Shown: positions 1 to 64,000 of the stretch, piece by piece
How positions within the stretch are numbered: position 1 is the first letter of the stretch
How the letters are laid out: each line of letters opens with the position of its first letter
From: an uncultured virus (IMG/VR IMGVR_UViG_3300032782_000008)
Taxonomy: Duplodnaviria > Heunggongvirae > Uroviricota > Caudoviricetes
Reading direction: 5' to 3' (one strand)
IMG/VR virus record: IMGVR_UViG_3300032782_000008
DNA length: 64,000 nt
The notes under the pieces: generated by a model
Told to the model about the DNA's origin: nothing
What the model saw: the letters and a program-made list of their open reading frames with translations, nothing else
The model's database searches: none
Program-made: the position numbers and the translations under genes

Positions 1-79
1 AAATCGGTCGCCGACGTGCACGCGGCCACACCCTCGTCGAGCAGCTCGCTCACTTCCTCGATCACGTCTTCCCCGTCCA

Positions 80-274
80 TCATCGACCTCGCATCGTGCC
101 GATGATGTAGCCTGTAATGTAGTCAGCAACTTCATTGACAGGCACGCCACCCCAGCCCGTAACCATCTTTCGCTCATCGAGAGCGAGGAGAAACGCCAAA
201 ACCTCGTGCTGTAGGTTTCTCGTTTTGAGAATCGATTCGGCGATTGTTTTCTCGGACATATCGGCTTTCGGCAT
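80..274 (-). CDS. hypothetical protein
   Basis: ATG at 274 overlaps the upstream stop; begins MPKADMSE. Confidence 0.5.
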   Translation of the reverse strand: MPKADMSEKTIAESILKTRNLQHEVLAFLLALDERKMVTGWGGVPVNEVADYITGYIIGTMRGR

Positions 275-600
275 CACAGCACCTTCACTTCCTTCCTCTC
301 GTCCGACCACTCCAATTCCTTCAGGGCTTGCCGCTGGAAGTGCATACGGACCCTCTGTATGAGGCGCCAGAACCAATTCCGCGGCTCGATCGGGCGGAAC
401 GTGACGCGCCCGGCGTACTCCGGCAGCGCGCTCTCGGGCATTTTCTCACCCTTCTCGTTGAGAAAGACCACGTCCACGTACTTGCCGTCGTAGCGCATCG
501 TATCGCGCATGCGCCCGCTCTTCGTGAGCCGAAAGCGCATCTTGTACTTCGGCGTGTAGATGACGAGGCGGTCGTCCTTCACTGCGACTTTGATCAGCAC
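274..600 (-). CDS. hypothetical protein
   Basis: GTG start at 600 overlaps the end of the upstream gene; begins VLIKVAVKDD. Confidence 0.55.
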   Translation of the reverse strand: MLIKVAVKDDRLVIYTPKYKMRFRLTKSGRMRDTMRYDGKYVDVVFLNEKGEKMPESALPEYAGRVTFRPIEPRNWFWRLIQRVRMHFQRQALKELEWSDERKEVKVL

Positions 601-848
601 AGCTTGGCCTCGCCGTTGCGGAGCAGATCGATCAGCTGCTCTTTGGTGAGAATCTCCAGCGGCGCATCTTTGAACGAGACCCAGCCCACAACGGCGTAGT
701 CCCCGTAACCCAGCCACGTGTTAGAGTTCGCCATTCTCCACTCGCCGAGATACGCCTCCGCGAACATGACGCTGCCCTTCTTCAGGAGCACGACGCACGG
801 TTGCCCAGCGAACGGCTTCTTCTCACGCTCCCATTCCCACTCCATCAC
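594..848 (-). CDS. small phage-type hypothetical protein
   Basis: 84-aa Trp-rich ORF coupled to the methyltransferase stop. Confidence 0.55.
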   Translation of the reverse strand: MMEWEWEREKKPFAGQPCVVLLKKGSVMFAEAYLGEWRMANSNTWLGYGDYAVVGWVSFKDAPLEILTKEQLIDLLRNGEAKLC

Positions 849-2080
849 AGCACCTCGATCTCAGGCAGCGGAAAGATCACGCGACCGCCGGCCGCCCGGT
901 ACTCGGTCAGCTTCTCGAAGATGCCCGTCTTGAAGTGCCAGGGCAGAACGAGCAGGTAGTCGGGCATATCCTTCATCAGCTGCGCCTCCGGGACGATGGG
1001 AATGTTCGTGCCCGGGGTCACCCGCCCGAACTTATCCTCGTTCACCTCGTAGACGCGACCGATAATGTCTGCTGACAGCCCGCAATACTGCAGGAGCACG
1101 TTGCCCTTGGTCGACGCGCCGTAGCAAGAAATACGATTTCCGTCTTGTACAAGAAAACCAACGAGCCCGCGCAGATCGTCGCGGTGCTTTCGCACGTGAT
1201 TTTCGAATTCCAAATACGGACGTAGTGTGTCGAGATCCGTTCGCTGTTCTTGAGCGATGAGCCATTCGACGACGGCCTCGTTCGCAGCGTATCGACGAGT
1301 AAGATTTTCCTGATTGTTTTTGCATGCCGTGACGGCGATGCTGCCGCCATTGACCGCGTTCATCGACACGTCGACGATGCGCATGTCGGCCACCTCCAAG
1401 ATGTGCCTGATGACGCCGAGCGAGTAGAACTCCAGGTGCTCGTGGCAGATGGCGTCGTAGGCCCCCGTGCGCAGCATCGACGGCATGTAGTGCTGCTCGA
1501 AGTGCCACAGGCCATCGTCGGCGAGCACGGAGGCGACGTCGCGAGCGAACGCGATCGGGTCCTCGAGATCGTAGAACATCGCGATGGAGGTGACGAGTTT
1601 GGGCTTGTACCTATCTGCGAAAAACGCTGTATTAGTCGAAAAGAATGATGGGACAGTGATGATTTCTTTATCATAATACTGCTTGAACTTCTCGATCGTT
1701 GGGTCCATGCCGATGCGCGCGAGGCTGTTCGGAAACGCGTTCAAGAACGTGCCGTCGTTGCTGCCAATATCGAGCACGACGTGTCCGGGCTGCAGATGAG
1801 CAGCCCATGCCAGACTATTCGCCTTTTCCCGCAGGTGCTTGACCATCGACGCGTTCAAGCCCGAGCGGTAGCCGTAGTTCGCGCCGTACATCTCCGATGG
1901 CGAGTACGACTGCTTGAGCTGAAGCAGCGTGCACTTCTGGCACCAGACGAGGTCGAGCGGCCCAGATGGCACGGTCTCGCCGGGCATCGGGAACACGCCC
2001 GTGAGCGCCTGCTCACCGAGCGACAACACGTGGCGCAGCTGGTTAGACTTGCAGACGCGGCACTTCACGATCTCGGTCAT
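845..2080 (-). CDS. NDP-hexose C-methyltransferase (Zn-binding N-terminus, class I SAM domain, C-methyltransferase C-terminus)
   Basis: CRVC...CQKC Zn site, YGYRSG, VLDIGSNDG SAM motif, YDAICHEH, YGASTKGN, LPWHF. Confidence 0.9.
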   Translation of the reverse strand: MTEIVKCRVCKSNQLRHVLSLGEQALTGVFPMPGETVPSGPLDLVWCQKCTLLQLKQSYSPSEMYGANYGYRSGLNASMVKHLREKANSLAWAAHLQPGHVVLDIGSNDGTFLNAFPNSLARIGMDPTIEKFKQYYDKEIITVPSFFSTNTAFFADRYKPKLVTSIAMFYDLEDPIAFARDVASVLADDGLWHFEQHYMPSMLRTGAYDAICHEHLEFYSLGVIRHILEVADMRIVDVSMNAVNGGSIAVTACKNNQENLTRRYAANEAVVEWLIAQEQRTDLDTLRPYLEFENHVRKHRDDLRGLVGFLVQDGNRISCYGASTKGNVLLQYCGLSADIIGRVYEVNEDKFGRVTPGTNIPIVPEAQLMKDMPDYLLVLPWHFKTGIFEKLTEYRAAGGRVIFPLPEIEVL

Positions 2081-2173
2081 TTATCTACCTCGAATGAAAA
2101 AGAACCAAACGACGCTCGCGAAAAGGAGACAACCAATAGTGATCGTCAGCGTATAGATGAGCGTGTCGTCCAT
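2081..2173 (-). CDS. 30-aa single-pass membrane peptide
   Basis: MDDTLIYTLTITIGCLLFASVVWFFFIRGR exactly fills the gap between neighbouring genes. Confidence 0.5.
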   Translation of the reverse strand: MDDTLIYTLTITIGCLLFASVVWFFFIRGR

Positions 2174-3085
2174 CTACGGTCTCTCCAAGAGCTTGGCGAA
2201 CGACGCCAGGTGGCTATCGATGCAGAACTCGGTGTTGTGCGTGCTGGCGATCGACGCCAAGTTGCTCGACGGCTCCCACGTGAGCGCGCCTTCGAGCTTC
2301 TTCACGTACTCGTCGGCGTTCTCCTGCGTAAGTGTCGGCAGCGGCACGTAGTGGTAGTAGGGACACAGCGGCCAGGCATCGGCTCCTCGACCGCTGAGGC
2401 ACTCGATGGCCATCGTGACCCCGAGCGGCAGTTCGTGCCAGATGCGGTGCGTGGAGAACGAAGTCACGTCCGCATGCGCGACGTAGACCGAGACCTTGGT
2501 GCGCACCAGGAGGCCGTAGAGCGCGTCGCCGTACACGCCCTCGGCAATGACGAGCCGGTCGCCGAGCTTCTCCTTGAGGAGCGGCAATGCCCAACGACGC
2601 TTGCCGGACATCGAACCGTAGAAGAGAAAGTCGATGTCCTTTGTCGTCCAGCGCGCGCTTTCAGGCACCTGCCCGTTATCGAGCCCAGCCGGCACGACGC
2701 CCACGGGCTTGTTGAAGCCCATTTCCTTCAGCTCGGCCAAGATCTGGTCACACATCTCGGGTGTGTGGGCGATCACGCCGTCGAGCCAGGGGGCGATCTG
2801 GAAGAACGCGCGCTTGTATGCTCGGTGGTCCGCGCTCATGGCGGACTCAGGCGCGAACGGCTCAGTGTAGACGAACGCGACCTTGTTCCGACGTGCAGTT
2901 CGAAGAACTTGCTGGTACGGGCGCTGATAACAAACGAAGAAGTCGCCCTCACCGCGAACAATCTCCTGCTCACCGTCAGCGCCCATCACCACACGCACGT
3001 CATCCCTTCTCTCGGCTACCCGACGGTATGCCTCAGTCAGCTCGGCGAACGCCGGCGAGTTCGGCATCAAGAACGTGTAACGCAT
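2174..3085 (-). CDS. GT-B glycosyltransferase (Glyco_trans_1_2/CgeB-like)
   Basis: KDIDFLFYGSMSGKRRWAL...GVYGDAL motif; ATG 3085 coupled to the upstream stop. Confidence 0.7.
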   Translation of the reverse strand: MRYTFLMPNSPAFAELTEAYRRVAERRDDVRVVMGADGEQEIVRGEGDFFVCYQRPYQQVLRTARRNKVAFVYTEPFAPESAMSADHRAYKRAFFQIAPWLDGVIAHTPEMCDQILAELKEMGFNKPVGVVPAGLDNGQVPESARWTTKDIDFLFYGSMSGKRRWALPLLKEKLGDRLVIAEGVYGDALYGLLVRTKVSVYVAHADVTSFSTHRIWHELPLGVTMAIECLSGRGADAWPLCPYYHYVPLPTLTQENADEYVKKLEGALTWEPSSNLASIASTHNTEFCIDSHLASFAKLLERP

Positions 3086-4152
3086 CAGGCACACTCCTCG
3101 ACGGCCTGCGCGACCTTCTCCAACTCCTCGCTCGTGAGCCACCACCCGATCGGGATGGCGACCTCGTGCGCGGCGAAGTAGTCGAGGCCGGGCAGCTCGC
3201 CGCCGCTGTAGCCGCGGAAGGCTGGGTGTTTGTCGTTGCGCGTGTGCACGGGGCTGCACTCGACGCCCCTGAACTTCATTTTCTCGATGAATTCGTCGCG
3301 ATTGTCGACGATGATGGTGTAGAGCCACCACGAGCAGTAATCGGCCAACGGAGGCGTGACGACAAAGACTTTTCTCTCCTTGAGTCGAATCGTCATCCAC
3401 ACCGCGTTGCAGGTTTGCTGGTACACGTTGTGTGCCGCGCGCGCCAAATTCGCCAACCCGATCGCAGCGGCGACGTCGTTCATGTGGTACTTGTAGCCCG
3501 CCTCCTCGATCGTCTGCGCGCAGCGGAACGAGTCGCCCTTGGTGCGGTCGAGTCCGTACCAGCGAAGGAGCTTGGCGCGGTCGTATTCCCATGGCGGAAC
3601 ATACAAAGCCCCGCCATCAGCCGTTGTGAGGTACTTGATAGCCTGGAATGACCAGGCGATCATATCCCCCCGCGCTGCGCGACCATCAGGCCCATAGTGG
3701 TGCGCAGCGTCCTCGATCACGGGCACACCGTGATATTTCAATGGCCTGAAGTCACACAGCCGACCTGCCCAGTCGACAGCGATGATGGCCTTGGTCTTGT
3801 TCGTGACCTTGCGAGCGACGTCCGCCGGGTCGATGCAGCCGGTGTAGCGATCGACGTCGCACCAGACGATCTTGGCCCGCCGGTTCACCAGCATCGTGTT
3901 GGTCGCCGTGCAGGTCATGGCTGTGGTCAGCACCTCGTCCCCAGGCCCGACGTCGCACAGGTGCAGCGCCAAATCGATGGCGGACGTGCAGCTGTTGGTC
4001 GTCAACACCTTGCGCCCGAGCGCGTCGGGAGTCTCGAGCGCCTTCTCGAACTCGTCCACCTTCGGCCCTTGCCCGATGTAGCCGCTGTCGAACACGGCCG
4101 CGACGGCTTCCTTGGCGAGCGAGGACATCGCCACCTTGAACAAGCGGATCAT
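3085..4152 (-). CDS. DegT/DnrJ/EryC1/StrS PLP-dependent sugar aminotransferase
   Basis: SCTSAIDLAL, IEDAAH, SFQAIKYLTTADGG (PLP lysine), GYKYHMNDVAAAIG. Confidence 0.95.
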   Translation of the reverse strand: MIRLFKVAMSSLAKEAVAAVFDSGYIGQGPKVDEFEKALETPDALGRKVLTTNSCTSAIDLALHLCDVGPGDEVLTTAMTCTATNTMLVNRRAKIVWCDVDRYTGCIDPADVARKVTNKTKAIIAVDWAGRLCDFRPLKYHGVPVIEDAAHHYGPDGRAARGDMIAWSFQAIKYLTTADGGALYVPPWEYDRAKLLRWYGLDRTKGDSFRCAQTIEEAGYKYHMNDVAAAIGLANLARAAHNVYQQTCNAVWMTIRLKERKVFVVTPPLADYCSWWLYTIIVDNRDEFIEKMKFRGVECSPVHTRNDKHPAFRGYSGGELPGLDYFAAHEVAIPIGWWLTSEELEKVAQAVEECA

Positions 4153-4158
4153 GTCCGT

Positions 4159-4347
4159 TTACTCCTTGACGCCCGGAATGGCGGCGCAGAGAGCCATCCA
4201 CCGAGCGAACCCGGTGGGAGTCATGTTCGCAGCCGCGGCTCGTTTGCGAATGGCGACCCGTTCGATTTTGTTGAGAGGGATGTTGAGGATCAGAGTACGA
4301 CGAACACTAGGAGGAAGCTTCTTCTTTGCCATGGCGATAGGATGCAC
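4159..4347 (-). CDS. small basic ribbon-helix-helix-like DNA-binding protein
   Basis: LNIPLNKIERVAIRKRAAAANMTPTGFARWMAL pattern. Confidence 0.5.
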   Translation of the reverse strand: MHPIAMAKKKLPPSVRRTLILNIPLNKIERVAIRKRAAAANMTPTGFARWMALCAAIPGVKE

Positions 4348-4371
4348 ATAACGTGTGCATCCGTCAAGCCA

Positions 4372-4827
4372 TCACTCCTTGACAAGAATGATCCCGTCGA
4401 AGAACTTGCCGATGACCGTGTAGCCGGCCTTGCGTGCCGCCGAGAGCGAAGCGAGATTTGTTTGCAGCACGACCGCATAGACCGCCTCGCCGGCGCGCTC
4501 GTGCATGTCGTAGTAGATGCTCGTTCCGTAACCGAACCCTCGATGTGCCGGTGCCACCGCCAAACTGATATACAACCCTTCACTCTTGCGGTTGAGGATG
4601 CCGTAGCCGACGATCTCAGCGTCGTCTCGGCGACGGTAGATGATCGGCAGAAAGTCCTTGCCAATGACTTTGCGCTGCTCCCGCCACCACTTAAGCTGCT
4701 CGCGTGGAGAAATCTCGACCTGCGTGCCGGTCATGAACATGCGCCCGAGGTTGCGGATGCGGCGCAGCGCTTCAACCTCCTCTTCGGAGTCGACGACTGC
4801 ACCGAAGATCTCGCTTTCAGCACTCAC
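4372..4827 (-). CDS. GNAT N-acetyltransferase (PseH-like sugar acetyltransferase candidate)
   Basis: LRRIRN...EQLKWW, AVAPAHRGFGYG acetyl-CoA motif, NLASL..ARKAGY. Confidence 0.85.
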   Translation of the reverse strand: MSAESEIFGAVVDSEEEVEALRRIRNLGRMFMTGTQVEISPREQLKWWREQRKVIGKDFLPIIYRRRDDAEIVGYGILNRKSEGLYISLAVAPAHRGFGYGTSIYYDMHERAGEAVYAVVLQTNLASLSAARKAGYTVIGKFFDGIILVKE

Positions 4828-5035
4828 GTGAGTTTTTATCCTTTTCTACTGCTTTCAAAAATTCAGCTGCTGATTTATCCGTGAAGCCTGTGTATATGCC
4901 TCCCACAAACGAAAGAATTGCTTCATAAGCTTTTTCCGTATTTGTTTCTTCTACTTGTAATTCTTTGTAAATCAGTTGCAGTACGTTCTGTAATCGGGCT
5001 TTGGCAATATCGCTTAATTCGTATTTGATGCTCAC
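4817..5035 (-). CDS. AT-rich hypothetical protein
   Basis: GTG at 5035 overlaps the phosphatase stop; 72 aa. Confidence 0.5.
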   Translation of the reverse strand: MSIKYELSDIAKARLQNVLQLIYKELQVEETNTEKAYEAILSFVGGIYTGFTDKSAAEFLKAVEKDKNSREC

Positions 5036-5553
5036 GGCAACGACTCCAGATATTCGCGGAAGGTGTCGTTCGTGAGCGCATTGGGACGCGCCAGGCGCAC
5101 GCGCTCGACGGCCTCTTTGCCGGTGAGCCCGTAACGCTTCATCAACACCAACCCCGAGATGAGTCCACTGCGGTTGCGCCCGGCCGAGCACGTCGACAAG
5201 ATCGTTTTGCCGTTACGCAGATGACCGGCCAATTTGTCGGCTACGCCGCGTGCGATCTTGACGATGGCGTCGAGCTTGGCGGGGTCATCCGTGTCCTTGA
5301 ACGGGCACAAGATGAGGCTCAGGTGCGGACAGTCGCGCTTGATGTTCGCGAGCCCTTCTTGGTCCGGCTGCGTCTCGTCGGAGGCAAGCGAAACCACGTC
5401 CACGTCAACGTGCTTCATCTGCTCGATGAACGGCATGGGAAAGCCACTCTGCCAATGCCGGTCGGCAATCTTGAACGCGGGTGCTCCGAAGAAGTCTCGC
5501 AAGATCACGTCGAACCCCTCTCCCCTGTCCACGTCGTCAACTGCAGCGGCCAC
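5032..5553 (-). CDS. dual-specificity/tyrosine phosphatase family protein
   Basis: CX5R loop TCSAGRNRSG, followed by EAVERVRLARPNALTNDTF. Confidence 0.85.
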   Translation of the reverse strand: MAAAVDDVDRGEGFDVILRDFFGAPAFKIADRHWQSGFPMPFIEQMKHVDVDVVSLASDETQPDQEGLANIKRDCPHLSLILCPFKDTDDPAKLDAIVKIARGVADKLAGHLRNGKTILSTCSAGRNRSGLISGLVLMKRYGLTGKEAVERVRLARPNALTNDTFREYLESLP

Positions 5554-5753
5554 TCAGTCATCTCGGCGACCGCCACCAAACTCAACCACGACAAGATGCT
5601 AGCGTTCAGCTCACGCCGCTGCGCAACGAAGCTCTTGCACGGGTAGTCATCAGGCACGAACGCGGCGCAGTCGCAGACATCTCCCGTCGAGTATACGTGG
5701 CGACACGGGCCGCCAGAGTGCTCCATCGGCGAATGCCCACAGTCGCCGCACAC
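5505..5753 (-). CDS. small Cys/His zinc-finger protein
   Basis: CGDCGH...H...C...CDCAAF. Confidence 0.55.
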   Translation of the reverse strand: MCGDCGHSPMEHSGGPCRHVYSTGDVCDCAAFVPDDYPCKSFVAQRRELNASILSWLSLVAVAEMTEWPLQLTTWTGERGST

Positions 5754-6053
5754 TCAATCGTCTCCGCGAGAATCGTTGGGAATGGCCGCGAGCGCACCCT
5801 TTTGCGTGCACGGCGCGCAGAGCCTCACGTCTGGACGCGCCACGGGCGAATACAGTCGCCGCTCGACGCCGCAGGTGCAAACACCCTCACCGACGTCTGC
5901 CCACGGCCCGTTGAAACCCTCGTAGCGCTCAACCGCACGCTCATAGCGTGTTTTCCACGAACCTCGACGCTTCGGTGCAGGTTCTGCCGTCAGTTCCGAC
6001 ACAGGTTCAGATGCGATCGGCGGAGCGTCCGCCTTCGTCTCCTCGCCGGCCAT
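5754..6053 (-). CDS. hypothetical protein with Cys pairs
   Basis: CTC...CAPC; start coupled to the upstream stop. Confidence 0.5.
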   Translation of the reverse strand: MAGEETKADAPPIASEPVSELTAEPAPKRRGSWKTRYERAVERYEGFNGPWADVGEGVCTCGVERRLYSPVARPDVRLCAPCTQKGALAAIPNDSRGDD

Positions 6054-6880
6054 CAATCGCGCATCTCGCACGAATGGACGATGCGAGCGATAGCTGGGTC
6101 ACCGTGGGCCTCCCAGAACGAACGCGCCTCGTCGATGTCATAGCCGGCGCTGCCGAGGTGCGGCGCGAGTCGGTCCGCCTCCAGCAGCGCCGCATAGTCG
6201 CCACGACGTGAGCAGAAGCCCAGATTCGACGTCGGCGTCGACCATGCTTGGCAATCGTAGACCCCAGCCTCGCGGTCGGTCTTCCCTGGCATGCCGTCCT
6301 TCCAGCCGGCGTACCGATGCTCGAGCAGCGTCAAGCTCGGCCGCGCCGAGATCAGGCGGTTGAGCACATCCTGGTCGACTCCGTGCTTCTGCCACGGCAC
6401 CGAACCCGCGAACGCGTACAGCTCGTCCATCGTCTTGATGCCCGACTGCGCGATGAACTTGTCGACGTTGAAGTGGCACAGGCCGCCCATGATGCCGATG
6501 TGAGCGACGTTGTCGTGACAGGTGCCGATCGCAGCTTCGCTCCTGATGAACTGGTCGCACACGACTCGGTCCCGTGGCATGGGCAGCGCATCGATGTCGC
6601 GGCAGAACACGTGTGAGACGCCGGGCTCGAACACCGGCGCGACCCGCCACAACATCGCCTTGGTGAGCGGCGCGGCGTCCCGCACGCGCATCTCGACGAG
6701 GTCCGCGGCGAAGAGCCGCAGCAGCAACGCTCCGTCATCGGTGTTCAGAAACTCGTCGTCGGTGTGGATGCGAACTTGCCAACCTTCACTACGAGGAAAG
6801 AGATTGCAGGCTGCGAGAGTGAACGTCGGCAGGTACTGCTGGTAGCGGTTTCCAAACAGTGCGGTTGAGTATACCTTCAC
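6053..6880 (-). CDS. GT-A-like glycosyltransferase
   Basis: MLWRVAP...VFCRDIDA (DxD), IMGGL, DQDVLN. Confidence 0.7.
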   Translation of the reverse strand: MKVYSTALFGNRYQQYLPTFTLAACNLFPRSEGWQVRIHTDDEFLNTDDGALLLRLFAADLVEMRVRDAAPLTKAMLWRVAPVFEPGVSHVFCRDIDALPMPRDRVVCDQFIRSEAAIGTCHDNVAHIGIMGGLCHFNVDKFIAQSGIKTMDELYAFAGSVPWQKHGVDQDVLNRLISARPSLTLLEHRYAGWKDGMPGKTDREAGVYDCQAWSTPTSNLGFCSRRGDYAALLEADRLAPHLGSAGYDIDEARSFWEAHGDPAIARIVHSCEMRD

Positions 6881-6894
6881 GATACCCCTGGCTC

Positions 6895-8571
6895 CTACTT
6901 CGTCGATTGCACCGAGTCTGCCTGATTGTAGAAGTAGAAGTAAAGGGGCTTGTCGCCGGTCGAGGCTTCTTTCTGCAACAAGGGTCGCAATCTCTTACTG
7001 AAATCCGCGTCCTCTCCGACGTTCGAATTATGAAACCCGACCTGCAGAGCGAGGTCGCGCCGGATTGGATTTAGGTGGTTAGGACACCTAAAATGAACCC
7101 CATCCTTCGTGTACCATCCCTCGTAAGCAATCGAGTGCCGGAACTCCTGCGGCTTCTCACCGTTGGTCGTGATAACGCCGACGAGCGATGCACAGTCGAC
7201 TGACAAGAGTGGACCGTAGTCCGGCGAAGTTACGGCGTCAGTAACTCGATCGACATAGTCGTGCGCAACCATATCGTCGTCATCTACGAACGCGACGTAG
7301 TAACCTCGCGCTTTCTTCAGGAGCGCTTGGCGTTTCTCACCAACCGTGATCTCCTCACGCTCGTCGATGATGATCTCGACATCCTGCCGCGTTCCCATCT
7401 GCGCATACAACGCATCCACTAAGCGCTCACGCAGCGCACGTCGTGCTGGAAGCGCGCAGATGAGAATCGACAACCAGCACGGAAGGACGGTGAAACCAGT
7501 TTGCGAATAGGACCACCTCATCTCGCGTCGCCGCTCGTATGTCGCTTTGTCCTCGGTCTCCAACGCGTCGTTGCGCGTATAGAGCGCATCCTTTTCGGCG
7601 CGATTCCAAATGTGGTGCCGGTGCTCGATAATTTTCTCGTCGACGTAGACAAGCCGGTTCATCGCCTTCAAGACATCAGTCTGTTCGCGATCGCAATACA
7701 ACGACTTGTACGCCGACTCATAGACGACGCCGAATTGTCCGTAGAGACGCCGACCCACGATCGGTAGCGTGCACAGGTTTGACTTCTGGAAGCCGTCGTT
7801 GAAGAAAATGGCGCCATCGTCGTGCGGCCAGGCAGCGCGCGACTCCTCGATCACGCGCAGCGCCCAACCTTCTTTGACCGGGACCATGTCGTCGGAGGCG
7901 AGCATGAGGATGTCCCAGTCCTGTACGCGACCGCCGTTGCATGCTTCGACCTTGCTGTGGTGCTCGCCGACGGTGACGATTGCGTCAAGCGCGTGCAACC
8001 GCTGCAGGATCTCGGCCCGCTCCATCGTCTCGTCGTCCACATCGACGATGACCTCGAGCGTGAACGCGCAGCCGGCCATCTCGCGGTACTGCTGGAGCAC
8101 CTGTACCGCCTGTTGTGGCCGGCCGCGGGTCGGGAAGCGCACCAGCAGCCGAGCGGCAGCTGCATTCTGCGACGTGGTCGAGCAGGTCGAGAGCGCTGGC
8201 AGCCCCGACTTCGGCTTCACGCGCGGTGCAGGTAGTCCCGGCCGGCGAGCCGCGACGAACACGAGCTTGTAGCCGGAGGTCTTGTTGCCGTCGGTCTGCG
8301 GCAGCACCGCCACCGACCAGCCGCCGGCCTCGTAGATTCGCTTGACCTCGTCGACCGCGCCTTGTGTACCGACGAGGTAGCCGTTGAACGCGACCGGCAA
8401 GTCGAACACGAACGCGTCACCGTTGAAGTGCTTGAAGATGTTGGCGTCGATGTTCGATTCGATGAAGTCTGCGCGGGCTTGATCGGTATCGTCGAGCGTC
8501 TTCGTGATGTGCTGCGCCTGAGCCCCCGAACGCTCCGCAGCGTGCGCGAGCGCCTCCTCAGCCGAGACCAT
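6895..8571 (-). CDS. tandem two-domain GT2-like glycosyltransferase with an extra N-terminal domain
   Basis: Domain 1 FPTRGRP...ASDDM; domain 2 LSILICAL...GEKRQ...AFVDDDD...GEDADF. Confidence 0.85.
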   Translation of the reverse strand: MVSAEEALAHAAERSGAQAQHITKTLDDTDQARADFIESNIDANIFKHFNGDAFVFDLPVAFNGYLVGTQGAVDEVKRIYEAGGWSVAVLPQTDGNKTSGYKLVFVAARRPGLPAPRVKPKSGLPALSTCSTTSQNAAAARLLVRFPTRGRPQQAVQVLQQYREMAGCAFTLEVIVDVDDETMERAEILQRLHALDAIVTVGEHHSKVEACNGGRVQDWDILMLASDDMVPVKEGWALRVIEESRAAWPHDDGAIFFNDGFQKSNLCTLPIVGRRLYGQFGVVYESAYKSLYCDREQTDVLKAMNRLVYVDEKIIEHRHHIWNRAEKDALYTRNDALETEDKATYERRREMRWSYSQTGFTVLPCWLSILICALPARRALRERLVDALYAQMGTRQDVEIIIDEREEITVGEKRQALLKKARGYYVAFVDDDDMVAHDYVDRVTDAVTSPDYGPLLSVDCASLVGVITTNGEKPQEFRHSIAYEGWYTKDGVHFRCPNHLNPIRRDLALQVGFHNSNVGEDADFSKRLRPLLQKEASTGDKPLYFYFYNQADSVQSTK

Positions 8572-8573
8572 GA

Positions 8574-8849
8574 CTACCCTCCGTTGTTGTCGTCTAGCTC
8601 GCCGAGGTCGCGCTTTTTGCGTTCAGCCATCATAGCGTCAGCGATCTGCCAGGCGCGCTCGGCGAGCTTCTCGGCAGACGGCGTGCCGCCGTTCAGATAC
8701 GACTCGACGCCCGTGCCGTCAACGAGATGCGGCCACTGCAGCAAAACACGCATCGCTGTCACAGCATAGTTGTCATACGCTTTGACCACGTCAGACGTGT
8801 GTGTCGCGACCACTAACTGTTCCGCCATCTGCTGCAATTCATCTCGCAT
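8574..8849 (-). CDS. phage-type hypothetical protein
   Basis: DNYAVTAM...LAERAWQIADAMMAERKK resembles a common small phage protein family. Confidence 0.6.
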   Translation of the reverse strand: MRDELQQMAEQLVVATHTSDVVKAYDNYAVTAMRVLLQWPHLVDGTGVESYLNGGTPSAEKLAERAWQIADAMMAERKKRDLGELDDNNGG

Positions 8850-9724
8850 CACGACTCCTCCAACGCTTTGTGCACGTTCTCGACGAAATCGATCTTGGAA
8901 AACTCCTCGAAACCGCGATCGGCGATGGCCCTGCGCTTGCGGACGTCGGCGACCAGCGACAAGCACGCGTCGACGATGTCGGCTCGCGGCACGTATGCGC
9001 ACGCGCGCTGCGCCAGCGATTCGAGCCCCGCATCAATGCCGCCTGCCTCAGTCACTACGCAGCGGCGATTCTCGAGCAGATGGCTCACCCGGAAGATCTC
9101 AAACACGCCACGGGGATAGAAATGCAAGTTGATGACGAGCTTGCTGCGCGCGATCCAGGCATCGCGCTCGTCACCGTAGACGTTGAAGAGCCGATGGACC
9201 TTGAGCCCGGCCTCGTCGAGCTTGTCGAGGATCTCGCGTCGAGGACCGGCCACCGATCCATAGAAGAGCACGTCGATGTCCTCGTCAGCTGGCGCCAGTC
9301 GTGCGATGCGGGGGCGATGCGGGCGAAAGAGGTGATCGTACTTGTCGCTGACGTAGCCGACCGGGCACAGCGACACGTTGGTCACGCCGATGGAGCGAAG
9401 CGCCTCGACGTTCGCCACTGCATAGTCCCAGATCTTGAAGCGGTTCTGCTGCGCGTAGCCTTGCAGAAAGTAGCGCGGGTCTTTAATCGCGGCGAGCTGC
9501 TCGGCGTTATAGATGATGGTGTCGTCGGGAATCGGATTCTCCGGGTGCTCCTCCAGGTTGTTGGCCCCGAAGAGAATCATGCGCCCGGTCGCGCCCGGTC
9601 CGGCGTACTCAACCACATGCCCGAGCGCGCGCAACGCCGCCGCCATCGAGCGCATGACCTCCATGAAGCACTGCGCATGTTGGTTGCGATTGAGGCTGAC
9701 GACACCGAGTTGGAACCTGGCCAT
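8849..9724 (-). CDS. GT-B glycosyltransferase
   Basis: IIYNAEQL, IWDY, EDIDVLFYGS, RDAWIARSKLVINLHFY, FEIFRVSHLL. Confidence 0.8.
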   Translation of the reverse strand: MARFQLGVVSLNRNQHAQCFMEVMRSMAAALRALGHVVEYAGPGATGRMILFGANNLEEHPENPIPDDTIIYNAEQLAAIKDPRYFLQGYAQQNRFKIWDYAVANVEALRSIGVTNVSLCPVGYVSDKYDHLFRPHRPRIARLAPADEDIDVLFYGSVAGPRREILDKLDEAGLKVHRLFNVYGDERDAWIARSKLVINLHFYPRGVFEIFRVSHLLENRRCVVTEAGGIDAGLESLAQRACAYVPRADIVDACLSLVADVRKRRAIADRGFEEFSKIDFVENVHKALEES

Positions 9725-9963
9725 CAGATTTTCGCCACACCGAACACCGTCGAGTCGAAGGTGCACGACTGCACGAACGACACCGTGACACGGGTGTTTG
9801 AAGACGCTTTGTTATAATCCTCGAAGGAAGGCTTCTTGTTGAGCGCGTCGATCGCGGCATCAACATCGACCTCTTGCTTGACCGGCTCGCCCGCTTCGTC
9901 GATCGTTACTTCACTACGTTCATTCAAAACGCGTTCCCACTTGCGTTCTTCTTCAACGCTCAC
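9724..9963 (-). CDS. 79-aa protein ending in a copy of the capsid-like C-terminal strands
   Basis: C-terminus VTVSFVQSCTFDSTVFGVAKI matches the ends of ORFs 28344, 28710 and 31916; coupled to both neighbours. Confidence 0.7.
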   Translation of the reverse strand: MSVEEERKWERVLNERSEVTIDEAGEPVKQEVDVDAAIDALNKKPSFEDYNKASSNTRVTVSFVQSCTFDSTVFGVAKI

Positions 9964-11126
9964 TGAAAGATCTCCTCCATCACTTCCGGCTTCGCTCCTG
10001 CCGCGATGGCCTCGTCAGCGAGCTTGCGCGCCTGCTCCTTGCGGCCGAGCACCATTGCGCAGCCGGCGGCGATTCGCAGCGCTTGCCACTCACAATCGCG
10101 ATGCATCGCGTTCGGTTGCTCGCGTGCGACCCGCACCGCCTCGGCAGCGAAGAGCGCCCCTTGCTTAGCGTCCACGCGCGAGGTGTGCATCGCCAACAGG
10201 AGCCGCGCTTCGGGCATGTTCGGCGCCGCCTGTACAACCGCGAAGAGGCGCTGCGCCAGCTCGGCGTCGGTGTACACGCCGGCGTTGCCCATCATTCGGT
10301 AGTGCAGGACGAGAGAACGGGCAGTCGCTTCTGAGTCGGTGCTCTCGATTAGCTCGGCGTGCCGCCAGTACAGCGCAGCCGCTTGCAGCACGTGCGAGAG
10401 CCACCCGTCGCCCGGCTCGCCGCGCTTGTCGTCGGGCTTGGGCCACCATGCCGCGATGTTGGCGTGCGTCTCGGCGAGGTAGAAGATGTCGCCGGTGCGG
10501 TCGACCAACGGCTTCGACTCGTCGTTGACGAGCTTGGTGAGCGTCGGCAGATCGAACTCAAGGATGCGCCGCTTCTTGCGCTCTGAGTCTTCCCCCTCGA
10601 CATTATGGATGATCCGAACATCGGGAATGAGCGCTGCATTCCGCTCGCCATTTGGCCCGATCGGCAACTCCTGAATCGGTCGCTTATATCTCCACCCACC
10701 GTCGGTGCGCAGCACGCGCGCATACGGCCACTGCCGCGAGCCCGACTGCATCATCACGCAGTAGGCACCGACATCAGCCTCTCGGTTCTCCTCCAAGAAC
10801 GCGCGCAACTTGTCGCCGCCGACGAGCGTCTCGTCGCCCGAGAGCATGAGCGTGAACACGGGTCGCTCACCGTCGCAACTATGCACGTCGGCGTCGAGTC
10901 GCAGCGCCTCGTTGCGCGTGGTGGCGAAATCGATGAATGGCGCCTCTTCGAGATGCCCCGGCACGTCGTGCATGACTTCGCGCACGAGGTCCGGTGTGCC
11001 GTCGGTCGAGCCGGTGTCGACCACCGTCCACCAGTCGATGTATGGCTTGACCGACTCGAGCGTCTTCTGGAAGTTGCCGGCCTCGTTCTTGACGATGGAA
11101 ACCAAACTGAGCAATGGGCGAGCCAC
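9960..11126 (-). CDS. GT2 glycosyltransferase with helical (TPR-like) C-terminus
   Basis: LSLVSIVKNEA, VDTGSTDGT, FATTRNEAL, LMLSGDE; Ala-rich helical tail. Confidence 0.85.
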   Translation of the reverse strand: MARPLLSLVSIVKNEAGNFQKTLESVKPYIDWWTVVDTGSTDGTPDLVREVMHDVPGHLEEAPFIDFATTRNEALRLDADVHSCDGERPVFTLMLSGDETLVGGDKLRAFLEENREADVGAYCVMMQSGSRQWPYARVLRTDGGWRYKRPIQELPIGPNGERNAALIPDVRIIHNVEGEDSERKKRRILEFDLPTLTKLVNDESKPLVDRTGDIFYLAETHANIAAWWPKPDDKRGEPGDGWLSHVLQAAALYWRHAELIESTDSEATARSLVLHYRMMGNAGVYTDAELAQRLFAVVQAAPNMPEARLLLAMHTSRVDAKQGALFAAEAVRVAREQPNAMHRDCEWQALRIAAGCAMVLGRKEQARKLADEAIAAGAKPEVMEEIFQ

Positions 11127-11129
11127 AGC

Positions 11130-11687
11130 TCAGCTCTCGCGGGTCGCCGCGTCCATCAGCTCTTCGGCGGCGAGTTGCGTCGGATCAGTCACCTCGCCGG
11201 CGGCCGTCACACGCCGCTTGGGAGCCGGGCGGGCACCACCACGAAGCGGGACCAGCGACGACCCCTGCGCCGGCGGAGCGGGCTGGTCGGTACCCATCGC
11301 CCCGATCGCGGTGTCCATCTGCGCCTCGATGGCGGCCTGGTCGTCCGACAACGGCGTGCCGTCAGCACCCGTGCGCGGTCCGGTCGGCACCGGAGCCGCC
11401 GGCACTTGCTGAGCGACGGCTTCGAGCGGCGTGCCGGACTGGCTCGCCTGCGACTGTTGCATGAGCGCCTCGAAAATCTTCTTGTACTCCTGCACTGCTC
11501 GGGCACTGGTAATGGCCAGGTTGGTGACCACGTCGAGCTTGTCGGCGAGCGCGACCACCATCGACGTGAGCACCGGGTACCAGGCCGACGGATTGGTCTT
11601 CATTTCCTCTTCGATGCGAGTGAGTGCGGCACGGACCACGTCGCCCGTCAGCGCGAGCTTTTCCCTGTTCGTCGACATCCTCTTCAT
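11130..11687 (-). CDS. hypothetical protein with Pro/Ala-rich tail
   Basis: Coupled ORF with strong GC3 bias. Confidence 0.65.
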   Translation of the reverse strand: MKRMSTNREKLALTGDVVRAALTRIEEEMKTNPSAWYPVLTSMVVALADKLDVVTNLAITSARAVQEYKKIFEALMQQSQASQSGTPLEAVAQQVPAAPVPTGPRTGADGTPLSDDQAAIEAQMDTAIGAMGTDQPAPPAQGSSLVPLRGGARPAPKRRVTAAGEVTDPTQLAAEELMDAATRES

Positions 11688-12799
11688 CCTCCGTTGTTGG
11701 CTTGCTCGCGTCGCTGCTTGCGCGCGTTGAACATGAGAACCAGGGGCATCACCTGCTCCATCGAGCTGGCGAAGATCATCTGCAGCTGCCCCAACTGCTC
11801 ACCGGTGATCTCGTACGGACCGCCGGGCAGCAGCTTGTCCAGCTCGTCGACCGGCAACTGCCCGCCGGCAACTTGGAAAAGCGTCGAGATCTGCGCCACC
11901 GTCAACACGCCGGGTTGCAGCAGCGTCGAGGTGCTCTCATCCCAGATGCCGAGGAGCTTGTCCTGCTGCTCCTTGGTCATCTTGCCGCCCTCGGTGTCAC
12001 GCTTGAGGAACTTCTTCAGCTCGACGACATCAGGGTGCACCGGCTGCGGGATCACCGACTTGCCGGCGATGGCGTTGACGATGGGCGGCGCGATGGCCAC
12101 GCCCAGCTCCAACATCTTCTCGGCGCCCTTGACCCACAGCTCGTCCTTGCGCCGTTTCGCCTCACGATCTTCCTTCAGGTCGAGCGAGCGCTCGAAGGCG
12201 TCGAGCATCTTGAAATAGCGCGTCTCCATTGTGTCGAGGCGGTTCATCACGCGCTCGAGGGTGCGGTCCTGACGATCGACGATGCCAGCCCAACCATCCA
12301 CCGACATTTGGAACATTTCGCGCATGTGGCCCATCATCTGGACCCCGTGGCGCTTCTCGATCGACTGCTCCTCGTCGTCTTGCTCGATGTCGCCATTCTC
12401 ACCGAGGCGATAGCTCTGCCCTGGCTTGAGCTGAATGAGCGCGCGATCGTACGGCTCGGCGTCGCGTGAGAAGTTGATGGCACACAGCGCGTAGACCGTC
12501 GGCTTTTGCTTGACGTCGCAGTCGGTCTGCATGACCGCCGTCAGCTTGTTGGCGTCCTTGACGAGGGTCTCGCGATCGGGCTTGGAGTCGGTCGGCTGAT
12601 AGATGCGCTGCTTCAGCTTCGGCCCGTTCGTCATGTAGCCCTTGCCCGTCGCCAGGCGGACTTCGATCACGTTCGGGAATTCCTGCTCGCCGTTGAACAA
12701 GTCCTCGATCCACTCGAACACGCGCATGTTCGAAGCGATCGGGTTGACGCGGACCTTCTCCTCGGGCTCCTTCTTGTCCTCGATCTGGGGGTCGCTCAC
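11684..12799 (-). CDS. hypothetical protein with central coiled coil
   Basis: 371-aa coupled ORF with strong GC3 bias. Confidence 0.75.
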   Translation of the reverse strand: MSDPQIEDKKEPEEKVRVNPIASNMRVFEWIEDLFNGEQEFPNVIEVRLATGKGYMTNGPKLKQRIYQPTDSKPDRETLVKDANKLTAVMQTDCDVKQKPTVYALCAINFSRDAEPYDRALIQLKPGQSYRLGENGDIEQDDEEQSIEKRHGVQMMGHMREMFQMSVDGWAGIVDRQDRTLERVMNRLDTMETRYFKMLDAFERSLDLKEDREAKRRKDELWVKGAEKMLELGVAIAPPIVNAIAGKSVIPQPVHPDVVELKKFLKRDTEGGKMTKEQQDKLLGIWDESTSTLLQPGVLTVAQISTLFQVAGGQLPVDELDKLLPGGPYEITGEQLGQLQMIFASSMEQVMPLVLMFNARKQRREQANNGG

Positions 12800-13035
12800 T
12801 GGCCACCTTGCTTGCGAAACTTCACCAACTGCGCGCGGAGCATCTCCAACGAGCCCTTACGCACCGACACGCCGGCGATGGCTGAAGTGATCACGCCGCG
12901 CGAGATGCTCAACTTGGTGGCGGTGGCGTTGAGACCGAGACGCTCGACGATGCTCTTCAACTCTTCGCGCTCGGCATCTTCGAGCAGGTGAGAGACAGGT
13001 GCGACGTTGCTCACGTGATCAAATCTGCACAACAA
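12796..13035 (-). CDS. HTH DNA-binding protein (start may be GTG 13014)
   Basis: LNATATKLSISRGVITSAIAG HTH-like segment. Confidence 0.6.
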   Translation of the reverse strand: MLCRFDHVSNVAPVSHLLEDAEREELKSIVERLGLNATATKLSISRGVITSAIAGVSVRKGSLEMLRAQLVKFRKQGGQ

Positions 13036-13078
13036 AATTCGCCAATTCGAGCAAAAAATTCAACCAGTTGACTGATTC

Positions 13079-13107
13079 TTTACATCTTTTGCTCAATAGG
13101 TTAATGT
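13079..13107 (+). promoter_or_regulatory. sigma70-type promoter, probably leaderless, for the HTH gene at 13115
   Basis: TTTACA-17-TAATGT ending 7 nt before the ATG; no SD sequence. Confidence 0.55.
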
Positions 13108-13114
13108 ACCAAGT

Positions 13115-13330
13115 ATGGCGAAACCCACGTGGCAAAAAGGGATTCCGCTGAAGACGTCGGTTCAGGAATGTTTGCGCGAGCTACTTCGCGAGAAGGATGA
13201 ACGCGAAGTAGCAGAACTGATTGGTGTAGGGAGACCCGCCATCGTACGTGCAGCAGCTGGACTGGGTCTACGGCGAGGAACAGCGTTCATGATCGAGACG
13301 CGACTCGCAGCGATGAAGAGCGCCGCCTAA
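13115..13330 (+). CDS. HTH DNA-binding protein
   Basis: EREVAELIGVGRPAIVRAAAG; similar to the divergent neighbour. Confidence 0.7.
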   Translation: MAKPTWQKGIPLKTSVQECLRELLREKDEREVAELIGVGRPAIVRAAAGLGLRRGTAFMIETRLAAMKSAA

Positions 13331-13842
13331 GCCAACGACACCGCAGCCTTGTGCGTCGCGAAGTCGACGAAGAAATCGATGTGAAAGTTCGTCGGCGTCA
13401 AGTTCGTCGTCACGGTCACACCGAGCGTCACGACGTTACCGTTGGTCGCCCAAGAGAACGTGGGCGTCATCCCGCCATTGGTGACCGTGTTCGTGGTACC
13501 CGTCGGCGTCTGCGCCGTCGTGAAGGCTCCACCGCTCGTGCGTGCCACGTTGGCGTTGAGCGTGCCCGACTGAATCTGCGAGTTGACGCCGTCGGTGCAC
13601 TCCACGGCGTAGGTGAGCTTGACCGCGCTCGTCAAGTCGGGGATGAGCGAGAAGTCCACCGATAGCAACGGCTGCAGAACCGACGCCGTCAGTGGTTTGC
13701 TGGTGAAGGCGAAGTTTGGATGTGGCGAAACCACATTGTTGAGCGTCGTCTTGTCCGAGGCAGACATGAGGCCGGGACCTGACGTCGACGAGTCATTGAC
13801 GTCGACCCAACCAGCTCCGCCTTGCGTTACAAAACGCGCCAC
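13327..13842 (-). CDS. putative spike/fibre or receptor-binding protein
   Basis: GLMSASDKTTLNNV fibre-type motif followed by a Thr-rich beta domain. Confidence 0.55.
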   Translation of the reverse strand: MARFVTQGGAGWVDVNDSSTSGPGLMSASDKTTLNNVVSPHPNFAFTSKPLTASVLQPLLSVDFSLIPDLTSAVKLTYAVECTDGVNSQIQSGTLNANVARTSGGAFTTAQTPTGTTNTVTNGGMTPTFSWATNGNVVTLGVTVTTNLTPTNFHIDFFVDFATHKAAVSLA

Positions 13843-13880
13843 GGCTCACCCCTTATTAAATTGAACCAGAAACGCCGCGC

Positions 13881-14324
13881 TTAGAGGGCGCGGTGTTTTG
13901 TCAGCATAGATGGCGCAGTCGCAGCAACCGCAGCCCGCAACGAGGGGTGCTGCTCGTTGTACATCTGTCTCGCCGTAATAATATCGATCGCGCCTTGTGC
14001 ACCTTGAACAGCACGCCCGATCATAGCACTCAATTGTGCTGCCTTCTGAGGCGAAGATGCATCAAACCCATTCGTGTAAATCGGGGCGAAACTTGCCAAG
14101 ATCATCTGCAACACACTCTTGGCTGCTTCCAACACTAGGTTCTCGTTCGAAATGTCCGGTCCTTGTCCGCTCGGAGCCGCTCGTGCAGCACCGCTCGCCG
14201 TATTACTCGCCGACGACGGATAACGCGCAGGCGGCGGAGACGCGAGCGTTCTTCCAGGCGCATCCCTCGTCGACATCCCTAGAATCTCACCCCACTCCTT
14301 GTCACTGAAACGATCTCCAGCCAT
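13881..14324 (-). CDS. hypothetical virion protein
   Basis: AAGGAGA SD; contains EILG motif. Confidence 0.6.
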   Translation of the reverse strand: MAGDRFSDKEWGEILGMSTRDAPGRTLASPPPARYPSSASNTASGAARAAPSGQGPDISNENLVLEAAKSVLQMILASFAPIYTNGFDASSPQKAAQLSAMIGRAVQGAQGAIDIITARQMYNEQHPSLRAAVAATAPSMLTKHRAL

Positions 14325-14334
14325 GTTTTTCTCC

Positions 14335-15078
14335 TTACCCTTTTTTGAAACAATCAAGCGGGTCGACGATATCCGAGTAGACGTTCAAAGGATCGGCCCC
14401 GAGGACGCCGCCGCCCACGACCTGATCCGAAGCGCCGAAGCCAAACGGCGCGCCGACGTTGTAGACGCTGTCGACAAACGGAAACCACTTGAGCGGCGAG
14501 TGCTTCGTCATCGACAGAAAATGCGAGTCGTTCGCCGTCGCGTAGCGCTCGAGGCTCTCCCACGAGCCAGCGACACCAGCCGCCTTCGCCTCGTCGACGA
14601 TCTTCTTGACCGCTCCAGTGCCCATCGAGTGCGCGAGCTTCACCAGCCGCCAGTAGTACGTCGAGCCCTTGGGAGCCACGCCAAGCTTGTCGACGTCCCC
14701 CATGTACTTGCCAATGAGCGCCAGGCCGCCGTTGATCGAGTAGACCGGATCGGTCGACAGGCGCTGATGGTCGAGCCCGAGCGTCTTCGACTCGTCGGGC
14801 ATCAGCTGGAAGTAACCACGCTCATCGTACTTGGTCGTGTCGTCGAGCTTGCCACCGGACTCCTTGGCGATCCAGCCGACGAGCAAACCAAGCGGAATGC
14901 CTGACGACTGCGCCGCCTTCTTCAATTCGTCGAGGATAGCGTCGACGCGCTTGTAGCCAGTCGTGCCGGGCGTCGGCGGTTCGTCGGGCTCGTGCACGGG
15001 CGGCTCGTCCTCCTTCGCCGAGAAGATAAAGAAGAGCGAGGCAAGCGCGCCGGCGGTGATTAACAACGGGCCGAGCAT
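14335..15078 (-). CDS. membrane-anchored lytic transglycosylase (SLT-like)
   Basis: N-terminal TM helix, WIAKESGG catalytic Glu, GYFQLMP, DPVYSINGG. Confidence 0.85.
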   Translation of the reverse strand: MLGPLLITAGALASLFFIFSAKEDEPPVHEPDEPPTPGTTGYKRVDAILDELKKAAQSSGIPLGLLVGWIAKESGGKLDDTTKYDERGYFQLMPDESKTLGLDHQRLSTDPVYSINGGLALIGKYMGDVDKLGVAPKGSTYYWRLVKLAHSMGTGAVKKIVDEAKAAGVAGSWESLERYATANDSHFLSMTKHSPLKWFPFVDSVYNVGAPFGFGASDQVVGGGVLGADPLNVYSDIVDPLDCFKKG

Positions 15079-15082
15079 GTTA

Positions 15083-15337
15083 TTACTTTTGGCCTCTCAA
15101 ATAGAGACCCATACCAATACCACCAATCACTGGACCGCCAAACAGAGCACCTATAAGTGCTCCAACACCTGTATGCGGTTTTGCCACTTTGGCGCCAATC
15201 ACTCCTCCTACAATGAAACCACCAGCAAGCACACTAATGAGGACCAGCGGTGAAGTTTGATGTTCTTCTTTGACAGCCGTTTCCGACATGCCAGTGATTT
15301 TCACTCCTTGATTATACAATCGATGCATTGTATTCAT
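15083..15337 (-). CDS. small Gly-rich membrane protein with two TM helices
   Basis: Two hydrophobic Gly-zipper helices; start uncertain. Confidence 0.65.
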   Translation of the reverse strand: MNTMHRLYNQGVKITGMSETAVKEEHQTSPLVLISVLAGGFIVGGVIGAKVAKPHTGVGALIGALFGGPVIGGIGMGLYLRGQK

Positions 15338-15351
15338 TGTGTCTCTCCTTC

Positions 15352-18048
15352 TCATCTGCCCATTGCTGCGCGGGTCGCCGTCACCGCGACAGCCTTACCC
15401 GTATCACTCGTGATCGCCTTGTAGAGCGCGTACAAGATGCCGCCACCGAGAACGACCGTGCCGCCGATGAGCGCCACGCTGGTCCACTTGATCGTCGAGG
15501 CGGCGGCATCCGCAGCCTTGCCCACGCCCGTGGATAGCTGCTGCACGCTCTCCTTGACGTCTTCCCACTTGAGTGAACCATCGAGGACACTCTCGGCTTG
15601 ATTGACGAGCTGCGAACCGTCGACGAAGTATGACCGCACGTCCTCCCAAATCGGACTCGTAGCGTCGTCATCTGGAAGCGCTACAACTTTGTCCGACAAC
15701 GCCTTGGCGCGATTGTCGAGCGCAATGACCGAGTCGTGTAGTGGAAACTCGTTCGTCGGCACGATCGCCTTGGCGATGATGTCCTGCATGGCCTTGGTCG
15801 CGCGCTGAGCGAGCGCGAGACCGTGATCGAGCCACGCCATCTTCAAGTTGTGGTTCGTCGGCTCGAGCGTGTCGAAGCGCTCTTTGAGCCCGTCGACGTC
15901 GATGGCACCGAGCACGTGACGATACAACCGCTTGCCACGAGCCTCGGCGAGCGCGACTCCGAGCACGATGTCGGGATGGACTTGCTTACCAACCACGGTG
16001 GCACCGAACGGATCTCCGCCGAAGTCCGAACTGTCGAAGTCGCTCCCGTCGGACATCGAATCGTCCATCGAACCGAAGTCGTCGACGAAGCTATCGTCGT
16101 ATCCTCCGCCGCCTTGATCGACATCTTCGAGCATCGACTGCGCAACTGCGTAATCGTCCTCCCCGCCGCCTTGTCCACCCTGATCGTCGCCCCAGTCGAC
16201 ACCAGAATCGTCACCGCCACCCCCGCCGCTATCGAAACCGCCTCCACCGCCTCCACCGTACGATGCACCGCCAGCAGGTGAAGCTCCGTACGGCGACATC
16301 GCCGCGGACGACATCATCATCTGCAACTGCTGAGCAGCCTGGTTCGCCGCATTCGACGCATTGTTGGCGTTGGTGGTGGCAGTGTTCGCCTGCGCAAGCC
16401 ACGCGGACGCGTCGGAGTTGGCGGCGAGCGCCGCGCCTTGCTGCCCGAGCGTTGTCGCCGCCTGACCGGCGGTCGTGGCTGCCTGCGCCAGCTGCATGAG
16501 CCCCATCGCACTCAGCGGCGTCCCATTCGGCTGCATGATCATCGACGACGCAAGTTGTTGCTGCAGCGTCGGATTCATCTGCGCCTGCTGCGCCAACATC
16601 ATCGCGTTCTGACCAGCCATCGTCGCCGCTTGTCCAGCAGCGTTGACGGCCTGGATTGCAGTCGTCACCGCCGACGATCCGGCGGTCGCTTTCGGAGTCA
16701 CATTCAAAGTTGGTGTTCCGCTGAACCACGCTCCTTGCCAATTACCCGGTTGGATAGCGGCAACTTGTTGCACCCAAGCATTTGCAGAGCTGATATAGGA
16801 ATTCGCCTGCGAAGCAAGAGACGAGTTTCCCGACGTAGTGCTAAGTGTATCGAGAAGACTGTTTCCTTGTTTGATAAGCTTAGATCCGCTGACGTCCAAC
16901 GCATTCAACGATTTGCTAGTAGCGGCAATACTCTGATCAGTTTGCCAACCGCCAGCCCCCAACATGCCCACTAATCTTTTGACCTGATCATCGAGATCTT
17001 GAATTTGAGACAGAACGTCGGCTACTTGCGCCGTGATATCAGCAACTGTAGCCGACGCATCAACATACGTTGTCGTATCGTCGCCGATGATATCCACCAT
17101 AGAGCCAAAGATCCCGCCAAGCACATCGCCTTTGATGGCGGCAGCCTGCTGTGTCAGTTTGGATCCCGACGACTTCAACTTCGCTGCAAGTTGCGGATTA
17201 TGCTTAGCCAACTTGCTAGCAGATGCTTGTAGTTTTTGTGCTGCAGAAGTCGCGTGTGCTTTGACCGCCTGCTTACGTGCATCTTGTGCCTTATCTTGCG
17301 TAGTCGCGGCCTTCTGCGTGCTCTTCTTCGCTTCGTCCGCTGCCTTCTTGGCCGCGTCTTGCGCCTTCTTCTGCGCGTCGGTCAACGTCGGTGGTTTGGT
17401 CGCCGCAGCGGCATCCTTAGCCTTGGCCACGGCTTTGACCGCGTCGGCGGAGGCGGCATGCGCCTTGTTCAGGTCTGCCGGATGACCCGTCTTCTTGGCC
17501 AGATCGATCGCCTTTTTTGCTGCCGATTGCGCGATGGACGCTTTCTGTTGCGCCACCTGTGCCTGTTGCACTTTGGCCGCCTGAGCAGCTGCGCGCTGCT
17601 GCGCCGGCGGGAGCGCCGCACCGCCTCGAGTGACAGGCAGCTGCCGCGCTACGGGCGCAGGCGTCGTCCCGCCTCGCGTCGTGGTCGCAGCCGCACCGAG
17701 GATCTGATAGCCGCCGCGACCAGCCAGCGCGCCGAGGATGCACGCACCAACCACGGTCGAATCGCTCGCGGTCGTCGAGCTGTCTGTCGTCTGCGGGGTC
17801 GTCGCGTCAGCCGGCTGCACCTGCGTCGAAGAGTCTGACGGCGAGGTGCTTGGAGCCGTGCTCGAAGGCGCCGTCGCGGCTGGCTGCGCACCTTGCTGCG
17901 TCTGCTGCATTGCCGCGAGTTGAGCCTGCAGCTGCGCCTGGCGACGCTGTGCTCGGAGCAGGTGCGCAGCGATCTGCGGGTTCGGCGTGACAGTGCCCGG
18001 ATCGACTCCGAGCGCCATCAGCTCCTTGTCGTTCAATCGCTCGCTCAT
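15352..18048 (-). CDS. large Ala/Gln-rich segmented virion protein with C-terminal TM helix
   Basis: ATG 18048 in an ATGA overlap; Ala/Lys, Gln, Gly and Asp-rich blocks; TM VALIGGTVVLGGGILYALY. Confidence 0.75.
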   Translation of the reverse strand: MSERLNDKELMALGVDPGTVTPNPQIAAHLLRAQRRQAQLQAQLAAMQQTQQGAQPAATAPSSTAPSTSPSDSSTQVQPADATTPQTTDSSTTASDSTVVGACILGALAGRGGYQILGAAATTTRGGTTPAPVARQLPVTRGGAALPPAQQRAAAQAAKVQQAQVAQQKASIAQSAAKKAIDLAKKTGHPADLNKAHAASADAVKAVAKAKDAAAATKPPTLTDAQKKAQDAAKKAADEAKKSTQKAATTQDKAQDARKQAVKAHATSAAQKLQASASKLAKHNPQLAAKLKSSGSKLTQQAAAIKGDVLGGIFGSMVDIIGDDTTTYVDASATVADITAQVADVLSQIQDLDDQVKRLVGMLGAGGWQTDQSIAATSKSLNALDVSGSKLIKQGNSLLDTLSTTSGNSSLASQANSYISSANAWVQQVAAIQPGNWQGAWFSGTPTLNVTPKATAGSSAVTTAIQAVNAAGQAATMAGQNAMMLAQQAQMNPTLQQQLASSMIMQPNGTPLSAMGLMQLAQAATTAGQAATTLGQQGAALAANSDASAWLAQANTATTNANNASNAANQAAQQLQMMMSSAAMSPYGASPAGGASYGGGGGGGFDSGGGGGDDSGVDWGDDQGGQGGGEDDYAVAQSMLEDVDQGGGGYDDSFVDDFGSMDDSMSDGSDFDSSDFGGDPFGATVVGKQVHPDIVLGVALAEARGKRLYRHVLGAIDVDGLKERFDTLEPTNHNLKMAWLDHGLALAQRATKAMQDIIAKAIVPTNEFPLHDSVIALDNRAKALSDKVVALPDDDATSPIWEDVRSYFVDGSQLVNQAESVLDGSLKWEDVKESVQQLSTGVGKAADAAASTIKWTSVALIGGTVVLGGGILYALYKAITSDTGKAVAVTATRAAMGR

Positions 18049-18551
18049 CGACGCACCGCCGAGATGATACCGAACGCCAACGCCAACGAGGCGACGCCGC
18101 CAAACACCGCCTGCCAGCCTTTGATCGGTGCTCCCGACCAAACCGGACGCGTCCAAAAATTGTCGGGCGCCGACGGTGCAGTTGATGTGGCTGCCGACGG
18201 CATCGCCGGCATGGACGACGGGAAGACCGACGACAAAAACGAGGTCGCCATCGAGGGAGCAGAGACACTCGGTTGACCACCCTGTGGAGCCATCACACCG
18301 AGCGCCATGAGAACGCTGTAATCGACGTCCCCCGTCGGCGTCTGACCGGCCGCCGTCTGCATGCTGCGGATGGCGGCCGCCGTCTTGGGGCCGTAAATCC
18401 CGTCGATCTTGCCTGGATCAAAACCCTTGGCCTTGAGCGCAGTCTGCACAGCACGCACGGTCGTCGAGTCGTCGTTGTACATCACGCCCGCCTTCGGGAT
18501 GCTCGTGACATCGCCGGCGAGTGCGTAAGCGCCAATGGTGATCGCTCGCAT
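18045..18551 (-). CDS. peptidoglycan-binding (PG_binding_1) protein with C-terminal TM helix
   Basis: VRAVQTALKAKGFDPGKIDGIYGPKTAAAIRSMQ...TGDVD. Confidence 0.85.
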   Translation of the reverse strand: MRAITIGAYALAGDVTSIPKAGVMYNDDSTTVRAVQTALKAKGFDPGKIDGIYGPKTAAAIRSMQTAAGQTPTGDVDYSVLMALGVMAPQGGQPSVSAPSMATSFLSSVFPSSMPAMPSAATSTAPSAPDNFWTRPVWSGAPIKGWQAVFGGVASLALAFGIISAVRR

Positions 18552-18790
18552 TATTTCACCAGCTTCTTCGTCAGTGTGACAACTGCGAAACCGATCAAAC
18601 CCAACCCAGCCCCGACAACCAACAACGCTGGTGTGCCTGTCAGAGTTCGCGTTTTGCCTGAGGTCGTGAGCGATACGCTCGCAGGACCGCCATCGCCGTG
18701 GATAATGCCCGGGATGTACGCGCCGATCGTCGACTTGCGCTTCTCAAGCGCACCCAAGACCGCGCAACCGATCGTATACGAGCTGTTCAT
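18551..18790 (-). CDS. small membrane protein
   Basis: Begins MNSSYTIGCAVLG; C-terminal TM helix. Confidence 0.65.
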   Translation of the reverse strand: MNSSYTIGCAVLGALEKRKSTIGAYIPGIIHGDGGPASVSLTTSGKTRTLTGTPALLVVGAGLGLIGFAVVTLTKKLVK

Positions 18791-19194
18791 TTGCTTCTCC
18801 TGTACGCGTCCACAGCACCTGCGACGATCCACCCGACGGAGAACCCGACCATAGATCCGATCACCTTGCCCGTCTTAGTCTTGCGCCCGCTGCTGCCGAT
18901 CAAGGCGCCTGCCACCGCGGTGCCGGTCATCGCCATGTTGCGGACGGCAGAACCTTTGTGCTCGGAAATCAGCATAGGTAAGTTTCGACCGAGCGACGCG
19001 CCGCCAATGAGCCCGAGAATGCGGTGCCCCGGAAACACCATCGCACCGATGGCGCCGCCGGCGAGCGTACCGACGTTGTCGGGCACCTCAGGCGCTTGCA
19101 CCGCGCCGATTCGCTCGAAAAAACGCGACATCACCTGAGGCTGTTTTTTGGCCAGCTCGGCGAGCGTTTGCGGCTTTGCCAGTGCATGACTCAT
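18787..19194 (-). CDS. Gly-zipper membrane protein
   Basis: Several hydrophobic Gly-rich helices. Confidence 0.65.
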   Translation of the reverse strand: MSHALAKPQTLAELAKKQPQVMSRFFERIGAVQAPEVPDNVGTLAGGAIGAMVFPGHRILGLIGGASLGRNLPMLISEHKGSAVRNMAMTGTAVAGALIGSSGRKTKTGKVIGSMVGFSVGWIVAGAVDAYRRSK

Positions 19195-19871
19195 CGATAC
19201 GCCCTCTTCGGTGCACCGCGCATGACGATATGATAGCCGATCACGCTGAGTCCAATCGCCGCCGCGCCGGCGAACAGTATGCCGGCTGTCCGCATACCCT
19301 CGTTCGGACCTTCATCGTCGCGCTGGATTTGTCCCGCCGCCGCCATCAATGACTGCTTGGCGCTGGCGACCTGCGCCGGCGTCGTCGCTTGTTGAGCAGC
19401 CGCTGCTGCAGCGTGCGCCTGCGCCTTGACAGCTGGCGGAGCGACCGCCGCGACCTTGGCAGCCGCCGCCTGAACATCCTGCGCCGTAGTCGCGCTCGCT
19501 GCATCATAGGCGGCCTGTTTCGCTGCGTAGCCTTTGGGGTCGACGACGTCCGGGCGCTTGAGGGCCTCGAGCGTACCATCGGTGATGTTCTTCCCGTCCG
19601 ACGACCAACCGTACTTCTGGTTGAACGCCATCACCGACAGCTGCGTACGCGAGCCGAGCACACCATCGTCCTTGTACCCGTCCGAGTACGGATCGAAATC
19701 CTTGTTGCCGGTCGCCAAGGCGAGCCCGTGTAGCTGCCGCTGAACCATCTGCACCGTCGCCTTATCGGTGTAGACTTTGCCCTGATCCGAGACGTCGCCA
19801 CCAATGACGAACCAGCGCTTCCGCTTGGTCGCGGCGCCTAGGATTGCGCAACCGATGGTGTACGGCGTCAC
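19191..19871 (-). CDS. PG-binding-like protein with C-terminal TM helix
   Basis: VQMVQRQL...DDGVLGSRTQLSVMAFNQKYG; begins MTPYTIGCAILG. Confidence 0.7.
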   Translation of the reverse strand: MTPYTIGCAILGAATKRKRWFVIGGDVSDQGKVYTDKATVQMVQRQLHGLALATGNKDFDPYSDGYKDDGVLGSRTQLSVMAFNQKYGWSSDGKNITDGTLEALKRPDVVDPKGYAAKQAAYDAASATTAQDVQAAAAKVAAVAPPAVKAQAHAAAAAAQQATTPAQVASAKQSLMAAAGQIQRDDEGPNEGMRTAGILFAGAAAIGLSVIGYHIVMRGAPKRAYR

Positions 19872-19874
19872 GAC

Positions 19875-20558
19875 TTACCCCCTCCGACGCAGAAGAAGCG
19901 CAACTCCCGTCAGCACGACTGCACCGCCGGCCATCCAACCCCACATCGGCACGCCGCCGAACTTCTGCGTGAAGAAGTTGCCGTCTCCCTTGCCACCGGA
20001 GAACCCGTGCTTGGCCAAAAGTGCCGAGTCGGGACTCGTCGTCAGCGCAGTTGAAGGCGCCGAGCTGGCCGAGGCGACGCCTGCGAGCACCTTCTGCCAC
20101 GCGCGCATCTTCGACTGCGCCGCCGCGTTCGACGAGTTATTGAGTGCATTCTGCGACGCCGTGTTCGCCATCTTCTGCGCCGCTTCGAGTCGCTTGCCCG
20201 CGCGATCGGCATCGAGCCCGGCCGCGGTCGAGATCGCCGCCGCCTGCATCGCGCTCGCCAATGAAGACGCTGCCGCGATCTTCGATGCATCACCACCCTG
20301 CTTGGTGACATCGAGCGTCGTCTCGGCGTCCGCCCACGCACTGTCGGCGGCGATGGCCTTCTTGAGCTTGTCGTCCTGTGCAGCGTTCGCGGCGTTCGCC
20401 GCGCTCTGTGCCTGCGCGTAGTCGACGCCCTTGGTCGCCGCTTCAGCAGCCGCACTGAAGAGCGAGCCGAAGTCGAACGACGGCCCCTTCGCCGCGTCAG
20501 CGCCCAAAATTTCGTACACGACCTGGCGGCCGAGCATCTCGTGGGGATCCGTGCTCAT
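19875..20558 (-). CDS. Ala-rich protein with C-terminal TM anchor
   Basis: GVPMWGWMAGGAVVLTGVALLLRRRG. Confidence 0.7.
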   Translation of the reverse strand: MSTDPHEMLGRQVVYEILGADAAKGPSFDFGSLFSAAAEAATKGVDYAQAQSAANAANAAQDDKLKKAIAADSAWADAETTLDVTKQGGDASKIAAASSLASAMQAAAISTAAGLDADRAGKRLEAAQKMANTASQNALNNSSNAAAQSKMRAWQKVLAGVASASSAPSTALTTSPDSALLAKHGFSGGKGDGNFFTQKFGGVPMWGWMAGGAVVLTGVALLLRRRG

Positions 20559-20884
20559 CGTCCTCTCCTCTTATGGCCGCGTCCGCGCTTGCGCTTGCTC
20601 GCACTGACCCGACGCTTTCGCTTCGATTCTACAGGTTTTTTCATGAGGCGATCGATTTCGTTCTGGATCGCTTTCACCGTCTTGCCGTGGTCACCGACCA
20701 TCGCCGCGTGCTCGAGGGCCTCGTCGCGGTACGTGTGCGCGCGAGTCAGCCAATCGAGGACACCGCTCGCTCGGTACAACCGGAAGCACGCGATAGCCCG
20801 TCCCGCCCACTTCTTGGCGGTCTCGCGTTCGACCTGCGCCTCGGACTTCTGACGCACTTCGGCATATTGGTCGGGAAGGCGCAT
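20555..20884 (-). CDS. protein with a highly basic C-terminal tail
   Basis: KRKRRVSASKRKRGRGHKRRGR. Confidence 0.65.
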   Translation of the reverse strand: MRLPDQYAEVRQKSEAQVERETAKKWAGRAIACFRLYRASGVLDWLTRAHTYRDEALEHAAMVGDHGKTVKAIQNEIDRLMKKPVESKRKRRVSASKRKRGRGHKRRGR

Positions 20885-20885
20885 G

Positions 20886-21116
20886 CTACTTCCAGCGAGA
20901 TTTGCCAGGGTTTTTTCGAAGCCACTGACGTCGCCGTGTTCTATTGCGACGTCTCACCTTTTTATTTGCAATTTTTCGACGCAAAGAGGCGATCAGTCGT
21001 TCCGCCTGTTTTTTCGTCAAGGACCCAGCAATATCCTTCGACGCGTAGAAGTGCAGCGTACGCCCGCGAGAAACTCGACGACGTTTCGAAACGTGCTTTC
21101 TCTTTCGCTTCGCCAT
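20886..21116 (-). CDS. very basic putative core/DNA-condensing protein
   Basis: Arg/Lys-rich throughout; begins MAKRKRKH. Confidence 0.6.
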   Translation of the reverse strand: MAKRKRKHVSKRRRVSRGRTLHFYASKDIAGSLTKKQAERLIASLRRKIANKKVRRRNRTRRRQWLRKNPGKSRWK

Positions 21117-21117
21117 T

Positions 21118-21465
21118 TTACTTTTTCCTCTTCTGCCGGTGACGGAACTTCCGCGCGATGAGTGCGAAACGGGCGCGCCGACCGATCACGCCGCTGCGCT
21201 TCGCAGCGCGCCGAAGCTTCGACAGCGGGATTTTCTTGTCGAGCGGAACCTTGAGCGCGCGGTGCAGATAGCCCTTGTGCTTCGGGTTGATCGCTTTCTG
21301 TACCCAGCGCTTCGTACTCCGACGTTTGGCGACGCGACTTTTTCGACGTCGAGGGATTCCCTTGGTAGAAAACCCCATTGCTTCGAAATCGCGGCGAACT
21401 GCGTCCGCTAACGTCATCTCGCCAGGACGACCAGGACGTCCTGATCGATGCTTTCGCTTCGCCAT
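21118..21465 (-). CDS. very basic putative core protein
   Basis: Begins MAKRKH; WVQKAI..KGYLHRALKVP..KKIP..KLRRAAK...GRRARFA resembles a small basic phage protein family. Confidence 0.7.
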   Translation of the reverse strand: MAKRKHRSGRPGRPGEMTLADAVRRDFEAMGFSTKGIPRRRKSRVAKRRSTKRWVQKAINPKHKGYLHRALKVPLDKKIPLSKLRRAAKRSGVIGRRARFALIARKFRHRQKRKK

Positions 21466-21812
21466 TATCGTTTCCCCTTGATGAGTCCGCGCAGCACGTA
21501 GTGCCACGCAGCCCAGCCCACTCCAACACCGACCGCGCCCAAAATCGCCCCTCGAAACAGGTCACCCTTGGGTGCCGGGCCGCCGGCGGATGTCTGCACC
21601 GAGACGTCCGCCGACACACCCTTCTGAGTCAGGCCGTCAGCGAGCTGCTTGGACAACTCATCGTAGACCTTGGCCGAGATCGTGTTCGGAGCGAATTTGA
21701 AGGCCAACGCCCCGGTGGCCCCGCCTTGCGACTTGACGAGGCCGCCGACGTCCTTCAATCGGACAGCGACGTACGGTTCTCCACCGCCGATGATTTCGTC
21801 CCACACCGACAT
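21465..21812 (-). CDS. membrane protein with C-terminal TM helix
   Basis: Begins MSVWDEIIG; GAILGAVGVGVGWAAW. Confidence 0.7.
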   Translation of the reverse strand: MSVWDEIIGGGEPYVAVRLKDVGGLVKSQGGATGALAFKFAPNTISAKVYDELSKQLADGLTQKGVSADVSVQTSAGGPAPKGDLFRGAILGAVGVGVGWAAWHYVLRGLIKGKR

Positions 21813-24800
21813 TACAGATCTTCCTCCAGATCCTCGGCCGAGTAATCCGAGCTACGACCAGACGCCGCTCGCTCGAACGAATCGTTACCGTCGCCCCAGT
21901 CGATACCGTCCTCGACGTTGTCGCCGCCGGTGTCCATGGAGCTATCTTGCGCCGTTTGCACCATTCCCTGATACAGCTCCTGCGGCTCCGTCTGCACGAG
22001 CTGAGCGTACAGCTGCGGATTCTGCTGCATGAACTGGATCTGGGCCTGCTGCGCCTGCTGATCCATCTGCTGCTGCTGCTGGGCCATCTGCAGACGAGCC
22101 TGGCGCTCCTGCGCGCGCTGCTGTTGCTGCTCCGTCATCTGCTGCATCTGCTGCTGTTGCCACTGCTGGTCAAGCTGAGCCTGCTGCGCCTGCTGCTGCG
22201 TCGCCTGCACATCAGCATCGTGCTGCGCCTGCGACAGCTCTTGCTGATACTGACGCTGCGTCGCGGCGTCCTCCTGCGCCTGCTGCTGAGCCATCTGCTG
22301 CGCCTGCTGCGCATTGATCTGATCCTGCGCCTGCGCGTTGGCGTAGTCGGTCTGCGCGGCGAGCAACGCCGTCTTGTAGTCGGTGATCGCCTGCTGCTGG
22401 CGCACAAGGTCGTCCGCCTGCGTCGCCCACGTCGGCGCGGTGTCACGGAACCAGAACCACTTGTCGTCGGTCACCGCGTAGCGCAGACCCTTGAGTGCGC
22501 CCTTGGGGTTGCCGATGATCGGTCCCCAAAGATGGTTTTCGCTCGACTGAGCCAGCGCCGGCATCGACGTCGCCTCGTCGGCGTTCGGGCGCATCGTGCG
22601 ATGGTCGATGGCGATGCCGTCGTTGTAGGCGCTGGCGCACCAGTAACGCCACTGCCCGTCGTTACCCATGAAGAAGCCCGAGCCGGTGCCACACATGAGC
22701 TGCGTCGACGTGTCCGTCGAGAGCTTGCCGAAGTAGTAGGTGAATGAGCACACCGACTTCTCCGGGAAGCCGTGCGAGCCGTCATAGACCACGCACGAGT
22801 CGTCCGGGACGGTCTGGTAGATCGTCTCGTCGCCCTTGGTGATGCCCGGCGTCGGCCCGAGCGGGTCGGGCAGGTAGTCAACGCCAGGCTGCAGCGGCGG
22901 CGCCTTCGTGGGAGGTGGGGGCAGCCCGTAATCCGGCGGACCAGGCAGCTGCGAGGCGAGCGACCCGCCCATCGGCAGTCCGGTCGTCGGATCGATCGCG
23001 CCCGTCGAACCGTAGGGAAGACCCGTGGTCGGATCGACGCCACTGTAAGGCAATCCCGTAGTCGGGTCGACTCCGGTCGAAATCGGCGTCGTCGGGTAGC
23101 TCGAGTACAAGTCACCGGCGATGGCGTCGCGCATGATAGCGTAGCCATCGCCGTGGATGGCCGAGCGGCCAGACGGATCGGTCTTGGCGCGCGTGACCTT
23201 CACGCCGGCGTCCACCTTCGCCTTGAAGCCGGTGTACGCCTTCTCGTGCTTGTCGGCCTGGTCGTTGAGCTTCTTCGCGTTCGCCTTGACGTCGTTGGCG
23301 AGCTTCTGCACCTTCGCCAACGAAGCGGCGGCGCCCGGGCGCTTGGTGGACGCAGCAGCACCGATGATACCGCGAACCTTCGTCGGCGTCTTCGACGGGT
23401 TCTTGATCTTCGTCAAGATGCTGTCGGCGATCTTCGACGAGCGCACCGCGATGTCGCGCGCGTTCTTGATCGACGCCGTCTGCGTCTTCTTGTTACGGTT
23501 CGGCTGCAGCGACAAGATCTTGTTCCCCGCCGGCGTCGTCTTGGTCACGAACCCGGCGCGCTGCTGCATCTGCGAAATCGACGCCTTCTGCTGCGCCAAT
23601 TGTTTCGTGTTGCCCGCCGCCGCGGCGTGAGCAGCCGCAGCCGAAGCGGCCGCCGCGACCGAGCCAGCCGCAGGCTGCTTGCCGCCAGTAGCGGTGCCAC
23701 CAGCAGGAGCAGCCCCGCCGCGGGTTGAGCTGACGGCTGCGCCGACGACCACAGCCCCCGGCCACTGCTTCGGCGGAAGCGCGACCGGAAGATGATCGAC
23801 GGTGAGTCCGACCGTATACGGGGTGCTCACCCCGACGGTGTAATCTCCCTCGGTGTTGACATCGTAAGCGCCAACGATCTCGTCCCAGCCGGCACCGGGG
23901 ACATCGCTGGTCACTTCCCGGATCACTTGGTCCTCGAGATCCATGACGCTCATGCCATTACTCCTTTCCAAACCCATCACTTGGTTATCTGTCGATCCAT
24001 CGTACACCGACGAATCGTACGGTGTTGTTTGAAAACTCGATGCAGAAACGTCCACACTCGGCTGAAAATAAGGTGCTGCGAATGTAGGCATCACTGATGC
24101 CGCAACGGTCTTCGGATGCAATTGCGCTCGTAACGCAGCATTACGTCGCTGCGAAGCTTTGAGATGTGCAAGCAAAGCAGGATTAGTCAACGCCTGTTTT
24201 TGCTGTCGCAACCTACTTTTGATTGCATCCGAACCAGAATCGTCGGTCATGTACGTGCCAGGATCTCCTGAGTGTGTAGCGGCATCGTAAATTGAACTCG
24301 CCGATTCGATCGTCCCCCATGTACCCGTCGGATCGAGAAGCGAATACCAATTGAAACCAACAACCGTTTGCTTTTCTTCGCTGCCGCCGAGAAAGAGCAC
24401 CTGCTTGACATCACTCGTATCGACCTTGCTACTGTTCCTACGCACGATCGACACGCTCACCGGCTGATCGAACCCGAACGAGAACGTGCTGCCGACCTTG
24501 TCGCCGTGCTTGTAGCCGTTGCCGTCGAAGCGACCGCCGCCGGTGACTGTCACGATCGCCGCGTCCTGCACCACGACGGGTGCGCTGCCCGACTTCGGCG
24601 CGATGACCACGTAATCAGGCGTCGTCACCTTGGCGACCTTGTTCGGCTGCGTCGCGGCTTGCGGCTGACCACCCGCTGCCCAGCCCGGGAGCCACCCTTG
24701 CTTGGTCTCAAACGACTCGAGCGACTCAGCGGCTTTGCCGGCGCCAAAAGCGGACGCGAGCAGCTTTCCGGCCGTATGAATTCCGCCAAAAATGTTCTTG

Positions 24801-24868
24801 CCGATGTCAGCAAGTGAATCGCCGATTACCGAGCCGATGCTACCGGGCGTTTGTTTTGTCCGTGCCAT
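21812..24868 (-). CDS. large segmented virion protein (1018 aa) with Gln-rich coiled coil
   Basis: Long ORF with Ala/Lys, Pro, aromatic globular and Gln blocks; shares motifs with 15352..18048. Confidence 0.8.
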   Translation of the reverse strand: MARTKQTPGSIGSVIGDSLADIGKNIFGGIHTAGKLLASAFGAGKAAESLESFETKQGWLPGWAAGGQPQAATQPNKVAKVTTPDYVVIAPKSGSAPVVVQDAAIVTVTGGGRFDGNGYKHGDKVGSTFSFGFDQPVSVSIVRRNSSKVDTSDVKQVLFLGGSEEKQTVVGFNWYSLLDPTGTWGTIESASSIYDAATHSGDPGTYMTDDSGSDAIKSRLRQQKQALTNPALLAHLKASQRRNAALRAQLHPKTVAASVMPTFAAPYFQPSVDVSASSFQTTPYDSSVYDGSTDNQVMGLERSNGMSVMDLEDQVIREVTSDVPGAGWDEIVGAYDVNTEGDYTVGVSTPYTVGLTVDHLPVALPPKQWPGAVVVGAAVSSTRGGAAPAGGTATGGKQPAAGSVAAAASAAAAHAAAAGNTKQLAQQKASISQMQQRAGFVTKTTPAGNKILSLQPNRNKKTQTASIKNARDIAVRSSKIADSILTKIKNPSKTPTKVRGIIGAAASTKRPGAAASLAKVQKLANDVKANAKKLNDQADKHEKAYTGFKAKVDAGVKVTRAKTDPSGRSAIHGDGYAIMRDAIAGDLYSSYPTTPISTGVDPTTGLPYSGVDPTTGLPYGSTGAIDPTTGLPMGGSLASQLPGPPDYGLPPPPTKAPPLQPGVDYLPDPLGPTPGITKGDETIYQTVPDDSCVVYDGSHGFPEKSVCSFTYYFGKLSTDTSTQLMCGTGSGFFMGNDGQWRYWCASAYNDGIAIDHRTMRPNADEATSMPALAQSSENHLWGPIIGNPKGALKGLRYAVTDDKWFWFRDTAPTWATQADDLVRQQQAITDYKTALLAAQTDYANAQAQDQINAQQAQQMAQQQAQEDAATQRQYQQELSQAQHDADVQATQQQAQQAQLDQQWQQQQMQQMTEQQQQRAQERQARLQMAQQQQQMDQQAQQAQIQFMQQNPQLYAQLVQTEPQELYQGMVQTAQDSSMDTGGDNVEDGIDWGDGNDSFERAASGRSSDYSAEDLEEDL
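22973..23075 (-). repeat. three copies of a DPTTGLP peptide repeat
   Basis: GVDPTTGLPYSGVDPTTGLPYGSTGAIDPTTGLPMG. Confidence 0.9.
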
Positions 24869-24871
24869 TGA

Positions 24872-25906
24872 TTACACGTCCAGCTCAAAGACGACGGAAC
24901 CCAGAACGCTACTCGTGCCGGAAGCCACGACCACGAACGCGGCACTGGCGGGAAGGATGTACGACGTCGTCGGGAGCGTGTTTGCAGGGATAACAAACGA
25001 GGTAATAGAGGTCGCGTCAGGTTCTTGAATCGTGACAGTGTACGTCTGCGTCGTGTCCGTAGATAAAACCCAGAACTTTTTGGCGAACGGCGGAACAATG
25101 ATGCTGGTGCTACCGGCGCCGGCGGTCTTCAACAACCCAGTCTTGGACCGCGTCAGCGGGGCAGTACGGTTCGCCTCTCGGAACGACACACCCGCGGTGT
25201 ACGGTGGCCCGACATTGCTGGCGACCGATGCTTCGCAAAAAATCTGCACCGAGCAGAAACTACCAGTGAGCGTGAACTCCACGCCCTGACCAATATCGAC
25301 CTCGATATTGAACGTGTATCCGCGAATACCCCACTGAACAACGAGGTAGCCGCGATACGACACATTGAAATTCTGCTGCGATAGCGGCGGCTTCACAAGC
25401 GCAGCCGTGACAGTAAAATTGGTGCACTCTGCGTCGTTATCACCGTTCCAACGAGCCACTTCAACCGGCTGCTGTCGCGAGTCCGGCGTCGATTGGCCAC
25501 CAAGAATCGCGTTTTGCGCGCTCACAGGGTTCGTGTTCGTCGGTGGCGACACGGCGGCAGACTCGGCCGCTTTCGCTTGACCGAGCTGAAATTCCTGGTC
25601 GAAATCGTCGAGCAGCTCACCATTTGGACCCACCGCCGCCGCGGCTCGGTCGCGCATGAGACGGTCCCAGTCGTCCTCGAACACGCCTTCAGGCTTCGCG
25701 TCGACGATCTGCACCGTCGCGCCATCGTTCACCATGTGCGTGACATGGTCGTCAGGAATTTCGTGCCACGCCGCTTGGTTCGCCTGAAAGTACAGCGCCA
25801 AGAGGTGTGCCCACTCCTCCTTGGTCTTCGGACGCGGGATACCTTGGCCGCGCGCCCACGCACCAACCACCTGCAGCATCTTCTGAATCTTGGGATTGGT
25901 CGTCAT
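24872..25906 (-). CDS. beta-rich structural protein (vertex/penton candidate)
   Basis: C-terminal ~200 aa show alternating hydrophobic beta-strand patterns. Confidence 0.5.
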   Translation of the reverse strand: MTTNPKIQKMLQVVGAWARGQGIPRPKTKEEWAHLLALYFQANQAAWHEIPDDHVTHMVNDGATVQIVDAKPEGVFEDDWDRLMRDRAAAAVGPNGELLDDFDQEFQLGQAKAAESAAVSPPTNTNPVSAQNAILGGQSTPDSRQQPVEVARWNGDNDAECTNFTVTAALVKPPLSQQNFNVSYRGYLVVQWGIRGYTFNIEVDIGQGVEFTLTGSFCSVQIFCEASVASNVGPPYTAGVSFREANRTAPLTRSKTGLLKTAGAGSTSIIVPPFAKKFWVLSTDTTQTYTVTIQEPDATSITSFVIPANTLPTTSYILPASAAFVVVASGTSSVLGSVVFELDV

Positions 25907-26886
25907 CGCGTCCTCATTTTGTCCATCTTCCCGAGCGCGAGCTGGTTGCTTGCGTGTAGGAGCAGGTTCGGATTGGTGTTTACCAACCGCGTTGCCTCGG
26001 CGAGTGCGCGACGATCTCCGTTCTGCGCGCGCTGTACGAGGTCCATCGTCGCCGCCACCTTAGAATCGGTCTTCGGCGCAACCAGTGCGACGTGCGGATG
26101 CCCGCCAGAAGCACGTGCAACAGCCCCGAGCACGTTGCACATCTGCGACAGCGCATCATTGGCACCGATAATCTCGGCCAGATGGAGAGCCGCCGGCGCG
26201 ATCTGGTGCGGCGCGAATCCCAAGCACTGAGCGCAACCGACCACCTCTTCCACACCGCGCTCGACCTTATCGCCGGTGGTCGCAGCCAGCGGCTGCCCGG
26301 CAGGACCGATGAAGAGCACCGTCACGAGAAGCTCGTCGCCGTCGCGCCAGCAATCCACGCCGCGCGGGTTAGCAGGAAGGTCGACCGCATCACCGCCACG
26401 GCAAGCGCGCTGCACCATGTCCGCGATGGCTTGGTGTGCCTCCGCATCGCGATCTTCGTGATCGTCGACGGCGTCCTCAAGCGCAACGATTCGCCGCTCG
26501 AGATCTTCGATGTATGGCGCTCGGCGTGCAGATCGAAAATCCGAGTAGCTCTGTGGATCGTCGATGCGGACAATTCGCGCTCGCGGCATATCTGACGCGT
26601 ACTGCTTGTGCAACAGATCGAACAGCGGCAACGGAGGCGTCGCGTTCGCGTCATCGTCCGCACCAATGACGCGATACGAGACGCCGGCGGTCTCGAACGT
26701 CATGTACGTCGGATCGTAGTCGACACCGACGATATCTACCGCACTCGACAAACGATTGCGTCGACGCTTCTTGTGCGCGTGCTTCAGCACGGCGCTCGCT
26801 GCGGTCGCAACGTCATCGTCCCCCTCTTCAGAAAACTGAGGAAGGTCGTCGAACGCGACTGACGTGTTGTACGGATCGCGCATCAA
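25903..26886 (-). CDS. hypothetical virion protein
   Basis: Coupled ORF with IVG, VIG, VVG, IIG and VLG motifs. Confidence 0.7.
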   Translation of the reverse strand: MMRDPYNTSVAFDDLPQFSEEGDDDVATAASAVLKHAHKKRRRNRLSSAVDIVGVDYDPTYMTFETAGVSYRVIGADDDANATPPLPLFDLLHKQYASDMPRARIVRIDDPQSYSDFRSARRAPYIEDLERRIVALEDAVDDHEDRDAEAHQAIADMVQRACRGGDAVDLPANPRGVDCWRDGDELLVTVLFIGPAGQPLAATTGDKVERGVEEVVGCAQCLGFAPHQIAPAALHLAEIIGANDALSQMCNVLGAVARASGGHPHVALVAPKTDSKVAATMDLVQRAQNGDRRALAEATRLVNTNPNLLLHASNQLALGKMDKMRTR

Positions 26887-27557
26887 AACACCCCGTTCGC
26901 ACGGTTGTAGAGCGCCATCGTGTCCTCGAACTTGTCGCCGTCACCGCCCCAGTTCATGAGCCCGTTCGGCCCGCAGCGGTGCAAAACTGCGAGCACGCCA
27001 CTCAGGGTCATGTCATCGGGCAGATCGTCGGGCGTCGGGATCATTTCATTGTCCAGCCCTTCGACATAGCGGCGCATTGAGGCGGCGAAGATTTTGTATT
27101 GCATCTTCGGACTCGCCAAGAACGCCTCTTCGGTCATAGGGGGCACCCACTTGCCTACCCAAGCCATGGTGTTCATGGGCGTGCGCACCTTCTTGAGGTC
27201 ACGCATGAGCCCGAAATCGCCGAGTCGACGCGGACGCATCGCGAACATACCCATCTCGTTCGAAGCCGATACAGCTCCCGGCTCCTGTGTGCGCATCGCG
27301 ATGGCGAACTGCGTCCACGCTTCGTCAGAGACGTTCGGCAACGCGCTCTTGAGCACGCGCCCGGCGAACGCAGGCGGAGTCTCCGTCTCGCCGATCGGAC
27401 GAAGAGCTGGGCCTGTAGCGGCCTCGGCCTCGGCGACCGCGCGCTCGGCGACCTCCTCGGGCGTCTGCTCGCGCGCGACCTCGTCGAGGTCAGGTTCGAC
27501 AACGTGCGTGCGGCCAGCGAGGACCGCAGCGCCGATCGTGTACGGGCTAGCGCTCAT
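26883..27557 (-). CDS. lysozyme-like fold protein, possibly degenerate
   Basis: GMFAM...LGDFG...FLASPKMQ...LSGVLAVLHRCGPNG resembles lysozyme-like/transglycosylase family patterns. Confidence 0.45.
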   Translation of the reverse strand: MSASPYTIGAAVLAGRTHVVEPDLDEVAREQTPEEVAERAVAEAEAATGPALRPIGETETPPAFAGRVLKSALPNVSDEAWTQFAIAMRTQEPGAVSASNEMGMFAMRPRRLGDFGLMRDLKKVRTPMNTMAWVGKWVPPMTEEAFLASPKMQYKIFAASMRRYVEGLDNEMIPTPDDLPDDMTLSGVLAVLHRCGPNGLMNWGGDGDKFEDTMALYNRANGVF

Positions 27558-28330
27558 CGCCCTCCCCGTAGAATGCGCGCAACCTCGGCCTTGTCACGAG
27601 GCGCGGAGTCGAGCGGTGACACTGACGCACGCCGCACACCAAGAACCTCTTCGAAATCGACGTCGGCAAACGGGTCAATCACCTGCTGCTGCCGATTGCC
27701 GACGTACTTGACTCCGTACTTCTTGATGAGGTCGCAGCGCTCCTCGTTCTTGCGAATCTCCTCATCACGATCTTTGGCGCGCTGCGGCTGCGACATGCCG
27801 AGGAGCAACGAAGGATCTTCGCTCGTGCGGTAGCCCACGTTCGCGAACGGGGGCCACAGCACGAGTGCGTGATAAATGGTGCCACTGCCGTCGGGGGAAG
27901 GACGGTTGGTCATGTACGGATCGGCCTTGATGCCCTGTTGACGTAGCTCGGCGACGCGCCATGTCGCGAGATTGTCGCAGTCGCCTCCGCCATTTTGGAT
28001 GATTTGTCCAATATCACGGAAGCGCTCGCCTCCAAACACTTGGCGAATCGTCTCGAGAACCTGCGAAACGTCAGCTCGCGAAGCAGATTTACCAAGTGCG
28101 TTGCGAAGCACGGTGACCTCTTCGGGATCGCCGTCGAATTGCTTCGGCAATTGATATTTGACGCCCGACTTATACAGCTTCGGCGTGTTCGGGTTCTTGC
28201 GCAGGTAATTCATGTCGCATTGCACAAGCCCTTCAAGAATCCACATGAGATTCTGTCGCGTCTGCTCGAGGTCTTGTTTGCTGTCATCTCCGTCGAACAG
28301 CGTTAGATCCATCAAGATGTAGCGCAGCAC
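27554..28330 (-). CDS. transglutaminase-like cysteine protease (maturation protease candidate)
   Basis: GGDCDNLATWRVAEL (Cys), YHALVLW (His), EDPSLLLGM (Asp); GTG 28330 with GAGGTG SD. Confidence 0.75.
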   Translation of the reverse strand: MLRYILMDLTLFDGDDSKQDLEQTRQNLMWILEGLVQCDMNYLRKNPNTPKLYKSGVKYQLPKQFDGDPEEVTVLRNALGKSASRADVSQVLETIRQVFGGERFRDIGQIIQNGGGDCDNLATWRVAELRQQGIKADPYMTNRPSPDGSGTIYHALVLWPPFANVGYRTSEDPSLLLGMSQPQRAKDRDEEIRKNEERCDLIKKYGVKYVGNRQQQVIDPFADVDFEEVLGVRRASVSPLDSAPRDKAEVARILRGGR

Positions 28331-28343
28331 TACAGCACCTCGC

Positions 28344-28703
28344 TCAGACGATCGCTCGCCCAAAAATTGAAATGTCGAATGTGCAGCTCTCCACGAACGA
28401 CACCGTGATCGAGATACTCAAACCTTGCTGGCACGTGTCCCAGCGGATCCCGTTTCCCAAGGCCGCTGGCCCGAAGAAATCGACGAGCGCAGAGCCGGAC
28501 GCAGTCGGGCGCTGGATTCGCTGCCCCACGATGAACTGGACGATCCGCGTGCCGCGACCGGGCGTGCTGCCACTGTCCGTCGCCATCACCTTCTCGGCGC
28601 GAAACAGACACTGCATCTGCTGCGTCAGCACGAGCTGCGTTCCGGCCTGTCCGAACGCCGGCCCGAACGACACGTCCCAATCGCGCCACTGCTGCACGCT
28701 CAT
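28344..28703 (-). CDS. capsid-like beta-sandwich paralog 3 (bare domain)
   Basis: About 72 of 113 residues identical to the domain in 31916..32488 by manual alignment. Confidence 0.65.
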   Translation of the reverse strand: MSVQQWRDWDVSFGPAFGQAGTQLVLTQQMQCLFRAEKVMATDSGSTPGRGTRIVQFIVGQRIQRPTASGSALVDFFGPAALGNGIRWDTCQQGLSISITVSFVESCTFDISIFGRAIV

Positions 28704-28709
28704 CCTCCA

Positions 28710-30200
28710 CTAGATCACCGCCGAGCCGAAGATCGTGCAGTCGAACGTGCACGCCTGCACGAAGCTAACGGTCATGGAGATCTGCAGCGCCGGCTGACAG
28801 GTGTCCCACAACTGCCCGTTACCGAGCGCCGTCTGCGCGAAGAACGCCGTTAGTGCTCCCTGACCGCCTCCGGCTGGGCGCTGCAAACGGTGACCGACCT
28901 GCACGCTCAAGATGCGCGTACCGGTGCCGCCGACCGAATCCGTCGCCATGACCTTTTCGGTGCGGAAGTGAAACTGAGGCTGCGAATAGAACGTGAGCTG
29001 CTCACCGGCCGGCGCGCTCGCTGGACCAAGATCGAGCTGCCACTCGCGCTGTTCCATCGGCGCCACGCGGCGGGAAAGCATCGGCGTTCCCTTCGCCGTG
29101 CGATTGATCTCGTACTCGTTGTACGACGTGGCGTGCTGCAGATACTCGTCGACACCGATGATGTCCGCGCGCTGGTTTTCCAGGTTGTAGTTGAACTCGA
29201 CCGTCTCGCCGCCTTCGATACCTAGCTCGTGCGAGACTTCGGCTAAGGCGAGCATCTCCTGTCCGATCATCTCTTGGTGCAGCGAAACGTCGACTTCATC
29301 GTCGTCTTCAGCGTAAAGCGGCTCGTCCAATCCGGCGCCGCCGTAATCCTCTCCGGTTCCCGTATCCGGATCGTGTGTACCGAACTCAGGCTCCTCTTCG
29401 TCCGGCGTGCCGACGCCGTACTCGGGTCCGACCGACGCTTCATTGAGGAGGTCAATCATGCTCGGCCCGGTGTAGATCTCATCGACGCTGCCGATTACAC
29501 GCGCCGACGGGTCGTGTTCGTCGTTGATCTCGATGTTGCCGGGGATATCGTCGCCGTAATCGATATCGTCGGTCAGCAACATGTCGATATCGCGGAAGGC
29601 AACTTCCGGATCGAGCATGTCCTCTTCATCGTTGTCATCTTCTTCGCCGATAGTTCCAGTGTCCGGTTCGTGCGTTCCGAACTCAGGCTCCTCCTCATCC
29701 GGCGTACCAACGCCATACTCGGGGCCGCTCGACGCCTCGTTGAGGAGGTCGAGCATGTTTGGTCCGGTATAGATCTCGTCGACGCTGCCGATCGTGCCGA
29801 AGTCCGGTGCATGTGTTCCGAAATCTGGCTCATGCGTGCCGAGATCCATCCCAATCACGCGCGCCGACGGATTATGTTCATCGTTGATTTCGATATCACC
29901 AGGGATGTCGTCACCAAAATCGATGTCGTCGGTCAGGAGCATGTCGATGTCACGGAAGGCAACTTCCGGATCGAGCATGTCCTCTTCGTCTTCGTCGGGC
30001 GTGGCGGCATCAGCGTTCTCAGGCTGAGCGTCGAGCCCGTCGACCGACGTGTTGACTCCAAAATCCGGTGCGTGCGTTCCGAAACGAGGTGTGTGCGTAC
30101 CGAAGTGAATGCCTTCGAAGTCTCCAGCCAGAACGTCTTCCACGAAGGCCGAGTCCGGGAGCGCCTCGATCACATCGTTGATGTCGTCCAAGTCGCTCAC
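28710..30200 (-). CDS. capsid-like paralog 2 with a long acidic repetitive N-terminal extension
   Basis: GTG 30200 with AAGGAGA SD; C-terminal PQFHFRTEKVMATDS...ALGNG.LWDTCQ...TVSFVQACTFD. Confidence 0.75.
   Translation of the reverse strand: MSDLDDINDVIEALPDSAFVEDVLAGDFEGIHFGTHTPRFGTHAPDFGVNTSVDGLDAQPENADAATPDEDEEDMLDPEVAFRDIDMLLTDDIDFGDDIPGDIEINDEHNPSARVIGMDLGTHEPDFGTHAPDFGTIGSVDEIYTGPNMLDLLNEASSGPEYGVGTPDEEEPEFGTHEPDTGTIGEEDDNDEEDMLDPEVAFRDIDMLLTDDIDYGDDIPGNIEINDEHDPSARVIGSVDEIYTGPSMIDLLNEASVGPEYGVGTPDEEEPEFGTHDPDTGTGEDYGGAGLDEPLYAEDDDEVDVSLHQEMIGQEMLALAEVSHELGIEGGETVEFNYNLENQRADIIGVDEYLQHATSYNEYEINRTAKGTPMLSRRVAPMEQREWQLDLGPASAPAGEQLTFYSQPQFHFRTEKVMATDSVGGTGTRILSVQVGHRLQRPAGGGQGALTAFFAQTALGNGQLWDTCQPALQISMTVSFVQACTFDCTIFGSAVI
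29357..29995 (-). repeat. internal duplication of a ~95-aa acidic unit
   Basis: EEDMLDPEVAFRDIDMLLTDDID..ARVIG twice and GSVDEIYTGP..EPEFGTH twice, similar at DNA level. Confidence 0.9.
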
Positions 30201-30211
30201 GAAAAATCTCC

Positions 30212-30240
30212 TTGATTTACATTTGACCACGAAGTAATAT
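30212..30240 (+). promoter_or_regulatory. promoter, probably leaderless, for the homing endonuclease
   Basis: TTGATT-17-TAATAT ending 7 nt before ATG 30248. Confidence 0.55.
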
Positions 30241-30247
30241 TAACTCC

Positions 30248-31405
30248 ATGAGCAAACGCATTACGTCCGAACAAGAAGATGAACTGATTCGCCGCTACAA
30301 TGCTGGGGAGGCTATCAAAGACATTTGCACGACTCTGTCCCTCTCGAAAAGATCCGTCTATAACATCATCAATAAGAAAGAAGCTGGAAAACGTCGCGTC
30401 CTTGTTACCCTCGACGACACTCAAAGCCTTCTTGTCGCGCAACGTTACCTCGCCGGTGAAAGTGCCGATACTCTCGCTGACGAATTCGGGGTACACAAGC
30501 AAACCGTATATAACATCCTCGCTCGACGCGGTGTAAGTCCCCGTGTCGAGAATGTGCGCCTCAATGCCGAAGAGAGACGTGAAGTTGCTTCGGCTTGTGC
30601 CAGCGGCAGCAAAGTCAAAGAGGCCGCGGTCGCGTTCAACGTCGGAGAAACGACGGTGAACAAGATTCTGCGCGAAGCAGGCGTTGATTTGCCGAAAGGA
30701 AGACCGCCGGTTTACACTGTCAATCATGCTGCATTCGACGTCATCACACCGGAGAGCGCCTACTGGATTGGTTTTCTGTTCGCAGATGGTTGCATTTACA
30801 AAAACGTACTCATCTGCTCTCTCGGAATCAAAGACCGAGAGCATCTTGAAAAAATGCGCACCTTCCTCAAATCCAATCATCCGATCTACGAGACCGAAGG
30901 AAAAACCGCATGGGGCGGACCTTTTGCCCGTCTCAGCATCACTTCCGCCCCGCTTTTCAACGCTCTCCGTCGACACGGGATTATTGCGAAGAAGCTTAGA
31001 GTTCCAACACCAGAGCTTGCCCAGTCGCGCGATTTTTGGCGCGGTATGGTTGACGGTGACGGCACTATCGGAACTATCGGCGACGGTAAGTACATCTACC
31101 CGCAAGTTCGTCTTTTCGGGCAAACACCGTTGCTGGAAAAATTCCAACACTTCACCTTCGCGATCACGAATTCTTGGCTCAACACTAAAGATTGTTCGCG
31201 TAAGGACGGAAGTGTTTTCACCCTCTCCAGCGGAAGCCGTAACGCCGGAAAAATAATCGACGTGCTTTACCGCAACGCGAGTGTTTCGCTCGATCGGAAA
31301 AACAAACGAGCGCAAGCCATCATCGCCGGCGATTTGCGCCGCTTCGAGCCCTACGAGGAACCCGAAATCGTTCACGATCCAACCTTAGAGCAATTCGGAC
31401 AATAA
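30248..31405 (+). CDS. free-standing LAGLIDADG homing endonuclease with three N-terminal HTH repeats
   Basis: AYWIGFLFADGCI and DFWRGMVDGDGTI; repeated HTH units ending SVYNII, TVYNIL, TVNKIL. Confidence 0.9.
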   Translation: MSKRITSEQEDELIRRYNAGEAIKDICTTLSLSKRSVYNIINKKEAGKRRVLVTLDDTQSLLVAQRYLAGESADTLADEFGVHKQTVYNILARRGVSPRVENVRLNAEERREVASACASGSKVKEAAVAFNVGETTVNKILREAGVDLPKGRPPVYTVNHAAFDVITPESAYWIGFLFADGCIYKNVLICSLGIKDREHLEKMRTFLKSNHPIYETEGKTAWGGPFARLSITSAPLFNALRRHGIIAKKLRVPTPELAQSRDFWRGMVDGDGTIGTIGDGKYIYPQVRLFGQTPLLEKFQHFTFAITNSWLNTKDCSRKDGSVFTLSSGSRNAGKIIDVLYRNASVSLDRKNKRAQAIIAGDLRRFEPYEEPEIVHDPTLEQFGQ

Positions 31406-31800
31406 CACTCGCTCACCCCGCGTACGTTTTCGATAGCAGGAAGAAAAAGTCCCCAGCCTCTCACGTTAGTCAGTCCGCTTCGCGACGGGTGCACATCCCA
31501 GTACATTTTTCCACGCACCCCGACTACGGCGTGCCATTTGTCGTGCTCGGCCGTTCTCGCTGTCTCACCAATAATCAGATGTCCGGCGGTCGTGTAACCG
31601 ACAGCCGCTTCGAACTTTTCCGGTCCGATTTCGAAATACGATTTGTTGTAGTGCTTGAACAAGAAAGACCGGAAAACTTCGATATATTGTTGACGATCAC
31701 CGTCGACGTAGTTCGGCAACTCCGACACAGCACAACCGAGCAGCATAGCGACACAAGTCGGCCAACAATTATCTGGCTTTGATTGTGTCAAGAACTGCAT
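31372..31800 (-). CDS. papain-fold (C39-like) peptidase
   Basis: Q...NCWPTCVAMLL (Cys), WHAVV (His), YWDVHPS (Asp). Confidence 0.65.
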   Translation of the reverse strand: MQFLTQSKPDNCWPTCVAMLLGCAVSELPNYVDGDRQQYIEVFRSFLFKHYNKSYFEIGPEKFEAAVGYTTAGHLIIGETARTAEHDKWHAVVGVRGKMYWDVHPSRSGLTNVRGWGLFLPAIENVRGVSECYCPNCSKVGS

Positions 31801-31915
31801 CAACGAATCGCTCCCTCTTTCTAGAGAAACACCCGCCATTACAGAGATCCTGTAATGGCGGGTTGTCAAACGTGCATCGAAATCGTCCTTTAAATTCTAG
31901 AACGATTTCAGATAT

Positions 31916-32488
31916 TTAGCCGACCACGGCTTTGCCAAACACGGTCGCGTCGAAGGTGCACGCCTGGATGAACGACACCGTGATCGCGATCGAGAGGGCC
32001 TGCTGGCAGGTATCCCACTTGATGCCGTTGCCGAGCGCCGTCTGCGCGAAGAACGCCGTCAGCGAACCACCGCCGGTCGCCGGGCGCTGCAGGCGCTGAC
32101 CGATCAGCACCTGGGTGATGCGGGTGCCGTAGCCGGCCGGCGAGCCCGAGTCGGTCGCCATGACCTTCTCGCCGCGGAAAAGGCACTGCGGCGCGACGGT
32201 GATGATGGTGGTGGTGCCGGCCGCGCCGGACACCGGGCCGAAGGAGAGATCCCAGTCGCGGGCCTTCTGCAGCGGCTGACGGTGGGTCACCGGCCGCGAC
32301 ATGGCGGCACGCTTGGCCATGTACTGGGTGAACGAAGGGCTCTTGGCCAGCAGCTCGTTGGCCGCGCCGAGCACGTCGTAGCCGTCGCCCATGACGGGCA
32401 TCAGGCTGTCGCCGTGCGCCGAGCCGCCGCGGGTCTGCTCGCCCACGATCTCCGTCCAACCGTCGTCGCCGATCACGAGATTGCTCAT
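31916..32488 (-). CDS. putative major capsid protein (single jelly-roll candidate)
   Basis: Very strong GC3 bias, GGAG SD, near the start of the structural operon, beta-strand patterning, two paralogs downstream. Confidence 0.6.
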   Translation of the reverse strand: MSNLVIGDDGWTEIVGEQTRGGSAHGDSLMPVMGDGYDVLGAANELLAKSPSFTQYMAKRAAMSRPVTHRQPLQKARDWDLSFGPVSGAAGTTTIITVAPQCLFRGEKVMATDSGSPAGYGTRITQVLIGQRLQRPATGGGSLTAFFAQTALGNGIKWDTCQQALSIAITVSFIQACTFDATVFGKAVVG

Positions 32489-32668
32489 TTTCTTGCTCCG
32501 TATCGTCGTTTCATCCGCCCGAGGCGACCATCGCCTTCGGGGCTCCCTCGCGGGCTCGGCTACTCTCGTTCGCGGGCTCGTCCGCGCTCGATTGCTACCG
32601 AGGTGCTGCTCGCCCGTGCGGATCGGACTCGACCGACCGTCGGTGCTAGTTCCTCGACGCCGCTCCGA

Positions 32669-33175
32669 TTATCGACGGGCGGCGTACTTCGCGATCTGGT
32701 CCGCGGTCAGGAAGTTGCCCCCCATGGCCGCCGGGATGTGACCGACCACAGGCACGGGTTTGCCGGGCAGCGAAGCCTGCGCCGACTTGCCAGGCAACGA
32801 AGCCCGCGAATTCGGGTGGTCCAGATGCACCAAAGCGCCGGCCTTCTCGAGACCCCACTTGGCGCCGATCGACGTCAGCGCCGACATGATGCCGGCGTCG
32901 CCGATGCGCTCGAGGTGCGGAGCGAGCCTCTGCCCCTTGCCGAAGGCGTTCGCCGCCGCGGACAGGAGGAGCGCTCCGCCACCGATCACGACGTCGAGGC
33001 TCTGGCCCTTCCAACTCCAGCGATCGCCGTAATAGCCCTTGGCCGCGCCGAAGGCGAAGGCAGCGGCGTAACGCTCACCCTTGTCGACGAGAACGCCCTT
33101 GAACCCGTCGCTTTTGGGGGCGGTGCCGTGCGGAAGCTCGCTCGGGATCTTCTTCAGCTTCGAGAAAAACGACAT
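32669..33175 (-). CDS. membrane-associated protein, first gene of the structural operon
   Basis: AGGAGA SD; hydrophobic segments; strong GC3 bias. Confidence 0.7.
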   Translation of the reverse strand: MSFFSKLKKIPSELPHGTAPKSDGFKGVLVDKGERYAAAFAFGAAKGYYGDRWSWKGQSLDVVIGGGALLLSAAANAFGKGQRLAPHLERIGDAGIMSALTSIGAKWGLEKAGALVHLDHPNSRASLPGKSAQASLPGKPVPVVGHIPAAMGGNFLTADQIAKYAARR

Positions 33176-33351
33176 GCTTCGTCTCCTGGGCTCGAGCAGA
33201 ATCTCGATTCCGACACGAGCGTGTTTGACCTAGAGCCCAGGCTAAGCGATTGATTTTATTGCGTAAAGTAGATTTTTGAACAATTTTTATATAGCTCATG
33301 CATAATCATTTCAGCGACGGTAATTACGCAACGAATACGAAAACACTGCGC

Positions 33352-33993
33352 ATGAAAAACGCTGACGCGATCACAACCCTCAACATCCCGATTCAAGAGA
33401 GCTTGAAAAGTCGTCTCCGCGTGGTGGCGAAAAAATGCCAGAAGAGCTTGTCTCAATTCACTCGCGATCTAATCGTCGAGGCCATCGAATCTTTTGACAC
33501 GCAAGAGCGGCTAAAAGAAGAGCAAAAGAAACAATCTCTCGACGAGAAACGACAACAGCGCCGCGATCGTTTCAGCGTTTTAGCCCCCGCACAACGAAAT
33601 CTCGCTCCCGACCCTGCTCGACGATCTTCCTCTCCTATGCCATCACTCTTCGACAACATCGACGACGTGTATGTCGAAAAAGCCACGCGCATCGCCGAAT
33701 CTGTAAACGACCCAATCGAGTGTCGGCTACGCACACGTGAAGCTGTGCGCGATATCGAAAAACAATTCCCACTCACCCACCCAGGTGCAGCGGAAATCCT
33801 CCGCAAGCTCGAGGTTGAAGTGGTGAAGCTACAGCCTCGCTCCAGTCGACGAGTCGAGACTCCTCCGACGCCAGAGCAGCGTAGTGCGCTTGACGAAGTT
33901 GTTGACCAACTACTCAACCGTCAGGTAGATCCGACCAAGACCAAGACCCGCGTGCTCGGCGAGTTGTCGAGCAGCGAAGACGACTCGAAATAA
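33352..33993 (+). CDS. RHH-like regulator with C-terminal extension
   Basis: TTLNIPIQESLKSRLRVVAKKCQKSLSQFTRDLIVEAI. Confidence 0.65.
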   Translation: MKNADAITTLNIPIQESLKSRLRVVAKKCQKSLSQFTRDLIVEAIESFDTQERLKEEQKKQSLDEKRQQRRDRFSVLAPAQRNLAPDPARRSSSPMPSLFDNIDDVYVEKATRIAESVNDPIECRLRTREAVRDIEKQFPLTHPGAAEILRKLEVEVVKLQPRSSRRVETPPTPEQRSALDEVVDQLLNRQVDPTKTKTRVLGELSSSEDDSK

Positions 33994-34002
33994 GGAGACG
34001 CG

Positions 34003-34431
34003 ATGCGTGACAAAGCCCTCACATTCATGAAGTACACGTTCGGTTCGGTCGACGACAAGATCGCCGCCCAGGTGGCCGACATTCGCAACGGCTTCGATGC
34101 CGTTGGCAAAGGCGAAGCTATCGATACGGTCACCGCCGCCGTCGAGACGGCCGCCAAAGCTCGTCGCGATGAGCTGATCGAGTCCGGCATCAAAATCATC
34201 GTCGACAATCTCGACGAGGCCACGATCGATGCCGTCAACGCGTTTCACGAGAGCGCCGCGTATCAGAACTTGCTGACGGCAGCGCCGAAGATCGCCGAGG
34301 CGTGGGAGAAAGCATCCACAGCGTGGATGCAGTCTGTCATGAGCGAAGTCGAGCCGGTGATGACCAAGGCGTTCGGTACGCCCGAGCCTGCCGAAGCTCC
34401 CGTCACCGACGAGCCCCTGACCGCGGCGTGA
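34003..34431 (+). CDS. DUF2059-like protein
   Basis: LDEATIDAVNAFHESAAYQNLL pattern; AAGGAG SD. Confidence 0.55.
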   Translation: MRDKALTFMKYTFGSVDDKIAAQVADIRNGFDAVGKGEAIDTVTAAVETAAKARRDELIESGIKIIVDNLDEATIDAVNAFHESAAYQNLLTAAPKIAEAWEKASTAWMQSVMSEVEPVMTKAFGTPEPAEAPVTDEPLTAA

Positions 34432-34997
34432 GCGTGGACGCCTATCTGACCGTCACCGGAGCCTACGTTCGCGAAGAGTTTCTCACTCCAGAAGAGTGTG
34501 AGACGGCGACGCGAATGTTCCCCGACCTGCAGCCAGGTGTCGTCGAGAACGCGTCCAAGGTGAGGCGATCGAGTCGTGTTGCTTTTCTCCTACCTCAAAA
34601 CAGCAGTCTCCTCACCGATAGACAACGCCAGCTGTACGACAGGCTCATGCGCGCTCTGGTCCGCGCCAACGAGATCGTCGGGCGGTTCCAAATCCACACG
34701 CTCGAGCCGCTGCAGCTCGCCGAATACAGCGCTGAGTCCTCCGGCGAATACGACTGGCACCTCGACATCGGTCCCGGCGTGTCGTCCAAGCGAAAGCTGT
34801 CGATATCAGTGCAGCTTTCGGCGCCCGAAGATTACGACGGTGGCGATTTGGAATTGTGGGGCTCGCGGAGCTGCAGTCGAAAACAGGGAACGTTGATCGC
34901 GTTCCCGTCCTACCTACTTCACCGAGTCTCGCCGGTGACCCGCGGTGTCCGTCGATCGCTGGTTGCGTGGGCGATCGGCCACCGCTCCTACCTCTAG
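34428..34997 (+). CDS. 2OG-Fe(II) oxygenase (prolyl-hydroxylase-like)
   Basis: YDWHLD, RKLSISVQLS..YDGGDL, FPSYLLHRVSPVTRGVRRSLVAW. Confidence 0.9.
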   Translation: MSVDAYLTVTGAYVREEFLTPEECETATRMFPDLQPGVVENASKVRRSSRVAFLLPQNSSLLTDRQRQLYDRLMRALVRANEIVGRFQIHTLEPLQLAEYSAESSGEYDWHLDIGPGVSSKRKLSISVQLSAPEDYDGGDLELWGSRSCSRKQGTLIAFPSYLLHRVSPVTRGVRRSLVAWAIGHRSYL

Positions 34998-35971
34998 ACT
35001 TCCTGCCCGTCTTCGTCACCACGGCGACGACGTCGTGACAACGTGATCACCTTAGAACGAGGGGCAACGTGTTCGAGCTTGCCTTCGGCCGTCATGAGCC
35101 AGTACGTCTTGGCGTTCTCCGGCCCGTTGCGGTTCTTCCCTGCGCACGTGAGCACGCGATAGCCGTCTTCCTCCTGACCGGGTGCTTCATCGTCGTCGGA
35201 GCGCGGATAGCCGAACACGAGGACGGTATCGACGTCGTGAGCTGCGTCAGTCGAGCCCTTCATCTCGCCCTGCTTGTCCATCTGGTTGATGATGATGGCG
35301 CAGGTTTTCGTCGCGCGGCAGTGAGCTAGGATGGCACCGCCAACCGCGCGCAGCTGCGCACCTGAGCCAGGAACGCCACCCGCCGTCTCCGACGCGAACT
35401 TCTGAATCGAATCGTAGATGACAAGAAACGGTCGAACTCTCTTCATGGGCTCACCGGGGCGCGCGATCACCACCCCTTCCATCGCCTGCTCGATCACCTT
35501 TTCGACCGAACACTGGTCCCCTAGAACTTTGACGTCGTCGTTGACGATCCCGAGACGGCTCGCGATTTTGACGACGCCGTCGTCTCCCTGCTCACCTGAC
35601 GCGTAGAGCACAGGACCCTTTTTGCGGGTGACAGCGTCGGCGATCATGCACAAGAGCGTTGACTTGCCCACGCCGTGTTGGCCGCCAAGTAGAATCGGGC
35701 ACCCGGCCACAAGGCCGCCACCAATCGCTTTGTCGAAACCATCAACGCCTGTCGAGATGTAGTTGGTTTTGACTGTGATTGTGCTAGCGAACGAGGACAT
35801 CCCTCGTTGTGAAATGAGCGCCGACTGAAACCCTATGCGTTCGATCCCGTAGAACCGATACTTACAGCCAGGACACGGACCGCCTGCCCACGAGACCGGG
35901 GACTCGTATGTACAAACAGGAGAACCGTCGTCGCGCTTGCGCTTGCGACCAGCGCAGCGATAGACCGACAC
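34994..35971 (-). CDS. radA: RadA/Sms-like ATPase lacking the C-terminal Lon-like domain
   Basis: N-terminal C4 zinc finger, GGQHGVGKSTLL, LYASGE, DSIQ, HDVD, KNRNG. Confidence 0.8.
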   Translation of the reverse strand: MSVYRCAGRKRKRDDGSPVCTYESPVSWAGGPCPGCKYRFYGIERIGFQSALISQRGMSSFASTITVKTNYISTGVDGFDKAIGGGLVAGCPILLGGQHGVGKSTLLCMIADAVTRKKGPVLYASGEQGDDGVVKIASRLGIVNDDVKVLGDQCSVEKVIEQAMEGVVIARPGEPMKRVRPFLVIYDSIQKFASETAGGVPGSGAQLRAVGGAILAHCRATKTCAIIINQMDKQGEMKGSTDAAHDVDTVLVFGYPRSDDDEAPGQEEDGYRVLTCAGKNRNGPENAKTYWLMTAEGKLEHVAPRSKVITLSRRRRRGDEDGQEV

Positions 35972-36174
35972 TAGAGAGCCCCGAGAACCGCCGCGCCGGT
36001 GACGATCTGCTTGTCGGAGCCGGGGCGCGCGAGCCAGCGACCGACGAGGTAACCGCCACCAATGAGGAGTGCAGCGGCTGTGATGTTGCCGAGGGTGAGC
36101 CCAGCTGTTGGCTGGTAGGTCAACTCGGCCTTGGGCCGACCGCCGCGACCAGGAGGCAACTGATACTCACGCAT
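35971..36174 (-). CDS. small membrane protein
   Basis: TM ITAAALLIGGGYLVGRW; ends IVTGAAVLGAL. Confidence 0.5.
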   Translation of the reverse strand: MREYQLPPGRGGRPKAELTYQPTAGLTLGNITAAALLIGGGYLVGRWLARPGSDKQIVTGAAVLGAL

Positions 36175-36384
36175 GCGATTCTGCAACGTGCGGCGACACG
36201 TCGAGCGCCCGCGCCGCATCGCCGAGATTGCGCGTGCTATTGATCGCGGTGATGAGCCCTTCACGATCGTTCCGCATGAGCCGGATTCTACCATTCAACA
36301 ACCTGAAAACAGGTGGATTTTGTCACTCGACTTGCGCAATTTAAAATCATGCTCTAAAGTATTGAGAACAAACAACTGGTCATT

Positions 36385-36897
36385 ATGCACACAACAAAAA
36401 AGCACCGCACCAGTAGACACTGTGTCATCTATTTCATTCAGGCAGGTGCCGAAGGTCCGATTAAGATTGGTATCACCCGCTCATTACACGAAAGATTTCA
36501 CAGTTTACGCTGTGCAAACTACGAGAAATTAAACATAATCGGTGTTCTATACGATTCTAATTTCAATAAAGAACGCGAATTACATAAGCGTTTTTCCTTC
36601 GCCAATATTCAGGGAGAATGGTTTACCCCTCATTCTGAACTAATAGAATACATACGAAATAATACGAATGAATGGCCTGAGAAACCCATCACCAAAAACA
36701 CCGTCAAACCCAAACGAATTAAAGTACCCAAACCGCCAGCTCCCGCAGCTCATGATGCCAAAATTCTACCTTATGCCCTTCGTCCTAAAAGTATGCATTC
36801 GCCGCCGTCTCCGCCGCCAGAAACGGCGACCAAAGATCAGATACGATATTATATTCGTGAACGCGCACTCTATAGGACACGATATGGACTTCGCTAA
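36385..36897 (+). CDS. GIY-YIG nuclease (T5orf172/MUG113-like)
   Basis: IYFIQAG..GPIKIGIT...ERELHKRF...GEWF; TTGCGC-17-TAAAGT upstream. Confidence 0.85.
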   Translation: MHTTKKHRTSRHCVIYFIQAGAEGPIKIGITRSLHERFHSLRCANYEKLNIIGVLYDSNFNKERELHKRFSFANIQGEWFTPHSELIEYIRNNTNEWPEKPITKNTVKPKRIKVPKPPAPAAHDAKILPYALRPKSMHSPPSPPPETATKDQIRYYIRERALYRTRYGLR

Positions 36898-37153
36898 AGA
36901 ATTCGCGAACGTATTGTTGTTACGTGATCAAGCTAATAAAATAGAACGTGAAATCGTACATGCAGCACTCACTGAAACAAAAGGTATAGAAACACGAGCC
37001 GCTAAATTGCTCTCAATTTCGCGTAACGTACTCCGCGCCATCCTGAAGCGCTTGCCAGACGTCGCAGCGGAAGCGCGTGCCATGCGGGAGGCCACGGGCT
37101 ACTACGGCGGCAACCCTGACGTAGTAAGTAAAAGTAAGATAAAAACCTACTAA
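36884..37153 (+). CDS. Fis-like HTH protein
   Basis: EREIVHAALTETKGIETRAAKLLSISRNVLRAILK. Confidence 0.75.
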   Translation: MDFAKEFANVLLLRDQANKIEREIVHAALTETKGIETRAAKLLSISRNVLRAILKRLPDVAAEARAMREATGYYGGNPDVVSKSKIKTY

Positions 37154-37409
37154 GTAGGTTAATGTGGCAATATACTAGTAGGCTATAATCCTACCTGTAG
37201 CCCAATATGGCAATATAGTAGTAGCCATTAGTTCACACATAGAGTGTGAACTTTCAACTTGGAAAATGCCTAGTAATTTCAATAGTTTAACAGTTTAACC
37301 GACTAAGTACCTAGAATCATTAGTATGAACTAAAATTCACACTTCCACAGCCTGGTAAAAGCTAAGTATGCAAAATCATTGAAATGGTCCATTGGCCCCG
37401 ACCCTGCAA

Positions 37410-38035
37410 TACCCCCAGTCACGAACGAACGACGGTCCCGGGGGATGCCGGGACGCACGGGCAGTAGCAGGGGCGTAGGCCCCGGGGCCTTGAAACCGCG
37501 TACGGCGCTGGTGTGAGCGCGCCCCGCGTCGCAGAAGAACGAACGGCCGTGGCCGAGTCGATCCGATGCGTCTTTGAAAACCGAATAGCGACGACGTGAA
37601 AATGAAGCCTGGCGAAAACCACGCCAGGGTTAGGGCAAAGCAGATCCGCCCGCGGTCCCGAGTCCCGGCATGGAGTGTCAGCTACGGCTGGACACACCTT
37701 CCTGAACGGCTCCCACAGCGTCAGGCCGACAGTCACCCGCTCGACAACGGACCATGCACCTAGAGCAACGCCTATGGGCCTCAAAGCGCCCCGCGTGCTA
37801 GGTGCCGACGGTACGAACGTCCCTAACCAATACCCCGACGCTCGATTTGTAATCGCGTGTGTAGCACGGGGGAGCGCCGAAGTTCCGAGGCGCAGGATCC
37901 TTGCCGCAATATCAGGGTGTGGATCAACTTGACGGGGCCGCTCTTGAATCCGGTTACCATCCGAGGATAGAGCGGCCCTGTCACTGGTGAAGCGGAGACG
38001 GCTCCGCGGCGCCAGTGACGGACACTCAACCGTCG
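37410..38035 (+). ncRNA. candidate large structured non-coding RNA or leader (strand inferred from downstream genes)
   Basis: No convincing ORF; dense series of stems (see findings). Confidence 0.45.
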
Positions 38036-38046
38036 AGGTAAAGCTG

Positions 38047-38169
38047 ATGTACAAAGCTTTGATCTGGCTGGAAATGGCCATGCGCGGTCTGAAACCGTCA
38101 ATCTACAGTGAGTATTACCGTTACTGGTACGAGTGGTATCGTGCAGGCAATCGAGCGGTAATCCAATGA
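38047..38169 (+). CDS. small aromatic-rich protein
   Basis: GAGG SD; coupled to the next gene. Confidence 0.45.
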   Translation: MYKALIWLEMAMRGLKPSIYSEYYRYWYEWYRAGNRAVIQ

Positions 38170-38330
38170 ACACTCAAGTCACAATCGAAACCGCGGCGCA
38201 ACCCGTGCGCCCGAAACGTCGAATCCGCTTCGACGCGCTCGATCTTGAAACCGTCGAGGCGATTTTCGAGCCCGACTACATTCTCGACACACACGAAACG
38301 GTGGTCTTGTTTCGAAACCCGAAATTCTAG
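38166..38330 (+). CDS. small hypothetical protein
   Basis: ATGA overlap with upstream gene. Confidence 0.5.
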   Translation: MNTQVTIETAAQPVRPKRRIRFDALDLETVEAIFEPDYILDTHETVVLFRNPKF

Positions 38331-38339
38331 AGGTCACCC

Positions 38340-38507
38340 ATGCTCCACACGATCACTACGTTGCTCGCGCTCGCGTCGCCTGCGAAGGTCCACAAGCTGC
38401 CGGCTATCACGATCGCGGCGCGCGTGCAGTGCGCTCCCGAGGCGCCCCGGTTCGATATCCGTGATCCGTTCACCGGCCGCAAGCTCATCTACTGCTACTC
38501 GAAGTAG
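38340..38507 (+). CDS. small hypothetical protein, possible signal peptide
   Basis: GAGG SD; begins MLHTITTLLALASPA. Confidence 0.45.
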   Translation: MLHTITTLLALASPAKVHKLPAITIAARVQCAPEAPRFDIRDPFTGRKLIYCYSK

Positions 38508-38579
38508 CTGACGGACGCGAGCCGTGCGCTCGCGCTCCGACCCCATCACCTTCCGGGTGATGCGTTAGGAGGTATCGTC

Positions 38580-38879
38580 ATGCGTAAATTCAACGTGTGG
38601 GGTTTGGATGTTTGGGGTCATGGGCATGATGAGTGCTCAAGCTGCAAGTGCCCCGGCGGTGACCTTTGCGAAGGTTACAGCGTCAATGATCGTTTCAAGA
38701 TTGGAACGATCGAGATCGACGGAAAAACCAGCGTCGTCAAGATCCTTGTGGATGCTGGTTTTCTAACTCCCGACTGCACCGACGACACGATCGAAGTCGA
38801 CGGCGATCCCGACTTTATGCTGGAAGTCAATCGCAAGTCGGACGGCAAGTATCTGTTGCAGCTGGAACACGACAAGTAA
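38580..38879 (+). CDS. hypothetical protein
   Basis: AGGAGG SD; LDVWG...GYSVND. Confidence 0.7.
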   Translation: MRKFNVWGLDVWGHGHDECSSCKCPGGDLCEGYSVNDRFKIGTIEIDGKTSVVKILVDAGFLTPDCTDDTIEVDGDPDFMLEVNRKSDGKYLLQLEHDK

Positions 38880-38986
38880 CTAGCAGAAGCACGCGCGGGT
38901 CGCCCCGCGCTGACAATCTATCGGCGGTCGGGCTCCTGTCCGTTATGGCGCAGTACCCGCCGATAGGTTGCCAGCGAGGTGCGATC

Positions 38987-39313
38987 ATGTACTTCGACCG
39001 CTTCGATATCTGTGAAGCCTACGCAATGTACGATATGCTTTGGGGCCCAACCGAATACGCTGCGCGGCTCCATCGCATCAAGTTCCGCGCGTCTCCTCTG
39101 CGCAGTCTTGAGAACATGTCCGAGAACGCGAAGGAGATCTATGGACGACTCGTGCGCGAGCACCAGCGCATTTACATTGCCTGGGAACGCTACCAGCGTA
39201 GGAAGCACGCGCGCAAACTGGCGTGGCCGGGCACGCGCAACATGCCGGGTGGCGACCCCTACCGCTGGCTGCGGAAGCAGGGTTTGCTAACCGCCGTCGA
39301 AACCTACGCATGA
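38987..39313 (+). CDS. hypothetical protein
   Basis: GAGGTG SD; begins MYFDRFDICEAY. Confidence 0.7.
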   Translation: MYFDRFDICEAYAMYDMLWGPTEYAARLHRIKFRASPLRSLENMSENAKEIYGRLVREHQRIYIAWERYQRRKHARKLAWPGTRNMPGGDPYRWLRKQGLLTAVETYA

Positions 39314-39471
39314 CCAGAAAGCCGACAATCTATGAGGTGCTGCGCGATAAGCTAGGCCGCGAGCCTACGAACGAAGAGCTTAAAGCCGACGTTCGTCGCA
39401 TTCTCGAAGAGAGTACGATCGAACTAGCCGCGCAGGGCAAACTTCCACATCAGCGCAAGCGTAGGAGATAG
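39310..39471 (+). CDS. small hypothetical protein
   Basis: ATGA overlap; KLGREPTNEEL. Confidence 0.55.
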   Translation: MTRKPTIYEVLRDKLGREPTNEELKADVRRILEESTIELAAQGKLPHQRKRRR

Positions 39472-39475
39472 TCGT

Positions 39476-39661
39476 ATGAACGCGAACGCTCCGCAACCAA
39501 TCCACGACTGCCCGACCAAACGATTCGACGTCCGCGCGCCTACCCTCGCGCGCATGTTCGCCGAGGCGGACATCGCCGAAGAGCTGCGCCGCGTGGACTT
39601 CACCCGAGACGTGCGCAGCGAGCTGCGCCAGATCGCGGCGTCGCTCGCGGTCATTTGGTAA
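39476..39661 (+). CDS. small hypothetical protein
   Basis: AGGAG SD. Confidence 0.5.
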   Translation: MNANAPQPIHDCPTKRFDVRAPTLARMFAEADIAEELRRVDFTRDVRSELRQIAASLAVIW

Positions 39662-39679
39662 ACAAAAGGAGATAGTACA

Positions 39680-39850
39680 ATGGCCAAGTGCATCAATCGC
39701 ATCAAGGGCGGACGTCGTCCCATCTTCCAGTGCCCGTGCGGCAAGCAGATCAATCCGCAGGAAAAAGGACTCAAGCCGGCTTTCGCTCGCGTGCTCTACT
39801 GCGCGTCCAGCTGCGGCTTCTATCAGGCGAATCTCCCCAAATCGAAGTAG
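39680..39850 (+). CDS. small zinc-finger protein
   Basis: AAGGAG SD; CPCGK...YCASSCG. Confidence 0.55.
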   Translation: MAKCINRIKGGRRPIFQCPCGKQINPQEKGLKPAFARVLYCASSCGFYQANLPKSK

Positions 39851-39959
39851 CTCCCCCGCCGAGCGGCGCGAGCCGCTCGGCTAGCTCACCCTCGCCTAAG
39901 TCCTCAGCGCCAGGCAACCCGCAGAGGCATGCGAGCGTGGGCTAGCAGGAGGCGCGAAC

Positions 39960-40514
39960 ATGCGCAAGATCCAAGAATCCGAAGTCACGTTCACGCTCAC
40001 GGCCGAGCCCGAAGATCTCGACCCGGCCGATCACTTCGCTAGTGGTGACGACAAGGCCGACAAAGAAATGGTGGAATGGATCAATTTTCGCCTCGATAGG
40101 GGTGATGTGTGGGCCTGGTTCTCCGCCAAAGTCACGGCCACCATCACGCTGCCGGACGGATCGACGATCGAAGGTGTCGACTATCTAGGCGGGTGCTCTT
40201 ACAAAGACGAAGCCGATTTCACGCAACAGGGCGGCTACTACGACGACATGAAAGTAAATGCGCTCGACGATCTACAACGTGAACTTGAAGCGCAGATCGC
40301 GCGGGGCAAGCAACTGGAGGATTGGTTCCTTCAATGCGCCCATGTCAACGATGCGGTTGACGGTCGCTGCTCTCTTGCTCACGGTCACGACGGCGATCAC
40401 GTTCTCGATACTGACAGCGCTCGCTGTCCCGGTTGCGGTTGGTCCGTCAATTGTGTAAGCAAAACCAAACACTGCAGTCGCGGGGACGACTGCCTTTGCG
40501 GTAACACCAAATAA
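39960..40514 (+). CDS. acidic hypothetical protein with Cys/His-rich tail
   Basis: AGGAGG SD; WAWF...DYLGGCSY...GGYYDDM. Confidence 0.7.
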   Translation: MRKIQESEVTFTLTAEPEDLDPADHFASGDDKADKEMVEWINFRLDRGDVWAWFSAKVTATITLPDGSTIEGVDYLGGCSYKDEADFTQQGGYYDDMKVNALDDLQRELEAQIARGKQLEDWFLQCAHVNDAVDGRCSLAHGHDGDHVLDTDSARCPGCGWSVNCVSKTKHCSRGDDCLCGNTK

Positions 40515-40665
40515 ACCGAGCGCGCTCATGTGAGCGCGCGAAGCAGGTTAGAAAAACCGGATCGCCGTTCTCCACGGGCGAACGCGTTAGCCTCCGCCCC
40601 GCGGCCGGTGACGTGCGAGACAGCACGTCCCTTCTAACCTGCTTCGCGCTTTACAGGAGACGACC

Positions 40666-40893
40666 ATGCTCAAGTCCGAAACCAACACGCCGCGTATGGA
40701 AAAGCTGATCGGCGACGCGTTCGACATCAAATTTCCTCACCTCAAAGGTGACTGCAACGTCGACTTCGAACACGGCCAATGGTGGGTGCATCACATCTTC
40801 AGCGGCGCTGCGTGGTCGGTGGTAGACGCCGAAGGTCCGGGCTCTATCTACGGCTTCGACTTCGAGCAGGTCAGTGAAGGAGACGACACGTGA
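40666..40893 (+). CDS. hypothetical protein
   Basis: AGGAG SD; FEHGQWWV...WSVVDAEG. Confidence 0.65.
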   Translation: MLKSETNTPRMEKLIGDAFDIKFPHLKGDCNVDFEHGQWWVHHIFSGAAWSVVDAEGPGSIYGFDFEQVSEGDDT

Positions 40894-41093
40894 AAAAGTT
40901 CAAGCTCATGACCCACAACGACGAGGACGTCCTCGGCGGCGCCGTCGGGATCGACAACGTCTACATCCGCGCCTACGGCGCTCACGTGAGCGGCCGACTC
41001 GTCGATCAGCTCGATGTCGGCGAATCGTGCGTCAAGCGCTACTCGCTGTCCGGTCAGAAGCCGACCACGTACAAGATCGTGCGCGTCGAATAG
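40890..41093 (+). CDS. hypothetical protein
   Basis: GTGA overlap; AAGGAG SD. Confidence 0.6.
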   Translation: MKKFKLMTHNDEDVLGGAVGIDNVYIRAYGAHVSGRLVDQLDVGESCVKRYSLSGQKPTTYKIVRVE

Positions 41094-41106
41094 TAGGAGA
41101 CAACAC

Positions 41107-43050
41107 ATGACCGTTAAATACGACGCCACCTACTCGCCCGAGGATAACAAGCTTCGCCTCCGCGCCTCCGACCGGCTCGACAAAGATCTGTACGAGCGCG
41201 TGCGCGCCGCCGGCTTCGCCTGGGCTCCCAAGCAAGATCTCTTCGTCGCGCCGATGTGGACGCCCGAGCGCGAAGATCTCCTGATCGAGCTGTGCGGCGA
41301 GGTCGGCGACGAGGACACGAGCCTCGTCGAGCGAGCGGAGGAGCGCGCCGAGCGCTTCGAAGGTTACCACGAGAACCGCAAGGCTGACGCCGAGGCCGCG
41401 CACGAAGCGGTCAAGGCCATTGCCGACAATATCCCACTCGGACAGCCCATCCTCGTCGGCCACCACAGCGAGAAACACGCGCGGCGAGACGCTGAGAAGA
41501 TCAAGAACGGCATGACCAAAGCCGTCAAGATGTGGGACACCGCCGAGTATTGGATGCGGCGGGCAAAGGGCGCCATCCGCCACGCCAAGTACAAGGAACG
41601 GCCGGATGTCCGGCACCGCCGCATCAAAAAGATCGAGGCGGAGCTGCGCAAGGTGACCAAGGAGCGTCAGCTGCACAGCAACATGCTGGGCGCGTGGGCG
41701 AAGCTGAACTTGACACGCGAGCAAGCGATCGCGATCGCCAACTTCGACCGCGTCTACATCCCCGGCACGCAGTCGAGCCTCTGGTACGCGCTCGACCGCA
41801 ACGAGATCACGGCCGAGCAGGCGGCCGAGCACGCGATCAAGCAGCACACGAGCCAGCTCGACCGCGCCAAGCGCTGGGCTGAGCACTGCGAAAACCGTCT
41901 CGCCTACGAGCGCGCGATGCTCGACGAGTCCGGCGGCATCGTCGCCGACAAGTTCCCGATCGAGGTCGGCGGGCGCGTACTGTGCAGCGGCTGGCGCCAG
42001 CGCAAAGGCTATCTCGTCGTCATGCGCGTGACGAAGAAGGACGGCGTGATCTCGTCGGTGCGCACGACGGAGGGACTCGTCAGCGTCGAGGAGATCACCG
42101 ATTACAAAGCGCCCGAAGGTGACGACGCCGAGAAGGTGAAGGCCGCTACGAAGTTGCCGCCGCTCGTGAACTATCCGGGTGAGGGCTTCCGGCACATGAC
42201 CAAGGGGGAATTCGACAAGTCGAAGCGTCACAGCGACTTCTACTGTGTGCGCAAGATCGAGGCGAACGACAAGCACGGCGCCCACCGTCTGCGCCAGGCT
42301 CCGAAGGAAGGCGGCCCGTACTACAACACGACGTACGTCTATCTAACGGACCAGAAACGCGTGGACCCGCCCGCGCCTGCGACCACGCCCGCCGATGTAG
42401 AGGCGCATGCGGAGGCGCTCGCGCCGATGTCCGCACCTGTGAGTGGCTTACCGCCGCGCACGAAACCTCGAATCGAACGAACCAAGTTCGATGACATGCG
42501 CGACTCGCTCAAAGCTGGCGTGCAGGTGGTGAGCGCGCCGCAGCTCTTCCCGACGCCTCCCGATCTGGCCGCACGCATGGTGCAGCTGGCGGACATCCAA
42601 CCACAGCACAGCGTGCTGGAACCGAGCGCCGGTACAGGATCACTACTGAAAGCGATCCATCCGAAGGCGCCCTTGAGTGTGGCTGCGATTGAGATTGATC
42701 AACAGCTCACACGCGCGCTTACGGCACAGTTTCCGTACACCAAAGTGTTCGGTCACGACTTTCTCGAATATAACCGCAGCGGGTACACACGCTTCGACCG
42801 CATCATCATGAATCCACCGTTCGAAAACGGCGCCGACGTCAAGCACGTGCTGCACGCGTGGAACATGCTCGCCGAGGGTGGCGTGCTGGTCGCTATCATG
42901 AGCGCGGGCGTCAAGTTCCACACCAACAGCGACACGACGGTGCTTCGCGAGCTGATCGACGAGCACGGCTCGATGGAAGACCTGCCGGACGACACGTTCA
43001 AGGCGCAGGGGACGAGCGTGCGCACGGTCCTCATCACCCTTCGCAAGTAG
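41107..43050 (+). CDS. DUF3560 domain fused to an amino (N6A/N4C) DNA methyltransferase
   Basis: ATYSPEDNKLRL, IPLGQPILVGHHSEKHARRD (DUF3560); QLFPTP, VLEPSAGTG, IMNPPF. Confidence 0.9.
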   Translation: MTVKYDATYSPEDNKLRLRASDRLDKDLYERVRAAGFAWAPKQDLFVAPMWTPEREDLLIELCGEVGDEDTSLVERAEERAERFEGYHENRKADAEAAHEAVKAIADNIPLGQPILVGHHSEKHARRDAEKIKNGMTKAVKMWDTAEYWMRRAKGAIRHAKYKERPDVRHRRIKKIEAELRKVTKERQLHSNMLGAWAKLNLTREQAIAIANFDRVYIPGTQSSLWYALDRNEITAEQAAEHAIKQHTSQLDRAKRWAEHCENRLAYERAMLDESGGIVADKFPIEVGGRVLCSGWRQRKGYLVVMRVTKKDGVISSVRTTEGLVSVEEITDYKAPEGDDAEKVKAATKLPPLVNYPGEGFRHMTKGEFDKSKRHSDFYCVRKIEANDKHGAHRLRQAPKEGGPYYNTTYVYLTDQKRVDPPAPATTPADVEAHAEALAPMSAPVSGLPPRTKPRIERTKFDDMRDSLKAGVQVVSAPQLFPTPPDLAARMVQLADIQPQHSVLEPSAGTGSLLKAIHPKAPLSVAAIEIDQQLTRALTAQFPYTKVFGHDFLEYNRSGYTRFDRIIMNPPFENGADVKHVLHAWNMLAEGGVLVAIMSAGVKFHTNSDTTVLRELIDEHGSMEDLPDDTFKAQGTSVRTVLITLRK

Positions 43051-43059
43051 GAGCTACAC

Positions 43060-43354
43060 ATGTCGCGCACGAGAACTTCCCCGCGGCAGAAGCCTCGCAA
43101 CCCCCTTCACGTGGAAACCGCACACTCCGACGACGCCACGGTGCGACTACTGCGGCGTCCAGGGCTGTCGCCACGAATGCGTCAAAGAAGTCACGGCCTC
43201 GATTCAAGCCGAGCTGGACTACGAAGAGTACGGCATGAGTCGCGAGGACTACATGCGCGAGCAGAAAGAATTCATCGAGCAGCTGCGACTCGATGAGTGG
43301 GAGGAGCGTCGAGCTGTCGCTGTCGACCTTCCCGATTTGGACGACTATCTGTAA
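43060..43354 (+). pseudogene. gene split by a +1 frameshift at a C5 run (or assembly error, or recoding)
   Basis: The SD+ATG frame joins a protein-like +1 frame (CDYC..CRHEC..acidic tail) at 43101-43105. Confidence 0.55.
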
Positions 43355-43370
43355 TCACAAGGAGGCGACC

Positions 43371-43856
43371 ATGAAGAAGCGATGTGAGATCCACGGCTGG
43401 CCTTGCACACATGAAGGAGGTGTATACGTGCCCGTAGACTTCTCAAGACGCCCCAAAAACTTCCTCGGCTCGGGACGGCACCGCCTCGCGGTGTACGTCG
43501 CCAAATCGCGACTGAACCACCCGTCAGGAAAGAGCATGTTCATCGTCGAGGGTGTGGTGTTGAAAACAACCTCGAAGGAGAATAAGGCAGGCGATCCGTT
43601 CGGCTTCGTCTGTGTAGTCGATGCACCTATCGGCGTACCGGTGTCACAATCCATTCTCGGTCAAACACTCGCACGCCAGATCGTAAACTGCATCCCTGCA
43701 GCCGCTCCGGCTCTCGACCGCGCACTCGGTCCGAGCGGAGGGCCGGATCTCGAAATCAAGTTCGACCAAATCCCCATAATCGTGGCCGAGTGCGAGGACA
43801 TCAAGATCGCCGGCCGCGATTGCCTCCTCCACAAGTTCCTAAAGGATACGGAGTAG
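43371..43856 (+). CDS. hypothetical protein
   Basis: AAGGAGG SD. Confidence 0.6.
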   Translation: MKKRCEIHGWPCTHEGGVYVPVDFSRRPKNFLGSGRHRLAVYVAKSRLNHPSGKSMFIVEGVVLKTTSKENKAGDPFGFVCVVDAPIGVPVSQSILGQTLARQIVNCIPAAAPALDRALGPSGGPDLEIKFDQIPIIVAECEDIKIAGRDCLLHKFLKDTE

Positions 43857-43860
43857 CCCT

Positions 43861-44178
43861 ATGCCCGCCAACACCATTCCGTGCTGGCTCCCCTGTGGCG
43901 AGCACGGCGCCGTCCTCAAGGACGCGACCGGGCTCGTCTACGGCAGCGTGCGTCGGCACGACCAGGCCACGACGCTGTGGCTCGGCACCGCGATCTTCGG
44001 CCCCGAAATCGCTAAGCTGCCTGGCTTCCTCCGCGGCGATCCTCGCCAACCGGGCGAGCCCGTCGGGGCTCGGTCGTTCAACTATCCGGTGACGGCTGGC
44101 GCTTGCCAGTACGCCCCCTCGAAAGAGAAGGCGATGCAATTCGTGGTCGACACGCTCACCGAACACGGGAGGATGTGA
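43861..44178 (+). CDS. hypothetical protein
   Basis: GGAG SD; coupled downstream. Confidence 0.6.
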   Translation: MPANTIPCWLPCGEHGAVLKDATGLVYGSVRRHDQATTLWLGTAIFGPEIAKLPGFLRGDPRQPGEPVGARSFNYPVTAGACQYAPSKEKAMQFVVDTLTEHGRM

Positions 44179-44342
44179 TGCGCATCGAAGTCCATGTCAG
44201 CACCAATCGCGTCGGTAGCCGTAACTCGGTCATCATCGAAGTGGACAACGACCTCAGCGCAAATGAGCTGAGAGAAGCAGCGCTCGACGCCATGTTCGAG
44301 CACCTCATCGAATGGGGATACAAGCTCACCGAGGAAGAGTGA
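44178..44342 (+). CDS. small acidic protein
   Basis: TGATG coupling. Confidence 0.6.
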   Translation: MRIEVHVSTNRVGSRNSVIIEVDNDLSANELREAALDAMFEHLIEWGYKLTEEE

Positions 44343-44752
44343 TGACCCGCGCCAACGTCTACCTCCAGCCGGACCTCGACGAGTCCGGCCGCATCCATGA
44401 GCCCGCCTCGATCGACGTCGCACTCGCGCGCGTCGACGCGCTCGAAGTCGAGATGCTACGCATCGTCGAACAGCTCTCTGAAGAAATACGACGAACAACT
44501 TTCGGTGCGTACGAAGCAGACCTCGACAAGGAGTGGCGCAAGCGTGCCGCCAACAAGTTCAAGCTCTTCACCGAGGAGCGCAAGCAGCTCGTCCAATGGG
44601 TGCGCCACAAGGACACCGAAGCCACGCTCCAGGTAAGCCGAAAGGACGCCGAAGCCGCGTTTCGCGTCCTCGATTCAATCCACGAGCTGGATCTCGACGA
44701 AAGTGAGCAGCAGCTCCGCGAACGACTGCGAAAGGTTCTCAACCCGACGTAA
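44342..44752 (+). CDS. hypothetical helical protein
   Basis: TGATG coupling. Confidence 0.6.
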   Translation: MTRANVYLQPDLDESGRIHEPASIDVALARVDALEVEMLRIVEQLSEEIRRTTFGAYEADLDKEWRKRAANKFKLFTEERKQLVQWVRHKDTEATLQVSRKDAEAAFRVLDSIHELDLDESEQQLRERLRKVLNPT

Positions 44753-44759
44753 TACCACC

Positions 44760-44788
44760 TTGTAATTTCGAAACGAGCCACGTAGACT
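44760..44788 (+). promoter_or_regulatory. sigma70-type promoter
   Basis: TTGTAA-17-TAGACT. Confidence 0.55.
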
Positions 44789-44824
44789 TTCTCAACCAGA
44801 CCAAGCAAACCAAGGAGACAGCAC

Positions 44825-45265
44825 ATGAAGACCAAGACGAAGAAGAGCAACCGCAACCGTCCCGAAGTGAACGCCAACGGTATCGCTCAGGCTCGCGACA
44901 TCCTGCGCGAGGTGTTGGATTTGTCGGCGGACGCGCCCGTGAACCCGCGCACGGTGCTCCTCGTGTTCGAGAACATGGACCGAGACGACGACGGTCTGCC
45001 GGCGGTCGACCAGGACGGCTACATCGAAGATCTCAGCGTCATCCGCGGTGCGCTCGGGGAGTTGTTCGGTCCCGCAGCGGCGAACGACGCCGAGAAGTTG
45101 ATGAAGACGTTCGACGAGCTGCCCCCGCTCGATATGGAAACTTGTGTCGAGCAGTTGCGGATCTCGCAGGGGGCCGTCAAGGAATTGTTCGGCGCTGATG
45201 CGGCGAACGACCACGAGCTGGTGTTGGCGTACATGACCAGCATCTTCGAGAACGACGCCGAATAA
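44825..45265 (+). CDS. acidic protein with internal duplication
   Basis: GALGELFGPAAAND and GAVKELFGADAAND; AAGGAG SD. Confidence 0.7.
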   Translation: MKTKTKKSNRNRPEVNANGIAQARDILREVLDLSADAPVNPRTVLLVFENMDRDDDGLPAVDQDGYIEDLSVIRGALGELFGPAAANDAEKLMKTFDELPPLDMETCVEQLRISQGAVKELFGADAANDHELVLAYMTSIFENDAE

Positions 45266-45390
45266 TCGTCTGAGTGTCCGCAACTTCGGTTGCGGCCTCA
45301 CCCGAGTCCATTATACAGCGGCCGGGTATAGTAGACTCGGGTGAGTAGTACAACGCAAACTTTAGATAGTGAACGAGGTGAAGACACAAA

Positions 45391-45762
45391 ATGATCGCAA
45401 AAGCGAACAACCCGCTGACACTCAAGTCACTCAAGGCCATCGCCGAGTTAGTCAGCTACGACGGCCACCGATGGCGGTTCGGAACCATGGATAAGGGGTA
45501 CTTCGTGCAGATCCAATACGACGAGCCCGACATCGACACGAGTGAAATGTGCGAACAGCACGGGCGCAAATGGTACGTGTCGCGCTACGCAACGCGTAGC
45601 GAGATCGTGCAGACGATGCTGAAAGCCGCATTGACGAGCGCTGAGCATCGCGTTCGCGAGCACTTCACCTACCGCGGCGCCCGCATCTTCGGGCCCCACT
45701 TCGACGTCGAAGCACTCTTACATCTCACGCACACTGGCGCTAAGGACGTGCGGAAGAGGTAA
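45391..45762 (+). CDS. phage-type hypothetical protein
   Basis: GRKWYVS...SEIVQT..KA..AEH..REHFTYRG.RIFGPH. Confidence 0.75.
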   Translation: MIAKANNPLTLKSLKAIAELVSYDGHRWRFGTMDKGYFVQIQYDEPDIDTSEMCEQHGRKWYVSRYATRSEIVQTMLKAALTSAEHRVREHFTYRGARIFGPHFDVEALLHLTHTGAKDVRKR

Positions 45763-45767
45763 CCCCC

Positions 45768-45872
45768 ATGCGACGCATCACAAACGTTCTCATTCAAATC
45801 GCCGCCATCCCTCTTGCCATCGTCGTCGGGCTCGTCTGCGGCCTCCTCGGCGAAGATCCACCCAAGAACTAG
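45768..45872 (+). CDS. 34-aa membrane peptide
   Basis: GAGG SD; VLIQIAAIPLAIVVGLVCGLL. Confidence 0.45.
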   Translation: MRRITNVLIQIAAIPLAIVVGLVCGLLGEDPPKN

Positions 45873-45885
45873 AGAAGAGGTAGTC

Positions 45886-46899
45886 ATGATCATCGCGGTG
45901 TTACTGGCTGCTCGCGCGCAGATCGACAAGCTCAATGTCGAGTTGGCGGAGAATGAAAAAGAAAACGACCATGCGCTCAAGCAACTGGACAGAGTGCTCA
46001 CCGAGCGAGACGCCGCGCTCGTCGAGCTGAACCAGGCGCGGGGAGAGCGGGACGAGGCGTGGCGTGTTGCCGAGATCTGGCGAAACGACGCCATTCGAGA
46101 GCGCGACGCCGCGGTCAAAGAACGAGATACCGCGCTCGCCAATTTGAGCCAGATGCGAGCAGAACGAAATAAGTGGCAGGGCGCATACGAAAGAGCACGA
46201 GATCGTGAGGACAACGCGCGCATTGCCACGTCGCGCGTAAAAGTCGAGCGCGACGCCGCGGTCAAGCGGGCGGAGGCACTACAGGTGGAGCGGGACAACG
46301 CCGAATGCCAAGCGGCTGAGTGGCAAAGAGCAGCCAACGAGCACGAACAGGACGAGATTGCCGCAGTCAAGCGGGCGGAGGCGGCGGAGGCTCAGTTGGC
46401 CAAGATCCGCCAAGACCGCGACACGATTGATCAAATGCGCGAGGAGAACGCGCGGCTGAAAGCGCAGCTGTTGCCGCACACCGAGCAAACGCAATGCGTG
46501 CACGTCGATGCCATCGATCGCTTGGAAGTCATCCTCGGCCGCGCGGTCGCGGCGCTGCAAGAGACGCGTGACGCTATCGGCGCGGCTGGTCCGAACATCG
46601 TCGAGGGGTTCTTGCAGTTGGCCACGGGAGAACTCGACCAGGACATCGGCAAGAAGGTTCTGGCGCGCATGCTCGCGGCCCGCGATTCAGCTGATGTCAT
46701 CCTCGCCGACACCACCGCGACCCAGGCCGCCGACGCGTGGCGGGCGCAGCAAGAGGAGCGCCAGGAGCTGGAAACGGTGTATGAAATTGGCCGCACAATC
46801 GAGTTGCCTTGCATTTGCCATGTCACCGACGGTGAATGCACTGGATGCAGGTTCCGCAAAGCATGGCGCTTGGTCGACGCGCGGCGCGGTGGAAAATGA
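45886..46899 (+). CDS. coiled-coil mosaic protein
   Basis: ERDAA repeats; shares blocks with 47166. Confidence 0.7.
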   Translation: MIIAVLLAARAQIDKLNVELAENEKENDHALKQLDRVLTERDAALVELNQARGERDEAWRVAEIWRNDAIRERDAAVKERDTALANLSQMRAERNKWQGAYERARDREDNARIATSRVKVERDAAVKRAEALQVERDNAECQAAEWQRAANEHEQDEIAAVKRAEAAEAQLAKIRQDRDTIDQMREENARLKAQLLPHTEQTQCVHVDAIDRLEVILGRAVAALQETRDAIGAAGPNIVEGFLQLATGELDQDIGKKVLARMLAARDSADVILADTTATQAADAWRAQQEERQELETVYEIGRTIELPCICHVTDGECTGCRFRKAWRLVDARRGGK

Positions 46900-47165
46900 A
46901 CGACATCGACCGTGCACGCCAGCATCGTGCAGATCGTCGAAAGCTGGCGACGGCCACCTTCGAAGCGACGACCTATGACGCCAATTTGTTCGTGGTTTCA
47001 TGGGAAGGCGCGCAATTCAAAATTGCCAGCACGCAGGATGGGTTAGTGGATTTAGCCACGCCCGTAAGCGGAACATATCCGCTTTCGCCTGACGAGGCTA
47101 TCACGATGGCCAAGGCTTTGATATCAGCCGTGAACGACGCGCGGCGCGGGCAAGGGGGCACGTAG
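46896..47165 (+). CDS. hypothetical protein
   Basis: ATGA overlap; ends DARRGQGGT. Confidence 0.6.
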   Translation: MNDIDRARQHRADRRKLATATFEATTYDANLFVVSWEGAQFKIASTQDGLVDLATPVSGTYPLSPDEAITMAKALISAVNDARRGQGGT

Positions 47166-47951
47166 ATGACCGCTCAGCAATCATGTTTCCTTCATGGCGT
47201 GTTCCTCGGCGACGACTGCCCGCACTGTAACAAACACGAACGCCGCGGCGCCGCCGCCGACCGCATCGCGCGCGGTTGCAGCGATGGCAACTGCCGTGTC
47301 CGCAAGACGACTGGTCAGCATACGAACGGAGGCTGCAAGTGCGACACGCGCGCCATCATCGCGCAGCTTGAGGCGGAACTGGCCGAGGCGCGGAGAGAAT
47401 TGGCGACGTCGAGGAACCCGCTGCGACCGGCATCCCCGACCGAAATCGAATACGCCCTTGTGCGTGGCCGCGTCGAAGCTGAAGCGGCGTTTCCATTGCC
47501 GGGGGCGAATCTCGGCGCGCATGAACTGTATCTCGACGAGAAACGCGCCCACGCCCGCACGCAGGCCCTCCTCGGCCGCGCGGTCGCGGCGCTGCAAGAG
47601 GCGCTCGGCTGGCTCTCGTATCACGACGCATTGCCGCTACGTGGACGCGTCGAAGCCATCCTCGCCGACGCCTCATCCGCGCAGGCTCTTGACGCGTGGC
47701 GGGCGCAGCAGGAGGAGCGTGAGGGTGATTGGTGGGGCGTGTGGTGCTCACGTCGAGAAGAGCCGGGCTTTTGGCGCAAACTCACCGGACGCGGCGAGGT
47801 GTTGATGACCACCAAGACGGAGGCGCAGCGTACAGCTGATGCGTTGAACGCAGGCGCAAAAGAACGCACCGATTCTCCCGGCTGGAGCTATGAGGCGCGA
47901 CAGTTTCCGATCGACGCGCGGCGGGCCGGCGGCAAGGATGGTGCGAAGTGA
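47166..47951 (+). CDS. mosaic protein with Cys-rich N-terminus
   Basis: GCSDGNC...GQHTNGGCKC; shares blocks with 45886 and 48688. Confidence 0.7.
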   Translation: MTAQQSCFLHGVFLGDDCPHCNKHERRGAAADRIARGCSDGNCRVRKTTGQHTNGGCKCDTRAIIAQLEAELAEARRELATSRNPLRPASPTEIEYALVRGRVEAEAAFPLPGANLGAHELYLDEKRAHARTQALLGRAVAALQEALGWLSYHDALPLRGRVEAILADASSAQALDAWRAQQEEREGDWWGVWCSRREEPGFWRKLTGRGEVLMTTKTEAQRTADALNAGAKERTDSPGWSYEARQFPIDARRAGGKDGAK

Positions 47952-48136
47952 ACAAGCCAATCGAGCAGCGAATCAGCGATTCGCTTAAAGAGTGCGTGGA
48001 GCACCTGGATCTCGTGATGGAACTGCATCGCGATGGGTATCCCCTCCGCCCGAGCGAGCTGGAGGAAATTCAAAGCGCGGTCACCGAGGCGAAGCAGCTG
48101 CTTGCGCACACGCGGCGCGGGCAAGGGGCCGGGTAG
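47948..48136 (+). CDS. small hypothetical protein
   Basis: GTGA overlap; ends RRGQGAG. Confidence 0.55.
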   Translation: MNKPIEQRISDSLKECVEHLDLVMELHRDGYPLRPSELEEIQSAVTEAKQLLAHTRRGQGAG

Positions 48137-48691
48137 ATGCCTGCTACTGACGAATCAACGAAGTCACTACGCCAACTGGCGCGCGAACTGGGCGTGAACG
48201 AGAGTACGGTTCGGCGTCGACTCGCGAAAGGAGTGCCAGTCGACCAGCCTGACGTGCGACCGAAAAAGATGACGCCGCAGTATTTCTGGCAGTGCGTCGA
48301 TATCACCGAGTCGTATTGCTGGGAATGGAAGCTGAAGACAAAGCGCGGCTACGGCCTCTATTCCCCGGGTATTCCGACACCGCACGGGACGACAATCCAG
48401 GCACATCGCGCTGCTTACATGATCGCCGTCGGACCAATACCCGTCGGATATGAAATCGATCACCTATGCTTCAATCCGGCGTGCGTTCGACCTGAACACC
48501 TCGAAGCCGTGCCTCCAGTGGTCAATACCCGTCGACGTCACAGCGAAGGACGAGACGAGCGTTTAGACCACTGCGCCAACGGGCATCCCATGAACGAAGA
48601 GAATTCGTACCACGCGCCAGGTGCTACTCGTCCAGTGTGTAGGGAATGCAATAGAACAGCTGCGCGCCGATATGCTCGAGGTGGGCGATGA
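48137..48691 (+). CDS. HNH endonuclease with N-terminal HTH
   Basis: CWEW...GYG...AHRAAY...IDHLCFNPACVRPEHL...HCANGH...CRECNR. Confidence 0.9.
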   Translation: MPATDESTKSLRQLARELGVNESTVRRRLAKGVPVDQPDVRPKKMTPQYFWQCVDITESYCWEWKLKTKRGYGLYSPGIPTPHGTTIQAHRAAYMIAVGPIPVGYEIDHLCFNPACVRPEHLEAVPPVVNTRRRHSEGRDERLDHCANGHPMNEENSYHAPGATRPVCRECNRTAARRYARGGR

Positions 48692-49539
48692 GCGCTATTC
48701 CCTGCCCTCATTGCGGGTCGTTGGGTCCAAAGCAATGCAAATGCGTTGGCATGGTCGTTGGTCGCCCGACCCCCGCCGACCGCATCGCTCAGCTTGAGGC
48801 GGAGCTGGCCGAGGCGCGTAAGCGCATCGCCGACATGGAGGCGCACGACGCGCGGTGGATGAGCCGTCACGACAACGCGCAATCGGCGCTCGCTTTCGAG
48901 ACAGACGCCCACGCCCGCACGCAGGCCGAGCGCGATCAGTGGGAGCACGAGGCTAAGGCGAATCGAGAGAAACTCGTCGGTGAGATGAACCAGCGACGAC
49001 AAATCACCGAGCTGCGCACCCAGATTAAAGGGCTCGAAAAGCAGGTCGCGCACGAACGGGAAGGTTGTACGAAGCGACGCCGCGATAAGGCCGCTCAGTG
49101 GAAGGCGCTCGAAGCCGCCCGTGACGCGGCGCAGGCCGAGGCGGCGGCGAAACACAACGCGCTCGTGCATGCCTACGAGGTTCTGCGTTGCCCGACGGTG
49201 CGCCCGAGCGGACATAGCGGCGATGAAGGCTCAAGCAACTGCGATGAAGATTGCGCCAAGTGTGCCGTCGAGGGAGCGATAGCGCATGCCGATGAGGCGC
49301 TCGATGATGCCAGCGTGGGACGCCGCGCCCTCGCCGAACGCGTGCCGCTGTGGCGCTCCATCCTCGAACGCCTATCGACTCACTGCCAAGGCGACAGGTA
49401 CGAGCCCCACGCGTTCGGAGAGACACCGAAGTTCATCGGCTGCAAGCTCTACCGTAGCGATGACTCGAACGAATACTGTCTGCCATGTGAGGCAAGGGCC
49501 GCGCTCTACGACAAGCCCCCGATCAAAACCGGCTCGTAG
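48688..49539 (+). CDS. coiled-coil/Cys-rich mosaic protein
   Basis: ADRIAQLEAELAEAR and AHARTQA shared with 47166. Confidence 0.7.
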   Translation: MSAIPCPHCGSLGPKQCKCVGMVVGRPTPADRIAQLEAELAEARKRIADMEAHDARWMSRHDNAQSALAFETDAHARTQAERDQWEHEAKANREKLVGEMNQRRQITELRTQIKGLEKQVAHEREGCTKRRRDKAAQWKALEAARDAAQAEAAAKHNALVHAYEVLRCPTVRPSGHSGDEGSSNCDEDCAKCAVEGAIAHADEALDDASVGRRALAERVPLWRSILERLSTHCQGDRYEPHAFGETPKFIGCKLYRSDDSNEYCLPCEARAALYDKPPIKTGS

Positions 49540-49551
49540 TACAATTCAGAA

Positions 49552-49791
49552 ATGGCCAACGCGACAACGCTCCTCTCCCTGGCCGCCTTCACCTCTCGAC
49601 TTCGAGACGACGCCATGCGATTCCGCATCGCCTGCGAGCGCGAGTCCGCACGGCTCGGCCGCGACATCTTCAAGGAGATGAGCGCCGAAGAGTGGACGCA
49701 CACATTCGTGCGGTGGCTGCTAGAGGAGGCCAAGGGAAAGAAGTCGCGGCCGAGAAGTAACGTGACGACGGTGAACAGGAGGAAAACATGA
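49552..49791 (+). CDS. hypothetical protein
   Basis: ORF coupled to the next gene. Confidence 0.5.
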   Translation: MANATTLLSLAAFTSRLRDDAMRFRIACERESARLGRDIFKEMSAEEWTHTFVRWLLEEAKGKKSRPRSNVTTVNRRKT

Positions 49792-50084
49792 GATCCGCTT
49801 CTGATAGAAAAACTTTGTTCGAGTTGTGGCGCCGAAGCTGGCCAGAAGTCGTCAAATATCTCAAAGCGAACGCTGCCGACGTCGCGATCAAGGTCAAGAA
49901 CGAGCCGGTGAGTCCGCCCAAGACCCTCGGCGAGTGGTACGCGAAGCACAGCGGCTGCCGGCGCACGTGGGACGAAGGTCAGATCGGCAACTACCACGTC
50001 CACAGGTGCAGCTGCGGTGAGAAGGCCCACGTCAAGGCCGATGACTACGGCAAGGGGATGGGCGCGCTGTTGTCGGTGAAGTAG
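49788..50084 (+). CDS. hypothetical protein with Cys/His motif
   Basis: HSGC...HRCSCG; AGGAGG SD. Confidence 0.55.
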   Translation: MRSASDRKTLFELWRRSWPEVVKYLKANAADVAIKVKNEPVSPPKTLGEWYAKHSGCRRTWDEGQIGNYHVHRCSCGEKAHVKADDYGKGMGALLSVK

Positions 50085-50130
50085 GAAGCGCAACACCTAC
50101 ACATCTGTAGCAAATACTTCACAGACGCTG

Positions 50131-50159
50131 TTGACACACTACGTCCCCTGACATAGCGT
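50131..50159 (+). promoter_or_regulatory. promoter of the replication operon
   Basis: TTGACA-17-TAGCGT. Confidence 0.65.
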
Positions 50160-50419
50160 TGTTAGCCGACGAGCTACCCGTTTCACCGCGGATGCACGTC
50201 GTTCTTCTGTTTGAGCTAGGGCGCCTCCTCGGTAGCGATCGGTACCGTCGGTGTTCGGACAGGGGCTGACTCGGCCCAGCTCCAGCCCCGCCGATGGTGA
50301 CCCGCTCGGTACCGTTCGGTGCCGAGGAGGATGCGAGTGAAGTACCCTGCGGCAGCTTCGTCTCTACATCAGACCTGTAATTCGCATCGCGTCATTTTCG
50401 CTCGTAAAAATGGTGCACA

Positions 50420-52174
50420 ATGACGCCCGAGCAAATCCAGCTCTACCGCACCGCACACGAGGCCACAACCCGCACCGCCTTCGCCCGTTTCAAAAAGGCT
50501 CGTGGCGTGTCGAACAAGAATATCGACGCCGTTCGACAGGCCGCCACCGACTTCGCCGCGCTCACGCCGCTGCAGCAGCCCGGCATCTGCGACCTCGCCC
50601 GCGAAACCGTCCGCGCTTGCCTCGCTCAGCCGCTCACCGGCGACGAGCACTTTCCGGCAGTGTTGTGGGTCGGCGGCGCGTGGGACACCGAGAAGGGGAT
50701 CACCTTCACGGGCTCGCTGCGCGACTTCGTCAACGGGCTGTTGCTCGGACGCGCGCAGTTCATCGCTCCCAAGCGCTGCGGCTGGGTCATCGAGCCCGTG
50801 TCCAACCCGACCAGGCGCCGCACTCTCGAATGCACGCTCGCGCTGCACGCGCTCTTCCTCGACTGCGACGGCACAGGCAGGTGGGATCAGCTTCTCTACG
50901 AGCTGAACCAACTCGGACTCGCCTACGTTGCGTATCAATCAGGCGGATATTCGCTTGCGACGCCGAAATGGCGCGTCGTCATCCCGCTCGCGCGCCCGTT
51001 CGCTGTCATCGACGAGGCGTGGCGCGCGGCCTGGAAAGCGGCCTATCGACACGCCCGCGTCGTCTTCGGGGCGCTCGGACGACTCTCATCGGTCGGCTTC
51101 GACCCGGCAACCGAGCCTCCATGCAACCCATGGTTCCTGACGGAGCGACGCGAGCAAGGCGACTACCCACGCACGACCACGTGGAACCTCGGTCGTGCAC
51201 TCGACCTGCACCGTCTCATCGAACTGCTCCCCATCTGCGATGAACCCAAGGCGGAAGCGACCGAGCGCCCCGGTGTCGACGATGTGATCCTCGACGACGA
51301 ACGCTACGAGGAGATCGTCGATGCGCTCACCGCCGCCACCGTTTGCGTGCCGCACGGCCGGCGCGACCTCTACATGTCCCTGTCGGGCTCGCTACTCGAC
51401 CGCGGCATCTCCGAGGACGACACGCTGCGCATCGTGACCGACGTCTCACTTCGCTACCCGCGCTACCACGCCGACAAGCACGCCGACAACATCCACAGCG
51501 CCGAAACGACCATCTCGCGCCGACGCATCGACAACCGCGTCACTAGAATCAAAACACTCAACGAGCTATTCCCCGACGTGGCTGAGGCGCTTGACGACGT
51601 ACTACCAACCGCCAACGAAGAGCTGCGCCTCCTGGCCATTTCCCTCATCGACGGGCAAAGCGCGACGATACCCGCAGCGGACGTAACACCTGACGAAGAC
51701 GGCGAAGTCGCCGAGCCCGACTGGCAAGTCCCGGTCGACGACATGATGCTGCGCCGCTCGATCTCGAAGATGCGCACCAAGAAACGCGCACTCTACAAGA
51801 AGACATCCGAGTCGAAGTATGGTCACCAGGAGAAGCTGCTCGACCGCGTGTTATCGAAGAAGCCCCTGGCGGTGCCGGTTGAGGGTGACTCGGTGACGCG
51901 CCTGACCGGCGCGCAATCGCTCAAGCGCGTGGCGAGCATGCTTGCGTTCAAGCTGCCGCGCAACACGCCCATGGACGCGGTGCGAGAGATTCTGCGCCCG
52001 AGCATCTCGAAGATGCTGACGCCCGGCGCGCCTATCGAGCCCTGGTTCGAGCTTCTGCGGTCGAGCTACCTGTCGTCGCTAACGGAACGGCTGCAAAAGG
52101 AACGGGACAAGGCGACGGAAGACGCAGAACAAGTGGAGTACGCTCGGCAATATGCCTTGCGCGGAGGAGCGTAG
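50420..52174 (+). CDS. AEP-like primase/Rep protein
   Basis: LFLDCD, KWRVVIPLARP, GFDPA; PriCT-like GRRDLYMSLSGSLLDRGI; directly upstream of VapE. Confidence 0.7.
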   Translation: MTPEQIQLYRTAHEATTRTAFARFKKARGVSNKNIDAVRQAATDFAALTPLQQPGICDLARETVRACLAQPLTGDEHFPAVLWVGGAWDTEKGITFTGSLRDFVNGLLLGRAQFIAPKRCGWVIEPVSNPTRRRTLECTLALHALFLDCDGTGRWDQLLYELNQLGLAYVAYQSGGYSLATPKWRVVIPLARPFAVIDEAWRAAWKAAYRHARVVFGALGRLSSVGFDPATEPPCNPWFLTERREQGDYPRTTTWNLGRALDLHRLIELLPICDEPKAEATERPGVDDVILDDERYEEIVDALTAATVCVPHGRRDLYMSLSGSLLDRGISEDDTLRIVTDVSLRYPRYHADKHADNIHSAETTISRRRIDNRVTRIKTLNELFPDVAEALDDVLPTANEELRLLAISLIDGQSATIPAADVTPDEDGEVAEPDWQVPVDDMMLRRSISKMRTKKRALYKKTSESKYGHQEKLLDRVLSKKPLAVPVEGDSVTRLTGAQSLKRVASMLAFKLPRNTPMDAVREILRPSISKMLTPGAPIEPWFELLRSSYLSSLTERLQKERDKATEDAEQVEYARQYALRGGA

Positions 52175-52176
52175 CC

Positions 52177-53781
52177 GTGGCGTCGCTATTCGACGGGGAC
52201 GACCTCGCGCAATTTGCCAGCAGCTTGCTCGGACCGCGAGCAGAACCACCGCCGAGCCCGCCACCCGAAACACCGACGCCACCCGACACGTCCGCGCCGG
52301 TTGAGCCCTCGAATGTCATCCCGCTCCCGATCGCCCAGGCGACCGAGGTCGCCCTGCGCCCGCGAAGAAGTACGCCGCCGCCGCCGCCCAACCCCGAATG
52401 GAAGAAGCTCCTCAATATGCGCGGCAGCCAAGAGGAGGGGAATCTGCGCATGGAGCCGACGGCGAACAATGTCGCTCTCCTGCTCGAGAACCACGAAGAT
52501 TTTCGCGGCTTCATTCGCTGGAACGAATACTCCAAGCGCATCGACATCACGGGGGGTGTCCTCGGCGCCTACCGAAACATGGAGATCGAGCACGTCATCA
52601 CCTTCGCCGTTGACCACCTCACCAGAGCGCACAGGATCTCGGTAGATTACAGCAATGTGCAGAAACGCCTCTTCTTCGTCGCCAAACGAAATCCCTACGA
52701 CCCGCTCATTGATCATCTAATGGATCTAGCCACGCTATGGGACGGCGGTCAACGCATCGACGAACTGTTCACCCGCTATTTCGGCGCTGGTAAACCAGAA
52801 GAAGACGAAGACCCTGCCGCTCTCGCGCGCCGACTCGGACATCTACGCCGCATCAGCCGGAGGTGGATGCTCGGCTCAGTGGAGCGCGCCTTCCGGCCCG
52901 GCTGCAAATTCGACAACGTACTGGTGCTCGAAGGTCTGCAAGGCGCGCGCAAGACCAGCGCCATCGAGGCGCTCGGCGGTGACTTCTACAGCTCGACGCA
53001 GATCGTGCTCGGCGACAAGGACTCGAAAATGATCGCCGCCGCCAATTGGTTCGTGGACTTGCCGGACACGAACTTCATGAAGAAGACCAACCGCGGCTTC
53101 ATCACCCAGCGCGAGGACACGTATCGCCCGCCGTTCGGCGCCGCCGTGCAAAAAACCCCGCGGCGTTGCGTCTTCATCGCCAGCTCCATGAACGACCTCC
53201 AGTACACCGAGGAAGAGGAGCGCCGCTACTGGTCAGTGCTTTGCACCTCGGTCGACCTCGTGGCCCTCATGCGCGACCGCGACCAGCTCTGGGCCGAGGC
53301 CGCCGCCATCTCCCTGGCCGCCGCCGATTGCCCCGATTGCAGGCGCTCGACCGACACCGTCGCCCGCCAAGCGCCTCGCTGCGTCGTGCATAGATGGTGG
53401 CTCGACGCCGAAGAAGAGAAGATCGCTATGGAAGAGGCCAGCAAGCGCGTTCAGGACGTACCCTGGAAAACGCGCATCCTGCAATGGTGGCTGAGCAAAG
53501 AGCCAGCAAAGCGCCCTCTCTACTTCTCGATCGAGGATGTTGCATCCGACGCCTTGAGCATCTCGATCGATAAACTACTGCCTCATTTGTACACCGCCAT
53601 CGGCACAGCGGTGAAGAGTGCCGGATTCACGAGAAAGCGTCTGACGGTCGAAGGCGGCTCGCGCGACTGGCGCTACGTCCCGAATCAACTCCTTGCCCGC
53701 GCCCCCAAAAGCGGATCGCTACCGTCTCTCCCACCACCTGGAGGTGGGGTGGTGCTCACACTACCTAAACCAGTGAAATAA
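52177..53781 (+). CDS. VapE/VirE-family helicase
   Basis: PGCKFDNVLVLEGLQGARKTS, DTYRPPFG, PRRCVF, RDRDQLWAEA. Confidence 0.9.
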   Translation: MASLFDGDDLAQFASSLLGPRAEPPPSPPPETPTPPDTSAPVEPSNVIPLPIAQATEVALRPRRSTPPPPPNPEWKKLLNMRGSQEEGNLRMEPTANNVALLLENHEDFRGFIRWNEYSKRIDITGGVLGAYRNMEIEHVITFAVDHLTRAHRISVDYSNVQKRLFFVAKRNPYDPLIDHLMDLATLWDGGQRIDELFTRYFGAGKPEEDEDPAALARRLGHLRRISRRWMLGSVERAFRPGCKFDNVLVLEGLQGARKTSAIEALGGDFYSSTQIVLGDKDSKMIAAANWFVDLPDTNFMKKTNRGFITQREDTYRPPFGAAVQKTPRRCVFIASSMNDLQYTEEEERRYWSVLCTSVDLVALMRDRDQLWAEAAAISLAAADCPDCRRSTDTVARQAPRCVVHRWWLDAEEEKIAMEEASKRVQDVPWKTRILQWWLSKEPAKRPLYFSIEDVASDALSISIDKLLPHLYTAIGTAVKSAGFTRKRLTVEGGSRDWRYVPNQLLARAPKSGSLPSLPPPGGGVVLTLPKPVK

Positions 53782-53787
53782 TTCATA

Positions 53788-54040
53788 GTGTCCCAGGGTG
53801 TCCCGACTCTGTCCCGACCTTCGTTCTCGTAACATCTGAAAAATACTACATAATTCCCGACTGTCCCGACTGTCCCGGCCAGGACCAGATCCCTCTATGG
53901 CCTACACCCCTATTACCCAACATACCCACTCTCCTATAATAAAACGCTATTTAAGTTAGGACAGTTAGGACAGTTGGGACAAGTTAAATGATTTCGCGTA
54001 GCTGCAGTGTCCCAACCCTGTCCCAACTGTCCCGACTCTA
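53788..54040. repeat. iteron array, putative replication origin
   Basis: Four clusters of three TGTCC(C/T)RAC-like repeats; the third cluster is inverted; AT-rich spacers. Confidence 0.75.
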
Positions 54041-54218
54041 ACAATTCACATTACGCGATGAAAAGTGGCGCTGTTTTTTGATTAGAAATTTCGACCCGAA
54101 ATTCACGCTGAATTTTGAACTGAATTTCGACCCGAATTTTATGATGTACAGCTCGTATGAAATGTTAGCGTTGATATTTGTTGCATAACGTTGCTAATCA
54201 AGAATAGTGTGCTCATCC

Positions 54219-54410
54219 ATGAGCAAGCAGATTGGCATCAGGCTCACCGACGAAGAGAATGCGCTGATCTCGCGCGCGCTCGAGATCGAGGCGCGTCTCG
54301 GCGATCGAGGAGGTACTTCCGCTTGGGCGCGCAGGGTGATCCTGCGGGAAGCACACCGCGTTGTTGCAGAGGCTCAGACGCCCTCTGGTATCGAGGAGAG
54401 CACGCCGTAG
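54219..54410 (+). CDS. RHH-like regulator
   Basis: KQIGIRLTDEENALISRA...SAWARRVI. Confidence 0.6.
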   Translation: MSKQIGIRLTDEENALISRALEIEARLGDRGGTSAWARRVILREAHRVVAEAQTPSGIEESTP

Positions 54411-56489
54411 ATGGACTACATCGATGACGTCTTCGGCCCGACTGGTTACCTGGCGCAATACTTCTCTGGCTACGAGCCGCGACTGGGTCAGGTCGCGCTG
54501 GCTCGCGCGGTCGAAAACGCCTTCTCCCTGTCGAGGCACCTCCTGGCCGAGGCACCGTGCGGCACGGGCAAGTCGGTCGCATACGGTGTCCCTGCTTCTT
54601 GGCACGCTTCTCGTGGACACCGCGTGGTCATCGTCACGGCGAACATCGCGCTGCAGGAGCAGCTCGTCCGCAAGGATCTGCCGATGCTCAAGGAAGTCTT
54701 ACCATGGAAGTTTACTTACGCGCTGCTCAAGGGGCGCGGAAACTACTGGTGCAGAGAGGCGGCTTCAGTTGCACATCAAAAGTATTTTCAGGATCTCAAG
54801 CAGAGTGATCCTGTCGAGGAGGACGCAAAGCTCGCTAAGTCACAAGTCGATAAATTGATCGCGTGGGGTGCCTCCACGGAGACGGGGGACAAGTCCGATT
54901 TGTCGTTCGTACCTGTATCCTCGCTGTGGAGTCGGGTCTCCGTAGGGGAGGGCGAGTGCGGAAGACAGGATTGTGAATATTTCGACAATTGTTTCTATTA
55001 CGAGGCGAAGGCTAAGGCTCACGTAGCGTCAATCATAGTCACGAACTATCACTTGTTTTTTATGCATTTGTACGTGCGCTGCGAGTCTGGAAAGAATGCC
55101 GTTCTTCCCGCTTTCGATCGATTGATTCTGGACGAGGCACACGAGGCGGCGGATATCGCACGAGACAGTGACGCCTTCGGTTTTAAAGTGAGTGAGCGGA
55201 CAGTTAGGAACGTGGCGAGCAGAATCAGGCGCCGTGCGGAGTCAAAGATACACACAGCGCGCGGTCCTGTGATAGCGGCGGAGCAGAAATTAGAAAGTGC
55301 TCTTGTCGAACCAGTAGACGAATCTGCGGTCACTACCGCTCAAGAAGTGTTGAAACAAGCGCGCATCGGACTGCAGTTAATCGAAGGCGAGTGTCGGTTA
55401 CCGTTGCTCCTCGCAAGCAATATCGATAAGGAAGCCATTCACTTTTTTTCTCAGCTCGTGACATATGCGCAGCCACCCACATATAGTGTTCGATTTCGAC
55501 AACCTAATTTCGTTGAGGAACCAACGAGGCTGGTGTCGCTGCTCGAGGCTGCGGACCGATCGGATTTAGCAAGGCGAATAATCGAAGTGGTTCGGTTGGA
55601 AGATGAGAACACGGTTTATTTCTTGGACAAGGAGTCTCGAACCCCGCGTGTTATCGCTAAACCTATAGACGTGTCGGTCCTTTTGCATGATCTAATGTTT
55701 GCGACGGTACAATCTGTTGTGCTCACGTCGGCGACTTTGACTGCAGGGGGCAGCTTCACGTTCGTGCGGCGCGAATTGGGCGTGCCCGAGGATGCGCTCG
55801 AGATCGTAGTCGAGTCACCGTTCGACTTTCGCAATCAGGCGCTGCTCGTTGTGCCGACGGGTCTACCAAGCGTTGAGTCGCCTGGCTTCCCCCAGGCGAT
55901 GACCGACGCGATGCGTGAGGTGATCGATGCGTGCGAGGGGCGGACGCTTTGCCTGTTCACGTCGAACGGGAACTTGGCCATCGCGCACGACAAACTGCGC
56001 GGACAGCTGCCGTATACGTTGCTGCGTCAGGGTGAATTGCCTCGTACCGAGCTGACGCGACTCTTCAAGGAGGATGTGCATTCGGTGCTGCTCGGGACGA
56101 ACAGTTTCTGGACCGGGATCGATGTACCGGGGGAGGCGTTGACTGGGCTCGTGATCGACAAGCTGCCGTTTCCGAACCGTAGCGACCCGGTCGTCGATAT
56201 CATCTGCGAGCGCGATCCGAAGTGGTTCGACAACTACTCGAAACCGCGCGCGGCGATCATGCTACGCCAGGGTGTCGGGCGCCTCATCAGGAGTCAGCGC
56301 GACATCGGCGTCGTCGTGATCCTCGACCGCCGGCTCGTCGACAAATACTACAAGCGCGACTTTTTCCGCAGCTTGCCGCCGATGGGACGCTCGCCGGACC
56401 TCGGCGACGTCGCGCGCTTCCTGCGCGGCGAGGAGTTGCGTCGTCAGGCAGCGCCGGCACCATCGGCGAGTCTGCTGCAGATGCCGTGA
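54411..56489 (+). CDS. dinG: DinG/YoaA family Fe-S helicase
   Basis: YEPRLGQ, EAPCGTGKS, KGRGNYWC, Cys cluster, DEAHE, TSATL, IDKLPF, QGVGRLIR. Confidence 0.92.
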   Translation: MDYIDDVFGPTGYLAQYFSGYEPRLGQVALARAVENAFSLSRHLLAEAPCGTGKSVAYGVPASWHASRGHRVVIVTANIALQEQLVRKDLPMLKEVLPWKFTYALLKGRGNYWCREAASVAHQKYFQDLKQSDPVEEDAKLAKSQVDKLIAWGASTETGDKSDLSFVPVSSLWSRVSVGEGECGRQDCEYFDNCFYYEAKAKAHVASIIVTNYHLFFMHLYVRCESGKNAVLPAFDRLILDEAHEAADIARDSDAFGFKVSERTVRNVASRIRRRAESKIHTARGPVIAAEQKLESALVEPVDESAVTTAQEVLKQARIGLQLIEGECRLPLLLASNIDKEAIHFFSQLVTYAQPPTYSVRFRQPNFVEEPTRLVSLLEAADRSDLARRIIEVVRLEDENTVYFLDKESRTPRVIAKPIDVSVLLHDLMFATVQSVVLTSATLTAGGSFTFVRRELGVPEDALEIVVESPFDFRNQALLVVPTGLPSVESPGFPQAMTDAMREVIDACEGRTLCLFTSNGNLAIAHDKLRGQLPYTLLRQGELPRTELTRLFKEDVHSVLLGTNSFWTGIDVPGEALTGLVIDKLPFPNRSDPVVDIICERDPKWFDNYSKPRAAIMLRQGVGRLIRSQRDIGVVVILDRRLVDKYYKRDFFRSLPPMGRSPDLGDVARFLRGEELRRQAAPAPSASLLQMP

Positions 56490-56647
56490 TGCACGTCGGA
56501 CTCTTTGTCCTCCTCTGCATAGACGATTACTGGCCGCGCGAGAGTTGTACGCGCGAAGTGTTGAACCTGTACGCGAGCACCGACGAAGAGCGCGCCGAGT
56601 TGCGGCGGTACGTCGAGGACATGTACGAGATTTTCAAGAAGGAGTAG
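56489..56647 (+). CDS. small hypothetical protein
   Basis: TGATG coupling. Confidence 0.5.
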   Translation: MHVGLFVLLCIDDYWPRESCTREVLNLYASTDEERAELRRYVEDMYEIFKKE

Positions 56648-56649
56648 GC

Positions 56650-57123
56650 ATGCTCGAGAAGGTGATTTCCGGCGGACAGACAGGCGTCGATCAGGCTGCA
56701 CTTCGCGCAGCTCGTCGTCTCAACATAGTGACCGGCGGCTGGGCGCCGAAGGGGTGGCGGACGCTCGACGGACCGCGGGAGCAACTGTTGCGTAGTTTCG
56801 GCCTCGTTGAGCATTGGGGAGGATACGCTGAGCGCACGTGGCAGAACGTGCGGGATGCACAGGTCACGTTGCGCGTAGCGACCGATTATAACACCGCCGG
56901 GGAGCGCTGCACGATGAAGGCTATCGAGCATTTCAAGAAGCCGAATCTATCGATTGTGATCGTGGGCGGGAAGATTATCAACATCGACGCTGTCGAAAAG
57001 GTGCGCGCGTTCCTGCGCAAGTACGACGTGCATGTGTTGAACGTGGCGGGCAACAGCGAAATCTCGGCGCCGGGTATTGGAACTCTCGCGGAGCAGTTTC
57101 TTTTCGAGGCGTTGCACATTTAG
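56650..57123 (+). CDS. SLOG-family (putative molybdenum-carrier-like) protein
   Basis: KVISGGQTGVDQAAL, GGWAPKG, RTWQNVRD, LNVAGN. Confidence 0.85.
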   Translation: MLEKVISGGQTGVDQAALRAARRLNIVTGGWAPKGWRTLDGPREQLLRSFGLVEHWGGYAERTWQNVRDAQVTLRVATDYNTAGERCTMKAIEHFKKPNLSIVIVGGKIINIDAVEKVRAFLRKYDVHVLNVAGNSEISAPGIGTLAEQFLFEALHI

Positions 57124-57171
57124 TAACTTATGCTTGACGACATAATTTTATTACTGTAGCTCTATCACCTC

Positions 57172-57336
57172 ATGGCAAAGTCTGCTCGAGAAAATCTTGT
57201 TCGACAGTGTTTCGCGCTCTCCCCGCAGCAGATCAAGTGGCTCGATCAACACTCTGACAAAACCGGGATGGCGAAGTCGGAGATCGTGCGCCGGGCGGTC
57301 GAGTCGTTCAAGTACAAAATCGGTCGCGGCAAGTGA
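57172..57336 (+). CDS. CopG-like RHH regulator
   Basis: LSPQQIKWLDQHSDKTGMAKSEIVRRAVE; below the ORF-track length cutoff. Confidence 0.7.
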   Translation: MAKSARENLVRQCFALSPQQIKWLDQHSDKTGMAKSEIVRRAVESFKYKIGRGK

Positions 57337-59597
57337 GCGAGCAGTTTCAGCCGCAGGTTCCGGGCGCGCCCCGGAAGCGCAAGGTCTTTCTCGGTCACGC
57401 GGTCGAGAAGGGTTTCATCCGCTTCTTGTCGGTGAAACAGATCATGTTGTTCGCGCCCGACAGCGGTGGCTGTCCGCGTAAGTGGGCGTTCGAGTACCTG
57501 TTCGGCAAGAAGCTCCAGAAGACGAAGTCGCTCGTTCAGGGCGCCGAGCTGGGCGAGGCGCTTGAGGAGTACCTGACGACTGGCAGGAACGTGCTGCCGC
57601 CGATTTTGCAACCGGCCAAGCACCTCTACCCTACGCCGGGGCCGGACCTTGAGTGCGAGAAGCGTTTCGCGACCGGGCCGGATGGCGAAGACATTCTGAA
57701 GGCCATCGCGGGGCGGGAGCGCCTCCGCGATCTCGGTGCGAGCCTATCGGCTCCCGAGATCGCGGAGGCGCAGCGAGCGATTCAGAATTACGCGCGCTTG
57801 ACCGTGCTCGGCATCCCGATCGAGGGCGCGGCCGACGTGCGCCACCGTCGTGGCGAGTTCGTCGACGAGGACGGCGCGCTCCGTTCCGAAGTGCGCGGCA
57901 TGGTTGTGACCGAGACGATCGACCAGAAGACCGCGGTGCGCGTGCGTCCGCACAAGATTACGCGCGGCAAGAACGCCGGCATGATCCTCCCCTCGTACGT
58001 GCTCTCGGCGGCTGAGATCTGCAACGACGTGCAGATGCTTGGCTACGGGATTTACGAGGCGGACAACAATCCGGCGGTTACGCACTTGCGCTTGTCGCAC
58101 GTGCAGGTGAGTAAGACGAGCCGTGACGCCAAAAAGAGCACAGGGCTGATTTCGGTCGAGCAGGTGCGGGAGCGCTGGCACCGCCGAGCTGTCGTCAACG
58201 TCGAGAAGATGGTGCAGGTCGCCGGCGCGACGGATACCCGCGACGTCGAGTCGAACACGCTCAGCTGCGACAAATACACGCACGTGAGCCCAGACGACCC
58301 GACGGGCAAGACCGTCTTGAAGGGTTGCGGACACCGCTACTACTGCCCGCTGGCCGCGCACCAAGTGAGCTTCGCCCTGGACCTCGGTGAGGGCGATGAC
58401 GAAGAGGAGACCACGACCATGGATGGAAACGGAAAGTCGGCCTTCGACGCAATCAACATGCCTTCGCCGCCGAACGGTGCTCCCCAGGCACCACCGGCCC
58501 CGCTGACCGAGCAGCAGTACGCGGATGCCGTCGCGACGGCGAGGGCGCAGTTCGCTCAACAAGCCGTCGCACCTCCGATGCAGCAGTCGTGGCCGCAGCC
58601 GCCGACTAGCGGCCCTCATGCGCACCCGGGCGCGCTCGGGATCGAGGGATACCGGCCGGGGCAGCCGTGCAACGGCTTCGGTTACTACGCCAACGCGAAC
58701 GGCGCCGGGTTCATGCCGGCCGAGCCCGGCCACGTGTGCCAGGCGTGCGCGCATCTTCGCGCGCCGTCGCCGCCCGTGACGCAGGTGATGCCTGCTGTCG
58801 CGCCTCCGCCGCCGCCCGCACCACCTGCACCGACGCCGCCTACGGTCGCTGCCGTGCGCCCGCCGGATGCGCCCACGCCCGGGATCCTCGACGGCGCGCG
58901 ACCGATGCCCGCCGAAGAGATTGCCAAGGTCGAGGACCCGACCTTGCGGGCGCAGCTCGAGGCGCACGCTGCCGCGCATGCTCAGCGCGAGCAGGAGCGC
59001 GCTTCGACTCAGCCCGGTGGCGGCGCCTCGCCGTGGTGCCAGCCGCAAACGCCGAAGATCCACATTACCGACGACATGCTTGCCGAGGGTAGCTACACAT
59101 GCCACTGCGGCAAGACGTACACGACGAAGCTGCTCAAGCCGGTGAAGGAGTCCGACGGGCGTTACATGTCGACGATTCCGAAGCATAAGCCGGTGAACAA
59201 GGCGCCGGCCGCGTCCGCGGCCCCCATCGCGGCAACATCCGCCGCCCCGTTGCCGTCGTCTCTGCCCACGCAAATGACGATCCCGGTGTCGACGCCTTCT
59301 GCTTCCCCGCCGCCGGTTCAGGCCGGCGAGATGACTCGGATGGTTGAGAGCATGTTCGGCACGGAGGCGCAGCCGCATATGCAGCAGGCGCCTGCTCAGG
59401 CGCTACCGCAGCAGGTGTTGACGATGCCGATGACGCCGCACCTTCCACCGGCACCACCTCCTGCTCCGCCGTCGCCGATGCTCACGGAGGCGACGCTCTC
59501 GGTCGCGGACGCACAAAAGCTACTCGTCAAGAACATCGCGGCCGAGATCGCCCGCGCGGTCATCGCGGCGCTCACTCCGATCGCGGAGGGCAAGTAG
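57333..59597 (+). CDS. PD-(D/E)XK Cas4/RecB-like nuclease with long Pro-rich, zinc-finger tail
   Basis: GCPRKWAFEY, EGAADV, IDQKT, QMLGY, C...GCGHRYYCP. Confidence 0.75.
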   Translation: MSEQFQPQVPGAPRKRKVFLGHAVEKGFIRFLSVKQIMLFAPDSGGCPRKWAFEYLFGKKLQKTKSLVQGAELGEALEEYLTTGRNVLPPILQPAKHLYPTPGPDLECEKRFATGPDGEDILKAIAGRERLRDLGASLSAPEIAEAQRAIQNYARLTVLGIPIEGAADVRHRRGEFVDEDGALRSEVRGMVVTETIDQKTAVRVRPHKITRGKNAGMILPSYVLSAAEICNDVQMLGYGIYEADNNPAVTHLRLSHVQVSKTSRDAKKSTGLISVEQVRERWHRRAVVNVEKMVQVAGATDTRDVESNTLSCDKYTHVSPDDPTGKTVLKGCGHRYYCPLAAHQVSFALDLGEGDDEEETTTMDGNGKSAFDAINMPSPPNGAPQAPPAPLTEQQYADAVATARAQFAQQAVAPPMQQSWPQPPTSGPHAHPGALGIEGYRPGQPCNGFGYYANANGAGFMPAEPGHVCQACAHLRAPSPPVTQVMPAVAPPPPPAPPAPTPPTVAAVRPPDAPTPGILDGARPMPAEEIAKVEDPTLRAQLEAHAAAHAQREQERASTQPGGGASPWCQPQTPKIHITDDMLAEGSYTCHCGKTYTTKLLKPVKESDGRYMSTIPKHKPVNKAPAASAAPIAATSAAPLPSSLPTQMTIPVSTPSASPPPVQAGEMTRMVESMFGTEAQPHMQQAPAQALPQQVLTMPMTPHLPPAPPPAPPSPMLTEATLSVADAQKLLVKNIAAEIARAVIAALTPIAEGK

Positions 59598-60353
59598 ATG
59601 ATCGCTTGGGCCGACATAGAATCAACCGGACTGGACCCTGAGAAGGATCATCTACTCGAGGTCGCGCTCGTCATCACCGACGATGATCTGAACGAGACTG
59701 CGGCCACGAGTGTCGTGGTGCAGCCGGTCGGCGTGCTCGACGTCGAGAAGCTTGACCTCGATCCCAAGGTTCGCAAGATGTACACGGACAACGGCCTCTT
59801 CGCCGAGGTGAAGACGACGCCGTTGCATCGCTATGAGGGCGAGCTGCTGCTCATCGATGTGGTCAAGGAGGCATTCAAGAACGTTCCGCCCGTCGAGATC
59901 GACAGCTGTGCGCAGTGTCGGGAGCCGAAGAACAAACATCAAGCACCTGAGCCGCTGCCTGGTTTTGATCTGGCGATGAAGTGTCAGGCCGAGGGCTATC
60001 ACGGTTCTATTTTCGTCGCCAAGTTGGTCCCGGCTGTTTCGCAGACGCCGCTGGCCGGTTCGACGATCGGCTTCGATGATCGTTTTTTGCTCAAGCATAT
60101 GCCGAAACTCAGGGGCATGTTCTCGTACCGCTCGATCGACGTTAGCAGCCTGGTCGAGCTGGCGAAGCGCTGGGCACCGGCTATCTACGAGGCTCGTCCG
60201 AAGAAGGCAGCAGCTCATCGCGCGCTCGCTGACATCCGCGAGAGCATCGCGTACTTGCGTTTCTTTCGCGAGAGCGGTTTCGTGGCATCGGGTATCAAGA
60301 TCAATCCGCTCGTCACCTTGCCGAGTCTCGTCGGAGGGGTGGTGCCCAAATGA
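59598..60353 (+). CDS. orn: oligoribonuclease (DEDDh) with Cys/His insertion
   Basis: WADIESTGLDP, PLAGSTIGFDDRFL, YRSIDVSS..ELAKRW, HRALADIRESI. Confidence 0.88.
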   Translation: MIAWADIESTGLDPEKDHLLEVALVITDDDLNETAATSVVVQPVGVLDVEKLDLDPKVRKMYTDNGLFAEVKTTPLHRYEGELLLIDVVKEAFKNVPPVEIDSCAQCREPKNKHQAPEPLPGFDLAMKCQAEGYHGSIFVAKLVPAVSQTPLAGSTIGFDDRFLLKHMPKLRGMFSYRSIDVSSLVELAKRWAPAIYEARPKKAAAHRALADIRESIAYLRFFRESGFVASGIKINPLVTLPSLVGGVVPK

Positions 60354-60820
60354 AAATCTACGTCGCGTCGAGCTGGCGGAATAGTCACCAGCCCGAGGTC
60401 GTGCAAAAGCTTCGTCGCGCCGGTCACGAAGTCTACGACTTCAAGAACCCGAAGGAGGGCGACCACGGTTTCCATTGGTCGAACGTCAGCCTCAAGCGTG
60501 AGGAGAGCGGGTACTGCACCGGAGCCGCGCTCAAGGAGGCGCTCGCGCACTCGCGGGCCGTTGAGGGTTTCGCGTCTGACTTCGGCGCGATGAAACGGGC
60601 AGACGCGTGCGTGCTCGTCCTCCCTTGCGGCCGCAGCGCGCACCTGGAGGCAGGGTGGATGGCTGGCGCGGGCAAGCCTGTGTACGTGCTCGCTCCGCCG
60701 AAGTTGCTCGGGGAACTAATCGAGCCCGAACTAATGTACGGGCTTTTGAGTGGCGGGCTGTGTCTTTCTGGGGAGGAGCTAATCACTCGTCTCAAAGAGG
60801 ACGAGGTCAAGGTCGCGTGA
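60350..60820 (+). CDS. nucleoside 2-deoxyribosyltransferase-like protein
   Basis: KIYVASSWRN, HEVYDF, ADACVLVLPCGRSAHLEAGW. Confidence 0.75.
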   Translation: MKIYVASSWRNSHQPEVVQKLRRAGHEVYDFKNPKEGDHGFHWSNVSLKREESGYCTGAALKEALAHSRAVEGFASDFGAMKRADACVLVLPCGRSAHLEAGWMAGAGKPVYVLAPPKLLGELIEPELMYGLLSGGLCLSGEELITRLKEDEVKVA

Positions 60821-63800
60821 AGCGCCCCGCCCCCGAGCGCCTGAGCGCGCTGGCCGCGCTCCTCCCGCCGCGCGAGGCGGACGCCTTGCCGCCGGTCGAC
60901 GAGATTGACCGGATCATGGCGCTACCGCTGCGCCCGCCCGTCAACTGCGAGCAGGACGCAAGCGGGAGATATGCACCAGCGACTCAGGCGCTCATCGAGC
61001 ACGTGACGGCGCAACTTACGCGCGGACCGCGTCTCACGTGCGGGTGCGCACCTCGTCGCGCGACCATGATCGCGCCAGGGATGCTGGCGATTGCGCGCAT
61101 CCTGCCCGAGGGCGAGTTGCAGCCCCCGCCGGCGATCGTGACCATGGACGCGCTCGCCGCCGACAGCCGCGCACATCGCCAGGAGTGGGACGACGCGCAG
61201 CGCATGGGCAACCTGCGTGTAGGTGAGACGCTCGAGCTGCCGTCGGTGGACGGCTCTACCAAGCAATGCATCACAGTGCTCAACGCGCAGCAGGCGTGGA
61301 CGCTGTACGAGGCGCCGATCATTGGCGGGACGGTCGGTTTCCAAGGGGTTGGCAGCGGGAAGTGCTTGGGAGCTGGTTCAGAAGTTTTTGATGTTCTGGC
61401 AGGACGCCGACGCCTTGTCGAAGAAACAGGTGTTTTGCAAGTTGCATCATTCGACGGCGAACGGTTGTGTAGTCGTGAGGCGAGCGCATTTCCGTCTGGG
61501 CGTAAAAAGTGTTGTCTGCTTTCTCTTGCAGATGGTTCGACGCTAACACTAAGTCTCGATCATAAAGTCTACACGTCACGTGGTTGGGTAGAAGCAGGAC
61601 AGCTCGGAACAAATGATTTCGTAGCTGTTCCGACGCGCGTACCCGAACCTCTACGTGCGACGGAAGCTACGGATGACGAAATCGCGCTCGTTGCTTTGAT
61701 GTTGGCGGACGGAGGATGTAATAACGGCACTCCTTCTTTCACAAACGAGACTCCGTCCGTGATCGAAGAGTTTCAGCGGCTTGCTCGTGTTGTGTGTAAG
61801 GGTTTTTCAGAGGATAAATCTTGTTCTCGAGCGAGAGAATTCAATCTTTTGGGATCAAATGGCCGACACGCAAACGGTACTGGGTTCAGAGAGAAATGGG
61901 ACTTATACGGACTCTCTAAAGAGAAGCGTGTCAAGGCCGAAATATGGGGACTTTCTCAAACACAAATCGCGTTATTTCTTAATCGTTTTTGGGCGTGTGA
62001 TGGACACGTTTCTAAACAAGAAATAGAATGCACTCTCGCATCAGAAAAATTGATAGATGATCTTAGATTTTTACTTTTGCGTATCGGTGTGCGTAGTCGA
62101 AAACGATACAAAAAAGCAACGTGCGAAGGCAAGTCGTTTGACGCGTGGCGAATTTCTATTTCAGGTGCGGACGCACTTACTTTTTTGAATACCGTCGGAG
62201 ATGTGCTCGGCAAAGAAACGGCATGTCAGAAGTTACGTCAGCAATTACAAAACACAAAGCGCAATACGAATTTCGATATAGTTCCTATCGGACGTCGCGA
62301 GTTACAAGAGATTTGCGACGAACTGGGAATTGCAAAACGTCCGTCGAAGTATGACGGGGCGCAGCCGCGAAACACTATTCGAAGGTTTTTTCAGGCAACA
62401 ACGGGACAATTTGTGTCGCGTAAGCGATTCGTGGAGTTCTGCAAACAACAAAGTTATCGTGGTAAGTACGCATTTCTTGGTACTGAGGATCTTGGTTGGG
62501 AACGTGTAGTTTCAGTCGAAAATGCCGGTATTCAGCCGGTGTTTGATTTGTCGGTTCCAATAACACATAATTTTATTGCCAACAATATGATTGTACACAA
62601 CACGATCACGAATCTGCTCCTACCGCTGCTCTTTCCCGATGCTGCGCTCGCCGTTATCTGCATCGAACCGAAGCAGCGTCTCCACTACAAGCACCACTAC
62701 CTTCGCCTGCGCGAGCACTTCCGCGTCACGACGGTGGTACTCGATGACAACACGATTGGCTTCCACGGCACGGTGCAGGGCACGGTACCGACGCATCTGA
62801 TCTCGTACTCGGTGCTCTCGCAGACCAAAAACAGCGACATGCTCGACCGGCTCGACCCGGATGTGCTCGTGCTCGATGAGGCGCACCGCGCGTGTGGCGA
62901 CAGCGCCATTAACAAGCGCATCAAGCGTTTCATCCACGGCAAAATTCAGCGGCGCGAGCAGGCGATGGCGGCTGGTCGCCCGGCACGTGTGCGGGCTGTG
63001 AATTTGTTCCCGGGTTCGGGCACGCTCGAGAACAAGAGCGTGCAGGACACGCAGATGCTGTGTAGCTATGCGCTCGGCACGGGTTCACCGCTGCCACTCG
63101 ATCCAGACGTCGCTGTCGCCATGTCGGCGGTGATGGACGCGACCCGTCGGCCCGATCGCGAGTCCGCCTTTGCGAAGCGGTTGCAGATGGTGTTCACGGG
63201 ACGCATTTTCGCCGAGAACGACATTGTTAGTTCACTGTTCGGTGAGCCCGAGAAGGAGGTTCGTCAGGGCTTTCAGCGCCGTCGTTCACACACGTTTGGC
63301 ATTATCACTGCCAGCTCGTCATCAGTTAACGCGTCGATCTACATCGCCGAGCGCAAGGCGCCGCCGATGCCGGAGTCGGTGCGAGATGCGCTCAGGATGG
63401 TGCGCGCCGAGGCGAAACGACCCGACGGCGAGGAATTAGCCGAGAAGATGCATCAGGTCGAATGCGCGCGCGACGTCATTGGCGGCTTTTATAGGTACTG
63501 GGCCTTTCCGAAGCACAAGTGTTCGTGCGGTGGTGTCGAGCCTCGTTGTGAGGGTTGCGTGTACATCGACGACTGGTTCAACAAGCGAAAGGCGTTCAGT
63601 AAGGAGTTGCGAGCAAAACTCGCGCAGGGCGAGCTGCACCTCGACACGGACAAGCTCTGTCGCGAGGCTGCGAAGCGTTTCTGGCAGGACCCGCCGTACC
63701 AGGGCAGTTTACCGAAATGGGACTGTCAATCATGGCCAGCGTGGGCCGCGATCGAGAACACCGTCGAGCACGTTGAAAAGACGAAGTGGATCGGCGGAAA

Positions 63801-64000
63801 TGACGGATTCTACCTCGCACGCGACGCGGCCGAGTGGGCGACATCAAACAAGGGTGTGCTGTGGTTCAAATCCGAGCCTTTCGGGCGCAAGATCGCCGAG
63901 CTGGCCGGGATTCCATACTTCAATGGGGGTCCTGGGGGCGAGGCACGGCTCGCCGCCGAGAAAGGCGACCGCTCGATCGTTTGTTCGATCAAGGCACACG
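60817..64000 (+). CDS. SF2 helicase with intein, truncated at window end (absent from ORF track)
   Basis: GTGA-coupled start; Walker A QGVGSGK|T split by the intein; VLVLDEAHR; GSGT. Confidence 0.85.
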   Translation, partial: MKRPAPERLSALAALLPPREADALPPVDEIDRIMALPLRPPVNCEQDASGRYAPATQALIEHVTAQLTRGPRLTCGCAPRRATMIAPGMLAIARILPEGELQPPPAIVTMDALAADSRAHRQEWDDAQRMGNLRVGETLELPSVDGSTKQCITVLNAQQAWTLYEAPIIGGTVGFQGVGSGKCLGAGSEVFDVLAGRRRLVEETGVLQVASFDGERLCSREASAFPSGRKKCCLLSLADGSTLTLSLDHKVYTSRGWVEAGQLGTNDFVAVPTRVPEPLRATEATDDEIALVALMLADGGCNNGTPSFTNETPSVIEEFQRLARVVCKGFSEDKSCSRAREFNLLGSNGRHANGTGFREKWDLYGLSKEKRVKAEIWGLSQTQIALFLNRFWACDGHVSKQEIECTLASEKLIDDLRFLLLRIGVRSRKRYKKATCEGKSFDAWRISISGADALTFLNTVGDVLGKETACQKLRQQLQNTKRNTNFDIVPIGRRELQEICDELGIAKRPSKYDGAQPRNTIRRFFQATTGQFVSRKRFVEFCKQQSYRGKYAFLGTEDLGWERVVSVENAGIQPVFDLSVPITHNFIANNMIVHNTITNLLLPLLFPDAALAVICIEPKQRLHYKHHYLRLREHFRVTTVVLDDNTIGFHGTVQGTVPTHLISYSVLSQTKNSDMLDRLDPDVLVLDEAHRACGDSAINKRIKRFIHGKIQRREQAMAAGRPARVRAVNLFPGSGTLENKSVQDTQMLCSYALGTGSPLPLDPDVAVAMSAVMDATRRPDRESAFAKRLQMVFTGRIFAENDIVSSLFGEPEKEVRQGFQRRRSHTFGIITASSSSVNASIYIAERKAPPMPESVRDALRMVRAEAKRPDGEELAEKMHQVECARDVIGGFYRYWAFPKHKCSCGGVEPRCEGCVYIDDWFNKRKAFSKELRAKLAQGELHLDTDKLCREAAKRFWQDPPYQGSLPKWDCQSWPAWAAIENTVEHVEKTKWIGGNDGFYLARDAAEWATSNKGVLWFKSEPFGRKIAELAGIPYFNGGPGGEARLAAEKGDRSIVCSIKAH
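61363..62601 (+). mobile_element. 413-aa intein with LAGLIDADG endonuclease
   Basis: Starts CLGAGSEV; block B LSLDHKVYTSRGW; LMLADGG and RFWACDG; ends VFDLSVPITHNFIANNMIVHN followed by Thr; lower GC. Confidence 0.93.

Follow-up and report, generated by a model that had tools for sequence, protein, structure and literature searches.

A mini-ORF of 79 amino acids with a GTG start codon lies on the minus strand at 9724..9963 of the window, that is, the whole 64,000-nucleotide stretch of viral DNA analysed here. Three segments can be distinguished in it: residues 1–58 (9790..9963), which we assign to a diverged N-terminal arm of a putative major capsid protein (MCP), residues 59–75 (9739..9789), corresponding to the jelly-roll strands H and I at MCP residues 169–185, and the last four codons with the stop codon (9724..9738), which deviate at two positions from the A family described below. 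Inspection of the sequence revealed a Shine-Dalgarno-like GGAGGAG at 9971..9977 on the same strand, within the 3' end of the upstream gene and 7 nucleotides 5' of the start codon. The ORF overlaps the stop codon of the upstream gene in GTGA and the start codon of the downstream gene in TGATG. Its codon score is 0.36, compared with 0.47 ± 0.20 for 79-codon windows of real genes, and the remaining five frames at the locus score negatively. The mini-ORF is thus most likely translated, as indicated by the Shine-Dalgarno-like element, the overlaps, and the codon use; neither a disabled frame nor a loss of translation signals, by which a pseudogene could be recognized, was found. We identified 0 promoter-like and 0 terminator-like sites between 8500 and 13400. 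A CRISPR-like or repeat element was considered for the locus and discarded because there are no notable repeats around the mini-ORF.

Both neighbouring genes are encoded on the minus strand. The upstream gene (9960..11126) is GT2-like with a GmaR/SunS-like N-terminal domain, matching a PHROG glycosyltransferase at 1.6e-16 and GmaR at 8.4e-6. The downstream gene (8849..9724) is a putative glycosyltransferase by a weak assignment: it has no match in Pfam, PHROG, NCBIfam, or PDB, and its homolog matches Glyco_trans_1_2 with an E-value of 0.028, below the cutoff. The initial annotation placed the mini-ORF between two glycosyltransferase genes to which it is coupled. The overlaps and the GT2-like upstream gene agree with this description, whereas the downstream gene is only weakly glycosyltransferase-like.

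The C-terminal end of the mini-protein resembles three jelly-roll paralogs encoded on the minus strand of the same window. Paralog A (31916..32488) is a 190-residue putative MCP with a single jelly roll and the likely source of the mini-ORF, paralog B (28710..30230) consists of acidic repeats, a diverged arm, and a jelly-roll domain, and paralog C (28344..28703) is a jelly-roll domain alone. The tail 16-mer, TVSFVQSCTFDSTVFG, is identical to A at 13/16 amino acids, as had been pointed out for this locus and is borne out by direct comparison, and at 41/48 nucleotides; the corresponding counts are 13/16 and 36/48 for B, and 12/16 and 34/48 for C. Within the window, tblastn returned E-values of 1e-6, 3e-6, and 2e-5 for A, B, and C, followed by the next match at 0.20. 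The described position of the tail, at the C-terminus and distant from the capsid genes, also holds, with a separation of 18.4–22 kb. The C-terminal hairpin is homologous to that of the MCP gene family (32 bits, E 4e-9), and the tail common to A and the mini-protein comprises strand H (167–173) and most of strand I (177–188). Over 17 codons, it is nearest to gene A of its own virus, with 43/51 identical nucleotides being the best among 19 tails (next 42/51), and against outgroups, it has diverged no further than A itself. Family-allowed residues occupy 16/17 tail positions, and the tail identity is 14/21 (family median 16). The residues at the positions corresponding to MCP 181, 186, and 188 are found in 0/117 A-type sequences, position 186 differing also in B and C, and the similarity to the MCP falls off after G185. 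The tail differs from A with a pS of 0.28 and a pN of 0.12, based on small counts (4.5 nonsynonymous and 3.5 synonymous), as compared with 0.42 and 0.09 between A and an 81% identical relative, and the counts are too small to separate purifying selection from recent deletion or gene conversion.

We identified 172 homologs of A at E ≤ 0.001 among 338 candidates. The AlphaFold model of A, built with 117 sequences, has a low-confidence arm (1–70) including a helix (51–64), followed by a confident beta-barrel. Its best VIA-align match is SPV1 (6oj0), with a Z-score of 8.2 and an r.m.s.d. of 2.8 over 110 aligned residues; tied matches are HHIV-2 (7.7), HCIV-1 (7.4), and P23-77 VP17 (7.1), as well as cellular jelly rolls. 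A thus folds like the single jelly-roll (SJR) MCPs of SPV1 (VP4, Portogloboviridae) and of HHIV-2, HCIV-1, and P23-77 (Singelaviria/Helvetiavirae), even though a Z-score of 8.2 is marginal for assignment to the Portogloboviridae/Singelaviria type of MCP. Foldseek found no PDB entry for A at E ≤ 0.001. A has no sequence match in PDB, Pfam, or PHROGs and none among INPHARED phages, and the ESM Atlas matches are viral clusters. Considering the fold, the gene position, a GC3 of 0.93, and the lack of an HK97 module among the 50 ORFs scanned, we infer A to be the major capsid protein. The FtsK-HerA packaging ATPase is a trait of Helvetiavirae that is absent in SPV1, vertical capsomer geometry being another trait of the group, and no match to this ATPase was detected among the 50 ORFs scanned. 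This virus differs from known SJR viruses in its contigs of 72–112 kb, which lack a sequence match in the libraries. B and C are present in some relatives only, so that the number of SJR paralogs varies. Duplication of MCPs has been described for the SJR capsids of SPV1 and Helvetiavirae (PMC8812541). These known duplicates have full folds, whereas the mini-protein has two of the eight strands.

The mini-protein lacks the eight-strand capsid barrel: strands H and I alone match it, and the body HMM of the jelly roll did not detect the mini-protein. Its own structure model has low confidence (pTM 0.21), with three helices, no strands, and an unstructured tail. Having failed the fold test, the mini-protein can be regarded as a paralog by descent and not as a capsid protein. 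The prediction of a complex between A (40–190) and the mini-protein scored 0.00 and gave no answer, which we treat as neutral. Searches with the mini-protein returned no family match in Pfam or PHROGs, only a match below the cutoff in NCBIfam, and no usable match in the ESM Atlas.

Beyond the tail, the N-terminus described previously as unrelated and charged turned out to align end to end with the N-terminal arm of the MCP. The global score of the mini-protein arm against 29 family arms is 17.4, higher than the 11.8 obtained for the arm of the true paralog B, and this score was equalled by 1/1,303 windows from the genes of the window but by none of 1,015 other windows and none of 2,000 shuffles. 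Residues 39–50 of the mini-protein match A 45–56 (the helix block), and W9..E15-R16 correspond to A W11..E17..R20, so that the two blocks appear in the correct order and spacing. In a MAFFT alignment, W9, E15, R16, P45, and F47 fall on near-invariant family columns. A 12-column PSSM of the helix block gave 14.9 bits, reached by 0/9,381 and 1/183,542 control 12-mers and higher than the best block of 6/7 B-type paralogs; the block boundaries were picked after inspection, and other boundaries gave 9.5–14.2 bits with 0–1 controls. Pairwise local and global arm scores were equalled by 3 and 2 of 5,000 shuffles, respectively, and the arm HMM score by 51/5,000. With hhalign, the N-terminus again matched the arm at the helix block with an E-value of 0.07. 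An alternative register from the hhalign comparison of the whole mini-protein, pairing residues 37–58 with MCP 148–168, was rejected as it scored 9.1 bits, as opposed to 16.9 for the arm. Real windows reached the local arm scores more often (20/661 and 17/282; p 0.01–0.07), several of them being proteins of the same virus with a similar motif, and the last arm block (MCP 59–65) has no support by itself in the mini-protein. Taken together, the alignments make it very probable that the N-terminus is homologous to the MCP arm. The mini-protein probably reads as an internally deleted MCP paralog, with MCP residues of about 1–65 joined in frame to about 169–189 and strands B–G gone.

The arm has diverged considerably. 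Its identity is 20/58 (34%), below the family minimum of 43% and median of 59%, and 0/4 of the [IVL][IVLM]G motifs of the arm are kept, including G41, which is found in 117/117 family sequences. The difference in identity between arm and tail is not significant (Fisher p 0.14), and the arm block differs from A with a pS of 0.54 and a pN of 0.36. As a separate observation, the MCP arm carries four such phi-phi-Gly motifs, and the extended motif [IVL][IVLM]G[ADES] was counted 30 times in 5,923 amino acids of structural ORFs (13327–33175) and 6 times in 9,056 amino acids elsewhere. The motif may serve as a signal for sorting or for cleavage during maturation, and the gene it addresses could be the transglutaminase-like one at 27554–28363 (Pfam E 0.17).

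An alternative is that recombination attached 51 bp of gene A to the end of an accessory ORF with no relation to it, the arm resemblance being due to chance. The younger age of the tail by synonymous distance, the loss of similarity after G185, the mobility of the tail DNA in relatives, and the modest local arm tests would fit such a graft. The collinearity of the arm from end to end, equalled by 1/2,318 real control windows, and the two blocks in the right order and spacing argue against it, and we consider this explanation improbable. The initial annotation had listed a recombination remnant among its options; this option fits best, albeit as a duplicate of the whole MCP gene with an internal deletion rather than as a grafted tail.

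The mini-ORF is hardly conserved. Among proteins of 43–139 amino acids, the mini-protein itself was the sole candidate, and phmmer against 1.84 billion representatives returned the mini-protein and two repeat proteins (P0122 and P0123), which were discarded as homologs, and no ortholog. Its cluster contains 2 records that differ at the start residue alone, one from a 72-kb and the other from a 112-kb contig. In viral_contigs, searches with A, the mini-protein, the pattern of its tail, and the two flanking genes found no relative. Because most of the 43 metagenome loci end before the glycosyltransferase cluster, the synteny comparison is limited to one genome, G001:C43 (L048), whose MCP is 55% identical. 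There, both flanking genes are kept at 39–40% identity, and the slot between them contains unrelated ORFs of 58 and 183 amino acids and no mini-ORF. A further contig, from X2 (depth 3.9), is 92% identical over 9960–10367, whereas the 76 bases at its beginning show no alignment with the mini-ORF, which is a weak hint of the same kind. The lack of conservation in relatives that would characterize a pseudogene was therefore observed, as judged from one syntenic genome and the weak hint from X2. The slot is variable between strains, as seen in one distant relative and hinted at in a close one. Another small ORF between the glycosyltransferase genes (8574–8834, minus strand) is also missing in L048, and the alignment of an X2 contig stops at 8847.

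As the mini-ORF is known from essentially one sample, an assembly artefact was also considered. A 27-kb Logan contig with a depth of 11.6 spans 8000–12000 with 0 differences, which shows that the mini-ORF is not an assembler chimera, even if this contig may come from the source sample. A contig of depth 11.9 matching the tail exists beside the contig of depth 11.6, and the tail differs from A at 8/51 nucleotides. An artefact is thus extremely unlikely.

Another option of the initial annotation was a strand-donating adaptor, in which the tail would dock on capsomers and the N-terminus would recruit the flanking glycosyltransferases. Donor-strand complementation is known from chaperone-usher pilins, which the mini-protein resembles in that it has a free piece of beta-strand similar to part of a beta-sandwich. 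Unlike in the pilins, an acceptor lacking strands H–I was not found in the 64 kb of the 72–112-kb contig that the window covers, where every jelly-roll body identified has its own tail. The position and translational coupling among glycosyltransferase-like genes are in line with the adaptor, as is the resemblance of the upstream gene to protein/peptide glycosyltransferases, and phage glycosyltransferases can glycosylate capsids (PMC12363180). Apart from position, however, the adaptor found no support: G001:C43 retains both flanking genes without the mini-ORF, the N-terminus appears to be derived from the capsid protein rather than being a separate glycosyltransferase-binding module, and small ORFs between the glycosyltransferase genes vary by genome, as exemplified by 8574–8834. 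The search for the ORF in relatives, proposed as a check of the adaptor, yielded no ortholog and a syntenic relative with other ORFs, which speaks against a conserved adaptor. We consider it very unlikely because the glycosyltransferases persist without the mini-ORF and no tail-less acceptor was found in the window.

We favour, with a probability of roughly 0.5, the interpretation that the mini-ORF arose by duplication of the capsid gene and persists as a translated relic in a slot of variable content. A duplicate of gene A would have entered this slot, which belongs to the glycan operon, and an in-frame deletion would have removed the core, about residues 66–168 (strands B–G), with the exact junction deduced from the alignment. 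The N-terminal arm would thereby be joined to the last beta-hairpin, a step well supported by the alignment, and the product is most likely translated but unable to form a jelly roll. The frame presumably stays open in the decaying mini-ORF mainly because the coupling would serve ribosome passage from the upstream glycosyltransferase gene to the downstream gene. The tail could still be MCP-like because of a recent deletion or because recombination with gene A has refreshed it. The homology, the variability of the slot, and the loss of the motifs were observed; that the mini-ORF is translated, in which order the events took place, and that coupling is beneficial are the deduced parts of this proposal. 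The signs of decay are the four lost glycine motifs, the 34% identity of the arm, the residues at MCP 186 and 188 that are absent from 117 sequences, and the low-confidence model with its unstructured tail. Several observations are at odds with a relic. The open frame across several indels, the intact overlaps, and the coding-like codon score suggest long selection for translation, and the tail has mostly family-allowed residues and a low pN relative to pS. The arm homology is also weak in local tests such as hhalign.

In relatives, the DNA of the H–I hairpin is a target of mobility. At L024:2675-2978 (plus strand), a group I intron (70.8 bits) splits the MCP gene within its final strand, and at L017:1451-1513 (minus strand), eight codons of the MCP tail recur in inverted orientation just upstream of a homing-endonuclease-like gene. 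A blastn search of 41 loci found no extra DNA copy of the tail longer than 13 nucleotides, and this search missed the diverged L017 piece.

The retained termini could also be functional. The arm helix and the H–I hairpin might bind the MCP and thereby adjust, terminate, or poison the assembly of the shell, the mini-protein being either present in small amounts in the virion or used as a decoy against relatives that co-infect the host; the loss of the arm glycines could, speculatively, confer resistance to maturation cleavage. Small effectors acting on the shell assembly of another protein include P4 Sid, PICI CpmAB, PLE TcaP, and transdominant truncated capsid proteins. The mini-protein would be analogous to P4 Sid, CpmAB, and TcaP only if it acted in this manner, and unlike them, it derives from the capsid of its own virus. 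Both MCP termini are kept in order, the tail identity is within the family range, and the ORF is open, coupled, and coding-like, all of which favour a role in assembly. To look for similar proteins, a tail profile was searched against proteins of 13–88 amino acids, which gave 5 matches among 187 candidates (the mini-protein, P0126, P0124, P0125, and P0127); a profile made from the tail will necessarily recover tails. P0125 and P0127 resemble jelly rolls truncated at the N-terminus, P0124 is probably the broken end of a paralog B, and the three were rejected as coreless proteins. P0126 is a singleton of 72 amino acids with two internal deletions between MCP pieces, its layout being an MCP-like N-terminal motif, a pre-tail piece, a 10-residue gap, and the hairpin. 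The N-terminal motif scores 9.2 bits, reached by 2/9,346 controls and 6/600 shuffles, and the hairpin matches with an hhalign E-value of 5.7e-14. Because P0126 keeps other MCP pieces than the mini-protein, it represents a separate event. Its independent, similar layout weighs against a relic and makes an assembly role somewhat more plausible. On the other hand, the mini-protein and P0126 are both effectively singletons, and the different pieces kept, with 5/187 candidates against 172 MCP clusters, suggest sporadic origins. The mini-protein has lost the conserved glycines of the arm as well as two residues at the C-terminus, and the model of the intact MCP predicts no empty H–I groove. We regard the assembly-modulating peptide as the main rival of the relic, though less likely than the relic. 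The broader idea that large SJR dsDNA viruses repeatedly make coreless decoys or regulators of 70–80 amino acids, of which the mini-protein and P0126 would be two independent cases, is still more doubtful. A literature search, with most subscription papers outside its coverage, found nothing on core-deleted capsid mini-proteins or on this virus group.

Several further features were noticed in the virus group. It comprises SJR dsDNA viruses with 172 MCP clusters and contigs of up to 120 kb, is widespread (the window and L001-L044), carries SLT and peptidoglycan-binding genes together with a glycan cluster, and is not matched by anything in viral_contigs, INPHARED, PHROGs, Pfam, or the sequences of the PDB. 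A free-standing HTH/endonuclease gene (30248–31405, plus strand) directly follows the MCP gene in antisense orientation, and likewise in L001, L017, L018, L023, L024, L028, L030, L031, and L041. Homologs of the transglutaminase-like gene at 27554–28363 are split in L011, L012, L018, L022, and L041 near residue 128–129, at a Cys motif, by inserts of about 380–1,100 bp; since no Rfam intron was matched in the four inserts scanned, they are possibly inteins. A distant jelly-roll-like ORF of 128 amino acids is found at L031:3567-3953 (plus strand), outside the structural module, with 17.6 bits to the body profile, and a stop codon interrupts the MCP frame in the middle of the domain at L014:625-1335 (plus strand).

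If the mini-ORF is a relic, it provides a clear snapshot of the birth and decay of a capsid gene in a group absent from the libraries searched, and illustrates how coupling within an operon can keep an ORF open. If it is a decoy, it would show a new way in which an inhibitor of assembly can arise, made from the virus's own capsid termini, and would indicate which contacts matter for assembly in a capsid of unsolved structure. The virus group itself, combining an SPV1-like capsid fold with peptidoglycan hydrolases and a glycan cluster, may merit more attention than the mini-gene.

Follow-up and report, generated by a model that had tools for sequence, protein, structure and literature searches.

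Double-glycine leaders, which are short, Gly-ended, and with hydrophobic residues upstream, are removed by papain-like C39 Cys peptidases, enzymes that cut after Gly-Gly. In viruses, the pS273R of ASFV and the I7 of poxviruses are maturation cysteine proteases like the adenovirus AVP. According to PMC12517501, that AVP (adenain; clan CE) is a cysteine enzyme encoded together with the structural genes; a very short Gly motif recurs in many proteins, whether of the capsid, of the membrane or cement, or basic ones of the core; and the cleavage sites delimit conserved domains, sometimes several per protein. The site-specific protease LapG, for its part, is transglutaminase-like, with Cys, His, and Asp as its catalytic set; it takes 108 N-terminal residues off LapA, a Cys135 mutant having been tested (PMC3032545). 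The viruses of the P23-77 and HHIV-2/SH1 type are tailless and membrane-containing, with two single-jelly-roll capsid proteins.

The DNA analyzed here—64,000 nt of a 112-kb contig, henceforth the window—contains a block of 24 minus-strand ORFs (13327 to 33175; 6208 aa), which we compared with the remaining 37 of the window (10,620 aa). The stretch between 33175 and 13881 would be the module that builds the particle in a not yet described family of large uncultured viruses. We infer so from its numerous membrane anchors, its codon bias, a jelly-roll-like fold of borderline Z, and the SLT and PG-binding domains, the last two of which also suggest a bacterial host. Among 50,697 phage records searched, none had sequence similarity to the capsid-like protein or to the cysteine enzyme described below, and no packaging ATPase of the FtsK/HerA type was recognized within the 64-kb window. 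The few classified members of the capsid-like clusters in the Atlas carry the label Uroviricota, and the virus might conceivably be tailed.

As in adenovirus (PMC12517501), a cysteine enzyme lies here among capsid genes and a short Gly motif recurs; but the enzyme has Cys, His, and Asp in that order and a transglutaminase-like fold, the host would be bacterial, and the cleavage is putative. Since the adenain consensus was not enriched (24 copies versus 19.6 expected) and both fold and catalytic order differ, the comparison is an analogy only. With LapG and the bacterial transglutaminase-like cysteine proteinases (BTLCP, Peptidase_C93) the likeness lies in the Cys-His-Asp residues and in the short small-residue motif of LapG (PMC3032545); LapG, however, belongs to the cell, works in the periplasm, and has a single adhesin as its substrate, whereas here a viral core gene accompanies dozens of candidate sites, the motif is a different one, and the Pfam scores of the enzyme all fall below the curated cut-off. 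The motif differs from the double-glycine leaders in having two hydrophobics before a single Gly and in not being leader-confined, and the only C39-like ORF here, 31372, is accessory. The small paralogous jelly-roll-like capsid proteins, the many membrane proteins, and the virion-associated transglycosylase recall P23-77, HHIV-2, and SSIP-1, although the present contig measures 112 kb versus 17 kb for the P23-77 record and 43.8 kb for that of SSIP-1, and has a motif excess that P23-77 and SSIP-1 lack. A structural protein by its annotation, gp34 of Salisaeta phage SSIP-1 can be aligned with the enzyme across the Cys and His blocks, but not significantly so (hhalign probability 1.6%).

The hydrophobic–hydrophobic–glycine motif

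The initial annotation had listed instances of a recurring [VIL][VILM]G motif (h-h-G), all of which were present in the ORFs named, along with two more, NVLG in ORF 25903 and PIIG in ORF 21812. The 24 block ORFs contain 69 copies versus 23.7 expected (sd 4.6) from whole-protein shuffles and 29.3 (z 8.5) from 10-residue block shuffles; across the shuffle schemes the expectation was 24–29 and z was 8–10. After trimming of six over-long ORF starts, 67 copies stood against 27.1 expected, the maximum over 1000 shuffles being 44. The enrichment persisted outside membrane-like regions and was specific to the block: with the hydrophobic membrane-like segments masked, the block retained 57 copies versus 21.2 expected, whereas the remaining 37 ORFs of the window had no excess (34 versus 33.5). 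Of 241 hydrophobic pairs in the block, 67 were followed by Gly, compared with 34 of 466 in the ORFs outside it (Fisher p 8e-13). Among 60 classes of the forms h-h-X, X-h-h, and h-X-h, the h-h-G was the sole one enriched (z 8.6; runner-up 2.5), and the reversed order G-h-h was not in excess in the block (22 versus 28 expected). The 69 copies are encoded by 56 distinct 9-mers, so that the signal must reside at the protein level. The structural blocks of three known membrane-containing tailless phages, used as an outside comparison, had no motif excess: PRD1 (9 versus 15.6 expected), P23-77 (11 versus 21.5), and SSIP-1 (31 versus 28.5).

In the particle-building genes the motif occurs at about three times the expected frequency, both in this virus and in its relatives. 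In 13 related metagenomic loci, which constitute non-independent samples, the ORFs from the capsid gene downstream gave z values of 1.8 to 6.3, versus −1.9 to 3.0 for the other ORFs of those loci; 10 of the latter 13 values lay between −1.9 and 1.1, and the highest were those of L022 (3.0), L011 (2.1), and L002 (1.7). At L049 and L055, whose capsid proteins are some 30% identical, we counted 37 copies versus 16.2 expected and 31 versus 15.9, respectively. In the orthologs of the membrane and core proteins the motif occupies short N-terminal leaders or acidic linkers, the exact positions differing.

When the window and 12 related loci were pooled, the motif displayed hydrophobic residues at −2 and −1, merely an approximately 2-fold preference for Ala at +1, and no signal further on; its information is concentrated N-terminally and breaks off at the Gly. 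The sites of papain-like proteases are usually shaped in that way, with a hydrophobic P2, for which reason we count the shape in favor of cleavage. The acidic residue described as often preceding the motif is weaker in the window (E at −3 in 8 of 69 copies, 3.2-fold) and clearer in the pool (E or D in 103 of 283), whereas the location of the motif in polar regions had no statistical support in the window, where the hydropathy and charge of the flanks did not differ from those around other hydrophobic pairs; a small acidic flank bias appeared in the pooled loci only (p 0.004). The copies are distributed evenly over protein length (decile counts 9, 8, 7, 7, 7, 2, 4, 11, 8, and 6), with 13.3 per 1000 aa in the first 50 residues versus 10.6 in the rest. 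Some are surely structural, because 12 of the 69 lie in membrane-like segments, the L-I-G at 128–130 falls within the jelly roll of the capsid-like protein, and an L-L-G adjoins the catalytic Asp of the enzyme, where it is kept in 16 of 16 sequences.

Capsid-like proteins and the cysteine enzyme

Unless otherwise indicated, the features below were recognized from their translation and lie on the minus strand. The capsid-like protein (31916..32488; 190 aa; 172 metagenomic homologs) comprises 47 disordered N-terminal residues, two helices, and a jelly-roll-like beta sandwich, in that order; its AF2 model has a pLDDT of 66, with values under 50 for residues 1–47, and VIA-align gave the borderline matches 4ind_A (Z 8.1), 6h82_b of HHIV-2 (Z 7.8), and STMV (Z 7.5). 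This ORF is the most codon-biased of the block (GC3 0.93), and that highest third-position GC, together with the beta sandwich, makes it a plausible major capsid protein, some 48 kb of the contig lying outside the window. The four motifs reported at its start—LVIG, EIVG, PVMG, and DVLG—are indeed located, by motif position, in the N-terminal 41 residues (32366..32488), as VIG 5–7, IVG 14–16, VMG 32–34, and VLG 39–41, the last directly preceding a conserved helical arm. Across 29 sequences G16 and G41 never vary, and the conservation of G7 is at least 90%; of 30 orthologs, 27 retain the IVG and 27 the VLG; at least three copies occur in 103 of 118 homologs; and the distance from the last Gly to R/Q-D-W is near-fixed, being 33 in 97 of those 118. 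Distant relatives have a tandem EEILG at the same position (11 of the 11 distant capsid ORFs listed). The first 22 residues are themselves highly conserved, which degree of conservation is more than a discarded propeptide needs.

The long capsid paralog (28710..30230; 506 aa by the longest ORF), with the motif copies RVIG (twice) and DIIG, has an acidic, internally repeated N-terminal part followed by an arm and a beta sandwich as in 31916, and its C-terminal 150 residues match capsid-like homologs. The DIIG, at G359, ends a candidate pro-region (29154..30230) delimited by the shared spacing: the equal 35-residue distance to the RxW noted earlier was confirmed, both G359 to R395 and G41 to R77 spanning 36 positions with 35 residues between, yet the upstream parts of the two long paralogs are unrelated in length. 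A last motif at the start of a conserved arm in two paralogs with unrelated upstream parts looks like a processing boundary. The third, short paralog (28344..28703; 119 aa; translation and homolog comparison) begins just ahead of the R-D-W, without an N-terminal extension.

Homologs, profile, and fold matches identify ORF 27554 (27554..28363) as a transglutaminase-fold cysteine enzyme and candidate maturation protease. The gene is a core one, found in 24 of the 59 related loci, the rest being mostly short contigs, and in 12 of the 13 loci with motif excess; a search with its profile at E<=1e-3 gave 1967 cluster representatives, 81 of which reached E<=1e-30. Invariant columns define the catalytic core (residues 112–190 of the longest ORF; 27794..28030), all 13 sequences sharing Cys129, His165, and Asp183. 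Transglut_core of Pfam matched 7 of the 13 members (best E 0.0013) over enzyme residues 117–167, and Peptidase_C93 weakly matched two, all below the curated cut-off; the top Foldseek matches were the transglutaminase-fold proteins TgpA, TglA, PNGase, and PeiP, with E 5e-3 and prob 0.96 for the entry 6g4h. These matches are weak but consistent and suggest a transglutaminase-like product. Because the same fold serves amidases and isopeptidases, of which PNGase and PeiP/PeiW are among the matches, the enzyme could act on the cell wall. Its flexible C-terminal tail carries an E-E-V-L-G (27638..27652, by motif position), a candidate self-cleavage or self-docking site; the motif recurs in the otherwise variable tail of 90 of 118 homologs, mostly as an acidic residue and VLG followed by L/V/I-R.

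Cleavage, docking, and other readings of the motif

The motif in the particle proteins probably marks cutting or docking points during assembly. Of the earlier proposal of a protease acting upon a Gly motif, the part that stood is that the motif is real, block-specific, and conserved and that the enzyme is a core gene; we infer that 27554 would be a protease and, from its co-occurrence with the motif, that it would read the motif, the bond after the Gly being the candidate cut. A maturation cleavage code read by that enzyme is the best reading, to which we assign about an even chance; maturation would then work as in adenovirus, but through another enzyme fold and another motif. Under such a code, the 27554 enzyme would recognize the motif, which most block proteins carry and in which [V/I/L][V/I/L/M] and Gly usually follow an acidic residue and often precede a small one, and would cut at or next to the Gly during assembly. 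Such cutting would strip short N-terminal leaders off tail-anchored membrane proteins, free the two long capsid paralogs of N-terminal parts of 41 and ~359 residues, break up two proteins of ~1000 residues, and shorten the enzyme itself at its C-terminal tail.

The main rival, which we regard as a tentative and rather unlikely one, is an uncut docking or incorporation tag: a short linear motif, resembling encapsulin cargo-loading peptides, would bind one shared partner, be it the internal membrane, a scaffold, the capsid shell, or the enzyme as an adaptor, and that partner would bring many unrelated proteins into the particle. The statistics and conservation are the same for a tag as for a cleavage code; the tandem EEILG-x-EEILG and the four copies in 41 residues fit avidity, the capsid-like N-terminal peptide is conserved as a whole, and copies occur all along the proteins instead of being end-confined. 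What speaks for cutting and against docking is that the capsid-like protein is itself the one with the most copies, that two paralogs with unrelated upstream parts have the motif exactly where the conserved arm begins, that the information ends abruptly at the Gly, and that the module holds a conserved Cys-His-Asp enzyme with the motif in its own tail.

We consider it improbable that the motif has no shared reader and represents a structural habit of the family's particle proteins (strand-then-turn, glycine-zipper-like packing in or near membrane segments), inherited and amplified by paralogy. The excess outlasts membrane masking (57 versus 21) as well as the 10-residue block shuffles, the reverse order and 59 other classes are not enriched, other membrane-containing phages have no excess, the four capsid copies lie in an AF2-disordered segment, and copies recur with shifting positions in non-homologous acidic linkers; such a habit would nevertheless agree with the 12 of 69 copies in membrane-like segments, the copies buried in folded domains, the glycine-zipper-like small proteins (weak Pfam matches), the undistinctive flanks in the window, and the kinship of the related loci, whose samples are not independent. 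Very improbable, in our estimation, is a cleavage site read by ORF 31372 or by a host enzyme, with 27554 acting otherwise, for example on cell-wall peptides at entry. That accessory Cys-peptidase-like ORF (31372..31869; phrog_5845, PHROG E 5.3e-15) adjoins the capsid gene, has an N-terminal block containing Cys and neighbors, at score 0.94, an Atlas cluster with Peptidase_C39 in 15% of its members, which is a lead only; isopeptidases and an amidase are among the fold matches of 27554, and the block also encodes SLT and PG-binding proteins. Nevertheless, a 31372 homolog was found in 1 of 59 related loci, the ORF being outside the conserved module, whereas the motif excess is family-wide; a Pfam search with 31372 gave no match even at E 5; and 27554, which itself bears the motif, occurs in all but one of the 13 loci with excess.

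Further genes of the block

Inserted between the capsid paralogs on the plus strand is an HTH and LAGLIDADG homing endonuclease (30248..31405; domain matches), which gene occupies a low-GC stretch, has homologs in 16 related loci, and is outside the motif system. Upstream of the capsid-like gene, the 168-aa protein of 32669..33175, distinguished by its strong codon bias, has a PVVG at 143 that is kept in 18 of 26 orthologs. Three core structural-block proteins follow the enzyme. That of 26883..27557 (224 aa; present in 17 loci) has a short N-terminal leader, Y-T-I-G-A, resembling the motif, its orthologs beginning Y-L-L-G or Y-L-I-G; that of 25903..26886 (327 aa), characterized by motif positions and orthologs, has five copies—DIVG, RVIG, EVVG, EIIG, and NVLG—of which RVIG is kept in 7 of 11 orthologs; and that of 24872..25906 (344 aa; same basis) has an AILG at 134 kept in 6 of 11, the orthologs displaying an acidic-hhG-D-E-F upstream of a conserved domain.

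The 1018-aa protein of 21812..24868 (translation and motif positions), whose C-terminal part is coiled and rich in Gln and whose end is acidic, carries seven copies (SVIG, TVVG, QVMG, EIVG, VVVG, GIIG, and PIIG). Next come a 115-aa tail-anchored membrane protein beginning W-D-E-I-I-G (21465..21812) and three small Arg/Lys-rich ORFs (20555..21507), one of them with GVIG, which are candidate DNA-condensing core proteins. Five small proteins (18045..20558; translation and Pfam) include four with a C-terminal membrane anchor, one with PG_binding_1, and three that open with the common leader Y/I-T-I-G-[A/C]-[A/Y]; their counterparts in related loci likewise have N-terminal hhG leaders. Several small block proteins are glycine-zipper-like by weak Pfam matches. 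The Ala/Gln-rich protein of 15352..18156 (934 aa by the longest ORF), which ends in a membrane anchor, has 13 copies, or 11 with the start trimmed, including TVVG, CILG, QILG, DVLG, DIIG, and HVLG. The membrane-anchored lytic transglycosylase (14335..15078; Pfam SLT E 1.2e-7) has QVVG and GVLG in its C-terminal tail, where distant relatives end IVG...LLG, and the last motif-bearing ORF of the block (13881..14357) has W-G-E-I-L-G near its N-terminus.

Motif excess in the structural block

The motif [VIL][VILM]G, a hydrophobic pair followed by Gly, was counted in the 24 minus-strand ORFs between 33175 and 13327 that we read as particle-building genes (6208 aa), and in the 37 other ORFs of the window as a control (10,620 aa). 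The block contained 69 copies versus 23.7 expected (sd 4.6) from per-protein shuffles, and the control ORFs 34 versus 33.5; at least one copy was present in 19 of the 24 block ORFs. Gly followed 67 of the 241 [VIL][VILM] pairs in the block versus 34 of 466 in the control. Among 60 classes—the hydrophobic pair with each of the 20 residues before it, after it, or inserted into it—pair-then-Gly was the sole one enriched (z 8.6, the next best reaching 2.5), the Gly-then-pair order occurring 22 times with 28 expected. The initial annotation had listed individual instances of the motif in virion proteins, all of which we found again in the ORFs concerned, and had proposed that structural ORFs be compared with the others, which comparison gave the excess just described; the motif observation is thus confirmed and strong.

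Several trivial causes of such an excess could be ruled out. Shuffling within blocks of 10 to 50 residues, which procedure preserves the local composition, raised the expectation to only 26–29 copies (z 8.3–9.3), and the masking of Kyte-Doolittle membrane-like segments left 57 copies versus approximately 21 expected, so that neither local composition nor membrane segments account for the result. Nor do over-long ORF starts, since the trimming of the six that were clearly over-long cost two copies (67 versus 27.1 expected; maximum of 1000 shuffles, 44). Finally, the 69 copies are encoded by 56 different 9-mers, indicating that no DNA word lies beneath them and eliminating a DNA-level cause. The structural blocks of the comparison phages PRD1, P23-77, and SSIP-1 carry no such excess (z -1.8, -2.6, and 0.5, respectively). 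SSIP-1 gp34 aligns with the enzyme encoded by ORF 27554 over the Cys and His blocks, in a match that is not significant.

R-G-G was considered as a second code and rejected, with just 7 occurrences versus 2.8 expected (z 2.5). Four ORFs end in Arg-Gly-Gly-x (window 27554–27570, 46885–46899, 48677–48691, and 52160–52174); a ubiquitin-like tail was discarded as an explanation because the codons spell GGAGG, GAGGTG, or GGTGGA, Shine-Dalgarno-like sequences located a few bases before the overlapping next start. Outside the block, a 107-aa ORF (35971–36294, minus strand) that is conserved in three related loci bears three motif copies and may belong to the structural set.

Position of the copies and their recurrence in related loci

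In the capsid-like protein (31916–32488) four motif copies lie within residues 1–47, which segment is disordered in the AF2 model and yet conserved: across 29 sequences Gly16 and Gly41 never vary and Gly7 hardly does, and the IVG and VLG are each retained in 27 of 30 orthologs. At least three copies precede the R/Q-D-W in 103 of 118 full-length homologs, and the distance from the last Gly to that R/Q-D-W is nearly fixed, at 33 in 97 of these homologs and at 36 in 12, including that of the window. A distant clade, with a capsid protein of about 30% identity, has two to three tandem (E/Q)-E-I-L-G at the same place in all 11 listed ORFs. The long capsid paralog (28710–30230) begins with an unrelated acidic stretch, about 359 residues long and terminated by D-I-I-G, with the distance to R-E-W being equal to that of the short paralog; the equal motif-to-domain spacing that had been noted in the two long capsid paralogs was accordingly verified. 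The short third paralog (28344–28703) starts just upstream of that conserved point. Short capsid homologs, considered as starting at the predicted cut site, proved uninformative, their start being an internal Met a few residues later.

The enzyme itself (ORF 27554, 27554–28363) bears E-E-V-L-G in its C-terminal tail, and a copy—typically acidic-V-L-G followed by L/V/I-R—is found in the otherwise variable tail of 90 of 118 homologs. The orthologs of ORFs 26883, 25903, and 24872 have copies, often shifted in position, in short N-terminal leaders and in acidic linkers before conserved domains; and small tail-anchored membrane proteins of the related loci also start with motif leaders. Four proteins encoded in 18045–19871 and 26883–27557 (minus strand) share a near-identical leader composed of Y/I, T-I-G, A/C, and a few hydrophobic residues; three of these additionally bear a membrane anchor at the C-terminus, and in two a Cys follows the Gly, an arrangement somewhat like a lipobox but lacking a signal peptide. 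Three observations speak against a simple propeptide picture: the copies are distributed evenly along the proteins; the flanks of the window copies show no more polarity or acidity than do those around other hydrophobic pairs; and certain copies plainly have a structural role, for instance the L-L-G adjacent to the catalytic Asp, which 16 of 16 sequences retain.

The capsid-like protein has 172 metagenomic homologs on contigs of up to 120 kb; GenBank phages, the viral contig set, and the species genomes yielded no relatives of it, and GenBank phages none of the enzyme either. The viral contig set, searched with the protein and with both alignments, returned no relatives, nor did the PDB sequence-profile searches, that with the enzyme giving nothing significant. 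A metagenome scan yielded 59 related loci with a conserved gene order: a small codon-biased protein, the capsid-like protein, often a homing endonuclease (16 loci), the long capsid paralog, and the enzyme (24 loci), followed by homologs of 26883 (17 loci), 25903 (11), and 24872 (11) and then by one very long protein together with small proteins bearing membrane anchors. Thirteen loci were long enough for a count: from the capsid gene downstream, their ORFs gave z values of 1.8 to 6.3 for the motif (for example, 30 versus 10.6, 37 versus 16.2, and 31 versus 15.9 expected), and the other ORFs of the same loci -1.9 to 3.0, with 3 of these 13 remainders above 1.5, possibly because the crude split left structural genes there. 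The excess, for which the initial annotation had required conservation in homologs, is repeated, though as replication within one family of relatives and not as independent trials. When the window and 12 loci were pooled, the motif occurred at 8.9 per 1000 aa in structural ORFs versus 3.1 elsewhere; in the pooled profile position -3 was E/D in 103 of 283 copies and Ala was enriched about twofold at +1, with no enrichment further downstream.

A full-text literature search, conducted mostly at abstract level, found no description of such a virus family or motif; the carriers constitute a widespread, uncharacterized family, nearly all of whose structural genes belong to no known family and whose members are abundant in soils and groundwaters. 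Between the capsid paralogs of the window, on the strand opposite to the block genes, lies an HTH and LAGLIDADG homing endonuclease (30248–31405, plus strand; phrog_4645, E 4e-42), with low G+C around 30–32 kb; its homologs beside the capsid gene in 16 of the 59 loci indicate that such elements land repeatedly at this intergenic position. In one related locus (L038), on a 34.6-kb contig, a tyrosine integrase (3590–4597; phrog_1, E 3e-36) is encoded upstream of the capsid gene at a distance of about 5 kb, so that some relatives may be temperate or much smaller.

The putative enzyme and the readings of the motif

Cys129, His165, and Asp183 of ORF 27554—numbered on the longest ORF, with homologs suggesting a true start near residue 12—are invariant in all 13 aligned sequences (the window enzyme plus 12 relatives) and form a conserved triad in that order. 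All the Pfam matches stay under the curated cut-offs: PF01841 (Transglut_core) matches 7 of the 13 members (best E 0.0013), the window enzyme itself reaching 12.6 bits against a cut-off of 23, and PF06035 (Peptidase_C93) matches 2 of 13 (best E 0.003); one homolog, P0199, carries a precomputed PF01841. The AF2 model (pLDDT 68) had TgpA (6g4h) as its best Foldseek match (E 5.1e-3, prob 0.96, TM 0.22), then 9crn, 3esw, 8z4f, and 3isr, none at E<=1e-3; the best matches include TgpA, TglA, yeast PNGase, the pseudomurein isopeptidase PeiP, and putative cysteine proteases. The enzyme profile retrieved 1967 cluster representatives at E<=1e-3, 81 of them at E<=1e-30, from 1.84 billion searched, and the close homologs number 266. 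We take ORF 27554 to be a transglutaminase-fold Cys-His-Asp enzyme, which may be a protease, an isopeptidase, or a ligase. Four homologs of about 400–420 aa (P0136, P0224, P0225, and P0228) contain a precomputed intein-splicing domain (PF14890), with the query matched in two stretches, indicating that inteins invaded this gene in some relatives. A complex prediction of enzyme residues 12–220 with capsid residues 1–76 gave no answer (score 0.00) and counts neither way.

A second candidate, the Cys-peptidase-like ORF 31372, adjoins the homing endonuclease and matches phrog_5845, a group of no known function; it has no Pfam family even at E 5, Peptidase_C39 included, and a neighbor cluster in the Atlas (score 0.94) carries PF03412 in 15% of its members. 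With a homolog in just one of the 59 related loci, this protein cannot be the reader of the family and was rejected in that role.

The reading that we regard as best supported is that the motif constitutes a maturation code read by ORF 27554 as a putative protease, which enzyme would recognize acidic-hydrophobic-hydrophobic-Gly and cut at or beside the Gly. Such cutting would free the capsid arm, strip the leaders from the membrane proteins, and fragment two proteins of about 1000 residues, and the enzyme would also trim its own tail. In favor of this reading are the boundary position of the motif in two capsid paralogs, its one-sided information profile, its presence on the enzyme itself, the co-occurrence of the enzyme with the motif excess in 12 of 13 loci, and the precedent of LapG, a transglutaminase-like Cys-His-Asp protease described as removing 108 N-terminal residues of LapA (PMC3032545). 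The main rival holds that the motif is a docking tag that is never cut, and the tandem copies, the conserved N-terminal peptide of the capsid protein, and the even spread of the copies fit that view about equally well. We would give little credence to another alternative, in which the enzyme would act in the manner of a sortase or ubiquitin-type ligase: its thioester with the motif Gly would be resolved by an amine, and particle proteins would become covalently linked to one another or to lipid of the membrane. The outcome would be a chainmail or anchoring system made by the enzyme, in a hitherto undescribed lineage of large bacterial viruses that contain a membrane and are probably tailless; such ligation would explain why the tags are spread along long proteins, stand in tandem, and occur on nearly all the structural proteins, the enzyme included.

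The interpretation offered in the initial annotation is supported in part. Its parallel with the proteases of eukaryotic viruses holds as a functional analogy: as in adenovirus maturation, a Cys protease would accompany short motifs with a Gly, which mark off domains of capsid, cement, and core proteins, the cleavage here being a proposal. Evolutionary kinship, in contrast, is not upheld. The enzyme gives transglutaminase-like fold hits and has the order Cys129-His165-Asp183; neither Peptidase_C5 nor any other clan CE family was matched in Pfam by ORF 27554 and its 12 relatives, and the family and fold of adenain were not encountered. The adenain site patterns given in PMC12517501, [MIL]xGx|G as well as [MIL]xGG|x, were rejected as the code for lack of enrichment in the structural block (24 versus 19.6 expected, z 1.1; other ORFs, 22 versus 16.1). 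Because fold and catalytic order differ and those patterns are not enriched, the enzyme is not a member of the adenain family. If the proteolytic maturation code were correct, bacterial viruses would possess a particle maturation of the adenovirus, ASFV, and poxvirus type, independently built with another enzyme fold and another motif, which circumstance would bear on how often the proteolytic maturation of jelly-roll, membrane-containing virions arose. The motif furthermore offers an inexpensive computational way to pick out structural proteins in viruses of this kind and leads to a biochemical prediction that can be tested directly, concerning a single enzyme with a single Cys and defined sites, the Gly preceding the capsid arm among them.

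The capsid-like protein and the surrounding genes

The C-terminal 115 residues of the capsid-like protein are modeled as a beta sandwich, which domain is shared by the three paralogs. The best VIA-align matches were the STIV A223 jelly roll (4ind_A; Z 8.1, rmsd 3.1, 100 aligned), the HHIV-2 chain 6h82_b (Z 7.8), and satellite virus coats (1a34_A; Z 7.0–7.5), at a level where Z values of 7–8 are common without true relationship; Foldseek gave bromovirus coats and capsids at E 6e-3. These matches, the third-position G+C of 0.93—the highest in the block—and the existence of three paralogs suggest a major capsid role, so that ORF 31916 is likely, though not certainly, the major capsid protein. The few classified members of the capsid-like Atlas clusters are labeled Uroviricota. 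A PHROG scan of 109 ORFs from 8 related loci gave no terminase, portal, or tail, and a single head-protein match (phrog_240, in L050, E 1e-13).

The 65 ORFs scanned with Pfam and PHROG in the window, which represents part of a 112,451-base contig with about 48 kb outside, gave no match to a terminase, portal, HK97-type capsid, or tail family, and within those same bounds no FtsK/HerA-type packaging ATPase was seen among the window ORFs. The conserved ATPase close to the capsid gene (34994–35971, minus strand; also in 13 related loci) has an N-terminal Cys-rich stretch and is RecA/KaiC/DnaB-like (AAA_25; phrog_26214, function unknown); its matches in phage records are all below 30% identity and are uninformative on packaging.

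The window has a G+C of about 60% and, as judged from codon-position G+C, consists of a minus-strand gene run from about 36.3 kb to 0.3 kb and of genes on the plus strand between about 38 and 61 kb. Genes for replication and modification occupy the plus-strand part together with the left end: a VapE-like primase-helicase, an XPD-like helicase, an exonuclease, an N6 methylase, an HNH endonuclease, a sugar C-methyltransferase, a DegT aminotransferase, a GNAT protein, and two glycosyltransferases. The block between 33175 and 13327, for its part, is nearly devoid of known families, 20 of the 28 ORFs that were scanned within it and nearby having no Pfam match at E 0.01; within it Pfam identified an SLT transglycosylase (14335) and PG_binding_1 (18045), along with weaker matches of PG-binding and glycine-zipper type to three small proteins, and just outside it a 2OG-Fe(II) oxygenase in addition to the ATPase. 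The methyltransferase part (residues 511–678) of a DUF3560-methylase protein (41014–43050, plus strand) is 40% identical (E 2e-29) to residues 761–926 of SSIP-1 gp43, a structural protein of 2319 aa (L062, 26863–33822).

A sugar cluster adjoining the block (845–11126, minus strand) encodes a C-methyltransferase, a DegT-type aminotransferase, a GNAT acetyltransferase, two or three glycosyltransferases, and a dual-specificity phosphatase, which set of sugar-making and sugar-transferring functions hints at glycosylated particles. Finally, three consecutive small ORFs (20555–21507, minus strand) are extremely rich in Arg and Lys and look like DNA-condensing core proteins, by analogy with those of adenovirus cores.
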